From contig JAZPZL010000051.1 of NCBI GenBank assembly GCA_045544655.1, positions 1-35,727 of the forward strand: a stretch of 35,727 nucleotides of DNA. The letters run 5' to 3'. Positions 1-35,727 of the stretch are shown piece after piece. Numbering within the stretch: position 1 is the stretch's first letter; each line of letters opens with the position of its first letter. The translations under genes and the position numbers were made by a program. The DNA comes from Eubacteriales bacterium. GTDB taxonomy: Bacteria; Bacillota; Clostridia; Oscillospirales; SIG627. Below the pieces are notes generated by a model that had not been told where the DNA came from, searched no databases, and worked only from the letters and a program-made list of their open reading frames with translations.

Positions 1-1
1 A

Positions 2-700
2 GGCCCCTACACCTACGATCTTTCCATCAAATCCTTCAACGAGCAGACTACGGTACAGATCTGCTATGAAAACGGCGAACAGACCATGTATAAAAGCTAC
101 GCCAATACCCTTCCCGCAGACGGCGTGATCTCCAACGACCCGTCCGTAGGTCACGTGATGATGGTCTCCTCCGAGCCCACGGTTTTCTATAACAAGGACG
201 GCACCATCGACGGGGAAAAGAGCTTTCTTTACGTGACTGACCAGCATCAGGGCTGGGTGGAGAAGGAGAACTCCGCGGGAACCGTTTACGAGCATAAGAA
301 CTATATTGATCGGAAATTGACCTTCAAAAAGCTTTTCACTTCCAACTACGTTCCCTTTACCTTCGGGGAATTTCTCGGCACCGATCCCGTAGAGGAAACG
401 GAATGCAGCTTCGCTCACGAGGAAAGTGAGATTACCGTGGAGCAGTTGAAAAGTATTCCCGTCACCTCAAATTACGGGATCTCCGATATCTACGTTTACC
501 TGAAGGATGCCGACGGTAAGATCCTGTTTTACAAGGTAAAACGTGCCGCGGCGGCAGGTAGAAAGGAAATGAACTTTTCCGAAACGGTCTACGCCGCAAC
601 CTTTAACCAATACGCTGACGGCAATCACACCGTGGAGGTGGTTTGCCAGCTGGGTACCGGGGAACGCCCCACGGTTTATACGGGTACTTTGGTGAAATAA
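2..700 (+). CDS. hypothetical protein, C-terminal fragment (frame open to left window edge)
   Basis: Frame 2 has no stop from nt 2 to TAA at 698-700, so the listed ORF 86..700 is only the first in-frame Met. Beta-rich C-terminus. No motif I can name confidently. Confidence 0.45.
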   Translation, partial: GPYTYDLSIKSFNEQTTVQICYENGEQTMYKSYANTLPADGVISNDPSVGHVMMVSSEPTVFYNKDGTIDGEKSFLYVTDQHQGWVEKENSAGTVYEHKNYIDRKLTFKKLFTSNYVPFTFGEFLGTDPVEETECSFAHEESEITVEQLKSIPVTSNYGISDIYVYLKDADGKILFYKVKRAAAAGRKEMNFSETVYAATFNQYADGNHTVEVVCQLGTGERPTVYTGTLVK

Positions 701-743
701 ACGAAGAAACGGAATATCTTCCGCTCCGAAAGGATGGAGATTT

Positions 744-1337
744 ATGGATGCTTTGGAGCATTACGACAAGCTCATTGACGAAAACAACGACCCTGCACGC
801 GATCCCCTGCCTTTAAAGGAATATATGGATAAGTGGGACGGTCAAGTTTTTTTGGATGCAATGAAGCTTGATAAGGACAAAACCGTTCTGGAAATCGGCG
901 TTGGCACCGGACGGCTCGCGTTGAAAACGGTCCCGCGATGCAAGAAGCTTTACGGGATCGATCTGTCACCGAAGACGGTGGAAAGAGCCGCGCAAAATTT
1001 ATCAGGGTATCCAAACGTCACCTTGATTTGTGCAGATTTTATGACTTACGACTTCAATGCTGCCTTTGACGTGGTGTATTCCTCCCTGACCTTTATGCAT
1101 ATACGGGAGAAGCAGGAATGCATCCGCAAAATATATTCCTTGTTGAAGCCGAAGGGATATTTGGTTTTATCCATTGATAAAAATCAAAACCAATATTTGG
1201 AGTATGGGGACAGAAGGATCAGGATCTACCCCGACGATCCCGATGAGACGAAACAATATTTTCTCAATTCCGGATTTGTTCTGCAGGATCGTATTGAAAC
1301 CGAATTTGCATACGTTCTCGTTGGGAGAAAGGCATAG
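744..1337 (+). CDS. class I SAM-dependent methyltransferase
   Basis: Motif I VLEIGVGTGRLA, followed by LYGIDLS, DVVYSS and LKPKGYLVL motifs. SD aaaggatggag lies upstream of the ATG. Confidence 0.85.
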   Translation: MDALEHYDKLIDENNDPARDPLPLKEYMDKWDGQVFLDAMKLDKDKTVLEIGVGTGRLALKTVPRCKKLYGIDLSPKTVERAAQNLSGYPNVTLICADFMTYDFNAAFDVVYSSLTFMHIREKQECIRKIYSLLKPKGYLVLSIDKNQNQYLEYGDRRIRIYPDDPDETKQYFLNSGFVLQDRIETEFAYVLVGRKA

Positions 1338-1345
1338 AAAAAAAG

Positions 1346-1385
1346 AAAAAGCCGATAGATTCATAGAAATCTGTCGGCTTTTTTG
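1346..1385. terminator. bidirectional intrinsic terminator between convergent genes
   Basis: Stem gccgatagat (1351-1360) pairs with atctgtcggc (1369-1378), with one G-U. It is flanked by an A-run (1346-1350) and a T-run (1379-1384). Confidence 0.7.
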
Positions 1386-1390
1386 CGGGT

Positions 1391-2173
1391 TTAAAACAGC
1401 TCCTGATCCCCGTCCCGCATAATGCGGATGCAGATGGGATTTTCGGCGGAGGTTTGGGCGCACAGTTGCTCCATTTCCAGACGGCTGTCCAGGAACTGTC
1501 TGCCGTGGTGGGTGAAGCGCAGGTGCTTCACCTTATGCTCTACGGCAAAGGAGAGCACGTCGGGGATCTTGTGATGACCCGTTTCCATAATGAGCATATC
1601 ACAGCCTTCTCCGATGAGGGGTTCCATTTCCGCAGGATAGCGCACGTCTCCGGAGAACACGATCCTTTTGCCCTCCGCTTCAATGAGAAAGGAAAAGGCG
1701 TGCCAGCCGTTCGTGCCGTCCTCTCTCAGGTGCTGATTGTGGAGTGCGGTGACGCGGATATTTTCATCCTCAAAGAGCAGACCGTCGGTGGTGGTATGCT
1801 CACGCAGGTCGTAGCGAAAATCCTTTCCGGGACCCTGGAGGGCAACGGTTTTGACTGCTTGGGTCAAAACGGGATCGGGGAAGAAAAATTCCAGAGCGTT
1901 GTCGCGAACGAGGGTGGCGCCGTAGTGACGCTCCAGCTTGTTAAAGCAGGAAAAAAGATTGGCAAGTCCGCCGATGTGATCAATGTGACCGTGGGAAATG
2001 AAAAGGGCAACGGTACGCATAACGTCGATCCCCATTTCGCAGGCGCGGTGAACGGCGTTTTCACCTGCCTCAAACCAATAATTGACACCGCCTACCTCCA
2101 GAATAAAGGAGGAGTGATGGGTTCCCGGCATAGGCTCGGTGCCGGAGCAAGTACCTAAAAATGAAAATTTCAT
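1391..2173 (-). CDS. MBL-fold metallo-hydrolase
   Basis: HxHxDH motif (SHGHIDHIGG). SD gaaggag lies 7 nt upstream of the ATG. The long + strand ORF 1454..2158 is its antisense shadow. Confidence 0.85.
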   Translation of the reverse strand: MKFSFLGTCSGTEPMPGTHHSSFILEVGGVNYWFEAGENAVHRACEMGIDVMRTVALFISHGHIDHIGGLANLFSCFNKLERHYGATLVRDNALEFFFPDPVLTQAVKTVALQGPGKDFRYDLREHTTTDGLLFEDENIRVTALHNQHLREDGTNGWHAFSFLIEAEGKRIVFSGDVRYPAEMEPLIGEGCDMLIMETGHHKIPDVLSFAVEHKVKHLRFTHHGRQFLDSRLEMEQLCAQTSAENPICIRIMRDGDQELF

Positions 2174-2255
2174 AAAAAACTCCTTCGCTGTTTTCTATAT
2201 CTATCATATCATAGCTCTCTTTTTTTTGCAAGAAAAAAAGGGAGCTTTTTTAAGT

Positions 2256-2290
2256 TGTCATTGCGTGTCAGTACTCCTTTCGTGTAGAAT
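2256..2290 (+). promoter_or_regulatory. promoter-like element, copy A of a shared 35-nt motif (TGTCA-N5-TGTCA ... TTTCGTgTAGAAT)
   Basis: tgtcattgcgtgtcagtactcctttcgtgtagaat. Readable as -35 TTGCGT, 18-nt spacer, TG-extended -10 TAGAAT. It ends 29 nt before the portal ATG and is 29/35 identical to 27238-27272. Confidence 0.5.
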
Positions 2291-2319
2291 CCGCTCAACG
2301 AAACAAACAAGGAGGCAAT

Positions 2320-3897
2320 ATGAAACAAACCAAACAGGAATTTCTCACGGAGGATTTTAAACTCTTGGAAAAGGGCAGGGAATACAATCGCGCCATTTCC
2401 CTTTACGATACGGTAAACCGCAACGAGCGCTTTTACCGCGGGGATCAGTGGCACGGTGTTGAAAAAGGAGATCTGCCCACGCCGGTCTTTAATCTCTTCA
2501 AGCGAGTGATCAACTACTTCATTTCCACCATTATGAGCCAAAAGATCTCGGTGCATTTTGCGGCGGAAGGAACGGAGATCTTTCACGATAAGGAAAAGCG
2601 CCTTCGTATGGAGGAGGCATGTAGACTTCTTACCCGATACGCCAATTACCGATTTGATCGGGATAAGGTGGATGATCTTCTGAATCGCGGTCTTCTGGAT
2701 GCGGCGGTGACGGGAGATATGTTTCTTTACGTGTACTGGGATCCGGAAAGAAAGACGGCGCAGGGCTTCAAGGGAGATTTTGTGACCACGCTGGTGGACA
2801 GTACTCAGGTCTTTTTCGGTGACGTAAACACCCCCGAGGTGGAATCGCAGCCCTACATCCTTTTGACGGGAAGAGAATTGGTATCCAAATTGCGCCGCGA
2901 GGCACTTGCAGGCGGCGCCACGGAGGAAGAGGCGGCGAAGATCGTCCCCGATGGAGATACGGAGAATCAAAGCGGTGATTTCGGAAAAAAGGAGCTGACG
3001 GATACCAAGGCAAGCTACGTGATTTGTATGTACAAAAAGGACGGTACCGTCCGCTTCCGTAAAAGCTGCAGAGAAACCGTGGTGGTGCCGGAGCGAGATA
3101 CGGGACTTTCCCTTTATCCCTTGGTTCTGATGAACTGGGAGCGGGTGAAAAACTCTTATCACGGGCAGGCGGCGGCGACGAACCTGGTGGAAAACCAGCT
3201 TTACATCAACAAGGCCTTTGCCATGGTGATGAAGCATATGATGGACGTTTCCTTTTCAAAGGTGATCTATAACGCAAATATCATCGATGAATGGACGGGC
3301 GACATTGGTGAGGCGATCGCGGTGAACGGGCCTGTAGAACACGCCGCCGACCGCCTGGACCCCGGAAGCTTGCAGGCAGGCTTTCTGGACGTGATCCAGA
3401 TGACCATTGGGATCACCAAGGAGCTGATGGGAGCCACCGATGCGGCGCTTGGCAACGTAGCGCCCGACAATACAAGCGCCATTATCGCTCTGCAGCAAAG
3501 CTCCGCCGTACCGCTGGAAATGCAGAGAAGAGCGCTCTATACGGCGGTAGAGCGCTTGGGGATGATCTGGCTGGATTTCATTCTGGAATTTTACGATGAA
3601 TCGAGAATGATGCTTTTCCGAGAAAAAGGTGAGCTGCTCGGCGGGAATATTTCTCCTCGTGAAATGAAAAACGTGTTGTTCTCCTGTACGACTCAGGCAG
3701 GCGCTTCCAGCCATTGGAGCGAAATTGCACAGATCACCACGCTGGATCATTTGCTTTCCTCGGGAAACATACGCTTCTCTCAGTATCTGGAGCGGATTCC
3801 CGACGGATATATTCCTGAGCGTGAGGAGCTTTTGGAAGAGGTAAAGGAAGAAGAAAGCAGACTCGCATCTCAAACCGATTTTCCGGCAAACGCCTGA
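2320..3897 (+). CDS. putative phage portal protein
   Basis: 525 aa, with SD aaggagg. First gene of a head module, immediately before scaffold-like and capsid-like genes. N-terminal RFYRGDQW-type motif resembles portal families. Size fits. No search was run. Confidence 0.6.
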   Translation: MKQTKQEFLTEDFKLLEKGREYNRAISLYDTVNRNERFYRGDQWHGVEKGDLPTPVFNLFKRVINYFISTIMSQKISVHFAAEGTEIFHDKEKRLRMEEACRLLTRYANYRFDRDKVDDLLNRGLLDAAVTGDMFLYVYWDPERKTAQGFKGDFVTTLVDSTQVFFGDVNTPEVESQPYILLTGRELVSKLRREALAGGATEEEAAKIVPDGDTENQSGDFGKKELTDTKASYVICMYKKDGTVRFRKSCRETVVVPERDTGLSLYPLVLMNWERVKNSYHGQAAATNLVENQLYINKAFAMVMKHMMDVSFSKVIYNANIIDEWTGDIGEAIAVNGPVEHAADRLDPGSLQAGFLDVIQMTIGITKELMGATDAALGNVAPDNTSAIIALQQSSAVPLEMQRRALYTAVERLGMIWLDFILEFYDESRMMLFREKGELLGGNISPREMKNVLFSCTTQAGASSHWSEIAQITTLDHLLSSGNIRFSQYLERIPDGYIPEREELLEEVKEEESRLASQTDFPANA

Positions 3898-3925
3898 AAA
3901 TAAATCAAAACAAAGGAGGAAAACC

Positions 3926-4348
3926 ATGAAAAAGAAAAAGGAAAAGGAAGTTCTTTCGGAAGAAAAGCTTCCCGAAGAGATCACCTCCGTTCAGGAGGAA
4001 GGCGCGGAGGCGCCTGACGCGGCAGAATTGATGGAGGAGGATATCGCACTCTTTCGCAGTCTGTTCCCCGAGGTGAAAGGAGAGGACATTCCTCAGGAGG
4101 TCTGGGACCGAGTGGAGGCGGGGGAAAGCCTTGCCGCAAGCTACGCCCTTTTTGCGGTGCGAAAGTTCCGTGAAGAGGAGAAGATCTCCCGTATCAACGA
4201 GGAAAACGGAAAAAAGGCACCGCCCCCCGTTGAGGGAGGCTCTGCCGATGGCGATTACTTTTCACCGGAGGCGGTGAAGAATATGAGCCGCAGCGAAATT
4301 CGCAAACACTACGACAAAATTTTATCTTCCATGGAAAAATGGAACTGA
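3926..4348 (+). CDS. putative scaffolding protein (acidic, helical, 140 aa)
   Basis: Sits between the portal-like and capsid-like genes. Very E/K-rich, low-complexity N-terminus. SD aaaggagg. Confidence 0.45.
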   Translation: MKKKKEKEVLSEEKLPEEITSVQEEGAEAPDAAELMEEDIALFRSLFPEVKGEDIPQEVWDRVEAGESLAASYALFAVRKFREEEKISRINEENGKKAPPPVEGGSADGDYFSPEAVKNMSRSEIRKHYDKILSSMEKWN

Positions 4349-4368
4349 AAAAGAAAGGATGAACGATT

Positions 4369-5205
4369 ATGGCTATTCAGAATTTTATTCCCACACTTTG
4401 GAGTGAGACCCTTTACACGGAGCTGGAAAAGGATTACGTCGGCGTAAAGCTTTGCTCTCGCGACTTCGAAGGCGAGATCCGCGGCGAGGGTGACCGTGTT
4501 AAAATTTGCGGGGTAGGACCCGTTACTGTATTCGACTATCACAAGAATCAGGATATGCCCGCCGCCGAGGTGCTTTCCGACACGGAGAGAACGCTGGTTA
4601 TCGATCAGGCAAAGGGCTTCAATTTCTTCCTGGATTCCATTGATCTGGCTCAGTCCAAGAAGGGCTTGATGCAGGCGGCGATGAAGGAGGCGTCCGGCGC
4701 CCTTTCCGACGTGGCTGATCGCTACATCTACTCCCTTACCGATGAAAACGTGGCGGAGCTTGAAAATGCTTCCGCTACCAGCACCAATATCATCAGCACC
4801 ATTGCCGAGGCGAGAAAAATGCTGATGGAGAACAACGTTCCCAACTCTGCCAAGGTATCTCTGGAGGTTCCCCCTGCCATTGAGCAGAAGCTGGTGCTTG
4901 CCAAGGTTCTGCGCTCCACCGACAACGTAGAGGCTTTGGGCAGAGGCTACATCGGCTCCTTTATGGGCTTTGATATTTACGTGACCAACAACATCACCCC
5001 TTCTGCCGACGGCTCTTACCGCTGTATTGCCAGAACCGCCCGTGCCATCGCTTTTGCGGAGCAGGTCTCTGCGGTGAAGGCGTATGAGCCCGAGCTTCGT
5101 CACGGCGACGCGGTGAAGGGACTGCATTTGTACGGCGCCAAGATCGTCTACCCCAAGGAAATGGTATTTCTGAACCTGACCCCCGGGGAAGAAGAAATGA
5201 TCTGA
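4369..5205 (+). CDS. putative major capsid protein (HK97-fold, P22-coat-like small capsid family)
   Basis: 278 aa. N-terminus MAIQNFIPTLWSE...VGV...RDFEGEI..GD.VKI matches the pattern I recall for roughly 280-300-aa clostridial phage capsid proteins. Position after the scaffold gene fits. Confidence 0.7.
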   Translation: MAIQNFIPTLWSETLYTELEKDYVGVKLCSRDFEGEIRGEGDRVKICGVGPVTVFDYHKNQDMPAAEVLSDTERTLVIDQAKGFNFFLDSIDLAQSKKGLMQAAMKEASGALSDVADRYIYSLTDENVAELENASATSTNIISTIAEARKMLMENNVPNSAKVSLEVPPAIEQKLVLAKVLRSTDNVEALGRGYIGSFMGFDIYVTNNITPSADGSYRCIARTARAIAFAEQVSAVKAYEPELRHGDAVKGLHLYGAKIVYPKEMVFLNLTPGEEEMI

Positions 5206-5236
5206 CCCGTTTTGCATCAGAAAATGGAGGAAGGAT

Positions 5237-5620
5237 ATGAAACGCGCTGAAGAACTGTATCACAGAAGTCTTGCCCTGATCGGAGAAATCCCCGGGGCGG
5301 AAAATCAAATTTTCAGGGAGCGTGCGGTTCCGCTGATGAACGTGCTCCTGTCTCAGCTTTACGAGCTGGATATTGCTTTGCGTGGCGGGAAGCTTTGCCC
5401 CGGCGGGATCATTCCTCAGGTCTCGCATCTGGAGGAAACGCTTCCCTTCAGCGAAGCCATCCTTTACACGGTGCTTCCCTTGGGGCTGGCGGGGCTTCTT
5501 TTGATGGAGGAGGAAGCGGAGCGGGGACGCTTCTTTCTCCAGCTTTATCACACCGAGGTGGAGATCCTGCGTGACCGATGCAAGCGTGGGGTCCGCCACA
5601 AGATCAGAAGGAGCGTGTAG
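5237..5620 (+). CDS. hypothetical protein, possible head-completion/adaptor protein
   Basis: 127 aa, with SD ggaggaagg, immediately after the capsid gene. Assigned by position only. Confidence 0.3.
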   Translation: MKRAEELYHRSLALIGEIPGAENQIFRERAVPLMNVLLSQLYELDIALRGGKLCPGGIIPQVSHLEETLPFSEAILYTVLPLGLAGLLLMEEEAERGRFFLQLYHTEVEILRDRCKRGVRHKIRRSV

Positions 5621-5623
5621 CGT

Positions 5624-7327
5624 ATGGCGAAGGATTTTACCCTTGAATTGGAGAGCTTCGGCGGTTTGAAGCTCTCTGCGGATAATACCGACGAGCTTGC
5701 CGTGGGAGAGGGCGCAGAGCTGATCAATTTCCGCATTACCGATGCCAAAAAGCTGAAGCGACGGGAGGGGTATTTCCGCGTTTTTGATGCGCCTTCCGCA
5801 TTGAGGGGGATCTTCTGCGCTTCCGTGAACGGCACTCCCGCGTATCTTGCACTTTGCGGAAAGCACCTTTACGCTTCCCGAGAGGGCTTTGACCGATTGG
5901 AGATGCTGGAAACGGAGGTAGGGGGAGAGGGGAAGGCGTTCTTTTTCCCCTATCACTCCGAGCTCTATCTTTTGACGGGAGAGAATATTTATCGCTACGA
6001 TGGAAAAAGCCTGTCGGAGATCGAGCCCTACGTTCCCGTGATTATGATCTGTACTCCGCCCGGGAAAAGCGGAACGGTATACGAGGATGTCAATCTTCTG
6101 ACCCGAAAGGTGCGCCAGCGCTTGTCTCCCGACGGGATCGGTACGGAGTTTCCTTTGCCGGTGGAAAACATCAAAAGTCTTGACTGGGTAAAGCTTTACG
6201 GAACGGATATGCGGGAGGACAGCTATTGGTTTGATATCGACGATCATTGCCTGAAATTCGTAGGTGCGCCCAGATCCGGTGTGGACAGCATTGAGGTCCA
6301 GTACGAGCTTGTCACCGAGGATGCTTCCGACCGCATCAAAAAATGCCGTTTCGCCACAGCCTTTGGCGGTGCCAGCGATACCCGCGTATTTCTGTACGGC
6401 AATCCCGACAGCCCCGCCGTGCGCTACCATAGCGGTATCGTGGACGGAAAGCCTTCCTTCACCTACTTCCCCGAAACTGCCTTTTCCCTTGTGGGAACGG
6501 GCGAACCCATTACCGCCATTTGCCGTCATTACGACCGCCAATTGATCTTTACCACGGGCAACGCCTACTATTCCTATCTGGAATATATGACGGGATCGGA
6601 GGGGAGGCTGATCGCAGGCTTCCCCGTTCTTCCTATGAATGAAGAGAGAGGCTGTGTTGCCTTGGGTCAGGCAATTCTGGTGAAAAATACCCCCGTTACC
6701 ATTGCCGAGGACGGTTTGTTTCAATGGATCTCCACCAATATACGAGATGAGAGAAACGCAGAAAATCTATCCGATCCCATCGATCAAGCCTTGCAAAAGG
6801 AGTCGCTTGAGCAAGCGATCCTGTTCAATCGCAAGGAAAAATCGGAGCTGTATTTATGCGTAGGTGAGAATCTGTACGTTTACAATTACCGTTTGAAGCT
6901 GTTCTATCGGTATAAGGTGCCGACCATTCTCGGCTTTTGCCAAGGGGATCAATTGTATTTTTACAATGAAGAGGGCATTTTTGCCGTGGGAGGAAATACG
7001 GATGACGGGCAAAGGATCTATGCGGTATGGAAATCAAAGCTGATGGATTTTTCCCACAAGACCCGTGCAAAAAAGCTGTTCGGGACTACGATGATCGCCA
7101 AAGGGGGAGAGGGAAGCGAATTGCAGATCTCCTTGAGAAATGAAAACGACACGGAAATGCTTACGAAGCGGGTACACTTTTCCGGAAAAAGGGAGGGGGA
7201 GCGCATCGAACTTCACACCCCCAAAAGGCGATTCGGGGCAATTGAGATCATTCTTGAGACGGACAGTGAGGAAAGCGTTCACGTGCTTTCCCTTCACTTC
7301 AGGGGAAGGATCACGGATGCAGAATAG
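5624..7327 (+). CDS. hypothetical virion-associated protein with repeated beta-propeller-like blades
   Basis: 567 aa, 3 nt after the previous stop. Recurrent G..LY.Y-type segments: HLYASREG, ELYLLTGENIYRYDG, GNAYYSYLEY, ELYLCVGENLYVYNY, DQLYFYNEEGIFAVGG. Confidence 0.35.
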   Translation: MAKDFTLELESFGGLKLSADNTDELAVGEGAELINFRITDAKKLKRREGYFRVFDAPSALRGIFCASVNGTPAYLALCGKHLYASREGFDRLEMLETEVGGEGKAFFFPYHSELYLLTGENIYRYDGKSLSEIEPYVPVIMICTPPGKSGTVYEDVNLLTRKVRQRLSPDGIGTEFPLPVENIKSLDWVKLYGTDMREDSYWFDIDDHCLKFVGAPRSGVDSIEVQYELVTEDASDRIKKCRFATAFGGASDTRVFLYGNPDSPAVRYHSGIVDGKPSFTYFPETAFSLVGTGEPITAICRHYDRQLIFTTGNAYYSYLEYMTGSEGRLIAGFPVLPMNEERGCVALGQAILVKNTPVTIAEDGLFQWISTNIRDERNAENLSDPIDQALQKESLEQAILFNRKEKSELYLCVGENLYVYNYRLKLFYRYKVPTILGFCQGDQLYFYNEEGIFAVGGNTDDGQRIYAVWKSKLMDFSHKTRAKKLFGTTMIAKGGEGSELQISLRNENDTEMLTKRVHFSGKREGERIELHTPKRRFGAIEIILETDSEESVHVLSLHFRGRITDAE

Positions 7328-7341
7328 GAAAGGAGAAGAAG

Positions 7342-8112
7342 ATGTCACAGACAGATACCATCAAGGCGTATTTGAAGCGACTGGAGGATGGGGCGGCAGA
7401 GATCCGCTCCCGATACAAAAATCTTGCCGCCGCCAGTGATGCCGAGTATCGCGCTAGGATCTCCCGTATGGATGCAGATTACAAGGATGCGGTCAGCGCC
7501 GCATCTGCCCAAGCCCAGATCCATCTGAAAAACAATCTGGAGAAAATGGCGGATGCGGGCTACGTCCGCTCCGGCGAGACGGTACAGGCAACCATTGCGG
7601 CAGGCGCAGACCGAGCGAAGATGCTCTCCTCTTTGAGAGGCGATTATACCCAGGAAAAACAAGCGGTGGAGAACGAGATGTCCCGCGCAAGGGATGGGAT
7701 TTTGCTGGAGGGAGAGAAGGAGGCGGCGGAATATGAAAACCTCGCTGCCGAGACCTTGCTTGCCCAGCAAAATGCCGATCGGGAGTTTGAAGCCGCGCAG
7801 AAACAGCGGGCGTTTGAAAACGAGCTGAAAAAGCAGTCCCTGGCTCAGTCGAAGGCGGAATTTGAATACAAGGTCTCCCAAGAGAAAAAAGAGAAGTCCG
7901 AGGAGGGGATCGTCCCCGAAAAGACGCCTTACGAATACGTAGAGGAGATCGTAAAGCAAAACAGCAGGTACAATAAGAAAAAGAAGTACACGGTGGTGGA
8001 TCGCAAGGCGATCCTGCTGGCGATCTCAGCGGTCGTGAAGGATACCCGCCTGTCCTACAAGTACCGATATGAAATGTACCTTTACGGAAAGAGTATGGGG
8101 TACCTTCAGTAA
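7342..8112 (+). CDS. hypothetical coiled-coil protein (A/E/K/Q-rich)
   Basis: 256 aa, with SD ggaaaggag. Last gene before a strong terminator. Composition is typical of internal virion or assembly proteins, but no motif was recognised. Confidence 0.3.
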   Translation: MSQTDTIKAYLKRLEDGAAEIRSRYKNLAAASDAEYRARISRMDADYKDAVSAASAQAQIHLKNNLEKMADAGYVRSGETVQATIAAGADRAKMLSSLRGDYTQEKQAVENEMSRARDGILLEGEKEAAEYENLAAETLLAQQNADREFEAAQKQRAFENELKKQSLAQSKAEFEYKVSQEKKEKSEEGIVPEKTPYEYVEEIVKQNSRYNKKKKYTVVDRKAILLAISAVVKDTRLSYKYRYEMYLYGKSMGYLQ

Positions 8113-8116
8113 AACG

Positions 8117-8143
8117 AAAAAAGAGCCGAACGGCTCTTTTTTT
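8117..8143 (+). terminator. intrinsic terminator of the head operon
   Basis: Sequence aaaaaAGAGCCgaacGGCTCTtttttt; a GC stem flanked by an A-run and a 6-T run. Confidence 0.8.
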
Positions 8144-8195
8144 GTAAACGGAGTTATTCAAATCAAAAGGAAATTTGGATCAGGGGAGTTCATTT

Positions 8196-8238
8196 TACTA
8201 TTGTTTGATAGTAAAACGAATACTATTGTTTGATAGTA
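8196..8238. promoter_or_regulatory. two tandem palindromic operators (TACTAT-N6-ATAGTA), an 18-bp perfect direct repeat
   Basis: tactattgtttgatagta occurs at 8196-8213 and again at 8221-8238, 25 bp start to start. Each copy is an inverted repeat. A -10-like TATACT at 8241-8246 follows the second copy. Confidence 0.6.
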
Positions 8239-8265
8239 CGTATACTTTCTTTTGAGGTGAGTAGT

Positions 8266-8475
8266 ATGTATTATCCCAGATTGAAGGATCTTCGCGAAGA
8301 CCGCGACCTGGTGCAAAAGGAGGTTGCGGCACTCCTTGGGATCGACCAAAGGGTGTATAGCAATTATGAAAGGGGCAAGCGGGAAATTCCTACGCGTTAC
8401 GTCGTACAATTGGCAAGGTTTTACCAAACGTCAACGGACTATATTTTAGGCTTGACCAACGATCCTGATAAGTAA
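8266..8475 (+). CDS. XRE-family helix-turn-helix transcriptional regulator
   Basis: MYYPRLKDLREDRDLVQKEVAALLGIDQRVYSNYERGKREIP is a classic Cro/C1-type HTH. ATG at 8266 has SD gaggtg 6 nt upstream. The listed TTG start at 8230 lies inside the operator. Confidence 0.85.
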   Translation: MYYPRLKDLREDRDLVQKEVAALLGIDQRVYSNYERGKREIPTRYVVQLARFYQTSTDYILGLTNDPDK

Positions 8476-8491
8476 ATTGCCGCGAAAATTG

Positions 8492-8519
8492 TTGATTTTT
8501 GCTTTTTTCGGTGTAAAAT
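8492..8519 (+). promoter_or_regulatory. candidate sigma-A promoter for the sigma-factor operon
   Basis: TTGATT (8492-8497), 16-nt spacer, TAAAAT (8514-8519). Confidence 0.35.
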
Positions 8520-8636
8520 AGGTTTAGAACCGACGTACGAGTGTCGAAACGAATGAAAATATGAGGAAGAAAGTGGGTCGTGTATTCATTTTCTTTTTTC
8601 TATTGTTGTATATTTGTAGAGGAAAAACAAGAGGCT

Positions 8637-9230
8637 ATGCTGAATATCAATTTTATACTTACATACTTGGATGAAGAAGCGGATCAAAAGCTTTTGGAGG
8701 ATATCTTTTACGCCTATTCCAAGCAAATGGTAAGTCTTGCCATGACGTATCTGAAAAATAACGAGGATGCCGAGGACGCGGTGGGAACCGTATTCGAAAG
8801 AATCGCTTCCCGCAATTTTGACGTGGTACGAAGCATCAAAAACGATTGTGATATGCGTAACTATTTGTTGAAGGCGACGAAGAATACTTGTCTGAATATG
8901 CTCGGACAAAAGAAAATGACCGTATCCTTTGAACAAATTTCAGAATACGGCTACGTAGAGAAGGGAATGTGTTCGGACGATTCCTTTTTTGAAACGATCT
9001 GCAACAAAATGGACTATGAAGCGGTTCTGAAGGCAATCGGTTCTTTAAATGAAAAGTACCGCGATGCGCTTTATTATCATTTTGTGATGGAGATGACCGT
9101 TTCCGAGGTAGCCAAGCTTATGTTTCAATCCGTATCTGCAACGAAACAACAGCTTGTCCGCGGAAAGAAGATGCTTTTGGCTTTGTTATTAAAAGCGGGA
9201 GAGGAGAACGATGGCAATCAAAAGAAATGA
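8637..9230 (+). CDS. sigma-70 family (ECF-like) RNA polymerase sigma factor
   Basis: Region 2-like EDAEDAVGTVFERI...YLLKATKNTCLNML and region 4 HTH YRDALYYHFVMEMTVSEVAKLM. ATG at 8637 has a purine-rich SD (gaggaaaaacaagagg). The listed GTG 8580 extension reads as noncoding (FFYCCIF). Confidence 0.8.
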   Translation: MLNINFILTYLDEEADQKLLEDIFYAYSKQMVSLAMTYLKNNEDAEDAVGTVFERIASRNFDVVRSIKNDCDMRNYLLKATKNTCLNMLGQKKMTVSFEQISEYGYVEKGMCSDDSFFETICNKMDYEAVLKAIGSLNEKYRDALYYHFVMEMTVSEVAKLMFQSVSATKQQLVRGKKMLLALLLKAGEENDGNQKK

Positions 9231-9876
9231 GTTCCTTGAAGCCCTGCGCCGGGTGGTATCCGCCGAGTTTGAGCATATCCCGAAAACCGAAGAGGAGATC
9301 GACTACACGTTTTCACAGCGTTTTATGAAGCGGATGCTTCGGCTGTTCCGCAATCGGAAGAAGCTGTATTGGAAATTCGTAAATACCGGGGCAAAGCGTG
9401 TTGCGGTGATCCTTGTTGCCGCGGCGCTCGTCTTTGCTACGGCTTGCAGCTTTAAGCCCATCCGCGAGCCCATTATGCGCTTCATTACCGAGATCTACGA
9501 GACCTTCACCGCTTACTTCTTCGAGGGGGACACGGTAGGCGTCATCGAAAAGGAATACGCCCTGGAGGAGCCGCCCGAGGGATTTGTGGAAGTGGAACGG
9601 ACCGTTGGTGAGAGATTCATAACCACCGTTTACGAAAACAGCTCCGGTGATACCATCACCATAGTACAAATGCCAACGGATGAAATTCAATTGCTTCTTG
9701 ATCGAGAAATGGAATCTTCTGAAACAGAAATTGTAAACGGTACTGAGGTAGTTTTCTATGACTTGGGAACAAGAAAGCAAATGATGTGGATCAAGGATCA
9801 TTATTATTTTGACGTAGTATCAACGGGCGACGTTGATATGGAAATTTTGAAGAAGATCGTTGCTGATCTGAAATAA
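9211..9876 (+). CDS. putative anti-sigma factor, DUF4367-type single-pass membrane protein
   Basis: Overlaps the sigma gene by 20 nt. One TM segment (VAVILVAAALVFATA). Extracytoplasmic domain carries the PEGF...TTVYENSSGDTITIVQ pattern typical of DUF4367. Confidence 0.65.
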   Translation: MAIKRNEFLEALRRVVSAEFEHIPKTEEEIDYTFSQRFMKRMLRLFRNRKKLYWKFVNTGAKRVAVILVAAALVFATACSFKPIREPIMRFITEIYETFTAYFFEGDTVGVIEKEYALEEPPEGFVEVERTVGERFITTVYENSSGDTITIVQMPTDEIQLLLDREMESSETEIVNGTEVVFYDLGTRKQMMWIKDHYYFDVVSTGDVDMEILKKIVADLK

Positions 9877-9884
9877 TGCTCAGG

Positions 9885-9919
9885 GAGCCTTCCCCACGGG
9901 GGAAGGCTCTCGCTTTTTT
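9885..9919. terminator. intrinsic terminator shared by convergent genes
   Basis: GAGCCTTCCCC-acg-GGGGAAGGCTC followed by tcgcTTTTTT. The stop of the minus-strand gene at 9918 abuts it. Confidence 0.7.
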
Positions 9920-10355
9920 AATAGGAATCGGTTCCCTCATAGTCCAGAACGTCTGCGGCGCCACCGGAGCCGTAGATCTTATATTGTACGGTGACCCGAT
10001 AGGTGCCGGAGGAGGAAAGTTGGTAGGAGCGCTCGTAGATGTGTTGATCTTCATAAAAGGTATCCACCCACTCGTCGTTGGTGGTGCCGATGTCCACCCG
10101 GGACCAGAAAATGCCCAGGAAGCGTTTTTCCACGTAGGTGGTGATCACTGCTTTGGTGGTAACGCCGGGAACTCCAACGTATTTGTATGCAACGGTCAGC
10201 TTGCCGCTGCTGCTGATGCCCATCGTCGTTGTAGTGGAAATCGTATTATTCAGGCGAGGCTGAATCTCGGCGGCGTTTGCCACCAGCGCAACGGGGGTGA
10301 TCAGAAAGCAGATCGCCAGGGTGAGAGTGATGAGTTTTTTTGCGAGTTTTTTCAT
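9918..10355 (-). CDS. small secreted beta-rich protein, unknown function
   Basis: Signal peptide MKKLAKKLITLTLAICFLITPVALVANA-AE. SD aaaggagaaag. 145 aa, rich in T/S/Y/V. Confidence 0.6.
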   Translation of the reverse strand: MKKLAKKLITLTLAICFLITPVALVANAAEIQPRLNNTISTTTTMGISSSGKLTVAYKYVGVPGVTTKAVITTYVEKRFLGIFWSRVDIGTTNDEWVDTFYEDQHIYERSYQLSSSGTYRVTVQYKIYGSGGAADVLDYEGTDSY

Positions 10356-10474
10356 TTTTTCTTTCTCCTTTTTTTGAATTTTTTTCGGAAGAATTTTCCT
10401 TCCGCATCATACAACAAAAAAGGGGAGAAAAGGGTTACAATTTTTTTTAATTTTTTGCATTTTTTCCAAAAAAA

Positions 10475-10708
10475 TCAGTCCGTCCCCAAAAAATCGTCAA
10501 GAACCTCCCGAAAATGGATGAGGGAGAGTCCGCCCTCGTTGCAAAGAAATGCGAATTTCTCTGCTTTTGCCCGATCGCAAAACAGATCGGGAAAGGACAG
10601 CGCCTCCTCCCCCTTTTGAGAAACGAGGTCGATGCCGAAGGTGAGGCGGCGTTCGTGAGATTCATCGAAAACGGCGTCTTGACGAACTTGATAAATAAAA
10701 CGTGACAT
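10475..10708 (-). CDS. hypothetical acidic 77-aa protein
   Basis: Starts 4 nt after the upstream XRE stop, so probably translationally coupled. SD gaagga. No motif recognised. Confidence 0.5.
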   Translation of the reverse strand: MSRFIYQVRQDAVFDESHERRLTFGIDLVSQKGEEALSFPDLFCDRAKAEKFAFLCNEGGLSLIHFREVLDDFLGTD

Positions 10709-10712
10709 AGCA

Positions 10713-10907
10713 TTATCCTTCTTCCATGGGCTTTTTCAGAAAGTAGTCAACGGAAACATCCGTCGCATTGGAAATACTTACCAGAGTCTCCAGATTCGGT
10801 CGGTATCTTCCCCGTTCAATATTGCTGATGGTGTCTTTGGAGAGATTCGTTATTTCGCTGAATGCTTCCTGAGAGAGGTGAAGCCTTGTTTTTCGCAAAG
10901 TATACAT
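10713..10907 (-). CDS. XRE-family HTH transcriptional regulator (short form)
   Basis: MYTLRKTRLHLSQEAFSEITNLSKDTISNIERGRYRPNLETL is an HTH. The listed 135-aa form (to 11120) would run through the dpaB terminator at 11046-11079, so the internal ATG at 10907 is preferred. Confidence 0.7.
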   Translation of the reverse strand: MYTLRKTRLHLSQEAFSEITNLSKDTISNIERGRYRPNLETLVSISNATDVSVDYFLKKPMEEG

Positions 10908-11045
10908 ATTTTCCGCAATGTATTTCGTATTATATAGATCTGACACGGTTCCCCCTTGAAAGACATTATACGACCGCAGTTTTGTCAATGCCACGGAAGA
11001 ACTTCCGTATTTTTCCACGTTTTCGTTGAAAGGGATTTTTCTTAC

Positions 11046-11079
11046 ATAAAAAATTCCGCATACGAGTGCGTATGCGGAA
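11046..11079 (-). terminator. intrinsic terminator downstream of dpaB
   Basis: 11-bp perfect stem ttccgcatacg/cgtatgcggaa with loop agtg. On the minus strand it is followed by TTTTTT (A-run 11048-11053 on the + strand). Confidence 0.75.
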
Positions 11080-11209
11080 CGACTTTCACAAAAAAAGACA
11101 GTCTTCTTTCCATTCAACAAATAAAACGGCGGAAGGGGTTACTTGCTTTTTGAATTTTTCCGGGGAAAAGGTTTTTGCCGACGGATGGGGGGAAACGAAG
11201 GCAGGGGAT

Positions 11210-11776
11210 TTATAAAAAGACGGGTTGGAGCTGTTTGCCCTTCAACGCTTCGGAAACGGCATCGGGAACCAGGGAAAAATCGCACACCAGGGAGGAGGGC
11301 TTTTCCCGCGGAGCATCCTGGCGCATGGGGACGAAAAAGGTGTCTTTTCTGTCCGCAAGGAGAGCCAGACTTTTGGCGGAGCCGGAAAGGGCGTCGTTGG
11401 TGGAGAGAGCGACGAGCAGCTTTCCTCCCGTTCTTCGGTGAGATTTTGCCGCCATGGTCACGCAGGTATCGGTGATGCCCAGCGCCATTTTGGACAAGGT
11501 ATTCCCCGTGCAGGGGCAAACGACCAAAAGATCAAGCAGCTTTTTCGGTCCGATGGGCTCAGTGTCGGTAATGCTCGTCAGAGGAGGTCGTCCGCAGATC
11601 GCTTCCAATCGGTGCAAAACCTCTTCTTTTTGAAAAAAGCGGGTGTCGGTGGTTGCTACCCGTTCGGAAACAATGGGGATCAAATGATATTGCTCTCTCA
11701 GGGACTCCATCACGCGGAAGGTCTTTTCCAGGGAACAGAAGGAGCCGGTGAGGGCAAAGCCTAGGGTCGGTTTCAT
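11210..11776 (-). CDS. dpaB: dipicolinate synthase subunit B (flavoprotein family)
   Basis: GFALTGSFCS...IPIVS...VVCPCTGNTLSKMALGITD...LVALSTNDAL is the SpoVFB pattern. Overlaps dpaA by 4 nt. Confidence 0.85.
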   Translation of the reverse strand: MKPTLGFALTGSFCSLEKTFRVMESLREQYHLIPIVSERVATTDTRFFQKEEVLHRLEAICGRPPLTSITDTEPIGPKKLLDLLVVCPCTGNTLSKMALGITDTCVTMAAKSHRRTGGKLLVALSTNDALSGSAKSLALLADRKDTFFVPMRQDAPREKPSSLVCDFSLVPDAVSEALKGKQLQPVFL

Positions 11777-12549
11777 AATATACTCCTTTTTATGGAAAGG
11801 GCGCGGGTCACTTCATCCCAGATGGCATCAGCTTCCGAAGCGGGTGCGTATTTTCCGGGAAGCCCGTGCAGGGGAGTGAAACGGATGCATAAGCTTTCCG
11901 CTTGTCGGGCATCAATCCCCGAATCACCGCTTGCCACCTGAAAGAAGAAGCTTCCCTTCTGCATCGTTGAGAGAAAATCGGAAGAAAAAATGGGATCGGG
12001 TACGGTGTTGACAATTCCGTCAAACATTCCAAGACCCTTGATCGGAGCGGGAAAAATATTGAAGCCGTCTTGCTCCGCGAGGGCTTGTCCACGCTCTCTC
12101 GACCATACCCACACCTCACATCCGCACAGCCATAACAGACGGGCGATGGCTCTGCCGCAGTTGCCGTATCCGTAAACGAGCAGACACAGCTCGTCCAGTC
12201 TTCGGTCGGTTTTGGCAATGATCTCCGCCAGAGCGCCCTCGGCGGTATGCTGTGCGTTTTTTAAAAGGTACCGTTTTTCTTCCAGAAGAAAGGTGATGGA
12301 TAGTTTTTTTTCCTTTGCCAAACGCTTTACCTTTTCAGTGCCTTTTCCCGCGAAGACGAGGCTATGCGCGGGAAGGGTCTTCAAGGCGGCGAGAAGCTCC
12401 TTTTCACCCATGCCAAGGGGAAAGAAAAAGACGCCCTTTTCCTCGGGGGGCGCTTTGTCGTAAGTAAAAACTTCATACCCGGCTGACGCGGCTTTTTCTG
12501 CCAGATGCATAAAGCGGGGATCACGGGTTTTCGGTAGGATGAATTTCAT
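11773..12549 (-). CDS. dpaA: dipicolinate synthase subunit A
   Basis: Rossmann motif VYGYGNCGRAIARLL. Directly upstream of, and overlapping, dpaB. ATG at 12549 is preceded by the strong SD aaaggaggaaacgcg. The listed start at 12588 lacks an SD. Confidence 0.8.
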   Translation of the reverse strand: MKFILPKTRDPRFMHLAEKAASAGYEVFTYDKAPPEEKGVFFFPLGMGEKELLAALKTLPAHSLVFAGKGTEKVKRLAKEKKLSITFLLEEKRYLLKNAQHTAEGALAEIIAKTDRRLDELCLLVYGYGNCGRAIARLLWLCGCEVWVWSRERGQALAEQDGFNIFPAPIKGLGMFDGIVNTVPDPIFSSDFLSTMQKGSFFFQVASGDSGIDARQAESLCIRFTPLHGLPGKYAPASEADAIWDEVTRALSIKRSIL

Positions 12550-12576
12550 CGCGTTTCCTCCTTTGAATCCACACTT

Positions 12577-12603
12577 TATTTTATGCAAAGTATCTATCTT
12601 TGT
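12577..12603 (-). promoter_or_regulatory. candidate sigma-K-type (mother-cell) promoter of dpaAB
   Basis: Minus strand reads AC-16 nt-CATAAAATA, which matches the AC / CATAnnnTA consensus. It ends about 28 nt upstream of the dpaA ATG. Confidence 0.4.
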
Positions 12604-12628
12604 TCGAGGTTTTTAGGAAAATAAACAC

Positions 12629-12657
12629 TTGCTTTTACGGCTTTTTTTCGATATAAT
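12629..12657 (+). promoter_or_regulatory. sigma-A promoter for the ceramidase-like gene cluster
   Basis: TTGCTT (12629-12634), 17-nt spacer, TATAAT (12652-12657). Confidence 0.6.
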
Positions 12658-12701
12658 AAAGTGATCTGAGCAATCTTTTACAAAGGAGTTCAAAAAGTAA
12701 A

Positions 12702-14039
12702 ATGGTAAAAGAAAAAAGCGGCTTTTCCGTTGGCTATGCCCGTCTTGCCATCAATCCCCCCGCAGGCATCGGTCTGGGAGGCTTTGGCAATACCAACAGC
12801 CGTTTGAGTGAAACGGTGCTGGACGATCTTTGCGTGACCTGCGTAGCTTTGAACGACGGAGAACAGACGGTTTTGATGTATACGGTGGACTTCCTTGGGG
12901 TCTCACTGAACAATTACAAGATCATTTCCGCTTGGGTGGAGGAGAATCTTTCCATTCCCGCGGAGAACGTGTTTATTACGGCAACCCACAACCATTCCGC
13001 GCCTCAGGTGCGGGACGGATCCACCTCGGTCATTCCTTATATGCCCGTCTTTTACGAGGGAATGGGGGAGGTGGCACGCCTTGCGGTTGCGGATCTTTCC
13101 GAGGCGGAGCTTTTCATCGGCTCTTCCCGCACGGAGCATCTCAATTACGTGCGTCGCTACCTCCGCGAGGACGGTAGCTTCCATGGAGTGGGATGGTTCA
13201 CCCGAAACAAATCTCCCATTGCCCGCCACGAAAGTGACGCGGACGATCTGATGCAGGTGCTTCGCTTCGTGCGCAAGGGGAAAAAGGACGTGGTGATGGT
13301 CAACTGGCAATGCCACGTAACCACGACCAGCGGCTTGAAGCGTACCGACGTTTCCGCAGACTGGGTAGGTGCATTCCGCGAGGAAGCGGAGAGTGCTTTG
13401 GACGTGCATTTTGCCTATTATCAGGGAGCTTGCGGAAACCTGGTACCCAATTCCTATTTGCCCCGGGAGATCAGCAACAGCGATTATCACAAGCACGGCA
13501 AGGATCTGACGGAGACTTTGAAAAAGGCTTTGGAGGATTTAAAGCCCGTCGAGCCTGCCAAATTCCGTATCGTGCATTACAACCACTACGGTTATTTTCA
13601 GACGGATACCGAGGGGAAGGATCTGGGACAGGCCAGGGAGATCTGCGATGCCTTCGATCGGGGAGATACGGATGCGGTTCGGGATCTGTGCCTGGAATAC
13701 GGCTTCCATTCCAACTACCACGCAAAAGCCATTCTCGGCAGAAGCACGATGCCTAAAGACGCGGGAAAGGACATTCAGATGGCCGCCCTTTCCATGGGAC
13801 AGGTGGGAATCGTTTTCGCTCCTTACGAGATGTACGATACCAACGGAATGCAGATCAAGGCCCGTTCTCCCTTTGAAATGACGCTGATCTGCGGCTATAC
13901 CAACAATGCCTTCGGCTATATCCCATCCAAGCTGGGATTCCAAAACGGGGGATACGAGGTGGATGCCTGTACCTTCGCCGCAGGCACGGGAGAAATTCTG
14001 GTAGAGGAATATCTCAGACTTTTGAATGAGATCAAATAA
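12702..14039 (+). CDS. neutral/alkaline ceramidase N-terminal-domain-like hydrolase, cytoplasmic paralog
   Basis: GYARLAINPPAGIGLGGFGN...LCVTCVALNDGEQTVLMYTVDFLGVS...ITATHNHSAPQ resembles the neutral ceramidase N-domain pattern. No signal peptide. Confidence 0.6.
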   Translation: MVKEKSGFSVGYARLAINPPAGIGLGGFGNTNSRLSETVLDDLCVTCVALNDGEQTVLMYTVDFLGVSLNNYKIISAWVEENLSIPAENVFITATHNHSAPQVRDGSTSVIPYMPVFYEGMGEVARLAVADLSEAELFIGSSRTEHLNYVRRYLREDGSFHGVGWFTRNKSPIARHESDADDLMQVLRFVRKGKKDVVMVNWQCHVTTTSGLKRTDVSADWVGAFREEAESALDVHFAYYQGACGNLVPNSYLPREISNSDYHKHGKDLTETLKKALEDLKPVEPAKFRIVHYNHYGYFQTDTEGKDLGQAREICDAFDRGDTDAVRDLCLEYGFHSNYHAKAILGRSTMPKDAGKDIQMAALSMGQVGIVFAPYEMYDTNGMQIKARSPFEMTLICGYTNNAFGYIPSKLGFQNGGYEVDACTFAAGTGEILVEEYLRLLNEIK

Positions 14040-14042
14040 AAA

Positions 14043-15521
14043 ATGAAACGGATTTTGTTTTTAACATTGGCGTTTCTGATGCTTCTGACCTCATTTTCCT
14101 CCTGCGGCTCCTCTTCGTTGGCGTCCGAGACTACGGGTGAAGACAAGACCGAGGCGGCAGAAACCAAAACGGAAGATACCAAGGAAAAGCGGGATCCTAC
14201 CGGCTTTGCGGCGGGGTTTGCCCGCGTGGAGATCAATCCCACGTCCTCGGTGGGGATGGCAGGCTACGGCAATACGGAGTTTCGCCGTTCCACTGTGATT
14301 GAGGATGATCTGACCGTATCCTGCACTGCCGTTTCCGATGGGGAGAACACTGCGTTGCTCTTCTCCGTGGACGTGATCGGTCTTTCGGCACAAAACTGCA
14401 ATCAAATTTACAAGCAGCTGGAAAAGGCTTTGGGAGTCAGGTCCGAATTCGTGGTGATCAACGCGACCCACTGCCATTCCGGTCCCGACGTTGCAAGCAC
14501 CACCGACGATTCCATTGCCAATTATCTGCGCATTTTTTATCCCGCATTCGTGAAGGCGGCAAAGGATGCCGTGGCGGATCTGGACAAGTGCGTGATGAAG
14601 ATGGGAAGAAGCAAAACCGAGAATCTGAACTACGTGCGCCGTTGCTTTAAGGAGGACGGAAGCCTGGTTGCGGACTGTGTGATCAATCTCAGCAAGTCGC
14701 CCGTCGTTCGGCACGAGACTGACGCGGATAACCAAATGCAGCTTTTGATGTTCGACCGTGAGAACGGCAAGGACATTCTTTTGATGAACTGGCAATGCCA
14801 CGTGACTGCCGCCGGCGGCTTGAAAAAGACCAAGATTACCCCTGATTTTGTGGGGGCTTTGCGGGATAAGGTGGAGAATGAGGCGGGCGTTCACTTTGCA
14901 TACCATCAGGGAGCTGCCGCCAATATCGAGCCAAACAGCTATATTGAGTCCGAGCCGGATCATCGGGACTACAAGGATCACGGCAAGCTGATCGCCGAGG
15001 TTGCCCTTGGAGCGCTTAAAAATATGGAAGCGGTGCCGAGCGGCAAGGTTCGCGCGGTGAAAAAGACCGTAAGCCTTGCCCACGACCTGGACGTATCCAA
15101 ATACGATCTTTCCGAAGCACAGCAGATCGTGGATCTGAAAAACGCTGACGAATTTGATCGGGCGAAGAATCTTTGCATCGAGTACGGGTACAATTCTCCG
15201 TACCACGCAGGAGCCGTCGTAAACAAAAGCCGTCGGACCGAAACCGGCTCTACTATGGATATTTCAGCCCTTGCCATCGGTGAGATCGGCTTTGCCGTGG
15301 CACCTTATGAAATGTTCGATACCAACGGAATGCAGATCAAGGAGAGATCTCCTTATAAGATGACCTTCGTCTGCGCGTATTCCGGCGGAAGATACGGCTA
15401 TATTCCGTCCTCTATTGCCTGGGATGCAGGCGGTTACGAGGTGGATACTTGCAAATACGTCAAGGGTACCGGTGAATTGCTGGCGGATGAATTTACGGGA
15501 CTTTTGAATCAAATCAAATAA
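14043..15521 (+). CDS. ceramidase-like hydrolase, lipoprotein paralog 1
   Basis: Lipobox LLTSFSS-C. Paralogous to 12702..14039 and 15536..17014 (INATHCHSGP, NWQCHVT, GGYEVDTCKY). 492 aa. Confidence 0.6.
   Translation: MKRILFLTLAFLMLLTSFSSCGSSSLASETTGEDKTEAAETKTEDTKEKRDPTGFAAGFARVEINPTSSVGMAGYGNTEFRRSTVIEDDLTVSCTAVSDGENTALLFSVDVIGLSAQNCNQIYKQLEKALGVRSEFVVINATHCHSGPDVASTTDDSIANYLRIFYPAFVKAAKDAVADLDKCVMKMGRSKTENLNYVRRCFKEDGSLVADCVINLSKSPVVRHETDADNQMQLLMFDRENGKDILLMNWQCHVTAAGGLKKTKITPDFVGALRDKVENEAGVHFAYHQGAAANIEPNSYIESEPDHRDYKDHGKLIAEVALGALKNMEAVPSGKVRAVKKTVSLAHDLDVSKYDLSEAQQIVDLKNADEFDRAKNLCIEYGYNSPYHAGAVVNKSRRTETGSTMDISALAIGEIGFAVAPYEMFDTNGMQIKERSPYKMTFVCAYSGGRYGYIPSSIAWDAGGYEVDTCKYVKGTGELLADEFTGLLNQIK
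14078..14175 (+). repeat. near-identical 98-nt tract, copy 1 (signal peptide/linker of lipoprotein paralog 1)
   Basis: Four mismatches in 98 nt against 15571-15668, at a constant offset of 1493 nt. Confidence 0.8.
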
Positions 15522-15535
15522 GAAAGGAAAAAGAT

Positions 15536-17014
15536 ATGAAACGAATTTTATTTTTTGCTCTGGCATGCTTGATGCTCCTGACCTCATTTTCCTCCTGCGG
15601 CTCCTCTTCGTTGGTGTCCGAGACTACGGGGGAAGACAAGACCGAGGCGACAGAAACCAAAACGGAAGCTCCTAAAGAGAAGCGGGATCCTACCGGATTT
15701 TGCGCAGGCTATTCCCGCACGGTGATCAATCCTACGAGCACCGTTGGTATGGGTGGCTACGGCAATACCGAATTCCGCCGTTCTACCGGCGTTGCCAGTG
15801 ATATTACCGCGGCCTGTACTGCCGTTTCCGACGGTGAAAATACCGCGCTGTTTTTCTCCATCGACGTTTTGGGCATTGGTTATAAAAACGTAGATAGCAT
15901 TTACAGACAGGTGGAAAAGGCTCTTGGCATCAAGCCGGAATTCATTACCATTTCCGCCACCCACTCCCATTCCTCTCCCGCAATCAGCGACGTGGAGGAC
16001 GAGTCGGTTGCCAATTATCTGAGAATTTTTTATCCTGCGGTTTTGAAGGTTGCCAAGGAGGCGGTTGCCGATCTTGACAAATGCGAAATGAAGATCGGTC
16101 GCACCACGACCACGGATCTCAGCTACGTGCGCCGTTATTTCCGCGAGGACGGAACCTTCTACGGAACCAACTACGTCTCCGACAGCAAATCTCCCGTTGT
16201 CCGTCACGAGACCGAGGTGGATAACCAAATGCAGCTTTTGATGTTTGACCGCGTGAACGGCAAGGACATTCTGATGATGAACTGGCAGTGCCACGTGACC
16301 ACTGCAGGCGGCAGAAACAATACCATGCTTTCCGCGGACTGGGTGGGTGCTATGCGCGACAAGATCGAGAAGGATGCAGGCGTACTCTTTACCTATCATC
16401 AGGGCGGCGCGGGCAACGTAGTGCCCAACAGCTTTATCAGCACCGAGCCCAGCAATGCCGATTACAACGCACACGGCAGAAAGCTTGCCGACGTTGCTCT
16501 GGCGGCAATTCCTGAAATGGAAAGCGTTTCTACCGGTAAGATCCGTGCAGTTGCCAAGACCGTGACTTGCCCTCACGATCTGGACGTTTCCATGTACGAT
16601 CTGCAGAAGGCGCAGCTCATCGCCGATCCCTACCGCGCAGGAAATTACGACAAGGCAAAGAGTCTTTGTCTGGAATACGGCTTCAACTCTCCTTACCACG
16701 CCAACGCGGTGGTGAATAAGAGCAAGAGGACCGAGGCAAGCTCTACGATGGAGCTTCACGCCGTTGCCATCGGTGAGATCGGCTTTGCCGTAGCGCCCTA
16801 CGAAATGTTTGATACCAACGGACAGCAGATCAAGGCGAAATCTCCCTATACCATGACCTTTGTTTGCGCCTATTCCAACGGCTCCTACGGTTATATTCCC
16901 TCCGAGATTGCCTGGCCCAACGGCGGCTACGAGGTGGATACCTGCAAATACGCCAAGGGAACCGGTGAAATGCTTGCTGACGAGCTGGTTGGTATGCTGA
17001 CGGAAATCAAATAA
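15536..17014 (+). CDS. ceramidase-like hydrolase, lipoprotein paralog 2
   Basis: Same lipobox and the same length (492 aa) as the preceding gene. ISATHSHSSP, NWQCHVT, GGYEVDTCKY. SD aaaggaaaaag. Confidence 0.6.
   Translation: MKRILFFALACLMLLTSFSSCGSSSLVSETTGEDKTEATETKTEAPKEKRDPTGFCAGYSRTVINPTSTVGMGGYGNTEFRRSTGVASDITAACTAVSDGENTALFFSIDVLGIGYKNVDSIYRQVEKALGIKPEFITISATHSHSSPAISDVEDESVANYLRIFYPAVLKVAKEAVADLDKCEMKIGRTTTTDLSYVRRYFREDGTFYGTNYVSDSKSPVVRHETEVDNQMQLLMFDRVNGKDILMMNWQCHVTTAGGRNNTMLSADWVGAMRDKIEKDAGVLFTYHQGGAGNVVPNSFISTEPSNADYNAHGRKLADVALAAIPEMESVSTGKIRAVAKTVTCPHDLDVSMYDLQKAQLIADPYRAGNYDKAKSLCLEYGFNSPYHANAVVNKSKRTEASSTMELHAVAIGEIGFAVAPYEMFDTNGQQIKAKSPYTMTFVCAYSNGSYGYIPSEIAWPNGGYEVDTCKYAKGTGEMLADELVGMLTEIK
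15571..15668 (+). repeat. near-identical 98-nt tract, copy 2 (signal peptide/linker of lipoprotein paralog 2)
   Basis: See 14078-14175. The rest of the two genes is visibly much more diverged at nucleotide level. Confidence 0.8.
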
Positions 17015-17018
17015 AAGA

Positions 17019-17052
17019 AATAATGCTCTACCCATCGGTAGAGCATTATTTA
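17019..17052. terminator. bidirectional intrinsic terminator
   Basis: aataatgctctacc-catc-ggtagagcattatt, a 14-bp stem between convergent genes. Confidence 0.7.
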
Positions 17053-17057
17053 TACCC

Positions 17058-17867
17058 TCACTCGGAAGAGGAGCGGTATCGGGTGGGAGAAAGACCTGTG
17101 AAGCGGTGAAAGGTGCGGGAGAAATACAAGGGATCGGAAAAGCCAACTGCTCGGGAAATATCCCCGACGGAAAGATCGGTAAAACGCAGGAGATTCTTTG
17201 CTTTTTCCATACGGGTCTTCAAAATAAATTTTGCAGGCGGTATACCGACGTGCTTTGTGAAAAGCTTGGAAAAATAGTTGGGATGGAGAAATGCCCTTGC
17301 AGAAAGCAGTTCTACGGTGAGCTTTTCGTCGGAAAAGTGCCGCGCGATGTAATCCACTGCTTCGGAGACGGTTTTGTTCAGGGGTACGGCATTTTCGGAT
17401 TTTGAAACGGTCTCCAGAAGCTGATAAAGCAGAGAAAGGGCGGAAAGCTTGCTTTTCAAGTCTTCCTTCAGAGCAATGAAAAACAGCTCCTTGAGAATGT
17501 CTTCCGCCTCTTGGGGATTTTTCACCGCGGTGACGGGGTGAGAAGGGGAGAAGCCCATTAAGGGAAGAAGTTGGGCGGGCTGGGAGCCGGTCAGCGTGAC
17601 CCAGCGGATGCTCCAAGGCTTATTCGTGCTTGTGACGTACGAGACTCCGGAAGCAGGGTACATTACGTAAAAATCACCTTTTTTCAAGGGGATTCTTTTG
17701 CCCTCCGCAAAAAGCGTTGCAGTTCCCTCTACGACGTAGGTGAGAAGATAGGCATTTTGGGTATGGGTGTATCTGTGATTCAGAGAATTTTCTCGATTTC
17801 CGCAATATAGAAGATTCAGATCTCCCTGAAACCGAAAATGAAAAAAACGGTCCTGAAATGAATTCAT
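17058..17867 (-). CDS. AraC-family transcriptional regulator (cupin sensor plus HTH)
   Basis: C-terminal ...FSDPLYFSRTFHRFTGLSPTRYR is an AraC HTH. N-terminal cupin-like domain. ATG at 17867 has SD aggaggg. Confidence 0.85.
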   Translation of the reverse strand: MNSFQDRFFHFRFQGDLNLLYCGNRENSLNHRYTHTQNAYLLTYVVEGTATLFAEGKRIPLKKGDFYVMYPASGVSYVTSTNKPWSIRWVTLTGSQPAQLLPLMGFSPSHPVTAVKNPQEAEDILKELFFIALKEDLKSKLSALSLLYQLLETVSKSENAVPLNKTVSEAVDYIARHFSDEKLTVELLSARAFLHPNYFSKLFTKHVGIPPAKFILKTRMEKAKNLLRFTDLSVGDISRAVGFSDPLYFSRTFHRFTGLSPTRYRSSSE

Positions 17868-17976
17868 AAAATCCCTCCTGCCCAAGCATACCACGAAAAA
17901 GCGAATTTGTCCATATAAATATGAGATTTTGACCTTGAAAAGAAGAAAAGCTTCATATACAATTCTTTTGAGAGGA

Positions 17977-20196
17977 GTGATTTTTACGGATCGGAAAACA
18001 CTGACGTTGAAAATAAAAGAAATGGCAATGGAGCTTGGCGCGGATATGGTGGGCGTTGCTCCCGTATCCCGCTTTGACGGAATGCCTGCAATGCTTCGCC
18101 CCGCCGCCCATTTGCCCGAGGCAAAATCGGTGGTATGTCTGGGGATCCATCATCCCGACGCTTCCGTGGATTGGTGCGGTGAGCCCAATCCCAATTTTCC
18201 CGCCGCCTTTCAGATCGGTATGATCCCGAAATTGGACGCGATCTGCTTCCGTATGTGCAAATGGCTGGAGAAGGAGGGGTATCCCACGATCTGCCAGCCC
18301 TGTACTACCTATTGGAGACACCGCAAATATAAGGATATTCCCTACGAGCATACTGCCGCCTGGAATCATATGCCCGCCTTCGTTGCCGCGGGTCTGGGGG
18401 AATACGGCTATCACGGAATGGTCATGTCACCGGAATACGGTCCCCGACAGAGGATCATTTCCTTTATTACCTCTGCCGATCTGGAGCCGGACGAGCTGTA
18501 TCACGGCGATCCCTTGTGCGATCTCTGTCTTGGCTGTGCCAGGCATTGCGCAGGCCGGAACTATAAGACCTCTCGACTCAACGAGCCGAAATTTTTTGAT
18601 TTTACCATTGAGGATAAGCATTTCCGTTATCCCAATATCAATCGCTGGCGTTGCTTTTACGGCGAGCAGGCCCATCTGGATACCAATCTTTTGGCAGAGA
18701 TCGACGATATGGACGAGGAGAAGATCTACGAGTCGGTGGAAAAAGGCGTGCGCGTACCCAACCACGGGTATATGTGCAGCTCCTTCAAGCACTGTATGAC
18801 GCCGAAAAAGCGGTATTTGGATCCATCCTATACCCCGGGAGCCTTGCGGAAAAAGGAAAAGCGAGAAACTCCGAAGGAGGAGCTTCTCGCCAAGATCAAG
18901 GAGTTTTCTGTCTCTGCGGGCGCGGACCGTATCAGCATTCGCCCCCTTTCCGATTTTACGGAATGCAAGGGGAATATTGCGCCGGGCTTTCGCACAGAGC
19001 AGTTCTTTGATACCTTCAAAACGGTGATCACCGTAGGCAGAAAGACCAATCTTTTTACCATGGAGGACGATTTTAACCGCCGCAACCGCAAGCATCTGCA
19101 CGCGTCTATGGTAGACCGCCTTTCCTGTATGGCGATCGACGTGACACGTTTCCTGGACGATCTTGGCTACGAGGCGATTCAGGATTGGTCTGCAACCGGT
19201 TTTGCCCGCAAGGCATCCGTGGATGCGGGTTGGGAGAGTGAAGGAGAGCGGGTCGAGCTTTCTGCGGTGATCTGCAACGTCCCCTTCCAAGCTTGCACCG
19301 AAATACTGCGGGAGTGGAAGGATGACGTGGTTCCCACCCTTTCTCCCGATCTTCCCATGTTTAAAAATATGGACGTGGTTTCCGTTGGCTCTCTGGAGGG
19401 TGTGACTTACCCGGGAATGGATTTTATTCGGGAGAATTATCCCGGAATGAAGTCCATCGTGGTGCTTGGTGAAAGCCTGCCTGAGAGAGTGGTGGAATTG
19501 GCGGGAGCGCAGGAGGCGGAGGACGGCTCTGCTTACGCCTACGCCCATTACGAGATCCATAAGGAGAGCATCTGGGCCGGGGTGGATCTTTGCAGTACCC
19601 TTCAGGCAAAGGGCTACCGCGCCGTTGTTTTCGGTGATCTTGCCCACGACGTACCCGTTACTATCGGGAAATTCGGACGGCATATGCCCGATCTTCGTGG
19701 AAACGCGCCCTTTGCAGTTGCGGCGGGACTTGGCGTTTTGGGAAAGGGCGGAATGGTGGTGCATCCCGAATTCGGCCCCAGACTACGCTTTACCTTCGTT
19801 TTGACCGATGCGGAATTGACCCCGACCGAAACAAACCGTCAGACGCTTTGCCCCAAGGATTGCAGGGCTTGCGCCACTGCCTGTCCCATGGCGGCGCTCT
19901 TGGGAGAAACGGAGACCGTCGCGGTGCGGGAGGCGCTTTCCTTCCCCGTCTTTCGTCGGGATGAGACTCGCTGTGCCTGGGCGCGTTCGCTTGCTATGTG
20001 CGAGGGCGCAGGCTCCGGTCAGCTTGGCTGGAAGCTGCCCGAGATCCCGGTTCCGAAAAAATTGGACGAGGAAACGATCAAGCAGGTGGAGGAGCAAAAG
20101 GATAAGATCCAGACCCTTTGCTATCAGAATCCCCATTTCATTGATATTGTGATCGAACGCTGTCTGCAGAATTGTCCCTTAGGAAAGAAGAAGTAA
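17977..20196 (+). CDS. two-module QueG/reductive-dehalogenase-like iron-sulfur protein (start uncertain)
   Basis: Two tandem modules, each with the AAGLG.(Y/L)G..G(M)V..PE(Y/F)GPR.R pattern. Cys clusters CDLCLGCARHC and CPKDCRACATACP. Start candidates are TTG 17929, GTG 17977, TTG 18007 and ATG 18022. Confidence 0.6.
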   Translation: MIFTDRKTLTLKIKEMAMELGADMVGVAPVSRFDGMPAMLRPAAHLPEAKSVVCLGIHHPDASVDWCGEPNPNFPAAFQIGMIPKLDAICFRMCKWLEKEGYPTICQPCTTYWRHRKYKDIPYEHTAAWNHMPAFVAAGLGEYGYHGMVMSPEYGPRQRIISFITSADLEPDELYHGDPLCDLCLGCARHCAGRNYKTSRLNEPKFFDFTIEDKHFRYPNINRWRCFYGEQAHLDTNLLAEIDDMDEEKIYESVEKGVRVPNHGYMCSSFKHCMTPKKRYLDPSYTPGALRKKEKRETPKEELLAKIKEFSVSAGADRISIRPLSDFTECKGNIAPGFRTEQFFDTFKTVITVGRKTNLFTMEDDFNRRNRKHLHASMVDRLSCMAIDVTRFLDDLGYEAIQDWSATGFARKASVDAGWESEGERVELSAVICNVPFQACTEILREWKDDVVPTLSPDLPMFKNMDVVSVGSLEGVTYPGMDFIRENYPGMKSIVVLGESLPERVVELAGAQEAEDGSAYAYAHYEIHKESIWAGVDLCSTLQAKGYRAVVFGDLAHDVPVTIGKFGRHMPDLRGNAPFAVAAGLGVLGKGGMVVHPEFGPRLRFTFVLTDAELTPTETNRQTLCPKDCRACATACPMAALLGETETVAVREALSFPVFRRDETRCAWARSLAMCEGAGSGQLGWKLPEIPVPKKLDEETIKQVEEQKDKIQTLCYQNPHFIDIVIERCLQNCPLGKKK

Positions 20197-20236
20197 AAGA
20201 AAATGCCATTCGCAAGTTTGCGAATGGCATTTTGTG
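20197..20236. terminator. bidirectional intrinsic terminator
   Basis: atgccattcgcaa / ttgcgaatggcat, a 13-bp stem flanked by A- and T-runs between convergent genes. Confidence 0.75.
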
Positions 20237-20241
20237 CTTTG

Positions 20242-22458
20242 TCAGCGAAGCTTCATAAAGGTTTCAGACGCCATGTGGCGCATATCTGCGAAGTCCAGCT
20301 TTAATTCTTTTGCGGGAGTATTTCTCAGGTAGGCTTCCAGATCTGCGTAATACTGCATGGGGATGGTCTGGTTTCTTGCGTGAGAGGGGATCAGGTAATC
20401 CTCCTTGGTGTTTTCCAGAAGGGCGATGACCTCCAGGCGGAAGTTCTTCTGATCGGCGGCAAGATCTGCCATCTGTCCGATGATCGCCTCATCCTTGGAT
20501 TCGGCGTAATTTGCAGCCAGCTCGTCCAGATCCATCAGCGTGGTCCAGTCACGGAAAATGGCGGTGTAGAGCATCATTTCGTAGCGGTAGCGAAGTGCCA
20601 ATTCAGCGGAATCGGGATTTTCCTTGGCAACCTGATCGAAGAGCGCGGCGGCCTCTTCTACCTGCTGCAGCATCGCGCGAAGGTCGGCGCAGAATTCGGC
20701 ATCCTCGCGGAGTCTGGGCATCAGCTCACCGGGATAGTTTCTGGGATAATCCTTGCCGTCGAAGTAGTAAGAATAGCGGTAGTATACCAGGGAGCTGAAG
20801 ATCATTTCGCGGCGGTTGGAAAGGGTGTTCTTGGGATCCTGTGGATTGGTTTGACGGGTTACGTCATCCCAAAGATCAAACGCCGTCGTTGCCGCCTGGA
20901 TGGAATTGGGGAAGTAGCGGCGCACATAACGTGCCTTGGCGTCGTCCATGGAGCCGGTACCGCTGAAGTTCCAGGACCAATCTGCCTGAAGCTGGTTGGG
21001 TCTGTGGAAGGACTTGTCCCAAGAGGAGTAGGAACGCTTTGCTTCTGCATTTGCCGCGACTGCCATCTTGATCATGTGGTAAATGTTTCCAACGGGGTGG
21101 AATACGTGAGACCAATGGTAATAGCCGTTCCAAGGCTTGATGGAGCTACGGAAGCCAAGCTCGGGATGCAGATCGGAGAAGTGAAGCTTTTCGGGAACAT
21201 CGTTATAGGCCCACCAGTCTACGCAGGCAATGTCCAAAAGACCGTGCTTTGCCAGAGCTTCCTTCAGAAGGGGAGAGTGGTCGGCGGGATCGGGCTTCAG
21301 CTTGGTCCTATGCTCCACCACCATATCGTTGTACATATAAACGGTCTTGACACCGCGGGAATGCAGATGCTTCATCAGCTTTGCCGCGTGCTCGAAGAAG
21401 ATCTCCTGACGGGTCTTTGCCTTGCAGACGGGGCACTGGCACCAAGCGTTGTGACGGTGGGTAATATCGTTGGGGTCTACGGCGAATTCATTGCGGATCT
21501 CGTCCATACCGATGTCGAAGGACTCAATGGGATTATCGGGGGTGCTGTAACGGTCAATGATCTGATCGTACAGATCGAAAAGGATTTCGTAGGTCTTAGG
21601 CTCTGCGGTGCAGAAGCCGGTATTGGAGGGATTGCCGTTTTCATCCTTCGCGGAAACCTCGGGATACAGTCTGGGGATCAAAGTATTATGTCCCAGAGAG
21701 TTGAACATGGGAATGACCTCTACGCCCCGCTCCTTGCCGTAAGCGCGCAGCTCGCCGAAGAAGTCCTTCTCCGCCATAGGAGTGCCTACCTTGTCAAATA
21801 CGTAGTCACCCTTTTTGGGAGAGTAGTATTTCTTGTAAACGGGGGTCTTCAGATCCTCGTAGCCCTTGAAGGGAAGGAATACGTATTCGCTGATACGCTT
21901 GTCGTACTGCATGTTCCAGCAGCCGTAAACGGAAACGGTGAGTTGATTTTCCTTTACGTCTACCATTGCGTCCACTACCTGCTTCCAGTCCTCAAGCTCC
22001 ATCAGGTCGGTGCCGAAACGGGTCTCGACGAAGTGACCGCGCTTTTGCAGCTCGGGATAGTCCAGAAGATCAAAAGCGGGAAGGGTAAAGGCGCCGTCTT
22101 CTGCTTTCAGGATCTGAAGCAGAGTGGTAACGGCGTAGTATGCGCCTGCCTCGCCAAAGGCACTCAGTACGATCTCGCCCTCTTCTGCGTGGATGGCGTA
22201 GCCCTGATCGGGGTTCTTTACACCCTCGGGGGCATTGGCTCCCTCCAGCGTGATGACAAGGGCGGCATCGGTGCTTTCTTCACAGCCGAGACGCTCCTTC
22301 AGCTCCGCTTTCAGGCGGGTAACTGCCTTTTCCAAAGAAAAGGGGGCTGCCTTTTGTGCAATACGGTAGGATACCGCGCCGAAAGCGCCGAGAGAAAGGG
22401 TCTTCTCGGAAACGTTCAGCTTTTGGGGGGTGGGAATGATGCGATCGGATAACTTCAT
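20242..22458 (-). CDS. glycoside hydrolase family 20-like protein (beta-N-acetylhexosaminidase-like), cytoplasmic
   Basis: N-terminal IIPTPQK...GYAIHAEEGEIVLSA..EAGAYYAVTTLLQIL...LLDYPELQKRGHF is a GH20b-type domain. IPMFNSLGHN and DIGMDE resemble the PGH and GGDE catalytic motifs. No signal peptide. SD gagaggag. Confidence 0.65.
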   Translation of the reverse strand: MKLSDRIIPTPQKLNVSEKTLSLGAFGAVSYRIAQKAAPFSLEKAVTRLKAELKERLGCEESTDAALVITLEGANAPEGVKNPDQGYAIHAEEGEIVLSAFGEAGAYYAVTTLLQILKAEDGAFTLPAFDLLDYPELQKRGHFVETRFGTDLMELEDWKQVVDAMVDVKENQLTVSVYGCWNMQYDKRISEYVFLPFKGYEDLKTPVYKKYYSPKKGDYVFDKVGTPMAEKDFFGELRAYGKERGVEVIPMFNSLGHNTLIPRLYPEVSAKDENGNPSNTGFCTAEPKTYEILFDLYDQIIDRYSTPDNPIESFDIGMDEIRNEFAVDPNDITHRHNAWCQCPVCKAKTRQEIFFEHAAKLMKHLHSRGVKTVYMYNDMVVEHRTKLKPDPADHSPLLKEALAKHGLLDIACVDWWAYNDVPEKLHFSDLHPELGFRSSIKPWNGYYHWSHVFHPVGNIYHMIKMAVAANAEAKRSYSSWDKSFHRPNQLQADWSWNFSGTGSMDDAKARYVRRYFPNSIQAATTAFDLWDDVTRQTNPQDPKNTLSNRREMIFSSLVYYRYSYYFDGKDYPRNYPGELMPRLREDAEFCADLRAMLQQVEEAAALFDQVAKENPDSAELALRYRYEMMLYTAIFRDWTTLMDLDELAANYAESKDEAIIGQMADLAADQKNFRLEVIALLENTKEDYLIPSHARNQTIPMQYYADLEAYLRNTPAKELKLDFADMRHMASETFMKLR

Positions 22459-22480
22459 AATACGCTCCTCTCAAAAATGC

Positions 22481-23731
22481 TTATTCTTCTGCCATGGGCA
22501 GAGTTGCGCCGCCGTAGGGCATTGCCAGAACGGTGGCGTTATCGCCGTATTTTTTCATTGCGCAGTCAAAGGCCTCCTGCGCCGAGGCAAAGGGGGTCAG
22601 GAAAATGCTTCGGACGAACTCGGGATCCATTTCGGATACGAAATAAATATCCGCATCCTCCAGAACCATACCGATGGCGGCAGCCTTGTGACCGCCCAAT
22701 TCAAACTCCTTGTGAATGCGCTCCACCATGGAATGCGCCGTGGGGGCAGAGGTGAGCCAGGACTCAAACTTCTTGCTGCCCATTCCTTCGGGACAAGCTC
22801 CGATGAGAATGATGGTGCCGCCCTTTTTTACCGCGTGCTTGGCATTGTCCAGAGCCTTTTGAGTCTGATACAGATTGGCGTCCTTGGGTGCGCCGCCTTG
22901 AGAGACCAGAACGATGTCCGCCCGTGCCTTCAGGGGCTTGCGGTACATTCTGTCCAGATAACGGCAACCGTCGCGGTGAGCTTCGGTCACGTCGCCCGCT
23001 ACGCAGTAAACGATGTTTTTATGCTCGTCCAGTACCGCGTTGACGATGTAATCCACGCCGCAAATTGCGCCCGCTTCCTCAATGTCCTCGCGGATGGGGT
23101 TTCCCTCCAGCTTGCCTGCGTGGGCATCGGGGGAGACCATCATACGGTGGTTTGCCTGAATGGCCTCGGGAGTGGAAACACCGGGCATAATGGCCTTTGC
23201 GCCGCCGGAATATCCTGCAAAATAGTGAAATTCAATGTTTCCGAGACAGATTCGGAAATCTGCTTCCGCAACGACCCGTGAAATGTCCACGGGAGTGCCG
23301 CTTTTGGTCGTACCGAGATGAATGCAGTCCTCGGGAGTGGAGTCGATACAGCGAACGCGCCGGTACGCCTCCTTGCCGCAAAGGGCGATCTTTTCCTCCT
23401 CGGTGTGCTTTCGGTGCGAGCCGAGGGCGAGAACCACGGTAATATCCTCTTCTTTTGCGCCCGCCTGCGCCAACTCGTCCAAAAGGGAGGGGAGGATGCG
23501 GTAGCTGGGCAAAGGTCGGGAAATATCGCTGGTGACGATGGCGATCCTTTTCCCTTTGAGGTCGTAGGTGGAAAGTCTTTCCTTTCCGATGGGGTTTGCC
23601 AAGGCGAAGCGCACCGCTTCCTCGTCGCGGTGCTTGTGTTCGATCTCGTTGGAAACGAGCACGTCCATCAGATTCTTCTCATCCAGAAGAACCTCCTGTA
23701 CGCCTTTTCCGTAGCCGAATTCCAATTTCAT
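22481..23731 (-). CDS. larA: LarA-family nickel-pincer-dependent 2-hydroxyacid racemase/epimerase
   Basis: KRIAIVTSDISRPLPS...LALGSHRKHTEEE...FHYFAGYSGGAKAIMPG is the LarA (DUF2088) pattern. 416 aa. Confidence 0.75.
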   Translation of the reverse strand: MKLEFGYGKGVQEVLLDEKNLMDVLVSNEIEHKHRDEEAVRFALANPIGKERLSTYDLKGKRIAIVTSDISRPLPSYRILPSLLDELAQAGAKEEDITVVLALGSHRKHTEEEKIALCGKEAYRRVRCIDSTPEDCIHLGTTKSGTPVDISRVVAEADFRICLGNIEFHYFAGYSGGAKAIMPGVSTPEAIQANHRMMVSPDAHAGKLEGNPIREDIEEAGAICGVDYIVNAVLDEHKNIVYCVAGDVTEAHRDGCRYLDRMYRKPLKARADIVLVSQGGAPKDANLYQTQKALDNAKHAVKKGGTIILIGACPEGMGSKKFESWLTSAPTAHSMVERIHKEFELGGHKAAAIGMVLEDADIYFVSEMDPEFVRSIFLTPFASAQEAFDCAMKKYGDNATVLAMPYGGATLPMAEE

Positions 23732-23747
23732 AGCAGTTTCCTTTCGT

Positions 23748-24482
23748 TTAACGCTGGATCCCCAGATCCTCTAAGGTCAGGGAAGAATAATCCTCTTCCC
23801 CTTCATCTTCTTTTTCCTCTTCCGGAACGGTTTCCGTCTTGCTCGTTTCCCGCACGGTCTCTTCCTTGACGGGGATCATCCGAAGCCCCAGAGACAAGGC
23901 GTAAAAGACGTAATACAAAAAAGGAGAAATGGCAAAAAAAGAGTATCGGAAATAAGAGGTATGCCCCATGGGAAGGAGCTGAGAAAAGTAAAAGAAGGAG
24001 TACTTTTCCTGAAAGAGAGCGGACAAAACCAGGAGCAAAAGCTCGATCCCCAAGTAGGAGAAGATCATAACGGGCGCGATCTTTTCCGCATCGGGAAAAA
24101 AGGCGGCGAAGGCGGAAAATACGCCGATGAGAAGGATTCCCAGCATCGTCACGAACAGAGTGCCGTGGGTCTTTTCTTCAAAAAAGGACGGAATGCGCAG
24201 GATCGCGTACAGCGTCATGGGCAGGCAGGAAAGAAGAATGCCGATTCGCCTCGTTTTTTCCGTAAAGAATAGGGACGCGAGAAGGAGAAAAAAGGGCGCC
24301 GCCATCCAAACGCAGTCTGCGACGGTGCTTAAAACACCGCTGTTTACTCCGACGGGGATCTCAAAGCCCGTCTCAAAGCCCTTGGCATCGGAATGCCAGG
24401 CAAGGGTAAAAAAGGTGAAAAAGAGCATCCCCACCGCGCAAACGGCGGAAAGAGAGAGGAGGATGCGACGGAGTGATCTCAT
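23748..24482 (-). CDS. multi-pass membrane protein with acidic C-terminal tail, unknown function
   Basis: About six hydrophobic segments. C-terminal tail EEEKEDEGEEDYSSLTLEDL. SD aaagggga. 16 nt upstream of larA. Confidence 0.55.
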   Translation of the reverse strand: MRSLRRILLSLSAVCAVGMLFFTFFTLAWHSDAKGFETGFEIPVGVNSGVLSTVADCVWMAAPFFLLLASLFFTEKTRRIGILLSCLPMTLYAILRIPSFFEEKTHGTLFVTMLGILLIGVFSAFAAFFPDAEKIAPVMIFSYLGIELLLLVLSALFQEKYSFFYFSQLLPMGHTSYFRYSFFAISPFLYYVFYALSLGLRMIPVKEETVRETSKTETVPEEEKEDEGEEDYSSLTLEDLGIQR

Positions 24483-24512
24483 AGAACTTCCCCTTTGATT
24501 TTTCTTGAAAAT

Positions 24513-24541
24513 ATCATAGCATAAAGCACTTTTTTTATCAA
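24513..24541 (-). promoter_or_regulatory. sigma-A promoter for the membrane protein/larA/GH20-like operon
   Basis: Minus strand reads TTGATA, 17-nt spacer, TGcTATGAT. Confidence 0.5.
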
Positions 24542-24568
24542 GGCAATTTTGCTTTTTTCACAAGTTTT

Positions 24569-25351
24569 TCAATTCCTTGCGCCGGGTGCCTCGCCAAAGC
24601 GTTTTTTATAGGCGCGGAAGAAGGTGGTGTAGTCCTTAAATCCGCAAAGAGGCGGGACCTCGGTGGGCTTTTTTCCCTGCTCCAAAAGCTCCTTGGCGAA
24701 ATACAATCGCTTGATGGTGATGTATTGCCACACCGTGGTACCGGTGGCGGCGCGGAAAATTCGGTTCAGGTGGGTTTGGCTCAGATAAAAACGGGAGGAA
24801 AGCTCCTCCAGGGAAAGCTCCTCGGACAAATGCTTGTTGATGTAGGATACGATGGCGGAGGCCCGGTCCGTCACCGCAGAGGCGGGGTTTTCCTTTAAGG
24901 TTTCAAAGGCGTTTTTGATTTCCGCCAGAAGGGGAAGTAGGTATAAAAGCTTTTCCTCCTCCTTTGCACTGCAGATCCGCTCCAGATCCTGCTTGAAGGC
25001 GTGGGAGGAGAAGTGGGCGGCGGGATAGTGATTCAAAGTCCCCAGGGAACGGTCCTGAAAGGGGGCAAGGAGACTCGTCATTCCCAAATGGGAAAGCAAG
25101 GGGGAAATGTCGAAATTGACGTGCATCCTCTCGTAGGGGGCGGCGGAGCGAAGACGGAACATATGCACCTCTCCCTTCCGCATCAAAAGCAGATCCCCGG
25201 GATGGAGATGGTAGCGGGTCGCTTCCACCAAAAAATCCGCATCGCCGGAAAGAAGGTAATACACCTCGTAATTATCGTGGCTATGCATTTTTCTTTCCTC
25301 CAGTGAGGGGTTTTGCGTGTGCTCACGGGCACAGACGATCGTTTCTGCCAT
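24569..25351 (-). CDS. AraC-family transcriptional regulator (cupin plus HTH)
   Basis: HSHDNYEVYYLLSGDADF cupin. C-terminal GFKDYTTFFRAYKKRFGEAP is an AraC HTH. Start is either ATG 25351 or ATG 25288 (the latter has SD ggaggaaag). The listed 589-aa ORF to 26338 is antisense read-through of the HAD gene. Confidence 0.8.
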   Translation of the reverse strand: MAETIVCAREHTQNPSLEERKMHSHDNYEVYYLLSGDADFLVEATRYHLHPGDLLLMRKGEVHMFRLRSAAPYERMHVNFDISPLLSHLGMTSLLAPFQDRSLGTLNHYPAAHFSSHAFKQDLERICSAKEEEKLLYLLPLLAEIKNAFETLKENPASAVTDRASAIVSYINKHLSEELSLEELSSRFYLSQTHLNRIFRAATGTTVWQYITIKRLYFAKELLEQGKKPTEVPPLCGFKDYTTFFRAYKKRFGEAPGARN

Positions 25352-25424
25352 CCTTTCACATCCTTTCTCTCTGATTTTAGCAGAAAAAGTATAAAATTGC
25401 AATGTTTTTCCTTTATTTTTGTAA

Positions 25425-25453
25425 TTGATTGTAAATATCTTTATTGCTATAAT
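25425..25453 (+). promoter_or_regulatory. sigma-A promoter for the HAD hydrolase pair
   Basis: TTGATT (25425-25430), 17-nt spacer, TATAAT (25448-25453). Confidence 0.6.
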
Positions 25454-25486
25454 AAAGTCATAAGAAAATTGGAGGATTATGTTTCT

Positions 25487-26320
25487 ATGAAAATTCGTGC
25501 AATTCTGATGGATATGGACGGAACCGTTCTCGGCAACAGCCAGGTAGCGATTTCCGAACGTAATATGAGAGCGATCTACAAGGCAATGGAAAAGGGGATT
25601 CACGTGATCCCCTGCACCGGCAGAACCTTTAACTGTATGCCTCCCCAGCTTTTGACCCTGCCCGGTCTCCGCTATTTTATCACCTCTCACGGCGCAAGAG
25701 CCTACGACCGTGAAACCGGTGAAACCATTTACGAGGATCTGATCCCCTGCGATCAGGCTGTTGAGCTTCTGGAGATTCTGGAGGGACACGGCCTGTTCAA
25801 CGAGATCGCAGCAGACAAGATCGTACATATGGAAAAGACGATGGTGGACCCCATTGATTGGTCTCTGGTTCCCGAGCATCATCTGTGGTATATGCGTGAC
25901 GGCAGATACGTGACCGTTGAAAAGCCCTCCGAATACTTCCGCAAAAACGGTCTTGGCGTTGAGAAGATGAACATCTACAACATTCCCGAAAAGTATCAGC
26001 AGGAAATGTACGACCGCGTAACTGCGACCGGTTACATTTATCATCCGAAGCCCGGTGCCGCTCTGCATATGGAGTTTTTGCACAAGGGGCTGGATAAGCT
26101 TTGCGCCGTAAAAGAGGTTCTGGGCCGTCTGGGCGTTTCCTTTGAGGAGACCCTTGCCATCGGTGACAGCGTCAGCGATCTTGCCATCATCAAGGCGTGC
26201 GGCGTGGGCGTTGCCATGGGCAATGCGCCTGAGGATATTCAGGCTACCGCAGACTTCGTAACCTTGCCCAACTCCGAGGACGGCGTTGGCGTGGCGTTTG
26301 AAAAGTTTTTGGAACTGTAA
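25487..26320 (+). CDS. Cof-type HAD-IIB family hydrolase (sugar-phosphate phosphatase-like)
   Basis: MKIRAILMDMDGTVL is the DxDGT motif. C-terminal AIGDSVSDLAIIKACGVGVAMGNA. SD ggagga 10 nt upstream of ATG 25487. Confidence 0.85.
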   Translation: MKIRAILMDMDGTVLGNSQVAISERNMRAIYKAMEKGIHVIPCTGRTFNCMPPQLLTLPGLRYFITSHGARAYDRETGETIYEDLIPCDQAVELLEILEGHGLFNEIAADKIVHMEKTMVDPIDWSLVPEHHLWYMRDGRYVTVEKPSEYFRKNGLGVEKMNIYNIPEKYQQEMYDRVTATGYIYHPKPGAALHMEFLHKGLDKLCAVKEVLGRLGVSFEETLAIGDSVSDLAIIKACGVGVAMGNAPEDIQATADFVTLPNSEDGVGVAFEKFLEL

Positions 26321-26331
26321 GGAGAGAAAAA

Positions 26332-27189
26332 ATGGCAAAGCCTTATCTGGTATGTATTGATTCCGACGGATGCGTTTTCGATACCATGGAGATCAAGCAC
26401 AAGGAGTGCTTCTGTCCTCCCTATATCAAGCATTTCGGCTTGCAGGCCGTTTCCAAGTACGCCCGTGAAGCTTGGGATTTTGCCAACCTGTATTCCTCTA
26501 CCCGCGGGATCCACAGACTTCTCGCGCTTCTCCGCGCACTGGACGTTTTGGAAAATCGCCGTGAGGTTCTGGAAAGAGGCTTCACCGCGCCCCGCTTGCA
26601 GTCGCTCCGCGATTACGTTGCAAGCGGTGGGAATTTAAGCAATCAAGGACTGGAGGATCATCTTGCGGCGCATCCCGAGGAAACGGAGCTCCGCACGGTT
26701 CTGGATTGGTCCTACGACGTAAACTACCGCGTAGGGGATATGGTACACGGCGTACCGCCTTTCCCTTACGTCAGAGAGTGCCTGGAGGCGCTTTCCAAGG
26801 TGGCGGATATCGTTATCGTTTCCGCAACTCCCGAGGAAGCCTTGGAGCGTGAATGGAAGGAGCACGGACTTTTCCCCCTTCTCTTTGCAGTAAAGGGTCA
26901 GGAAAGCGGTACCAAAAAGGAGATCATTGCATCTCTGAAGGGAAATTACGATCCCGATAAGATCCTGATGCTGGGCGATGCTCCCGGTGACCGGGACGCC
27001 GCTCATTTCAACGGTGCGATGTTCTATCCCATTTGCCCCGACGAAGAGGCAAAGTCCTGGGGAGCGTTCCGCGACGTGATCCCCGCATTTCTGGATGGCA
27101 AATACAAGGGCAAAATGGAAGAAGAATTCATCGCCCATTTTGAAACCATTCTCCCTGAGGAGCCCTCCTGGGAAAGAATCCAAAAGTAA
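26332..27189 (+). CDS. HAD-superfamily hydrolase
   Basis: Motif I CIDSDGCVFDT, motif III/IV region MLGDAPGDRDAA. 285 aa. Confidence 0.7.
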   Translation: MAKPYLVCIDSDGCVFDTMEIKHKECFCPPYIKHFGLQAVSKYAREAWDFANLYSSTRGIHRLLALLRALDVLENRREVLERGFTAPRLQSLRDYVASGGNLSNQGLEDHLAAHPEETELRTVLDWSYDVNYRVGDMVHGVPPFPYVRECLEALSKVADIVIVSATPEEALEREWKEHGLFPLLFAVKGQESGTKKEIIASLKGNYDPDKILMLGDAPGDRDAAHFNGAMFYPICPDEEAKSWGAFRDVIPAFLDGKYKGKMEEEFIAHFETILPEEPSWERIQK

Positions 27190-27196
27190 ATCAAAA

Positions 27197-27226
27197 ATCC
27201 GAAGCGAATACGCTTCCGATTTTTTT
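27197..27226 (+). terminator. intrinsic terminator after the HAD genes
   Basis: atccgaagcg-aata-cgcttccgat (one mismatch) followed by TTTTTT. Confidence 0.6.
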
Positions 27227-27237
27227 GCAGTGAAAAA

Positions 27238-27272
27238 TGTCATTGCGTGTCACGGCTTCTTTCGTCTATAAT
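27238..27272 (+). promoter_or_regulatory. promoter-like element, copy B of the shared 35-nt motif
   Basis: tgtcattgcgtgtcacggcttctttcgtctataat. Readable as -35 TTGCGT, 18-nt spacer, -10 TATAAT. It ends 27 nt before the terS GTG. Confidence 0.5.
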
Positions 27273-27299
27273 ACGGCAAAAATGAAAGGAGTAAAAGCC

Positions 27300-27689
27300 G
27301 TGAAAAAAATGACTGAGGACTTGGCGAAAAAGCGAATTTGCGCCTACTTCGTCTCCCGCAGGGTAGAGAAGCGGGATGCAGAGGGGAACGTTTTGGTGAA
27401 CAAAAGCGGTGAGGTCTTGTATGAAGAAAGACCCTGCACCGTGACGGGCCTTGCCCTGGCGCTGGGCTTTTCCGATCGGGAGGCGATTTTCGGCATCAAA
27501 AACAAAAAAATAAAAGTGCTCGTGGATCGAGCACTTTTGAAAATTGAAGAGGATGCGGAGGAAAAGCTCTTTTGCAAGGACACCTTCCACGGAGCAAAGC
27601 TGTTTTTGGAAACCAATTACAAGCGTTGGCAGGGAGAAGAGACTCAGGAGATCGCCGGACTTGGCGTTTGCTCCCAATGGGCGGAATAG
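27300..27689 (+). CDS. terS: phage terminase small subunit
   Basis: ...RPCTVTGLALALGFSDREAIF...DRALLKIEEDAEEKLF...GAKLFLETNY.RW matches the small-terminase (gp3-like) pattern. GTG 27300 lies 8 nt after SD aaaggag; ATG 27309 is the alternative. Confidence 0.8.
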   Translation: MKKMTEDLAKKRICAYFVSRRVEKRDAEGNVLVNKSGEVLYEERPCTVTGLALALGFSDREAIFGIKNKKIKVLVDRALLKIEEDAEEKLFCKDTFHGAKLFLETNYKRWQGEETQEIAGLGVCSQWAE

Positions 27690-28292
27690 CTACGGCTCAC
27701 GCACCAGATAAAAGGCGCCCTTGTGTATGACGATATCCGTCCATTTGCTCCCTTCGTTGCTGGTACCCAGTGTGAGGGTTGCGGGGAGCTGGGCGTGGTC
27801 CAAGGGATATTTTGCTCCGCTTACGGAGATCACGCCTGAACCTGTAAAATCGAAAAGGGAGAAATATCCCCCGTCAAAATCAAAACGGTAAGAGCCCTCC
27901 GTCAGGTAAGAAACGGAATAGTTTTCGTCTATGAGGATGCCTTGCGCGCCGTTTTCGGTTAAAAAGGCAAGAACCTGCAGATTTGCCAAGGAGTGGGAGA
28001 AGCGTTTTCCGCCCAAGGCTCCGTAAATTTTAAAAGCTCTGTAGCCCCAGCTGAGACCTTCTCTCACCGCTGCGTGAATATCCGTATCGTCTTTTACAGG
28101 GGGGAGAACCACGGTGTCGATCCCGTCGGGAGTGAAGCCCAAGGAATCCCCGTCGCCGATGAAAAGATCGGGGTGGATACCCGCTTTTTTAAGATGCTTG
28201 TAACCGGCATCTGCGGCAATGAGAAGATCTTCTTTTTCAAGATGCAAAAGGGAAGGAGAAAAATCTCCCGCTCCTACTACGTGGCAAATCAT
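27690..28292 (-). CDS. thiN: thiamine diphosphokinase
   Basis: VVGAGDF...LLIAADAGY...FIGDGDSLG...VKDDTDIH...YGALGGKRFSHSLANL is the TPK pattern. Its stop codon abuts the terS stop with a 0-nt gap. Confidence 0.8.
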   Translation of the reverse strand: MICHVVGAGDFSPSLLHLEKEDLLIAADAGYKHLKKAGIHPDLFIGDGDSLGFTPDGIDTVVLPPVKDDTDIHAAVREGLSWGYRAFKIYGALGGKRFSHSLANLQVLAFLTENGAQGILIDENYSVSYLTEGSYRFDFDGGYFSLFDFTGSGVISVSGAKYPLDHAQLPATLTLGTSNEGSKWTDIVIHKGAFYLVREP

Positions 28293-28301
28293 TGATAGCG
28301 T

Positions 28302-28949
28302 TTATCCTTTCTTGATCGTGGGAAGCTTTGCAAGGCAAAAGCCGCTGAAAGCGGTAATGAGAATTTCAGGCAGCATATAAAGTCCGTTGTATACGACGGA
28401 GTAAACGGTGGCAAGACCCGCGCCGCTGAAGGTCTTCATGACCCAGGCGGAAATGGCGAGATCCTTTGCCGCGCTTTCCGTAAAGAACCATTCTGCCCAC
28501 GCACCGTAGAAAACGGCACCGGAGATCACGTGGAAGAGGTAGCAGAGGAAAAGTCCCAGAACACTGCCCCAAACGATCGCCCATTTTTTGGAGAGGGTAT
28601 TGCGGAAGATTCCGCCGAGACCTACCGAGGTGAAGGCGAGTACGTAGTCCAGAAGCAAAATGAGAATGGCGATCCCTGCGCCCATATAGGAATCGGAGGT
28701 AGGGATGAAGAGGGCGGATACCGTCTTAAAGCCTACTGCCATTTGAAGCAGGGAAAAGACGAAGGCACTGCCCAGACCCCAGCCAAGCCCGTACATCCAG
28801 GAGATCAGAACCAGAGGCAAAAGACTTGCCAGGGTAATGGTTCCGCCGAAGGGAAGATTGAGAAAGGGGATCCATTCGGATACGAAGGAAATTGCGGTAC
28901 CCAAAGCAATGAGCATTGCCGAGGTGACCAGTTTTTGGGTTTTGTTCAT
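28302..28949 (-). CDS. thiT: energy-coupled (ECF) thiamine transporter S component
   Basis: Six-TM, 215-aa protein starting MNKTQKLVTSAMLIALGTAISFV. Directly downstream of a TPP riboswitch. SD aaggag. Confidence 0.8.
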   Translation of the reverse strand: MNKTQKLVTSAMLIALGTAISFVSEWIPFLNLPFGGTITLASLLPLVLISWMYGLGWGLGSAFVFSLLQMAVGFKTVSALFIPTSDSYMGAGIAILILLLDYVLAFTSVGLGGIFRNTLSKKWAIVWGSVLGLFLCYLFHVISGAVFYGAWAEWFFTESAAKDLAISAWVMKTFSGAGLATVYSVVYNGLYMLPEILITAFSGFCLAKLPTIKKG

Positions 28950-28964
28950 AACAAACTCCTTAAG

Positions 28965-28998
28965 AAAAAATTCGCACAGGACGGAAGTCCCGTGCGAA
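28965..28998 (-). terminator. riboswitch expression-platform terminator
   Basis: Minus strand reads GCACGGGAC-ttcc-GTCCTGTGC (one G-U) followed by GAATTTTTT, between the aptamer and the thiT SD. Confidence 0.7.
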
Positions 28999-29019
28999 CG
29001 CGAATCTGGTTCTCATAAA

Positions 29020-29100
29020 AACTCCCTACGCCGGTATTATCCATCTCAGGTTGGAGGGTTCGCGGTCTCCCGCATCTCAGCCGTTTCAACAGCACCCCTG
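29020..29100 (-). promoter_or_regulatory. TPP (THI-box) riboswitch aptamer
   Basis: Minus strand reads caGGGGTGCtgttgaaacgGCTGAGAtgcgggagaccgcgaACCCtccAACCTGAgatGGATAATACCgGCGTAGGGAgt. All conserved THI-box blocks are present. Confidence 0.9.
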
Positions 29101-29125
29101 TTTTTCCGCTCATGTGCGTGACATT

Positions 29126-29154
29126 ATCTTAGTCCTTTTTTCACGGTTTGTCAA
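29126..29154 (-). promoter_or_regulatory. sigma-A promoter of the thiT-thiN operon
   Basis: Minus strand reads TTGACA (29149-29154), 17-nt spacer, TAAGAT (29126-29131), about 25 nt upstream of the riboswitch. Confidence 0.65.
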
Positions 29155-29161
29155 GAGAAAA

Positions 29162-30529
29162 ATGAATGCAATTGAAAAATTATTGTCGTCTCTCCATCCG
29201 TTCCCGCCTCAGGAGGCGTTTTTTCGTGCCAAGGCTCGGAGGATCGCCTACGGCGGTGCCAGAGGTGGCGGAAAAAGCTTTGCCATGCGCGCCAAGCTGG
29301 TCCTGCTCGCCTTGCGCTACGGGGGGATTCAGATCCTGCTTTTGCGTCGTAGCTTTCCCGAGTTGCGGGAAAACCATATCAATCCTCTGCGCCGATGGCT
29401 CCACGGGATCGCCCATTTTCGGGAATCCACCAAGGAGTTTATTTTCCCCAACGGCTCACGGATCAAATTGGGATATCTGGCTGAGGAAGCCGACGCCCTC
29501 CAGTATCAGGGTCAGGCGTATGAGGTGATCGGGATGGAGGAAGCCACCCAATTTACCGAAAACCAGTATTACGCGATGACCGAATGCTGCCGTCTTTCGG
29601 GAGCAATGCGGGAAAAATTCGTTCCCCGTATGTACTTTACCATGAACCCGGGAGGAGTGGGTCACGCCTGGGTCAAGCGGCTTTTTATTGATCGGGACTA
29701 TCGGGAGGGGGAGTGTGCCGAGGATTACGTTTTCATCCCCTCCACGGTGTATGATAACCGCTATTTGCTGAAAGAAAATCCGGAATACGTGCGAAATCTG
29801 GAAAGCCTTCCTCCCTTGCGGCGTAAGGCGATGCTGGAGGGGGATTGGGACGCCTTCGAGGGACAGTATTTTACGGAATTTGACCGAAAACGCCACGAGA
29901 TCCCACCTTTTGAGATCCCCGGTGGCTGGCACCGCTTTGCGGCAGTGGACTACGGACTGGATATGACCTGCTGTCTGTGGTTTGCCTATCCTCCCGACCG
30001 AAGCCGACTGGTGGTCTATCGGGAGCTGCATCAGCCGGATCTGGTGCTTTCCGAAGCGGCGCGGAAAATTGCGGAGGCAACGGGAGAAGAGGAGCTGCGG
30101 TATATTGCCGCATCTCCGGACCTTGCGGGCAGACGGCAGGACCTGGGAAAAACGGGCTTTGATATTATGGCGGGGGGAGGCCTTAAGGGGCTTGTTCCCG
30201 CAGACAACAGCCGCATTCCGGGCTGGCGGCGCATACGGGAATTTTTGAGAGCGGAAGGGGAGGAGGGCGCTTATTTCGGTATTTTTTCTTCCTGTCCCAA
30301 TCTTCTCCGCACTTTGCCCCGATTGACCTTCGACTCCGTGCATACCGAGGATGCCGCCTTGACTCCTCACGAGATCACCCACGCCCCCGATGCTCTGCGG
30401 TACGGACTTGCCTCCTTGAGCTTCTTGCCGGGACAAAGGGTGGAAAGCGCGGAGCGGATCCGAGATCTGCGGGCGGAGTTTTTCGGAAAGAAGGAGCGGT
30501 CTTTGTATTTTGATTTTTTGAAAAAGTAA
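29162..30529 (+). CDS. terL: phage terminase large subunit
   Basis: Walker A YGGARGGGKS, Walker B-like YEVIGMEEA, nuclease-domain AAVDYGLD and C-terminal HAPDALRY. 455 aa from ATG 29162. The listed 29051 start lies inside the riboswitch. Confidence 0.85.
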   Translation: MNAIEKLLSSLHPFPPQEAFFRAKARRIAYGGARGGGKSFAMRAKLVLLALRYGGIQILLLRRSFPELRENHINPLRRWLHGIAHFRESTKEFIFPNGSRIKLGYLAEEADALQYQGQAYEVIGMEEATQFTENQYYAMTECCRLSGAMREKFVPRMYFTMNPGGVGHAWVKRLFIDRDYREGECAEDYVFIPSTVYDNRYLLKENPEYVRNLESLPPLRRKAMLEGDWDAFEGQYFTEFDRKRHEIPPFEIPGGWHRFAAVDYGLDMTCCLWFAYPPDRSRLVVYRELHQPDLVLSEAARKIAEATGEEELRYIAASPDLAGRRQDLGKTGFDIMAGGGLKGLVPADNSRIPGWRRIREFLRAEGEEGAYFGIFSSCPNLLRTLPRLTFDSVHTEDAALTPHEITHAPDALRYGLASLSFLPGQRVESAERIRDLRAEFFGKKERSLYFDFLKK

Positions 30530-30558
30530 TTGACTCTGAATCGTTTCTTTGGTAGAAT
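30530..30558 (+). promoter_or_regulatory. sigma-A promoter for the QueG-like gene
   Basis: TTGACT (30530-30535), 17-nt spacer, TAGAAT (30553-30558). It starts immediately after the terL stop codon (30527-30529). Confidence 0.6.
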
Positions 30559-30574
30559 TCCAAAGGAGGGTATT

Positions 30575-31372
30575 ATGCTGAGAACCTTTTTTGAACAGGA
30601 AAAAATTGAATATTTTACACCGCTGTCTCCCGAGGATATTACCCTTTGGGATCGGGAGAAGTATGAGCGTATCCAGTCCCAAATCGGCAAAATCAAAAGC
30701 GTAGTGGTCTTTCTCATTCCCTATCATGCAGGGCAAAAAACCACCAATTTATCCGTTTATGCCCAGGTGAAGGATTATCATCTGTACCTGCGGGAGCTGT
30801 CTGCTCGTCTGGATGCCTTTTTGAAGGAAAAGGGGGCTTGTGTTGCCTTCCGTGGCTTTGCGGATTCCTCCCCTCTGGCAGAGCGGGAGACCGCACTTGC
30901 GGCGGGACTGGGCGTAATGGGGGAAAACGGGCTTCTCATCCATCCCAAATACGGCTCCTTCTTTTTCATCGGCGCATTCTTTTTCACCGAGGAATTGATG
31001 CCAAGTGAGCCGAAAAGAGAAACGGAAAAATGCCTTTCTTGCGGTGCCTGTAAAAATGCTTGTCCCACGGGTGCCATCTATGACCCCAAGCGGGAAAGGT
31101 GCCTGTCTCTCATTTCTCAGAAGAAAAATCGCACCCCCGAAGAGGATGCGCTCCTGGAAAAGGCGGATTGCAAATGGGGCTGTGATCTTTGTCAGAACGT
31201 GTGTCCCATGAATCAAAGCGCCGCCCTGACCCCCATTCCCTTTTTCCAAAGGGATCATATTACCGAGTTGACCCCGGAGGCGGCAGAGCTGCCGAAGGAG
31301 GAATTTCTTTCCCGCGCCTTTTCCTGGCGGGGCAGAGAGATCATCCGCAAAAATTTAAAAAAATCGGAGTGA
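30575..31372 (+). CDS. queG: epoxyqueuosine reductase-like 4Fe-4S protein
   Basis: ADSSPLAERETALAAGLGVMGENGLLIHPKYGSFFFIG, plus CLSCGACKNACP and CKWGCDLCQNVCP. SD aaaggaggg before ATG 30575. Shorter (265 aa) than classical QueG. Confidence 0.65.
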   Translation: MLRTFFEQEKIEYFTPLSPEDITLWDREKYERIQSQIGKIKSVVVFLIPYHAGQKTTNLSVYAQVKDYHLYLRELSARLDAFLKEKGACVAFRGFADSSPLAERETALAAGLGVMGENGLLIHPKYGSFFFIGAFFFTEELMPSEPKRETEKCLSCGACKNACPTGAIYDPKRERCLSLISQKKNRTPEEDALLEKADCKWGCDLCQNVCPMNQSAALTPIPFFQRDHITELTPEAAELPKEEFLSRAFSWRGREIIRKNLKKSE

Positions 31373-31392
31373 ATCTTCACTCCGATTTTTTT
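31357..31392. terminator. bidirectional intrinsic terminator
   Basis: aaaaaaaTCGGAGTGAAtcTTCACTCCGAttttttt. It overlaps the ends of both convergent genes. Confidence 0.75.
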
Positions 31393-31784
31393 CATTTTAA
31401 ATGATAGCCCGTTACGGTAACGGTGGCACTCAGGTTGTCCAGATCGTCCGTCACGTCCACGCGATAGCACGCCGTGGTCCTTCCCTCTTTTATACAAGAG
31501 GCCTTTGCGATCAGCTTCGTTCCTTTTGCGGGGGTGAGAAAAGAAATGTCGGAGCGTAGTGAAACGCATCCCCACTGATCGTGGTTTGCCGCTACGGCAA
31601 AAGCAAAATCCGCCAGCATAAAGTAGGTTCCGCCCATCACGGCTCCCATTGCGTTTCGGTGGGAATCGGTGATCTTAAGACTACAGACCGCGCTATGCTC
31701 TCCGATGGCGTCGATCACCGCTCCGTTTTCCGTTGCAAAACGGTCATTTTCAAAAATTTTTCTGACTTCTTCCAATGTTTTCAT
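31392..31784 (-). CDS. PaaI-family (hotdog-fold) thioesterase
   Basis: FENDRFATENGAVIDAIGEHSAVCSLKITDSHRNAMGAVMGGTYFMLADFAF is the 4HBT/PaaI pattern. Confidence 0.8.
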   Translation of the reverse strand: MKTLEEVRKIFENDRFATENGAVIDAIGEHSAVCSLKITDSHRNAMGAVMGGTYFMLADFAFAVAANHDQWGCVSLRSDISFLTPAKGTKLIAKASCIKEGRTTACYRVDVTDDLDNLSATVTVTGYHLK

Positions 31785-31795
31785 CGCTTGGCTCC

Positions 31796-32605
31796 TTATT
31801 TTTCACTGAAGGAAAAAACGATCTCGTTGAGCAGCTCCACCGTCAGACTTGATACCTGATATGCTCCCTCGGTATAGGTTTTATGGATCTTTTCTTCGGA
31901 GTTCAAATCGAATTTTTCATAAAATGCCTGGAAATCACTGTTTTCGATCTCCAATCCCATACAACGGTATACGTAAGTGCAAAATGCTCTGAAGTTTCCG
32001 TTTGTAAAGCTGTCGAGCTTGCGGCTCAGCCTTGTCAAGGTGATCTTACCGTTTTTATCGCTTTCGATTTTCAGCGTAAACGTATCGTTGAATTTCGTGC
32101 AATGGATGGAATAGGTATAAGCGGTACAGCCAAGATCCAGCTCGTTTTTGCTTACCTGCTTCATCTCGTAGTCGGGCAAGTCGGATAAATAAGCGTTGAA
32201 CTCGTCCATAAACGCCTTATAATCCCTCAGCTTGTCTCTGTTTTTGAGCTGAGCCTGAAATGCTTTGTAATAAGAGTCGGAGGCTTTGTATAGATGAAAG
32301 TCTGCAAGGATCCTTCGCGTGCTTTTCAGGGAATCCGTATTGTTGATTTCAAGGAGCGCCAGGATATTGTTTCTGTGTTTCGTCATTGCGTATCCTAGGG
32401 CCGTATCGTCGGGAATGGAGATGCCCTCGATCTTCTCTTTTGCTTTTTCTATGGTGATCTTTTCCTCCAAAAGCTGATCCACCGCCTTCAGCAGTGCTTC
32501 TCTGGCTTTTTCATCTTCAGCCTTTTTGGCACAACCGAAGAGAGAAGCTACCGCCAAAACGGCAAGGATCAAAACGGATGATCTGAGGAAAAACTTTTTT
32601 ATCAT
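31796..32605 (-). CDS. lipoprotein, unknown function
   Basis: Lipobox AVASLFG-C. 269 aa, K/E-rich. Confidence 0.6.
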   Translation of the reverse strand: MIKKFFLRSSVLILAVLAVASLFGCAKKAEDEKAREALLKAVDQLLEEKITIEKAKEKIEGISIPDDTALGYAMTKHRNNILALLEINNTDSLKSTRRILADFHLYKASDSYYKAFQAQLKNRDKLRDYKAFMDEFNAYLSDLPDYEMKQVSKNELDLGCTAYTYSIHCTKFNDTFTLKIESDKNGKITLTRLSRKLDSFTNGNFRAFCTYVYRCMGLEIENSDFQAFYEKFDLNSEEKIHKTYTEGAYQVSSLTVELLNEIVFSFSEK

Positions 32606-32656
32606 TTTTTTCTCCTTAGCTTTCAGTTATAAAACGGGGGGGAATTCGTTTTGGTT

Positions 32657-33391
32657 TTACAGCCTTCCCAGATATTTCATCAGGGGGACGGGATCGTTGG
32701 CGGTGATGAGATCCGCGCCCATTTCAATGCACATTTTTACGTCTTCTTCATTGTCCGCGCAATAAAAGTGCATAGGCAGACCTTTGGAGATGAAGTGATG
32801 AGCCGCTTCGGATCTGGCAACCTTCAGGCTGATGCCCATCTCCTTGTAATAGTCGTAGCTGTCCGCTTCAAATTCCTGCATCAGAAGGTCGGGATAGCCC
32901 ATGGTACGACCGTCGTAGCGTGTCTTGAGATATTTGATGATGCGGGCGTTGAAGGCGTAGAAATAGCAGGTATCGAAAAAGCCGTACTTTTTCAGAAGGG
33001 CAACGGTAAGATCCACGTTTTCCTCCGTGTATTCTTTGATCTCTACACCCAGCTTGATGCCGGGATGGTGCTCCTTGCAATACTGCAAAAGCTCCTCCAG
33101 GGTGGGAACGGTCAGTCCCATTCCCGCATATTTTTCACCGAATTTTTCACGGTAGCAGGGTTCAAGCTTCTTTACCTCTTCAAGGCTCATTTCGCTGATC
33201 AGCTTTGCTACGCCGCAGGTGCGGGCGGCATTTCCGTCGTGCATCAGAACGGGTACCTTGTCCGTGGTGAGCCATACGTCAAATTCAATGGCATCCACGC
33301 CCAGCTCCATTGCCTTGATATAGGAGAGCATGGTGTTTTCGGGATACTTTGCCGCCCAGCCCCGATGGCCTTCTACAACGATGTTTTTCAT
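32657..33391 (-). CDS. glycerophosphodiester phosphodiesterase family protein
   Basis: VEGHRGWAAKYPENTMLSYIKAMELGVDAIEFDVWLTTDKVPVLMHD. ATG 33391 has SD gaggtaaaag. Confidence 0.85.
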   Translation of the reverse strand: MKNIVVEGHRGWAAKYPENTMLSYIKAMELGVDAIEFDVWLTTDKVPVLMHDGNAARTCGVAKLISEMSLEEVKKLEPCYREKFGEKYAGMGLTVPTLEELLQYCKEHHPGIKLGVEIKEYTEENVDLTVALLKKYGFFDTCYFYAFNARIIKYLKTRYDGRTMGYPDLLMQEFEADSYDYYKEMGISLKVARSEAAHHFISKGLPMHFYCADNEEDVKMCIEMGADLITANDPVPLMKYLGRL

Positions 33392-33396
33392 ATCTT

Positions 33397-34725
33397 TTAC
33401 CTCATATCCTCTAAAATAGTTGCGGAGAATTCTTCCTCCAGACCCAGATCCCAAAGGAGACGGGACAACACGTATTTGTCACGAATATCGGCGGTGAAAC
33501 GGAAGGTCTCCGTGGAAAGCCGGTTTTCCACGCCTACCTCCGCAGGGGTCATGGGAAGACCGATCTTTCTGTAAAGCGCTTCCAGCTGCTCGGCGGAGGG
33601 AACCTCCTCCCGAACGATGGTAAGGATGCGCTCCCAATGAGAGAGAATGATCTCCAGTCTTTTTTCATGGAGAGCGGGATCGTATTTCTTTTCTTTTCTT
33701 TCCAGCTCGATCATCGGCTCGGCACTGCTTCCGAGAAAGGCGCGGAGAGCGGCGTTATGCTCGTCCATCGAATAGCCTCTTGCGTGCTTCAAAGCCACGT
33801 CTCTGTCGGGAACAGCCTTCAAAAGACGGGCGTACAGACGGGCGGCAATGAGCGTTCCTACCGCGCACTGCGTTCCGTGGAGATCGGATTTTTCACCTCG
33901 CTCCAAGGCGCGCATTTCCCAAACGTGGGAAATATAGTGTTCCACACCGGAGGCGGGGCGGGAAACGCCTGCGTAGGACATTGCTATACCGCCCAGAACC
34001 AGACCGCGGAAGACGGCTTCTACCGCATCTTCGTCACGGGCAAGGAGGGCGTCCGCATTATCCACGCACTTTTTCAGGGCATCTCGCACCAGTTGGGCAA
34101 TGGCTTCACAGTAATACTCCCCCGTAACGAGAGCGCCGATGCGCCATTCGCAGATACTGATATATTTTGCCAGCATATCCCCAAGTCCTGCGCGGAGCAT
34201 TTTCATCGGGGCGTTTTTGAGAATATCCGTATCACCGATGAGAACGCTTGCACAGCGGGAGGGAAGGGAGACCTTCACGCCGCGGCGCACCATGGAAGAG
34301 GTCTCGGAGGCAAAGCCGTCCATAGAGGGAGCGGTTGCCACGGTGATGAGGGGGATCTTCGCCGTGTAGGCAAGGAGCTTGGAAAGATCTCCGATCACGC
34401 CGCTTCCGATGGCGATCACGCAGTCGCAGGAAGGGCTGAAGTGGAGAATGACCTCTCCCATAGCGTGTTCGTCAGGCTCGGGCTTTTCGGAGGAGAGGAT
34501 GCATTCCCCAAAGGGGATCTCCGCTCCCTTCAAAAGTGCCGTAACTTTTTCTCCTGCCGCCTTGTAGGTGTTGGGGTCGGAAAGGAGAAAGGGTTTTTCC
34601 AGCTTTCTTTCCTTGAGAATTTCGGGGAGCTTGGAAATCACTCCCTTGCCCGACAGGATCTGCTCTACCTTGCTTTGGTGGAGCTTACCGCAAGCGGGAC
34701 AGGGAGAATTGGGTTGAAAGTTCAT
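33397..34725 (-). CDS. sn-glycerol-1-phosphate dehydrogenase family protein (AraM/EgsA-like)
   Basis: IGSGVIGD, TAPSMDGFASE, AGLGDMLAKY, SRPASGVEHYISH, HGTQCAVG and DIRDKY blocks align by eye with B. subtilis AraM. Confidence 0.75.
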   Translation of the reverse strand: MNFQPNSPCPACGKLHQSKVEQILSGKGVISKLPEILKERKLEKPFLLSDPNTYKAAGEKVTALLKGAEIPFGECILSSEKPEPDEHAMGEVILHFSPSCDCVIAIGSGVIGDLSKLLAYTAKIPLITVATAPSMDGFASETSSMVRRGVKVSLPSRCASVLIGDTDILKNAPMKMLRAGLGDMLAKYISICEWRIGALVTGEYYCEAIAQLVRDALKKCVDNADALLARDEDAVEAVFRGLVLGGIAMSYAGVSRPASGVEHYISHVWEMRALERGEKSDLHGTQCAVGTLIAARLYARLLKAVPDRDVALKHARGYSMDEHNAALRAFLGSSAEPMIELERKEKKYDPALHEKRLEIILSHWERILTIVREEVPSAEQLEALYRKIGLPMTPAEVGVENRLSTETFRFTADIRDKYVLSRLLWDLGLEEEFSATILEDMR

Positions 34726-34737
34726 TTTTTACCTCGT

Positions 34738-35028
34738 TTACAGATTGTCGTATTTATCCGTGTGGATGATGTATTTTTCCTTGATCGCCTTCAGGTCTGC
34801 GATGTGGGGCTGAGTGATATGCACCTGCTGATGTGCGCGGCTTTCCCATTCCTCGAAGAGAAGCACCGTATCCTCATCCCAGGATTTGAAATAATATTCG
34901 TAGCGCAGACAGCCGTCCTCGCGGCGGACCTTGTTGGCAACGCCGGATTCCTCCAATTCCTTGACGAAGGCTCTGCCGCAGCCGTCCTTTGCCAGGTAAA
35001 TAACGGTGAGAGAGTAAGTGTTTGCCAT
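34738..35028 (-). CDS. antibiotic-biosynthesis-monooxygenase (ABM) domain protein
   Basis: 96 aa with the ABM/quinol monooxygenase-like pattern C.RYEYY......V.L.E.W.S..A...H. Confidence 0.6.
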   Translation of the reverse strand: MANTYSLTVIYLAKDGCGRAFVKELEESGVANKVRREDGCLRYEYYFKSWDEDTVLLFEEWESRAHQQVHITQPHIADLKAIKEKYIIHTDKYDNL

Positions 35029-35043
35029 CGTGATTCTCCTTTC

Positions 35044-35727
35044 TTAAAGCTCGACCCACTCGCCGTGGCGGGGGGTGATGAAGGTGCCGTCGGGCACTCT
35101 TGCAAGATATGCGTTTTTAAAGGCTTCCACCACAGCGGGATCGTCTACCCCGTGAAAATCGTGATGGTGAGGGATGACCACCTTCGCGCCGATGGCGGCG
35201 GCAAAATCTGCCCGCTGTTCTGCACGGGAAAGTGCGGCGCGCTGAATGATGGCAATATCGGGGGCTTCCGCCTTGCAAATGGCGATCTGCTCGGGAGTGG
35301 GCGCGCTGCCCCACATCAGGATCTTGACTCCGCTGGGCAAGGTGAACAGGTAGTTTCGGTATTCAAAGCAGCCGATCTCCTGCATTTTTAAAATATAGGG
35401 GTCTTTTTGACAAACGTCTACGTGGGGAGCGCGCTCTTCTACGTAGTCGCGAATGCCCCATTTATCGTTTCCGGTATGCCTGCCGTAGAGGGCTTTTACC
35501 TTGAAAGCCTTGAAATCCAGCTCGGTGCCGGGGTACATAGGGTATACCTTGGAGGGCCAGATGTTCAACCATCTTGCAATTTCAAGGGACCCCAACAGCT
35601 TTCCAGTCACATGTTCTTCACCCCAAAACACTGCTTTTGTGGGAAGGGCGGCATTGCGATCGTTAAGCGGAAAGAGGTCACTAACCCAAGGAGCACGCAG
35701 CGCAGATAAAGCAACGCCCAACATACA
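35044..35727 (-). CDS. MBL-fold-like hydrolase, C-terminal part (open to right window edge)
   Basis: Frame is open to nt 35727. VVIPHHHDFHG near the C-terminus. The N-terminal HxHxDH region would lie outside the window. Confidence 0.5.
   Translation of the reverse strand, partial: CMLGVALSALRAPWVSDLFPLNDRNAALPTKAVFWGEEHVTGKLLGSLEIARWLNIWPSKVYPMYPGTELDFKAFKVKALYGRHTGNDKWGIRDYVEERAPHVDVCQKDPYILKMQEIGCFEYRNYLFTLPSGVKILMWGSAPTPEQIAICKAEAPDIAIIQRAALSRAEQRADFAAAIGAKVVIPHHHDFHGVDDPAVVEAFKNAYLARVPDGTFITPRHGEWVEL

Follow-up and report, generated by a model that had tools for sequence, protein, structure and literature searches.

Phage head and packaging genes dispersed among cellular genes in an uncultured gut Clostridia genome: part of a probable gene transfer agent-like particle system

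The window, i.e., the whole stretch of 35,727 nucleotides analysed here (Eubacteriales bacterium, contig JAZPZL010000051.1), contains a six-gene head operon (positions 2320-8112) encoding a portal, a scaffold-like protein, an HK97-type capsid and proteins of 127, 567 and 256 aa, as well as the genes of a small (TerS) and a large (TerL) terminase, located 19-21 kb from the head operon. A sequence-only reading of this DNA had reported eight phage open reading frames, with the head operon set apart from the terminases by about 20 cellular genes; all eight are present and uninterrupted at the coordinates it gave, and the intervening cellular genes number about 21. The boundaries of the operon that it proposed are likewise recovered. 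A terminator-like hairpin (2213-2246, + strand), whose 15-bp stem leads into a T run, shields the head promoter from the genes upstream. The promoter itself (2256-2290, +) has the form TGTCATTGCGTGTCA-N14-TAGAAT and is of the phage late (PterS-like) type, and a bidirectional terminator (8117-8142), an 11-bp stem with A and T runs on either side, closes the operon.

The first gene (2320-3897, +) codes for a 525-aa portal of the podovirus type (PF16510 P22_portal, 2.6e-15; phrog_156, 1.4e-31) that shares 30% identity with the portal of Bacillus phage Page (E 1e-62). The major capsid protein (4369-5205, +; 278 aa) is of the HK97 type (PF25209, 5e-12; phrog_267, 5e-40) and matches a solved capsid, that of mycobacteriophage Che8 gp6 (PDB 8E16), over residues 1-271 with E 2.8e-31. 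Of its 1976 homologs, the 120 with the best scores form a graded series from 98 to 67% identity, almost all of them being 272-286 aa long. Both identities proposed earlier thus hold by sequence, through the solved capsid and the annotated podovirus portal, rather than by fold search. Between these two genes lies that of an acidic 140-aa protein (3926-4348, +), kept in 69 loci and weakly matching the Page gene in scaffold position; its composition and place suggest a scaffold function.

The three remaining proteins of the operon may close the portal vertex and extend it into a tail. The 127-aa helical protein (5237-5620, +) is, from its position, a candidate head-tail adaptor; homologs occur in 48 fetched cassettes, placed after the capsid or after the portal, and a single-sequence model of low confidence (pLDDT 55) gave a four-helix pattern and no fold match. 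The 567-aa protein (5624-7327, +) matches phrog_3287 “virion structural protein” (1.3e-12) and Page_15, which bears the same annotation (28% identity, E 1e-44) and adjoins the tail fibre gene in the tail module of podophage Page. Found in 68 loci, it is a candidate tail hub or nozzle, judging from position and this one phage homolog. The last gene of the cassette (7342-8112, +) encodes a 256-aa coiled-coil-rich protein kept in 61 loci, among which its C-terminal half is charged and variable; it gave no match to any family or in the PDB, and may be a plug, a needle or an internal protein.

The small terminase (27300-27689, +; 129 aa, GTG start) matches phrog_606 (1.6e-7) and, under the Pfam cut-off, PF16677 (1.2e-5); it is 93% identical to its homolog in one related locus (L114) and 83% in another (L024). 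The large terminase (29162-30529, +; 455 aa) is of the PBSX/Terminase_3 type (Terminase_3/6N: PF04466, 8e-14; PF03237, 4e-12; phrog_979, 7e-46), with a further match, under the cut-off, to TIGR01547 (2.5e-16). Its ATPase and nuclease motifs are intact, and Walker A GGARGGGKS, VIGMEE and AVDYG can be read in the translation. TerL homologs exceed 6500, and the top 120 listed grade from 94 to 58% identity, most of them being about 445-460 aa long.

The cellular genes between head operon and terminases include an ECF sigma factor with a DUF4367 partner, HTH proteins, dpaB- and dpaA-like genes, three ceramidase-like paralogs, two AraC regulators, GH20, LarA, two HAD hydrolases, a thiamin pyrophosphokinase and ThiT with a TPP riboswitch, the thiamine operon sitting between TerS and TerL. 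The dpaAB genes named by the sequence-only reading are present, their names resting on family and gene order only, and their nearness is local synteny that offers no evidence for a link to sporulation. Searches of the window with Pfam and PHROGs also agree with that reading in showing no gene for an integrase, for replication, or for a tape measure, a fibre, a holin or an endolysin.

Head operon and TerS share a promoter. The 15-nt core of the element at 2256-2290 is repeated exactly at 27238-27252, within a second motif copy ahead of TerS (27238-27272, +; TGTCATTGCGTGTCA-N14-TATAAT). Chance would give 0.05 occurrences of TGTCA-N5-TGTCA; the window has two, the portal and TerS copies, and no others. 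TerL has no motif copy of its own and only a weak ribosome-binding site. Its transcription could come from the TerS promoter by read-through, which would run antisense to the thiamine genes. Among related loci, nearly all those of group A carry a single copy upstream of the portal and none elsewhere in 1.68 Mb, and the motif also precedes TerS in L003, L024, L114, L189, L190 and L004. In phage contigs, it lies at the 3′ end of DUF1492/sigma70_r4 genes, ahead of HNH, terS or scaffold-capsid genes, and IMG/VR phage contigs bear a nearly identical motif (TGTCATTGAATGTCA) beside their own activator genes. This placement agrees with the Ltr/PterS system of Gram-positive phages, whose late activators are RinA, ArpU, LtrA/sigma70_r4, LtrB/DUF1492 and LtrC (PMC3753634); the site between a DUF1492/sigma70_r4 gene and terS is exactly that of PterS. 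An Ltr protein may bind TGTCA-N5-TGTCA. Unlike PterS, the promoter of the window is uncoupled from any activator gene and is duplicated before the portal and, in relatives, before lysis and fibre genes. Neither the window nor the 10 kb around related loci contains an activator gene, with the exception of L059, where a chromosomal one lies 2 kb from the cassette and other phage genes are absent from the vicinity; this leaves host control conjectural.

A relative of the portal is encoded in at least 484 species-level genomes, and the best 80 relatives match over almost the full length, all in metagenome-assembled genomes (MAGs) of uncultured gut or rumen Clostridia. As every one of the genomes is a MAG, there is uncertainty about copy number and completeness. 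In close relatives the genes are intact: homologs of the eight open reading frames are uninterrupted wherever found in more than 85 related loci, none of which shows a contiguous prophage with integrase or att sites. For relatives with unsaturated dS (the comparisons spanning dS 0.45 to above 2), dN/dS ranges from 0.02 to 0.19 over all eight genes (portal, 0.03-0.09; scaffold-like protein, 0.11-0.19; capsid, 0.02-0.09; 256-aa protein, 0.08-0.19; TerS, about 0.05; TerL, 0.08), and one more distant pair of the 127-aa protein gave 0.49. Neighbouring cellular genes in the same relatives gave 0.06-0.25, the phage genes being as low or lower and the capsid more conserved than the adjacent housekeeping genes. 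That TerS and TerL are so strongly conserved points to selection on DNA packaging itself.

The chromosomal positions of the head cassette are fixed across species, which points to vertical inheritance. In the near clade, the cassette stands between constant neighbours, with RNase H, MnmA and a binding-protein gene coming after it; in another clade it adjoins a GntR regulator and an ABC-transporter-like gene, and in group B the entire cluster mostly follows LepA and HemW. The gap between head and terminase genes measures 3.9 kb in L024, 19 kb in the window, which has extra AraC, GH20, LarA and HAD genes absent from L024, and about 85 kb on a single contig in JAFWZW01 (L036 and L003); in JAZSAT01 (L027, L189) and JAZQJZ01 (L032, L190) the two lie on separate contigs.

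Following the 35-nt motif through relatives, as had been proposed, recovered lysis and fibre loci. In L109 and L181-L185, a holin (PF09682), a collagen-like fibre and an Amidase_3 (7e-34) stand behind the same promoter type. Two such modules share a contig with a head cassette: in L037 a second motif copy leads into a coiled-coil protein and a phiLC3-like holin, and in L058 a fibre-like protein, a holin-like protein and an Amidase_3 follow a weaker motif-like site. Some cassette variants contain holins or an M15 peptidase. For the closest relatives of the window, what ties the fibre/lysis cassette to the system is only a near-identical promoter sequence on short metagenome contigs (L109) and not a shared genome. 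Fibre proteins are fast-evolving, with C-terminal domains that vary.

Taken together, the window probably belongs to a podovirus-derived particle system of the gene transfer agent (GTA) kind, fixed in the chromosome at several loci. Podovirus ancestry is suggested by the matches of the portal and the 567-aa protein to Page, synteny and dN/dS indicate long-term purifying selection and support the host-retained capsid and packaging system proposed at the outset, and the evidence favours domestication over decay: a gene set conserved in hundreds of related species is likely a gene transfer agent, not a dying prophage. In such a system, an Ltr-like activator encoded elsewhere would turn on all loci jointly in some cells; portal, scaffold and capsid would build a small procapsid, into which TerS and TerL would load DNA by headful; the 127-, 567- and 256-aa proteins would seal the portal vertex and extend into a short tail with collagen-like fibres; and holin and amidase would lyse the producer cell. 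With loci 20 to more than 85 kb apart, the whole gene set could not fit one particle, and the cargo would accordingly be mainly host DNA.

Of the known systems, FpGTA, the podovirus-like GTA of Faecalibacterium prausnitzii (Borodovich et al., 2026; PMC12946183), comes closest; its authors place Faecalibacterium in the Ruminococcaceae. They report GTA-like packaging in Oscillospiraceae and Ruminococcaceae, including several taxa without an identified gene cluster (PMC12946183), and the MAGs with relatives of the window system bear the labels Oscillospiraceae, Ruminococcus or just Clostridia. Besides hosts among these families of gut Clostridia, both systems have a podovirus-like set of TerS, TerL, portal, scaffold, capsid and a few conserved unknowns, a second locus that encodes a holin, an endolysin and a fibre or receptor-binding protein, no genes for replication or integration, and near-ubiquity in the host group. 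On the other hand, operon I of FpGTA is a single 10.5-kb operon, whereas the window separates TerS, TerL and head cassette; by annotation, the FpGTA capsid is N4-gp56, whereas that of the window is Che8-like and does not match the N4-gp56 NCBIfam model; and FpGTA is documented by electron microscopy, proteomics and DNA-size data, the window system being known from genes alone. The earlier claim of a system not described for this lineage consequently stands in part: FpGTA was known, and the different capsid family and split multi-locus layout are both absent from its description (PMC12946183). In the more distant RcGTA of Alphaproteobacteria, structural, fibre and lysis genes are likewise dispersed in a multi-locus “genome” under purifying selection with vertical inheritance and no self-transmission (PMC9662315). 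RcGTA differs in its siphovirus-like, HK97-type head-tail cluster with tape measure and its control by CtrA, GafA and quorum sensing, and belongs to another phylum; sequence kinship is not expected.

It is possible, if unlikely, that the loci lack an activator and depend for induction on the Ltr-type late activator of a phage, either infecting or induced. The particles would then resemble a decentralised capsid-forming satellite and serve to interfere with the phage, through piracy of capsids or packaging or through abortive defence, or to export DNA when infection triggers it. The late-type promoter, the pairing of almost the same motif with activators in IMG/VR phages and the lack of an activator in the window and nearly all related loci would fit, as would the reports that Ltr proteins suffice for late operon expression and that SaPI transfer needs the late operon of a helper phage to be expressed (PMC3753634). 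However, Ltr activators are reported to be specific to their cognate control regions (PMC3753634) and the spacer bases differ here, L059 keeps its chromosomal activator, defence-system models gave no match, and absence within 10 kb is weak evidence given the large unexplored share of the genomes. Own terminase, fibre and lysis genes also make a helper unneeded for structure. Capsid-forming PICIs and other satellites do encode a capsid, a portal and a small terminase themselves and are inducible through phage functions, but they are contiguous, integrase-bearing, replicating islands that take tails and often TerL from a helper, whereas the window system has scattered genes, TerL, fibre and lysis genes, and no integrase, replication module or att site.

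That the domesticated particle serves something else than gene transfer, for example as a PBSX-like killing particle that packages DNA without delivering it, or as a structure related to lysis or biofilms, seems improbable. The authors of FpGTA leave that question undecided for their particles (PMC12946183), and fast-evolving fibres with variable C-terminal domains suit target recognition and hence killing as well as transfer. PBSX of Bacillus subtilis is indeed a domesticated, non-propagating particle of a Gram-positive host that packages host DNA, and TerL is of the PBSX family type, under the model cut-off. PBSX is, by contrast, a single contiguous, myovirus-like, SOS-induced element, and its killing needs a contractile tail; none is encoded here, relatives suggest a short tail of the podovirus type, and packaging itself seems selected.

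Prophage remnants broken by insertions and rearrangements and heading for loss would account for the scattering of the genes and the variation of intervening blocks among close relatives, but intact open reading frames, low dN/dS, fixed positions, a conserved promoter and a highly conserved capsid make this very unlikely, and it is already contradicted by the present data. A chimeric contig fusing phage and bacterial DNA is barely conceivable: the source is probably a MAG, yet GC is uniform over the window without compositional anomaly, and independent assemblies have identical junctions (cassette-dpaBA in L024 and L025; MBL-cassette in L025, L026 and L119; unk244-TerS-TPK/ThiT-TerL-QueG in L003 and, for the parts covered, in L024, L114, L189 and L190).

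Among deposited phages, the closest to the probable GTA-like system are Page, a Bacillus megaterium podophage (Pagevirus), and its relatives. Page is a 40-kb autonomous phage with a tail spike, replication functions and many more genes, and its TerL and capsid have no similarity to those of the window detectable by BLAST, but it shares the order TerS, TerL, small open reading frame, portal, scaffold, capsid.

The head operon consists of six genes read in one direction between positions 2320 and 8112, as delimited by ORF listing and family searches. The first gene, starting at 2320, is predicted to encode the portal protein on the strength of Pfam and PHROG portal models (PF16510, 2.6e-15; phrog_156, 1.4e-31) and of 30% identity (E 1e-62) with the portal, annotated "podovirus-type," of Page, a podophage of Bacillus megaterium. 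It is followed by the genes for an acidic, scaffold-like 140-aa protein, for a predicted 278-aa major capsid protein starting at 4369 (PF25209, 5e-12; phrog_267, 5e-40), and for proteins of 127, 567, and 256 aa, of which the 567-aa protein matches phrog_3287, "virion structural protein" (1.3e-12). The capsid protein is probably of the HK97 type, since it aligns over its full length with a solved relative, gp6 of mycobacteriophage Che8 (PDB 8E16, E 2.8e-31). PDB profile searches returned no match for the portal, one weak match for the 567-aa protein (26fb_K, "Structural protein," E 0.007), and only spurious coiled-coil matches for the 256-aa and 127-aa proteins. Single-sequence AlphaFold2 models of the 567-aa and 127-aa proteins reached pLDDT values of 34 and 55, respectively, and a Foldseek search of the PDB with the latter model gave no match below E 6. 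No NCBIfam model matched the structural proteins, and no PADLOC defence model found a match.

The small terminase TerS (27300–27689; phrog_606, 1.6e-7) and the large terminase TerL (29162–30529; Terminase_3/6N; phrog_979, 7e-46) lie 19–21 kb downstream of the head operon, and Walker A, Walker B-like and nuclease aspartate motifs are visible in the TerL translation. About 21 ordinary cellular genes on both strands separate the head operon from the terminases. They encode an ECF sigma factor and its DUF4367 partner, HTH proteins, dpaB-like and dpaA-like products, three ceramidase-like paralogs, two AraC regulators, a GH20 enzyme, LarA and two HAD hydrolases. GC content is even throughout the window, which holds no tRNA gene, and family and PHROG searches of the window found no integrase, replication, tape-measure, fibre, holin, or endolysin gene; among the proteins that had remained without assignment, PHROGs added only HTH regulators and the sigma factor. 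The sequence-only reading had described this arrangement of an intact head operon and two terminases among cellular genes, named the 2320 and 4369 products as portal-like and capsid-like, and listed the same missing functions, and on each of these points the searches agree with it. In the window, as in the related loci described below, the host chromosome carries phage-derived structural and packaging genes but no accompanying functions for replication or integration.

Two sites in the window share a promoter motif. The head promoter (2256–2290) reads TGTCATTGCGTGTCA, 14 nt and TAGAAT; it stands directly 3′ of a terminator-like hairpin (2213–2246), and the portal start follows 30 nt on. The TerS promoter (27238–27272) has an identical 15-nt core and identical spacing to its TATAAT element. 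For the direct repeat TGTCA-N5-TGTCA, the window has two occurrences where chance would give 0.05. A weight matrix built from 38 related sites, of the form TGTCATTG-NN-TG[TG]CA-N14-TAnnnT, recovered these two sites only, with neither a third site in the window nor one before TerL. The 5′ flank of TerL is instead occupied by the divergent promoter of thiT with its riboswitch, part of a thiamine salvage unit (27690–29109, minus strand) that runs antisense between the two terminase genes: a TPP riboswitch (29006–29109, minus strand; RF00059, 66.9 bits) precedes the genes for the ThiT transporter (28302–28949, minus strand) and thiamin pyrophosphokinase (TPK; 27690–28292, minus strand). As no terminator-like site was found on the plus strand between the TerS stop and the TerL start, transcription that starts at the TerS promoter could possibly continue into TerL, crossing the thiamine genes in antisense direction.

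The same motif recurs in relatives at corresponding places. It is found once upstream of the portal gene in nearly all loci of the nearer group of relatives (group A, described below) and upstream of TerS in six related loci (L003, L024, L114, L189, L190, and L004), and in relatives it also precedes lysis/fibre cassettes; apart from those lysis- and fibre-associated sites, no other occurrence was detected in 1.68 Mb of related DNA. Several loci therefore appear to stand under common regulation by a shared promoter. A broader motif scan of metagenomes gave 77 matches, most of them due to chance or other contexts. In six of the metagenome stretches (L125, L128, L137, L140, L143, and L145; GC 0.39–0.46), the motif lies outside any head or packaging context, between a gene for a 544–571-aa protein and an XRE-type HTH gene, both on the opposite strand.

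In IMG/VR, 18 viral stretches contain the variant TGTCATTGAATGTCA-N14-TATAAT. There it precedes HNH, TerS, TerL, and portal genes, and in most cases it either follows a gene for a 133–165-aa DUF1492-like or sigma-70 region 4-like protein or overlaps the 3′ end of that gene. One phage contig carries the motif twice, before TerS and before the scaffold and capsid genes, and in the phage contigs L006–L023 the activator gene lies directly upstream of the promoter and terS. In several of the latter the motif overlaps the final codons of the activator gene (e.g., ...MSLNVS...), so that coding and regulatory constraints coincide there. The variant thus holds in these contigs the place of PterS, the late promoter of phages of Gram-positive bacteria, next to its activators LtrA (sigma70_r4) or LtrB (DUF1492), and experiments have shown that Ltr activators suffice to have the late operon of such phages transcribed (PMC3753634). 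Because of this shared position, the window promoter would be a phage late promoter that was duplicated and uncoupled from any activator gene: whereas Ltr/PterS systems have the activator gene directly upstream, the window keeps the promoter alone. Indeed, an HMM of the activators found no homolog in the window, nor within 10 kb of the related loci except in L059, where a gene for a 156-aa activator-like protein lies 2 kb upstream of the cassette.

The gene family is widespread. The capsid protein has 1976 database homologs, the best 120 of which form a smooth series from 98 to 67% identity and are nearly all 272–286 aa long; several capsid homologs lie on contigs of at least 100 kb from MAGs of Clostridia, Oscillospiraceae, and "Ruminococcaceae," and the TerL homologs form a similarly graded series. 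A scan with the portal alignment over one genome per species found a relative in at least 484 genomes. In the best 80 of these the match spans almost the whole protein, and the carriers are uncultured Clostridia of gut or rumen origin (sheep, goat, yak, buffalo, deer, rabbit, chicken, and human).

When the eight window proteins were mapped on the portal loci and the neighbouring genes clustered, three layouts emerged. Group A1, with portals 57–90% identical to that of the window, has a stand-alone cassette with no adjoining terminase, in the order portal, scaffold, capsid, 130-aa, 567-aa, and 256-aa homolog, sometimes with a glycine-rich protein of about 350 aa before the last. In many species of its near clade the cassette has the same neighbours on either side, and RNase H, MnmA, and a 1057-aa binding protein follow. 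Group A2, with likewise conserved flanks, has the order portal, 130-aa, 567-aa, scaffold, capsid, glycine-rich protein, M15 peptidase, and 256-aa homolog. Group B (portal about 50%, TerL 55–64%, and capsid only 30–32% identical to the window) has one contiguous cluster of 10–11 kb with TerS, TerL, portal, scaffold, capsid, a decoration-like protein, and the 130-aa, 567-aa, and 256-aa homologs; a Hol44-type holin ends the cluster in many, and the cluster mostly follows LepA and HemW, with housekeeping genes flanking. Group B also has a different control region with GCGGGATTTT repeats, which suggests a different activator. In many of these clusters (L061–L103) the region lies about 60–130 nt upstream of TerS; some of the regions begin with two or three direct repeats of GCGGGATTTTCTTCGGAAAAAA, and the more widely common part reads CG[GA]GATGA-N17-19-TGnTAAnAT. 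No integrase or replication module stands beside the cassette in the A1, A2, and B loci.

The distance between head genes and terminases varies. In L024, the relative with a 90% identical portal, TerS follows 3.9 kb after the head cassette in a backbone of dpaBA, one ceramidase-like gene, unk244 (a conserved neighbour of TerS), TerS, TPK/ThiT, and TerL. The window contains this backbone with three extra blocks. In JAFWZW01, the two parts (L036 and L003) are about 85 kb apart on one contig, and in JAZSAT01 (L027 and L189) and JAZQJZ01 (L032 and L190) they lie on different contigs. The order unk244, TerS, TPK-ThiT on the opposite strand, TerL, and a QueG-like gene is kept down to 81% TerL identity, the thiamine unit itself being retained in L003, L024, L114, L189, and L190; a more distant lineage has TerS and TerL side by side as an isolated pair amid core genes. 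A chimeric contig is ruled out, since independent assemblies reproduce every junction. The dispersal of head and terminase genes is genuine and variable, and the layouts form an evolutionary series that leads from one contiguous cluster to a regulon in separate pieces. Spacings of 20 to more than 85 kb, or separate contigs, are indirect evidence for particles that would carry essentially random host DNA in pieces too short for the complete gene set, as expected of a GTA.

Selection was estimated as dN/dS by the Nei-Gojobori method among relatives with unsaturated dS, several more distant pairs being saturated and giving no estimate. Over a dS range from 0.45 to above 2, the ratio was 0.02–0.09 for the capsid, 0.03–0.09 for the portal, about 0.05 for TerS, 0.08 for TerL, 0.11–0.19 for the scaffold, 0.09–0.18 for the 567-aa protein, 0.08–0.19 for the 256-aa protein, and 0.06–0.25 for the 127-aa protein (0.49 at the most distant pair), compared with 0.06–0.25 for the adjacent MBL, dpaA/B, TPK, and ThiT genes. 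The capsid is 97% conserved against 64–87% for housekeeping neighbours, and the distal proteins are the faster-evolving ones, as would be expected of tail components. Flanking genes, identity series and dN/dS point to vertical inheritance and purifying selection in the host lineage. The comparison of synteny and dN/dS across relatives that the sequence-only reading had proposed hence argues against decay, with conserved flanks and low ratios.

The lysis and fibre functions missing from the window were encountered in relatives. From close relatives, the metagenome motif scan recovered the expected loci of the head genes (L119) and of TerS (L114); it also recovered a further stretch, L109, whose promoter differs at three positions from the window's head promoter and precedes genes for a 109-aa holin, a 134-aa membrane/coiled-coil protein, and a collagen-repeat protein. 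Homologs of the last occur in stand-alone cassettes of a holin (PF09682), a 135-aa protein, and a 351–454-aa fibre, some of the fibres with collagen repeats, to which the longer contigs L181 and L182 add a 173-aa protein and an Amidase_3 endolysin (7e-34). These cassettes carry one-mismatch variants of the motif upstream and are flanked by HAD, phosphatase, two-component, or dehydrogenase genes. In group A MAGs such modules also share a contig with the head cassette: in L037 the motif occurs a second time, at a distance of 9.5 kb from that cassette, and precedes genes for a coiled-coil protein and a phiLC3-like holin, and in L058 a site resembling the motif, 8 kb upstream of the portal, is followed by a 3.5-kb module (fibre-like, 234-aa, coiled-coil, and holin-like proteins and an Amidase_3, 3.6e-12) that ends about 4 kb from the head cassette. 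Holins (PF05105) stand between capsid and candidate adaptor in L019, L037, L057, and L058, and an amidase precedes the cassette in L019. The earlier proposal that the motif would lead to the missing loci was thus borne out for relatives, the window itself having no such genes. Pooled over relatives, the full gene set with these holin, fibre, and endolysin modules would correspond to a lytic particle with a short tail.

Among deposited phages the closest are Page, Pony, Pookie, and related podophages of B. megaterium. Page_15, a "virion structural protein" encoded beside a tail fibre gene in the tail module, shares 28% identity (E 1e-44) with the 567-aa protein; the window TerL and capsid, however, are not Page-like, and the ancestor would be a mosaic for that reason. 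Two "Bacteriophage sp." scaffolds from a human faecal virome, L188 (MT836592.1) and MT836833.1, of 9.6 and 10.8 kb, also match the portal and/or the 567-aa protein. MT836592.1 contains TerS, TerL, portal, scaffold, capsid (41% identical to that of the window), and a 567-aa-like protein in a full run, and may represent a GTA-like cluster that entered the database under the name of a phage.

Taken together, the best explanation is probably a multi-locus, podovirus-derived, GTA-like particle system. That it is domesticated and retained by the host, as first proposed from the sequence, appears well supported by synteny, selection, shared regulation by one promoter, and the recovery of missing modules in relatives. 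The closest known counterpart is FpGTA, the podovirus-like gene transfer agent of Faecalibacterium (Borodovich et al., 2026; PMC12946183), which has a 10.5-kb operon I of ten genes, including TerS, TerL, portal, scaffold, and capsid, a 5.5-kb operon II at a distance of 125 kb that encodes fibre, receptor-binding protein, holin, and endolysin, and 40-nm tail-less-looking capsids containing about 9 kb of DNA (PMC12946183). On paper the window system would work like FpGTA. The single 10–11-kb cluster of group B resembles operon I, and a locus like operon II was found in relatives, though not in the window. On the other hand, the window and all group A relatives have the TerS, TerL, and head genes split, where FpGTA has them in one operon of about 10.5 kb. 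The annotation of the FpGTA capsid is N4-gp56 (RCH50849.1), whereas neither the window capsid nor a group B capsid matches any NCBIfam model, N4-gp56 included, and Faecalibacterium is not among the best 80 of the at least 484 portal loci. Identity with FpGTA was dropped because the capsid family differs, the two being set apart by FpGTA's published annotation. No description of the window's gene family was found in the literature.

A bolder and rather improbable extension is that the scattered loci form a regulon that has no activator of its own and is wired to the late promoter of local phages. Infection or induction would then supply a phage Ltr-type activator, upon which host capsids would package chromosomal DNA, as an infection-triggered gene-transfer or interference device. 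Should this be true, a phage-triggered regulon could underlie unexplained GTA-like packaging signals in gut Oscillospiraceae. Returning to the GTA-like particle system, a defective or cryptic prophage was rejected given the lack of an integrase or tRNA gene in the window and the intact, conserved ORFs of the relatives under purifying selection. A capsid-forming PICI or other phage satellite was rejected since the hallmarks of such a contiguous island (integrase, replication module, att sites) appear neither in the window nor in the related loci; in one locus, L004, a serine recombinase adjoins the TerS-TerL pair. A link with sporulation through dpaAB comes down to local synteny, many relatives having the head cassette elsewhere and dpaBA with the terminase locus. 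The ECF sigma factor was discarded as the regulator, being absent beside the cassette in L024 and the motif being unlike an ECF promoter, and an encapsulin-like compartment is dismissed by the presence of portal and terminase.

The system is not categorically new; it is widespread and directly testable. Recent work found the GTA-like packaging of host DNA to be common among gut Oscillospiraceae and Ruminococcaceae; outside Faecalibacterium it was reported in other Oscillospiraceae, Ruminococcaceae, and Christensenellaceae with the genes not located (PMC12946183), and a 2026 preprint describes the same failure for Pelethomonas (bioRxiv 10.64898/2026.07.08.737213). With portal relatives in so many species genomes, the window's family is a concrete, widespread candidate for such packaging. 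Prophage finders would tend to miss 2–6-kb pieces scattered among housekeeping genes, and the promoter motif can be used to gather all loci of the system in any genome. If active, the system would be a major gene-flow route in rumen and gut Clostridia and a second, independent podovirus-type GTA lineage in Gram-positive bacteria.

Several neighbouring genes have features of their own. The ECF sigma/DUF4367 pair directly follows the head cassette (8580–9876) and recurs, at 63 and 38% identity, in L003 (16098–17320), 5 kb downstream of TerL; its link to the particle system is doubtful because the pair is missing at the corresponding position of L024. The large serine recombinase of L004/L005 (11549–12886) lies directly downstream of a stand-alone TerS-TerL pair, among the core genes PGI, PrmA, RsmE, and FtsEX. 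The conserved multi-pass membrane protein unk244, with an acidic C-terminal tail and no family match, is encoded divergently next to TerS in relatives (L024, 18788–19519; L003, 7236–8060); in the window (23748–24482, minus strand) an AraC-HAD-HAD block stands between the two. The three ceramidase-like paralogs (12702–17014) are in tandem and 43–66% identical by cross-hits, with one copy in L024 and three in L025. Lastly, the 204-aa protein encoded at 86–700 matches no family; in the close relatives L025, L026, and L119, two or three diverged copies of it are encoded in tandem upstream of the head cassette.

Follow-up and report, generated by a model that had tools for sequence, protein, structure and literature searches.

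A conserved promoter box ahead of dispersed phage-derived head and terminase genes in gut Clostridia, and its likely kinship with phage late promoters

Two regulatory arrangements that bear on the locus described here are already known: the phage late promoter controlled by an activator of the Ltr superfamily, and the gene transfer agent (GTA) with dispersed loci under one control element. Among the latter, RcGTA has its dispersed loci under the activator GafA. Tandem direct repeats in a promoter are also familiar from the Pho box, in which CTGTCAT repeats with a period of 11 nt replace the -35 element and are bound by the winged-helix protein PhoB. CcGTA is reported to have its dispersed loci under the activator GafYZ (PMC11150451). 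The Ltr superfamily, which comprises RinA, ArpU, LtrA/sigma70_r4, LtrB/DUF1492 and LtrC, acts on the late terS promoters of Gram-positive phages, and the Ltr arrangement, with repeats distal to the activator gene and upstream of the packaging genes, has been shown experimentally (Quiles-Puchalt et al. 2013, PMC3753634). GTA-like packaging has been reported in Oscillospiraceae and Ruminococcaceae, including a two-operon element, FpGTA, in Faecalibacterium (Nat Commun 2026, PMC12946183); the word "promoter" does not occur in that paper.

The window, by which we mean the whole 35.7-kb stretch of DNA analysed, is a chromosomal stretch of a spore-forming Clostridia bacterium with dipicolinate synthase genes on its minus strand; its relatives are labelled Oscillospiraceae or Eubacteriales MAGs. 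Two copies of a 35-nt promoter element, copy A (TGTCATTGCGTGTCAGTACTCCTTTCGTGTAGAAT) ahead of a phage-derived head operon and copy B (TGTCATTGCGTGTCACGGCTTCTTTCGTCTATAAT) ahead of the small terminase gene terS, had been pointed out in an earlier note, and their positions and letters were confirmed exactly (Table 1). The same applies to their identity (29/35), to the exact 15-mer that they have in common (TGTCATTGCGTGTCA), and to the distances of 29 nt from the end of copy A to the portal ATG (2320) and 27 nt from the end of copy B to the terS GTG (27300). This GTG is conserved in orthologues and is preceded by AAAGGAG.

Table 1. Positions of the promoter copies, phage-derived genes and neighbouring features in the window
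Feature	Position	Strand	Remarks
Terminator-like hairpin	2213..2246	.	directly upstream of copy A; 15-bp stem, then T run
Copy A promoter	2256..2290	+	core box and -10 TAGAAT (2285-2290)
Copy A core box, TGTCATTGCGTGTCAG	2256-2271	+	two TGTCA direct repeats, 10 nt apart
Copy A weak -35, TTGCGT	2261-2266	+	embedded in core box; 18-nt spacer to -10
Head operon	2320..8112	+	Pfam, PHROGs; gene order conserved in 40+ species
Portal, P22-like	2320-3897	+	head operon
Scaffold-like	3926-4348	+	head operon
Major capsid protein, 278 aa	4369-5205	+	head operon
p127	5237-5620	+	head operon
Virion structural protein	5624-7327	+	head operon
Coiled-coil p256	7342-8112	+	head operon
Symmetric terminator hairpin	8117..8142	.	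closes head operon
Dipicolinate synthase genes	11210-12588	-	
Terminator of upstream HAD-like gene	27201..27216	+	directly before copy B
Copy B promoter	27238..27272	+	core box 27238-27253; -10 TATAAT 27267-27272
terS, small terminase, 129 aa	27300..27689	+	GTG start; PF16677, phrog_606
TPP riboswitch of tpk-thiT	29109-29006	-	
thiT sigma-A promoter	29154-29126	-	with riboswitch, directly against terL start
terL, large terminase, 455 aa	29162..30529	+	phrog_979, phrog_2

The similarity between the two copies exceeds chance. With up to three mismatches the common 15-mer has 3 matches in the window against 0.52 expected and, a block of paralogous genes aside, A and B are the sole same-strand pair of 35-nt sequences in the window with at least 29 matches; in 40 dinucleotide-preserving shuffles of the window the best pair reached 24–28 matches and never 29. 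The halves of the element, searched in the window with two mismatches allowed, behave differently: TGTCA-N5-TGTCA gave 18 matches where 17.75 are expected, which is the level of chance, and TTTCGTnTAnAAT gave 18 against a mean expectation of 10.26, with no further exact match. Apart from the copies already known, the separate halves reveal little; the information lies in the complete element alone.

Both copies have the same anatomy, in which a 16-nt box, TGTCATTGyGTGkCAs, is followed after exactly 13 nt by a good -10 hexamer (TAGAAT or TATAAT). The box overlaps a poor -35 hexamer, TTGyGT, separated from the -10 by 18 nt, and lies at about -41 to -26 from the predicted transcription start, with the TGTCA repeats on the same helix face; this start is expected some 7 nt past the -10, near 2297 in copy A and 27279 in copy B. 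A generic sigma-70 consensus scan (at least 4 of 6 matches in both hexamers, 16–18 nt spacer) called neither copy because of the -35, which matches the consensus at only 3 of 6 positions (TTGCGT in copy A), the -10 matching at 5 of 6 in copy A and 6 of 6 in copy B. The hairpin ahead of copy A would insulate its promoter from neighbouring transcription, and many orthologues also have a hairpin and T run just 5' of the box. A poor -35 together with a terminator ahead of each copy is consistent with tight factor-dependent control. A good -10 with tandem TGTCA direct repeats in the -35 region is a trait shared with the Pho box. However, the repeats here have a period of 10 nt, phosphate genes are not linked to them, and the proteins associated with the box (see below) resemble sigma region 4.

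Comparison with relatives is decisive in showing that the match is not accidental. Of the 41 orthologous loci whose portal identity is 57% or higher, 39 have a relaxed core, TG[TG]CAT-N4-nG[TG]CA, in the 400 nt upstream of portal, and the remaining two carry degenerate variants of it; the relaxed core occurs at 1 of 20 more distant portal loci, against a background of 0.0085 per 400 nt. A stricter pattern was met 46 times over 1.26 Mb of loci; in about 43 cases the portal operon follows directly. In these relatives the core reads TGTCATTGnnTGkCA and is followed, after 14 nt, by a -10 of the form TAnnnT, the distance from the 16-nt box to the -10 being always 13 nt in orthologues. Flanking intergenic DNA cannot be aligned between species, and the box is nevertheless kept. 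Moreover, six terS loci of relatives (L016, L077, L079, L080, L081 and L204) have the same box and -10. More distant lineages show three to four phased TGTCA repeats and TGTGnTAnAnT, the Gram-positive extended -10 of the housekeeping sigma. The TTTCGT that the earlier note regarded as conserved before the -10 holds within the closest clade only.

Some further occurrences of the box stand apart. In more distant domesticated lineages (L021-L039, L062, L066, L072, L075), which also show the phased TGTCA repeats, an ORF or leader of about 100 aa with a W-Q-N-I-I-S-Y-D-H-like end separates the box from the portal gene, at about 170–330 nt upstream of the latter. One relative (L030, 13794-14492) has a second box with an extra overlapping repeat before a gene for a 213-aa winged-helix DnaD-like protein, for which no counterpart was found among the other loci compared. 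The boxes in L094, L110, L202, L205, L211, L215 and L216 look like chance occurrences, inside ORFs or in unrelated contexts, and were rejected.

From a relative with 92–97% protein identity, a metagenome scan with the pattern TGTCATTGYGTGTCA-N14-TANNAT yielded one copy before terS (L204) and one before portal (L206). It also yielded a third promoter (L203), 31/35 identical to copy A, on a single 3.2-kb contig whose lineage is assigned by promoter similarity alone. Downstream of this promoter are a holin gene (phrog_608), a 135-aa ORF and a collagen-like, tail-fibre-like gene; on its other side lie a HAD phosphatase gene and a phosphodiesterase-like host gene. By analogy with FpGTA II, the system seems to have its lysis/fibre operon here; the holin and fibre-like proteins have no relatives among the compared loci or in IMG/VR. 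The earlier proposal that the dispersed genes form one regulon is supported by the conservation of box and -10 before both the head operon and terS, and by this third copy in a close relative.

The genes behind these promoters are of phage origin and have long been resident. The capsid protein has about 2000 database homologues, with identities grading down from 98%, and a scan with one genome per species gave 76 loci; two proteins of the window that were looked up by exact match had no entry. At loci with at least about 60% capsid identity the portal-scaffold-capsid-p567 order is kept, in some of them between the same host neighbours, with mbl upstream and spoVF downstream; at 40–55% identity terL lies directly upstream of portal, which is the ordinary phage order. 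The order terS, tpk-thiT, terL, queG is kept down to 62% terS identity. For terL, identities of 77–92% and conserved synteny were found in L016 and L077-L081, and terS has 73 homologues. The head operon (dN/dS 0.02–0.16), terS (0.03–0.2) and terL (0.04–0.10) evolve under purifying selection, the values over portal, capsid, p567, p256, terS and terL ranging from 0.02 to 0.2; the synonymous sites are close to saturation. Chromosomal fixation in host synteny, seen over the 76 loci in the mbl and spoVF neighbours and the terS-queG order, and purifying selection on the retained genes are both features of GTAs. Neither the long ORFs of the window nor the Pfam labels of L077-L081 include a replication, lysogeny or integration module. 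Judged from its genes, the capsid and packaging set is a long-domesticated, vertically inherited, GTA-like element: this group of gut Clostridia has kept capsid, packaging and probably lysis genes from an ancient phage. Between the head operon and spoVFB, the window also has a block (8113-11209) with genes for an XRE protein, an ECF-like sigma, a DUF4367 protein and, on the minus strand, a second XRE protein. In L001 and L016 the last head gene is directly followed by spoVFB, so this block is a lineage-specific insertion.

With RcGTA and CcGTA the element shares phage-derived head and packaging genes that are chromosomally fixed, under purifying selection, spread over several loci and provided with a common control element. 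It differs from them in its hosts, which are Firmicutes rather than Alphaproteobacteria, in its P22-like head genes, and in a control that would reside in a phage Ltr-type late promoter instead of a GafA/CtrA site. FpGTA, compared by description, is similar in its gut Clostridia lineage, its podovirus-type head genes and the division into a head/packaging operon and a distant second operon with tail-fibre and lysis genes, but FpGTA I has terS, terL, portal, scaffold and capsid in one operon (PMC12946183), whereas here host genes separate terS, terL and the head genes from one another. GTA-like elements of gut Clostridia have lately been reported as major movers of bacterial DNA, and the box would supply their hitherto missing cis-regulatory logic. 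Box plus -10 could also serve as a simple genomic marker by which every operon of such dispersed elements might be located in metagenome-assembled genomes.

The host genes between terS and terL (27689-29162) are tpk, for thiamine pyrophosphokinase, and thiT, both on the minus strand. No box of its own precedes terL; the sequence conserved before its ATG is the opposite-strand thiT-tpk promoter (TTGACA-17-TAAGAT). The stop codons of terS (27689) and tpk (27690) adjoin each other, and between terS and terL no terminator was called on the plus strand, which makes read-through from terS to terL possible. We infer that terL may be reached in this manner from copy B, across the antisense tpk-thiT genes. 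Since these lie antisense between terS and terL, activation of terS might also yield antisense RNA to the thiamine genes. The interposition of tpk-thiT is conserved to 62% terS identity, and tpk is missing in L081.

The same box is frequent in phage contigs. A scan of IMG/VR with the pattern TGTCATTGNNTGKCA-N14-TANNNT gave at least 64 unique sites; among the matches listed, most of these 64 read ATGTCATTGAATGTCA, and nearly all have AA at the two free positions, a bias that cannot arise by chance. At 43 of the 64 listed sites a same-strand DUF1492/phrog_36 ORF ends between -30 and +67 nt from the box, a count that is partly circular because the profile used to count activators was built from some of the same phage ORFs. 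Among the matches listed, these ORFs measure about 140–290 codons from stop to stop, mostly 140–185. They belong to DUF1492 or to phrog_36, "transcriptional regulator", and have a sigma-70 region-4-like C-terminus: the profile's C-terminal portion has PDB matches to region 4 of SigF and FliA (E = 5e-4 to 5e-3), and its N-terminal portion looks like a coiled coil. Their stop codon often lies inside the box, the last codons TGT CAT TGA being the box itself. Many DUF1492-type genes in the phage contigs L084-L160 end in this way in Cys-His-stop. Where the gene end is encoded by the box, the putative binding site would thus constrain the C-terminus of its own activator. The genes downstream of phage boxes encode HNH endonucleases, terS, terL or portal. 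Among the matches listed, 34 of 48 phage boxes have TG at -15/-14, positions that are unconstrained, where about 3 would be expected; the phage boxes are therefore real extended -10 promoters. No paper containing the box sequence was found in the searchable literature. For the uncharacterised late activators of the DUF1492/phrog_36 family, the box amounts to a well-defined promoter element of very wide distribution, and their binding and mechanism become directly testable.

Several traits of Ltr promoters recur here. The first packaging gene, terS, has direct repeats upstream of it both in the window and at the terS loci of relatives; in phage contigs a small DUF1492-type gene ends at the box or just before it; and one factor would be expected to turn on packaging, morphogenesis and lysis, a scope suggested by the position of the boxes before the head operon, terS and the L203 holin/fibre-like genes. 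In contrast to Ltr promoters, the promoter occurs here in triplicate, dispersed between host genes, no ltr gene adjoins it in the window, and the repeats, which overlap the -35, keep a fixed distance from the -10 instead of forming a separate upstream block.

In our view each copy is likely to be a "late" promoter that depends on an activator and came down from the ancestral phage of the element, with an Ltr-type protein as the inferred ligand of the repeats. A small protein of the Ltr superfamily (DUF1492/phrog_36), with an N-terminal coiled coil and a sigma-region-4-like HTH, would bind the TGTCA repeats through its sigma-4-like domain and recruit or complete host sigma-A RNA polymerase at the -35 position. 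It might replace or contact region 4 of sigma-A, in the manner of a class II activator or by sigma appropriation; the strictly fixed distance from box to -10 fits such action at the -35. One factor could in this way switch on particle assembly, packaging and lysis together in spite of the scattering of the operons among host genes, since one and the same box stands before the head operon, terS (with terL probably reached through it) and the holin/fibre-like operon of a close relative. The earlier note had offered two mechanisms, and a factor binding TGTCA repeats is the better one, which can now be given a name as an Ltr/DUF1492-type late activator. The location of the box at the end of DUF1492/phrog_36 genes in phages makes such a dedicated factor plausible; on the other side of the account, the window itself has no Ltr-like gene.

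This last result comes from a profile HMM run over all six-frame ORFs of the 35.7-kb window, and in the closest relatives, too, the 10 kb on either side of the head or terS loci yielded no Ltr-like gene. The genes upstream of the two copies encode an MBL-fold hydrolase (minus strand) and a HAD-like protein, and repeats immediately distal to an ltr gene, as in Ltr phages, are not encountered in the window. Over the window and 81 related loci the profile matched in L023 and L025 alone, and a protein-database profile search found just 10 homologues of these two Ltr-like proteins. Both occur in host context. The L023 gene adjoins the MTHFR gene and has a 71%-identical orthologue, likewise beside MTHFR (L300), in the same assembly as the head locus L021; in L025, L297 and L298 the Ltr-like gene is the last gene of the head operon. 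Proteins of the L023 and L025 types share an ERQ-x-YRL recognition-helix motif with the phage proteins. In the lineage of the window, the activator gene may lie at another place in the genome, or a phage may supply the activator. A stronger version of the latter, which we regard as unlikely, holds that the element has no activator of its own here and that its three operons retain the phage late-promoter box in order to fire when a DUF1492-carrying phage is induced or infects. If so, the host would answer late expression of a phage by making its own capsids, terminase and holin, and the system could be a phage-triggered GTA, an abortive-infection or interference system, or a piracy of phage parts.

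A repressor, e.g., of the XRE type, could also occupy the box as its operator on the -35 of a sigma-A-competent promoter and silence the three operons until its removal. In its favour, the -35 is overlapped by the repeats, the -10 hexamers come close to consensus, the window has XRE genes in the vicinity, and a repressor on the same repeats would leave an identical footprint of conservation. An XRE/coiled-coil gene even abuts the box in one group of phage contigs with a class-4 (phrog_38) terL (L207-L210, L213, L219), where box and -10 point away from terL and into the 3' end of this convergent gene. However, basal activity should be low anyway with a poor -35 and an 18-nt spacer, the phage box is tied to a gene of an activator family and not to a repressor gene, and the XRE genes of the window are absent from the same position in L001 and L016. 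Control by a repressor is accordingly doubtful. The suggestion that the neighbouring XRE and sigma proteins are the regulators is not supported either, the whole block that encodes them (~8113-11209) being absent at that position in the close relatives L001 and L016, which have the box.

The phage group just mentioned shows that the box is not always the head of a packaging operon, since it points away from terL there; L212 and L214 also belong to the group. Among 80 loci with relatives of the class-4 terL, 79 are without box, and almost all are without any Ltr gene. In this small phage group a GCCGAC...GTCGGC hairpin lies between the box and the 3' end of the XRE/coiled-coil gene, and on the opposite strand the terL ribosome-binding site begins some 10 nt away from the box; here the box may be an antisense switch.

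The second mechanism of the earlier note, an alternative sigma factor (ECF-type, or the product of 8580-9230) that would read TGTCA as -35 and CGTnTA as -10, has become very improbable with regard to the activator-dependent reading by sigma-A set out above. It could appeal to the sigma gene and its DUF4367 partner that follow closely on the head operon, the sigma having regions 2 and 4, to the CGT before the -10 in both window copies, and to a fixed distance from box to -10 that resembles bipartite recognition by a sigma. Nevertheless, the CGT is lost in more distant orthologues, which show TGTGnTAnAnT instead, and the spacing from TGTCA to CGT is 10 or 20 nt as compared to 16–17 nt for ECF promoters. 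The sigma and DUF4367 genes occur in the window only and are absent from all 81 related loci, including the orthologous place in L001 and L016, where the box is kept, and the phage proteins linked to the box have a region-4-like domain only. Finally, chance matches (one chance 15-mer was allowed for by the earlier estimate) or recombination/attachment sites flanking a 25-kb insertion (an exact 15-mer in direct orientation could mark attL/attR) are already refuted by comparative sequence data, as no shuffle reaches 29/35, each copy is conserved independently at its own locus (9.6 kb apart in L016, on different contigs elsewhere) and always at a fixed distance from -10 and start codon, and no integrase is found among the long ORFs translated or those scanned against Pfam and PHROGs.

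Two other features of the window deserve mention. At 12702-17014 there are three tandem paralogues of 445–492 aa with 61–80% DNA identity, two of which have signal-peptide-like N-termini; the orthologue in L079 matches Pfam Ceramidase_alk. Moreover, two genes (17929-20196 and 30530-31372; repeat family D7) have a QueG-like Fe-S motif in common, and the second of them is always located directly 3' of terL in relatives.

Follow-up and report, generated by a model that had tools for sequence, protein, structure and literature searches.

Terminase genes separated by genes of the opposite strand raise the question of how the distal one, terL, is transcribed. In the window analysed here, a stretch of 35,727 nucleotides from an Eubacteriales bacterium (contig JAZPZL010000051.1), the first-pass annotation placed terS and terL on the plus strand on either side of a minus-strand thiN-thiT operon with a TPP riboswitch, and our analysis confirmed this arrangement almost base for base (Table 1).

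Table 1. Features of the terminase locus and of associated loci in the window
Feature	Position	Strand	Details
Late-promoter copy 1, TGTCATTGCGTGTCA-N14-TAGAAT, ahead of the head operon	2256..2290	+	exact 15-mer
Head operon	2320..8112	+	portal 2320-3897, probable scaffold 3926-4348, major head protein 4369-5205, three further ORFs
Sigma-70-family factor adjoining the head operon	8580..9230	+	Sigma70_r2/r4; phrog_1740, 6e-17
Predicted terminator of the upstream HAD-hydrolase gene	27201..27226	+	hairpin GAAGCGAATACGCTTC, then T-run
Late-promoter copy 2, predicted driver of terS	27238..27272	+	15-mer 27238-27252; -10 TATAAT 27267-27272
terS, P22-gp3-like small terminase, 126 aa	27309..27689	+	alternative GTG start 27301
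Unidirectional intrinsic terminator of the thiT-thiN operon	27502..27538	-	within terS codons for ...NKKIKVLVDRALL...
thiN, thiamine pyrophosphokinase	27690..28292	-	TPK_catalytic 1e-13, TPK_B1_binding 1e-6
thiT, thiamine ECF S-component	28302..28949	-	Thia_YuaJ 2e-21
Terminator of the riboswitch expression platform	28960..28999	-	13-bp stem, then TTTTTTCTTAA; hairpin 28970-28999
TPP riboswitch aptamer, RF00059	29006..29109	-	66.9 bits vs gathering score 54.3, full model
Predicted σA promoter of the thi operon, TTGACA-17-TAAGAT	29126..29154	-	10/12 score
terL, large terminase, 455 aa, ATPase and nuclease motifs intact	29162..30529	+	Terminase_3/6N; phrog_979, 8e-46
QueG-like Fe-S gene, directly 3' of terL	30530..31372	+	own σA-like promoter 30530-30558, probable ATG 30575

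TerL combines an N-terminal Walker A/B ATPase with a C-terminal RNase-H-like nuclease that carries the catalytic aspartates. Along its whole length the profile could be aligned with large terminases of solved structure, and the catalytic motifs were in register (positions 34-421 against PDB 5OE8); the motifs GGGKS, G(M/L)EE, NPGG, DYG and PDALRY align to 5OE8 and are invariant in 13 sequences. A single-sequence search of the PDB gave no match for TerL, and no record of the exact protein was found among public assemblies. Decay of terL in relatives, raised earlier as an argument against retained function, was not seen: the gene is intact and single-copy in all 20 genomes of the genus and in 5/5 sister genera (25/25 of the family), with ω of about 0.04-0.10 at saturated dS (>1). 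The assignment of TerS as a small terminase of the P22 gp3 type is suggested by several lines of evidence, each of them modest. The protein matched GP3_package (1.4e-5, 25.7 bits, under the gathering score of 29.4) and phrog_606 (2e-6), its AF2 model (pLDDT 84) found P22 gp3 (3P9A) as the best five fold matches (probability 0.92-0.97, TM about 0.5), and a profile search against the PDB returned only noise. The terS ω values were 0.05-0.09 against the closest relatives (L021, L022, L043), with a genus-wide median of 0.23 and dS >1. The start of terS had to be corrected, since the ATG at 27237 falls within the promoter motif and the true start is at 27309 (or the GTG at 27301).

The terS stop codon (TAG, 27687-27689) abuts the convergent thiN frame with 0 bases between them, and the thiT -35 hexamer ends 7 nt ahead of the terL ATG, both as described before; the Shine-Dalgarno sequence of terL (AAGAGAAAAATG) is indeed weak. 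The TTGACA of the predicted thi promoter is invariant in 16/16 genomes with the split arrangement, and its flank doubles as the ribosome-binding region of terL. The TPP riboswitch scores above the Rfam gathering threshold, is accompanied by an expression platform, and follows thiT in its distribution among relatives, occurring wherever thiT occurs and nowhere else.

The terminase genes had been placed in a phage, and this setting proved wrong: terS and terL belong to a dispersed chromosomal set of phage-derived genes and not to a phage or prophage packaging module. Their neighbours are HAD hydrolase, QueG-like and thioesterase genes. The head operon, the further ORFs of which include a virion structural protein (5624-7327), matched phrog_156 (portal, 1e-31), phrog_267 (major head protein, 5e-40) and phrog_3287 (1e-12); it lies 25 kb from terS and terL in the window, and in relatives 9-87 kb away or on other contigs. 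A locus of holin, fibre and endolysin genes was found on another contig. The capsid gene, like terL intact and single-copy, co-occurs with it at separate loci in 25/25 genomes of the family and is contiguous with it only in out-family genomes. Neither an integrase nor a replication module was found in the window and the C258 locus, the two places that were checked. Structural, packaging and lysis genes that are chromosomal, vertically inherited and free of replication and integration genes correspond to a GTA; neither the single terS-terL-portal-capsid operon of FpGTA I nor the contiguous integration-to-lysis modules of an intact prophage were found. The best explanation is that terS and terL are the predicted DNA-packaging genes of an old, chromosomally inherited, dispersed and domesticated GTA-like system of the P22 short-tailed type in uncultured gut Clostridia.

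The same data bear on two other origins. That terS and terL are remnants of a decaying prophage, with the thi cassette lying in dead DNA, would agree with the lack of integrase, replication, tail-tube or other phage genes adjoining them, but is scarcely credible for genes that are both intact in 25/25 genomes, with ω of 0.04-0.23 at saturated dS and invariant catalytic motifs, and whose head and lysis partners are co-conserved under one promoter motif. Very improbable as well is an active mobile element (a prophage or a capsid-forming satellite) in place of a host-owned system: the P22-like terS, terL, portal, capsid, holin and endolysin genes and the late-promoter regulon are typical of phages, but the loci are single-copy and lie among housekeeping genes, either on different contigs or at distances of 9-87 kb from each other; in the gene tree, genomes cluster by genus and family, and no integrase occurs in the window. 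Both origins were rejected on the evidence of conservation and dispersal.

Furthermore, the domesticated system occupies at least three scattered loci (the head operon, terS/terL and the holin-fibre-endolysin locus), which have in common a predicted late-promoter motif, TGTCATTGCGTGTCA-N14-TAnAAT. The exact 15-mer occurs four times in the 2.2-Mb genome vs about 0.004 copies expected by chance, and the four copies precede the portal operon, terS, the holin/fibre/endolysin locus and dnaA. With up to 3 mismatches accepted, the motif was present upstream of terS in 17/20 terS-bearing relatives, at a comparable distance of 65-135 nt before the terS match begins. The terminator and promoter-like element that had been noted ahead of terS were both recovered, as the hairpin with T-run and late-promoter copy 2, and this predicted terminator isolates the terS promoter from upstream transcription. 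The sigma-70-family factor adjoining the head operon is a candidate late regulator.

Comparison with relatives, proposed in the first-pass annotation, revealed the order in which the split arose. Adjacent terS and terL represent the basal state (L035, L051, L052) and occur also in L025 and L034; the gp3-type terS lies directly upstream of terL in L025, L034, L035 and L051. In the terL tree, which is a gene tree and not a species tree, thiT and the riboswitch first appear on an internal branch point within the family and thiN is added at the base of the genus, so that the suggested insertion of a cellular cassette into packaging genes is supported and its direction is now known (thiT first, thiN later). 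In a common ancestor of several genera, the riboswitch-thiT cassette entered precisely at the terS-terL junction, which measures 1-4 nt, and faced the other way; thiN joined it later. L025, with adjacent genes, sits inside the thiT+thiN clade (support 100/96), and its nested lineage L025/G012 has lost the whole cassette; in G007 thiT and the riboswitch were lost. At least 13 MAG assemblies, made independently, show the split layout, which is therefore not an assembly artefact.

Neither terS nor thiN had been credited with a terminator at their junction, and for thiN this was wrong: a strong minus-strand terminator was found inside terS, about 150 nt beyond the thiN stop. It comprises a hairpin with an 11-bp stem (27512-27538) and a T-tract (27502-27511), and its plus-strand tail holds at most 2 T in 9 nt. 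The element is kept in 12/14 thiN-bearing genomes (core ΔG -13 to -17.5 kcal/mol) and is absent or decayed in genomes without thiN, although the peptide is conserved; in L025 the core ΔG is -2.0 kcal/mol with a nearly identical encoded peptide. Pairing in the hairpin reached 90% vs 30-60% in slid controls, and covariation was modest, with one compensatory event common to three close relatives. These observations are best explained by selection that wrote a one-directional thi terminator into terS codons, since its presence tracks thiN.

The earlier view that terL is read either antisense through the cassette or from a hidden promoter was sound and has been strengthened by the distribution of signals between the two genes. 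Among the split genomes, one late motif was seen upstream of terS in 13/16 and none between terS and terL in 16/16 (up to 3 mismatches in both cases). A conserved TGTGCGTG near 29113-29120 was considered as a late motif and rejected as a half-match that lacks a suitably spaced -10; more probably it belongs to the thi leader. On the plus strand before terL, the 16 split genomes share no strong σA promoter at a conserved position, and the only σA candidates there arise as by-products from the thiT -10 and from the aptamer GGAUAAUACC. From 27216 to 29205 the plus strand of the window is free of intrinsic terminators, since the hairpin within terS and that of the riboswitch platform have T-tracts on the minus strand only. 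A search for the RNA-binding domain of Rho, the control of which worked, found it in none of the 20 genomes of the genus. One late motif per locus, no plus-strand terminator in the window and no Rho give indirect support to a spanning transcript, and we infer that terS and terL probably form a noncontiguous operon in which terL is reached by read-through that starts at the terS late promoter.

Alternatively, terL may have its own promoter in the thiT leader, independent of the terS late promoter and likeliest divergent from the symmetric thiT -10, in which case the split simply made two transcription units. Bidirectional promoters arising from -10 symmetry are well known. A plus-strand hexamer (TATCTT, TATGAT or TATTAT, with A2 and T6) occurs 27-50 nt before the terL ATG in 16/16 split genomes; in the window TATCTT (29125-29130, plus strand) mirrors the thiT -10 about 31 nt before the ATG. 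Its conservation is uninformative, since A2 and T6 follow automatically from the thiT -10, and the hexamer has a poor -35 (1-3 of 6 positions; TTTTCC, 3/6, in the window) and no extended -10. Some relatives carry plus-strand terminator-like hairpins inside the insert (e.g., an 11-bp stem followed by TTTTTTATA in L024), which would hinder read-through. Against a separate promoter stand the lack of a late-motif copy before terL and the prospect of an unregulated terminase nuclease uncoupled from capsid synthesis, when all other loci of the system bear the late motif. We regard transcription of terL from its own promoter as rather unlikely. Across relatives, about 22 kb of insert contain six weak plus-strand terminator-like sites; such hairpins could lower read-through in the relatives concerned, and terL is nonetheless conserved there.

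Under the favoured noncontiguous operon, the transcript from the terS late promoter would run antisense to thiN, thiT and the riboswitch over about 1.47 kb, and terL would be translated from its own short Shine-Dalgarno sequence on the read-through RNA. The thi operon would run in the opposite direction from the σA promoter next to terL, gated by TPP, and its transcript would end at the terminator embedded in terS; because this terminator sits in terS codons, the thi 3' end would overlap roughly the last 180 nt of terS. The late transcript probably also reaches the QueG-like gene, and the terL-queG neighbourhood is kept across the genus.

Whether thiamine status and packaging are coupled by this arrangement, as had also been suggested, is a separate matter, and a regulatory link is possible though unsupported. 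The thi cassette might be a metabolic gate on DNA packaging and not a passenger: when TPP is scarce, the riboswitch would let transcription from the strong thi promoter proceed head-on into the late transcript and reach ~180 nt into terS, and polymerase collision together with RNase III, the gene for which is encoded in the genome, would cut expression of terL and perhaps of terS, so that vitamin-starved cells would neither fill particles nor release them. An apparent exchange of the cassette in place would turn the terS/terL junction into a regulatory site that is maintained. The link is weakened by the two natural losses (G007 and G012), as terL is intact in both, and we consider the gate improbable.

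The order terS(+) / thiN(-) thiT(-) / terL(+) reproduces the layout of the noncontiguous operon menE-menC-MW1733-ytkD-MW1731 of S. aureus (Sáenz-Lahoya et al. 2019; reviewed in PMC7154746), in which co-oriented linked genes are likewise split by opposite-strand gene(s) with their own promoter and the long transcript is antisense to the insert. The insert described here has, as a sequence prediction, its own promoter (TTGACA-17-TAAGAT) in 16/16 split genomes. Unlike in the men operon, the spanning transcript is predicted, the insert is a two-gene riboswitch-gated operon the terminator of which lies within the codons of the upstream gene, and the interrupted operon is part of a domesticated phage-particle system. 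The S. aureus phage 80α offers a phage-derived case, with the antisense gene ith-1 lying in the cI/tha-1 operon, and mutual exclusion by polymerase collision was shown there by experiment (PMC11087260). The antisense gene of 80α is a phage immunity inhibitor functionally tied to its operon in the lysogeny module, whereas here the packaging module is interrupted by a cellular cassette for vitamin salvage that has no known link with packaging. Riboswitch-controlled antisense RNAs (discussed in PMC7154746) resemble the present case in that a riboswitch decides whether transcription runs antisense to neighbours; there the antisense RNA is the regulatory output, whereas the riboswitch described here governs an ordinary mRNA, and antisense effects on terS or terL, if any, would be a by-product. 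The FpGTA of Faecalibacterium prausnitzii (PMC12946183), in which FpGTA I is one 10.5-kb operon from terS, terL and portal to capsid, is as well found in gut Clostridia and has terS, terL, portal, scaffold and capsid genes of the short-tailed-phage type, a second fibre/holin/endolysin locus and no replication or integration genes, in a set conserved across species; the likeness to our system is one of gene content. Unlike in FpGTA, terS and terL stand apart from the head operon, 25 kb away in the window, and are themselves split.

Our analysis describes a domesticated phage-particle system that is dismantled and interleaved with host genes, yet under strong selection, which helps to recognise GTA-like systems missed by prophage finders. 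The locus also offers a test case for noncontiguous operons, with a riboswitch-gated insert, a codon-embedded terminator and two genomes that are natural revertants (G012, G007). Should read-through and interference prove real, vitamin B1 status could be tied to gene transfer in a lineage of Clostridia that is abundant in gut and rumen.

Our comparative analysis bore out the layout proposed in the first-pass annotation for the locus of the small and large terminase genes: terS ends with its TAG at 27689 and the convergent thiN ORF abuts it on the other strand, leaving a spacer of zero, with thiT, a full-length TPP riboswitch and the thi promoter filling the remaining interval up to terL (table below). 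The short SD of terL (AAGAG or AAGGAG) is retained and shares bases with the sequence flanking the thi -35. In a profile of 13 sequences, terL positions 34-421 align with the solved large terminases 5OE8/5OEA, and the Walker A (GGGKS), Walker B (G(M/L)EE), NPGG, DYG and PDALRY motifs are in register and invariant. The identity of terS is a weaker call, based on matches to GP3_package (1.4e-5, below gathering score) and phrog_606 (2e-6) and on an AlphaFold model (pLDDT 84) for which the top five PDB fold matches are all the P22 small terminase gp3. A partial terL match (residues 166-414, 37% identity) was also found in a contig binned as Candidatus Heimdallarchaeota (L057, JABCTC010000034), and probably represents a virus or binning contaminant.

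Features of the terminase locus and of loci sharing its promoter motif
Feature	Position	Strand	Details
Late motif copy	2256		ahead of portal operon
Portal, major head protein and virion structural protein genes	2320-8112	+	phrog_156, 1e-31 (portal); phrog_267, 5e-40 (head)
Late motif copy	27238		ahead of terS
terS	27309-27689	+
thiN terminator hairpin	27512-27538	-	11 bp, then ATTTTTTTGT; in terS codons for NKKIKVLVDRALL
thiN	27690-28292	-	TPK_catalytic and TPK_B1_binding matches
thiT	28302-28949	-	Thia_YuaJ match
Riboswitch terminator	28970-28999	-
TPP riboswitch, full-length	29006-29109	-	RF00059, 66.9 bits against gathering score 54.3
thi promoter	29154-29126	-	TTGACA-17-TAAGAT; -35 end 7 nt before terL ATG
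terL	29162-30529	+	ATG at 29162; Terminase_3/6N; phrog_979, 8e-46
σA-like promoter of QueG-like gene	30530-30558		TTGACT-17-TAGAAT, extended -10; from first base past terL stop
Late motif copy	contig C258		ahead of holin (phrog_608), tail-fibre protein and endolysin (phrog_435, 4e-43)
Late motif copy	contig C194		upstream of dnaA

The phage setting in which terS and terL had been placed does not hold: their neighbours are of housekeeping type, the structural genes lie at separate loci and the genes are conserved across the family. Two HAD hydrolases precede them, and they are followed by a QueG-like gene, a thioesterase and genes of lipid metabolism; no terminator separates terL from the QueG-like gene, and this adjacency is kept genus-wide. 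The head operon, which is followed by a sigma-70-family gene (8580-9230), shares with terS a late motif, the 15-mer TGTCATTGCGTGTCA with TAnAAT 14 nt further on, which occurs in exactly four copies in the 2.2-Mb genome (about 0.004 expected by chance). The third copy belongs to a lysis locus on another contig of the same genome (C258:5871-9339) encoding a holin, a small protein, a 606-aa tail-fibre protein with collagen repeats and dockerin-like DxNxDG repeats, and an amidase endolysin whose tail is rich in Pro, Thr and Glu. The fourth, on contig C194 (80-400), is unexpected, being a particle-type late promoter aimed into the replication origin region: the exact 15-mer precedes a mini-ORF of six codons (MLNKYG), behind which come an AT-rich stretch containing DnaA-box-like repeats and then dnaA-dnaN-recF-gyrB-gyrA.

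Decay of terL, raised as a possibility by the earlier reading, is not what the relatives display, since every one of the 20 genus genomes carries a single, intact terL (72-92% identity), as do five of five sister genera of the family (63-70%). The major capsid protein has a distribution identical to that of terL, yet is encoded at separate loci; in genomes of the order outside the family (G031, G033, G040) the two genes are no more than about 4 kb apart. Against the three closest relatives (L021, L022, L043; dS >1), dN/dS was 0.04-0.06 for terL and 0.05-0.09 for terS, with genus-wide medians of 0.10 and 0.23, respectively. Together, the neighbours, the shared late motif, the family-wide conservation and the low dN/dS describe the terminase, head and lysis loci as a domesticated set of phage-particle genes that is dispersed and inherited vertically. 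Its nearest counterpart in the literature is FpGTA, the gene transfer agent of Faecalibacterium prausnitzii, in which terS, terL, portal and capsid form one operon and fibre and lysis genes a second (PMC12946183); the holin/fibre/endolysin locus on C258 parallels the latter.

The late motif, at up to 3 mismatches, precedes terS in 13 of the 16 genomes with cassette genes between terS and terL, and at the same threshold is found between the two genes in none of the 16. In the favoured model, terL would be transcribed by polymerases that start at the late promoter of terS and read through the cassette. Its chief competitor invokes weak divergent transcription from a promoter created by the symmetry of the thiT -10. 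When the 400 nt ahead of terL were scanned for σA promoters, only two hexamers proved positionally conserved, both by-products: TATTAT within the conserved GGAUAAUACC of the aptamer, and a mirrored thiT -10 about 31 nt from the terL ATG. The poor -35 (TTTTCC) of the latter argues against such a promoter, while plus-strand terminator-like hairpins within the insert of a few relatives speak in its favour. In the genome studied here, no plus-strand terminator was detected between 27216 and 29205. The Rho RNA-binding domain (PF07497) was absent from all 20 genus genomes in a search whose control worked; the lineage appears to be without Rho termination factor, so that the 1.5-kb untranslated stretch would escape Rho polarity. 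An RNase III gene is present. The most economical reading of these sequence features is that terS and terL constitute a noncontiguous operon. This class was defined in S. aureus (PMC7154746) and is found in its phages too (PMC11087260).

The statement that neither terS nor thiN has a terminator at their junction needs correction for thiN, as a minus-strand terminator lies within terS; the thi mRNA is accordingly predicted to end at about 27502-27511. Of the 14 genomes with thiN, 12 have the embedded hairpin (core ΔG -13 to -17.5 kcal/mol) together with a T-rich tail, and the other two (L026, L050) carry an intergenic terminator instead. The hairpin is not formed in genomes without convergent thiN, despite a similar peptide; in G012, where the peptide is almost identical, ΔG is only -2.0. 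Hairpin pairing reached 90% against 30-60% in slid controls, and a GTG to GCG change (Val to Ala) in one arm is offset by a synonymous GCA to GCG change in the opposite arm, the covariation representing a single event. On the plus strand the 9 nt after the hairpin contain at most two T in every genome, and transcription from terS to terL should therefore not stop there.

Comparison of the terS-to-terL interval over 21 terS-containing loci revealed thiT and thiN in 13 genomes, thiN only in one (G007), thiT only in two (G022, G023) and adjacent terS and terL in five (G012, G020, G021, L051, L052; 1-4 nt gap where the junction was read), with the presence of the TPP riboswitch coinciding exactly with that of thiT. 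Adjacency is the basal state in the terL gene tree, with thiT arising at an inner family node (100/97) and thiN at the genus base; this nested order gives the direction of change and supports the earlier suggestion that the packaging module received a cellular cassette. The adjacent genome G012 sits within the thiT+thiN clade (100/96), which points to secondary loss of the cassette, and no thiT was detected anywhere in this genome; G020 and G007 have thi genes elsewhere in the genome. The thiamine transporter gene thiT at the junction falls into very different lineages, being 68-80% identical within the main clade and only 30-37% identical to that of L050, L032 and L033, the terL of which is 70-75% identical. 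At least one in-place exchange of the cassette is therefore probable. At the thiN-only locus of G007 (L031), a TTGACA/TATAAT promoter still stands beside terL, and a bidirectional terminator-like hairpin at the former riboswitch position may be an expression-platform remnant. A ZMP/ZTP riboswitch (RF01750, 62.8 bits) lies just past terS in a sister genus (G022, L033:10697-10776).

It is unlikely that thiamine status gates packaging. Under such control the thi promoter, 7 nt from terL, would fire head-on and yield a transcript overlapping terS, with the riboswitch deciding whether this transcription happens. In G007 the promoter and thiN remain while thiT and the riboswitch are gone, and in G012 nothing of the cassette is left; terL is intact in both, which argues for the cassette as a tolerated passenger rather than an essential regulator.

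Within the full-text library searched, no publication unites terminase, thiT and riboswitch. Our analysis contributes the terminator within terS codons, gone where the cassette is gone, the sequence of events by which the cassette was inserted, exchanged and lost, the genus-wide absence of Rho, the explicit noncontiguous-operon classification and the symmetric -10 as its rival. The locus would combine two known kinds of arrangement, a noncontiguous operon inside a GTA-like domesticated phage system.
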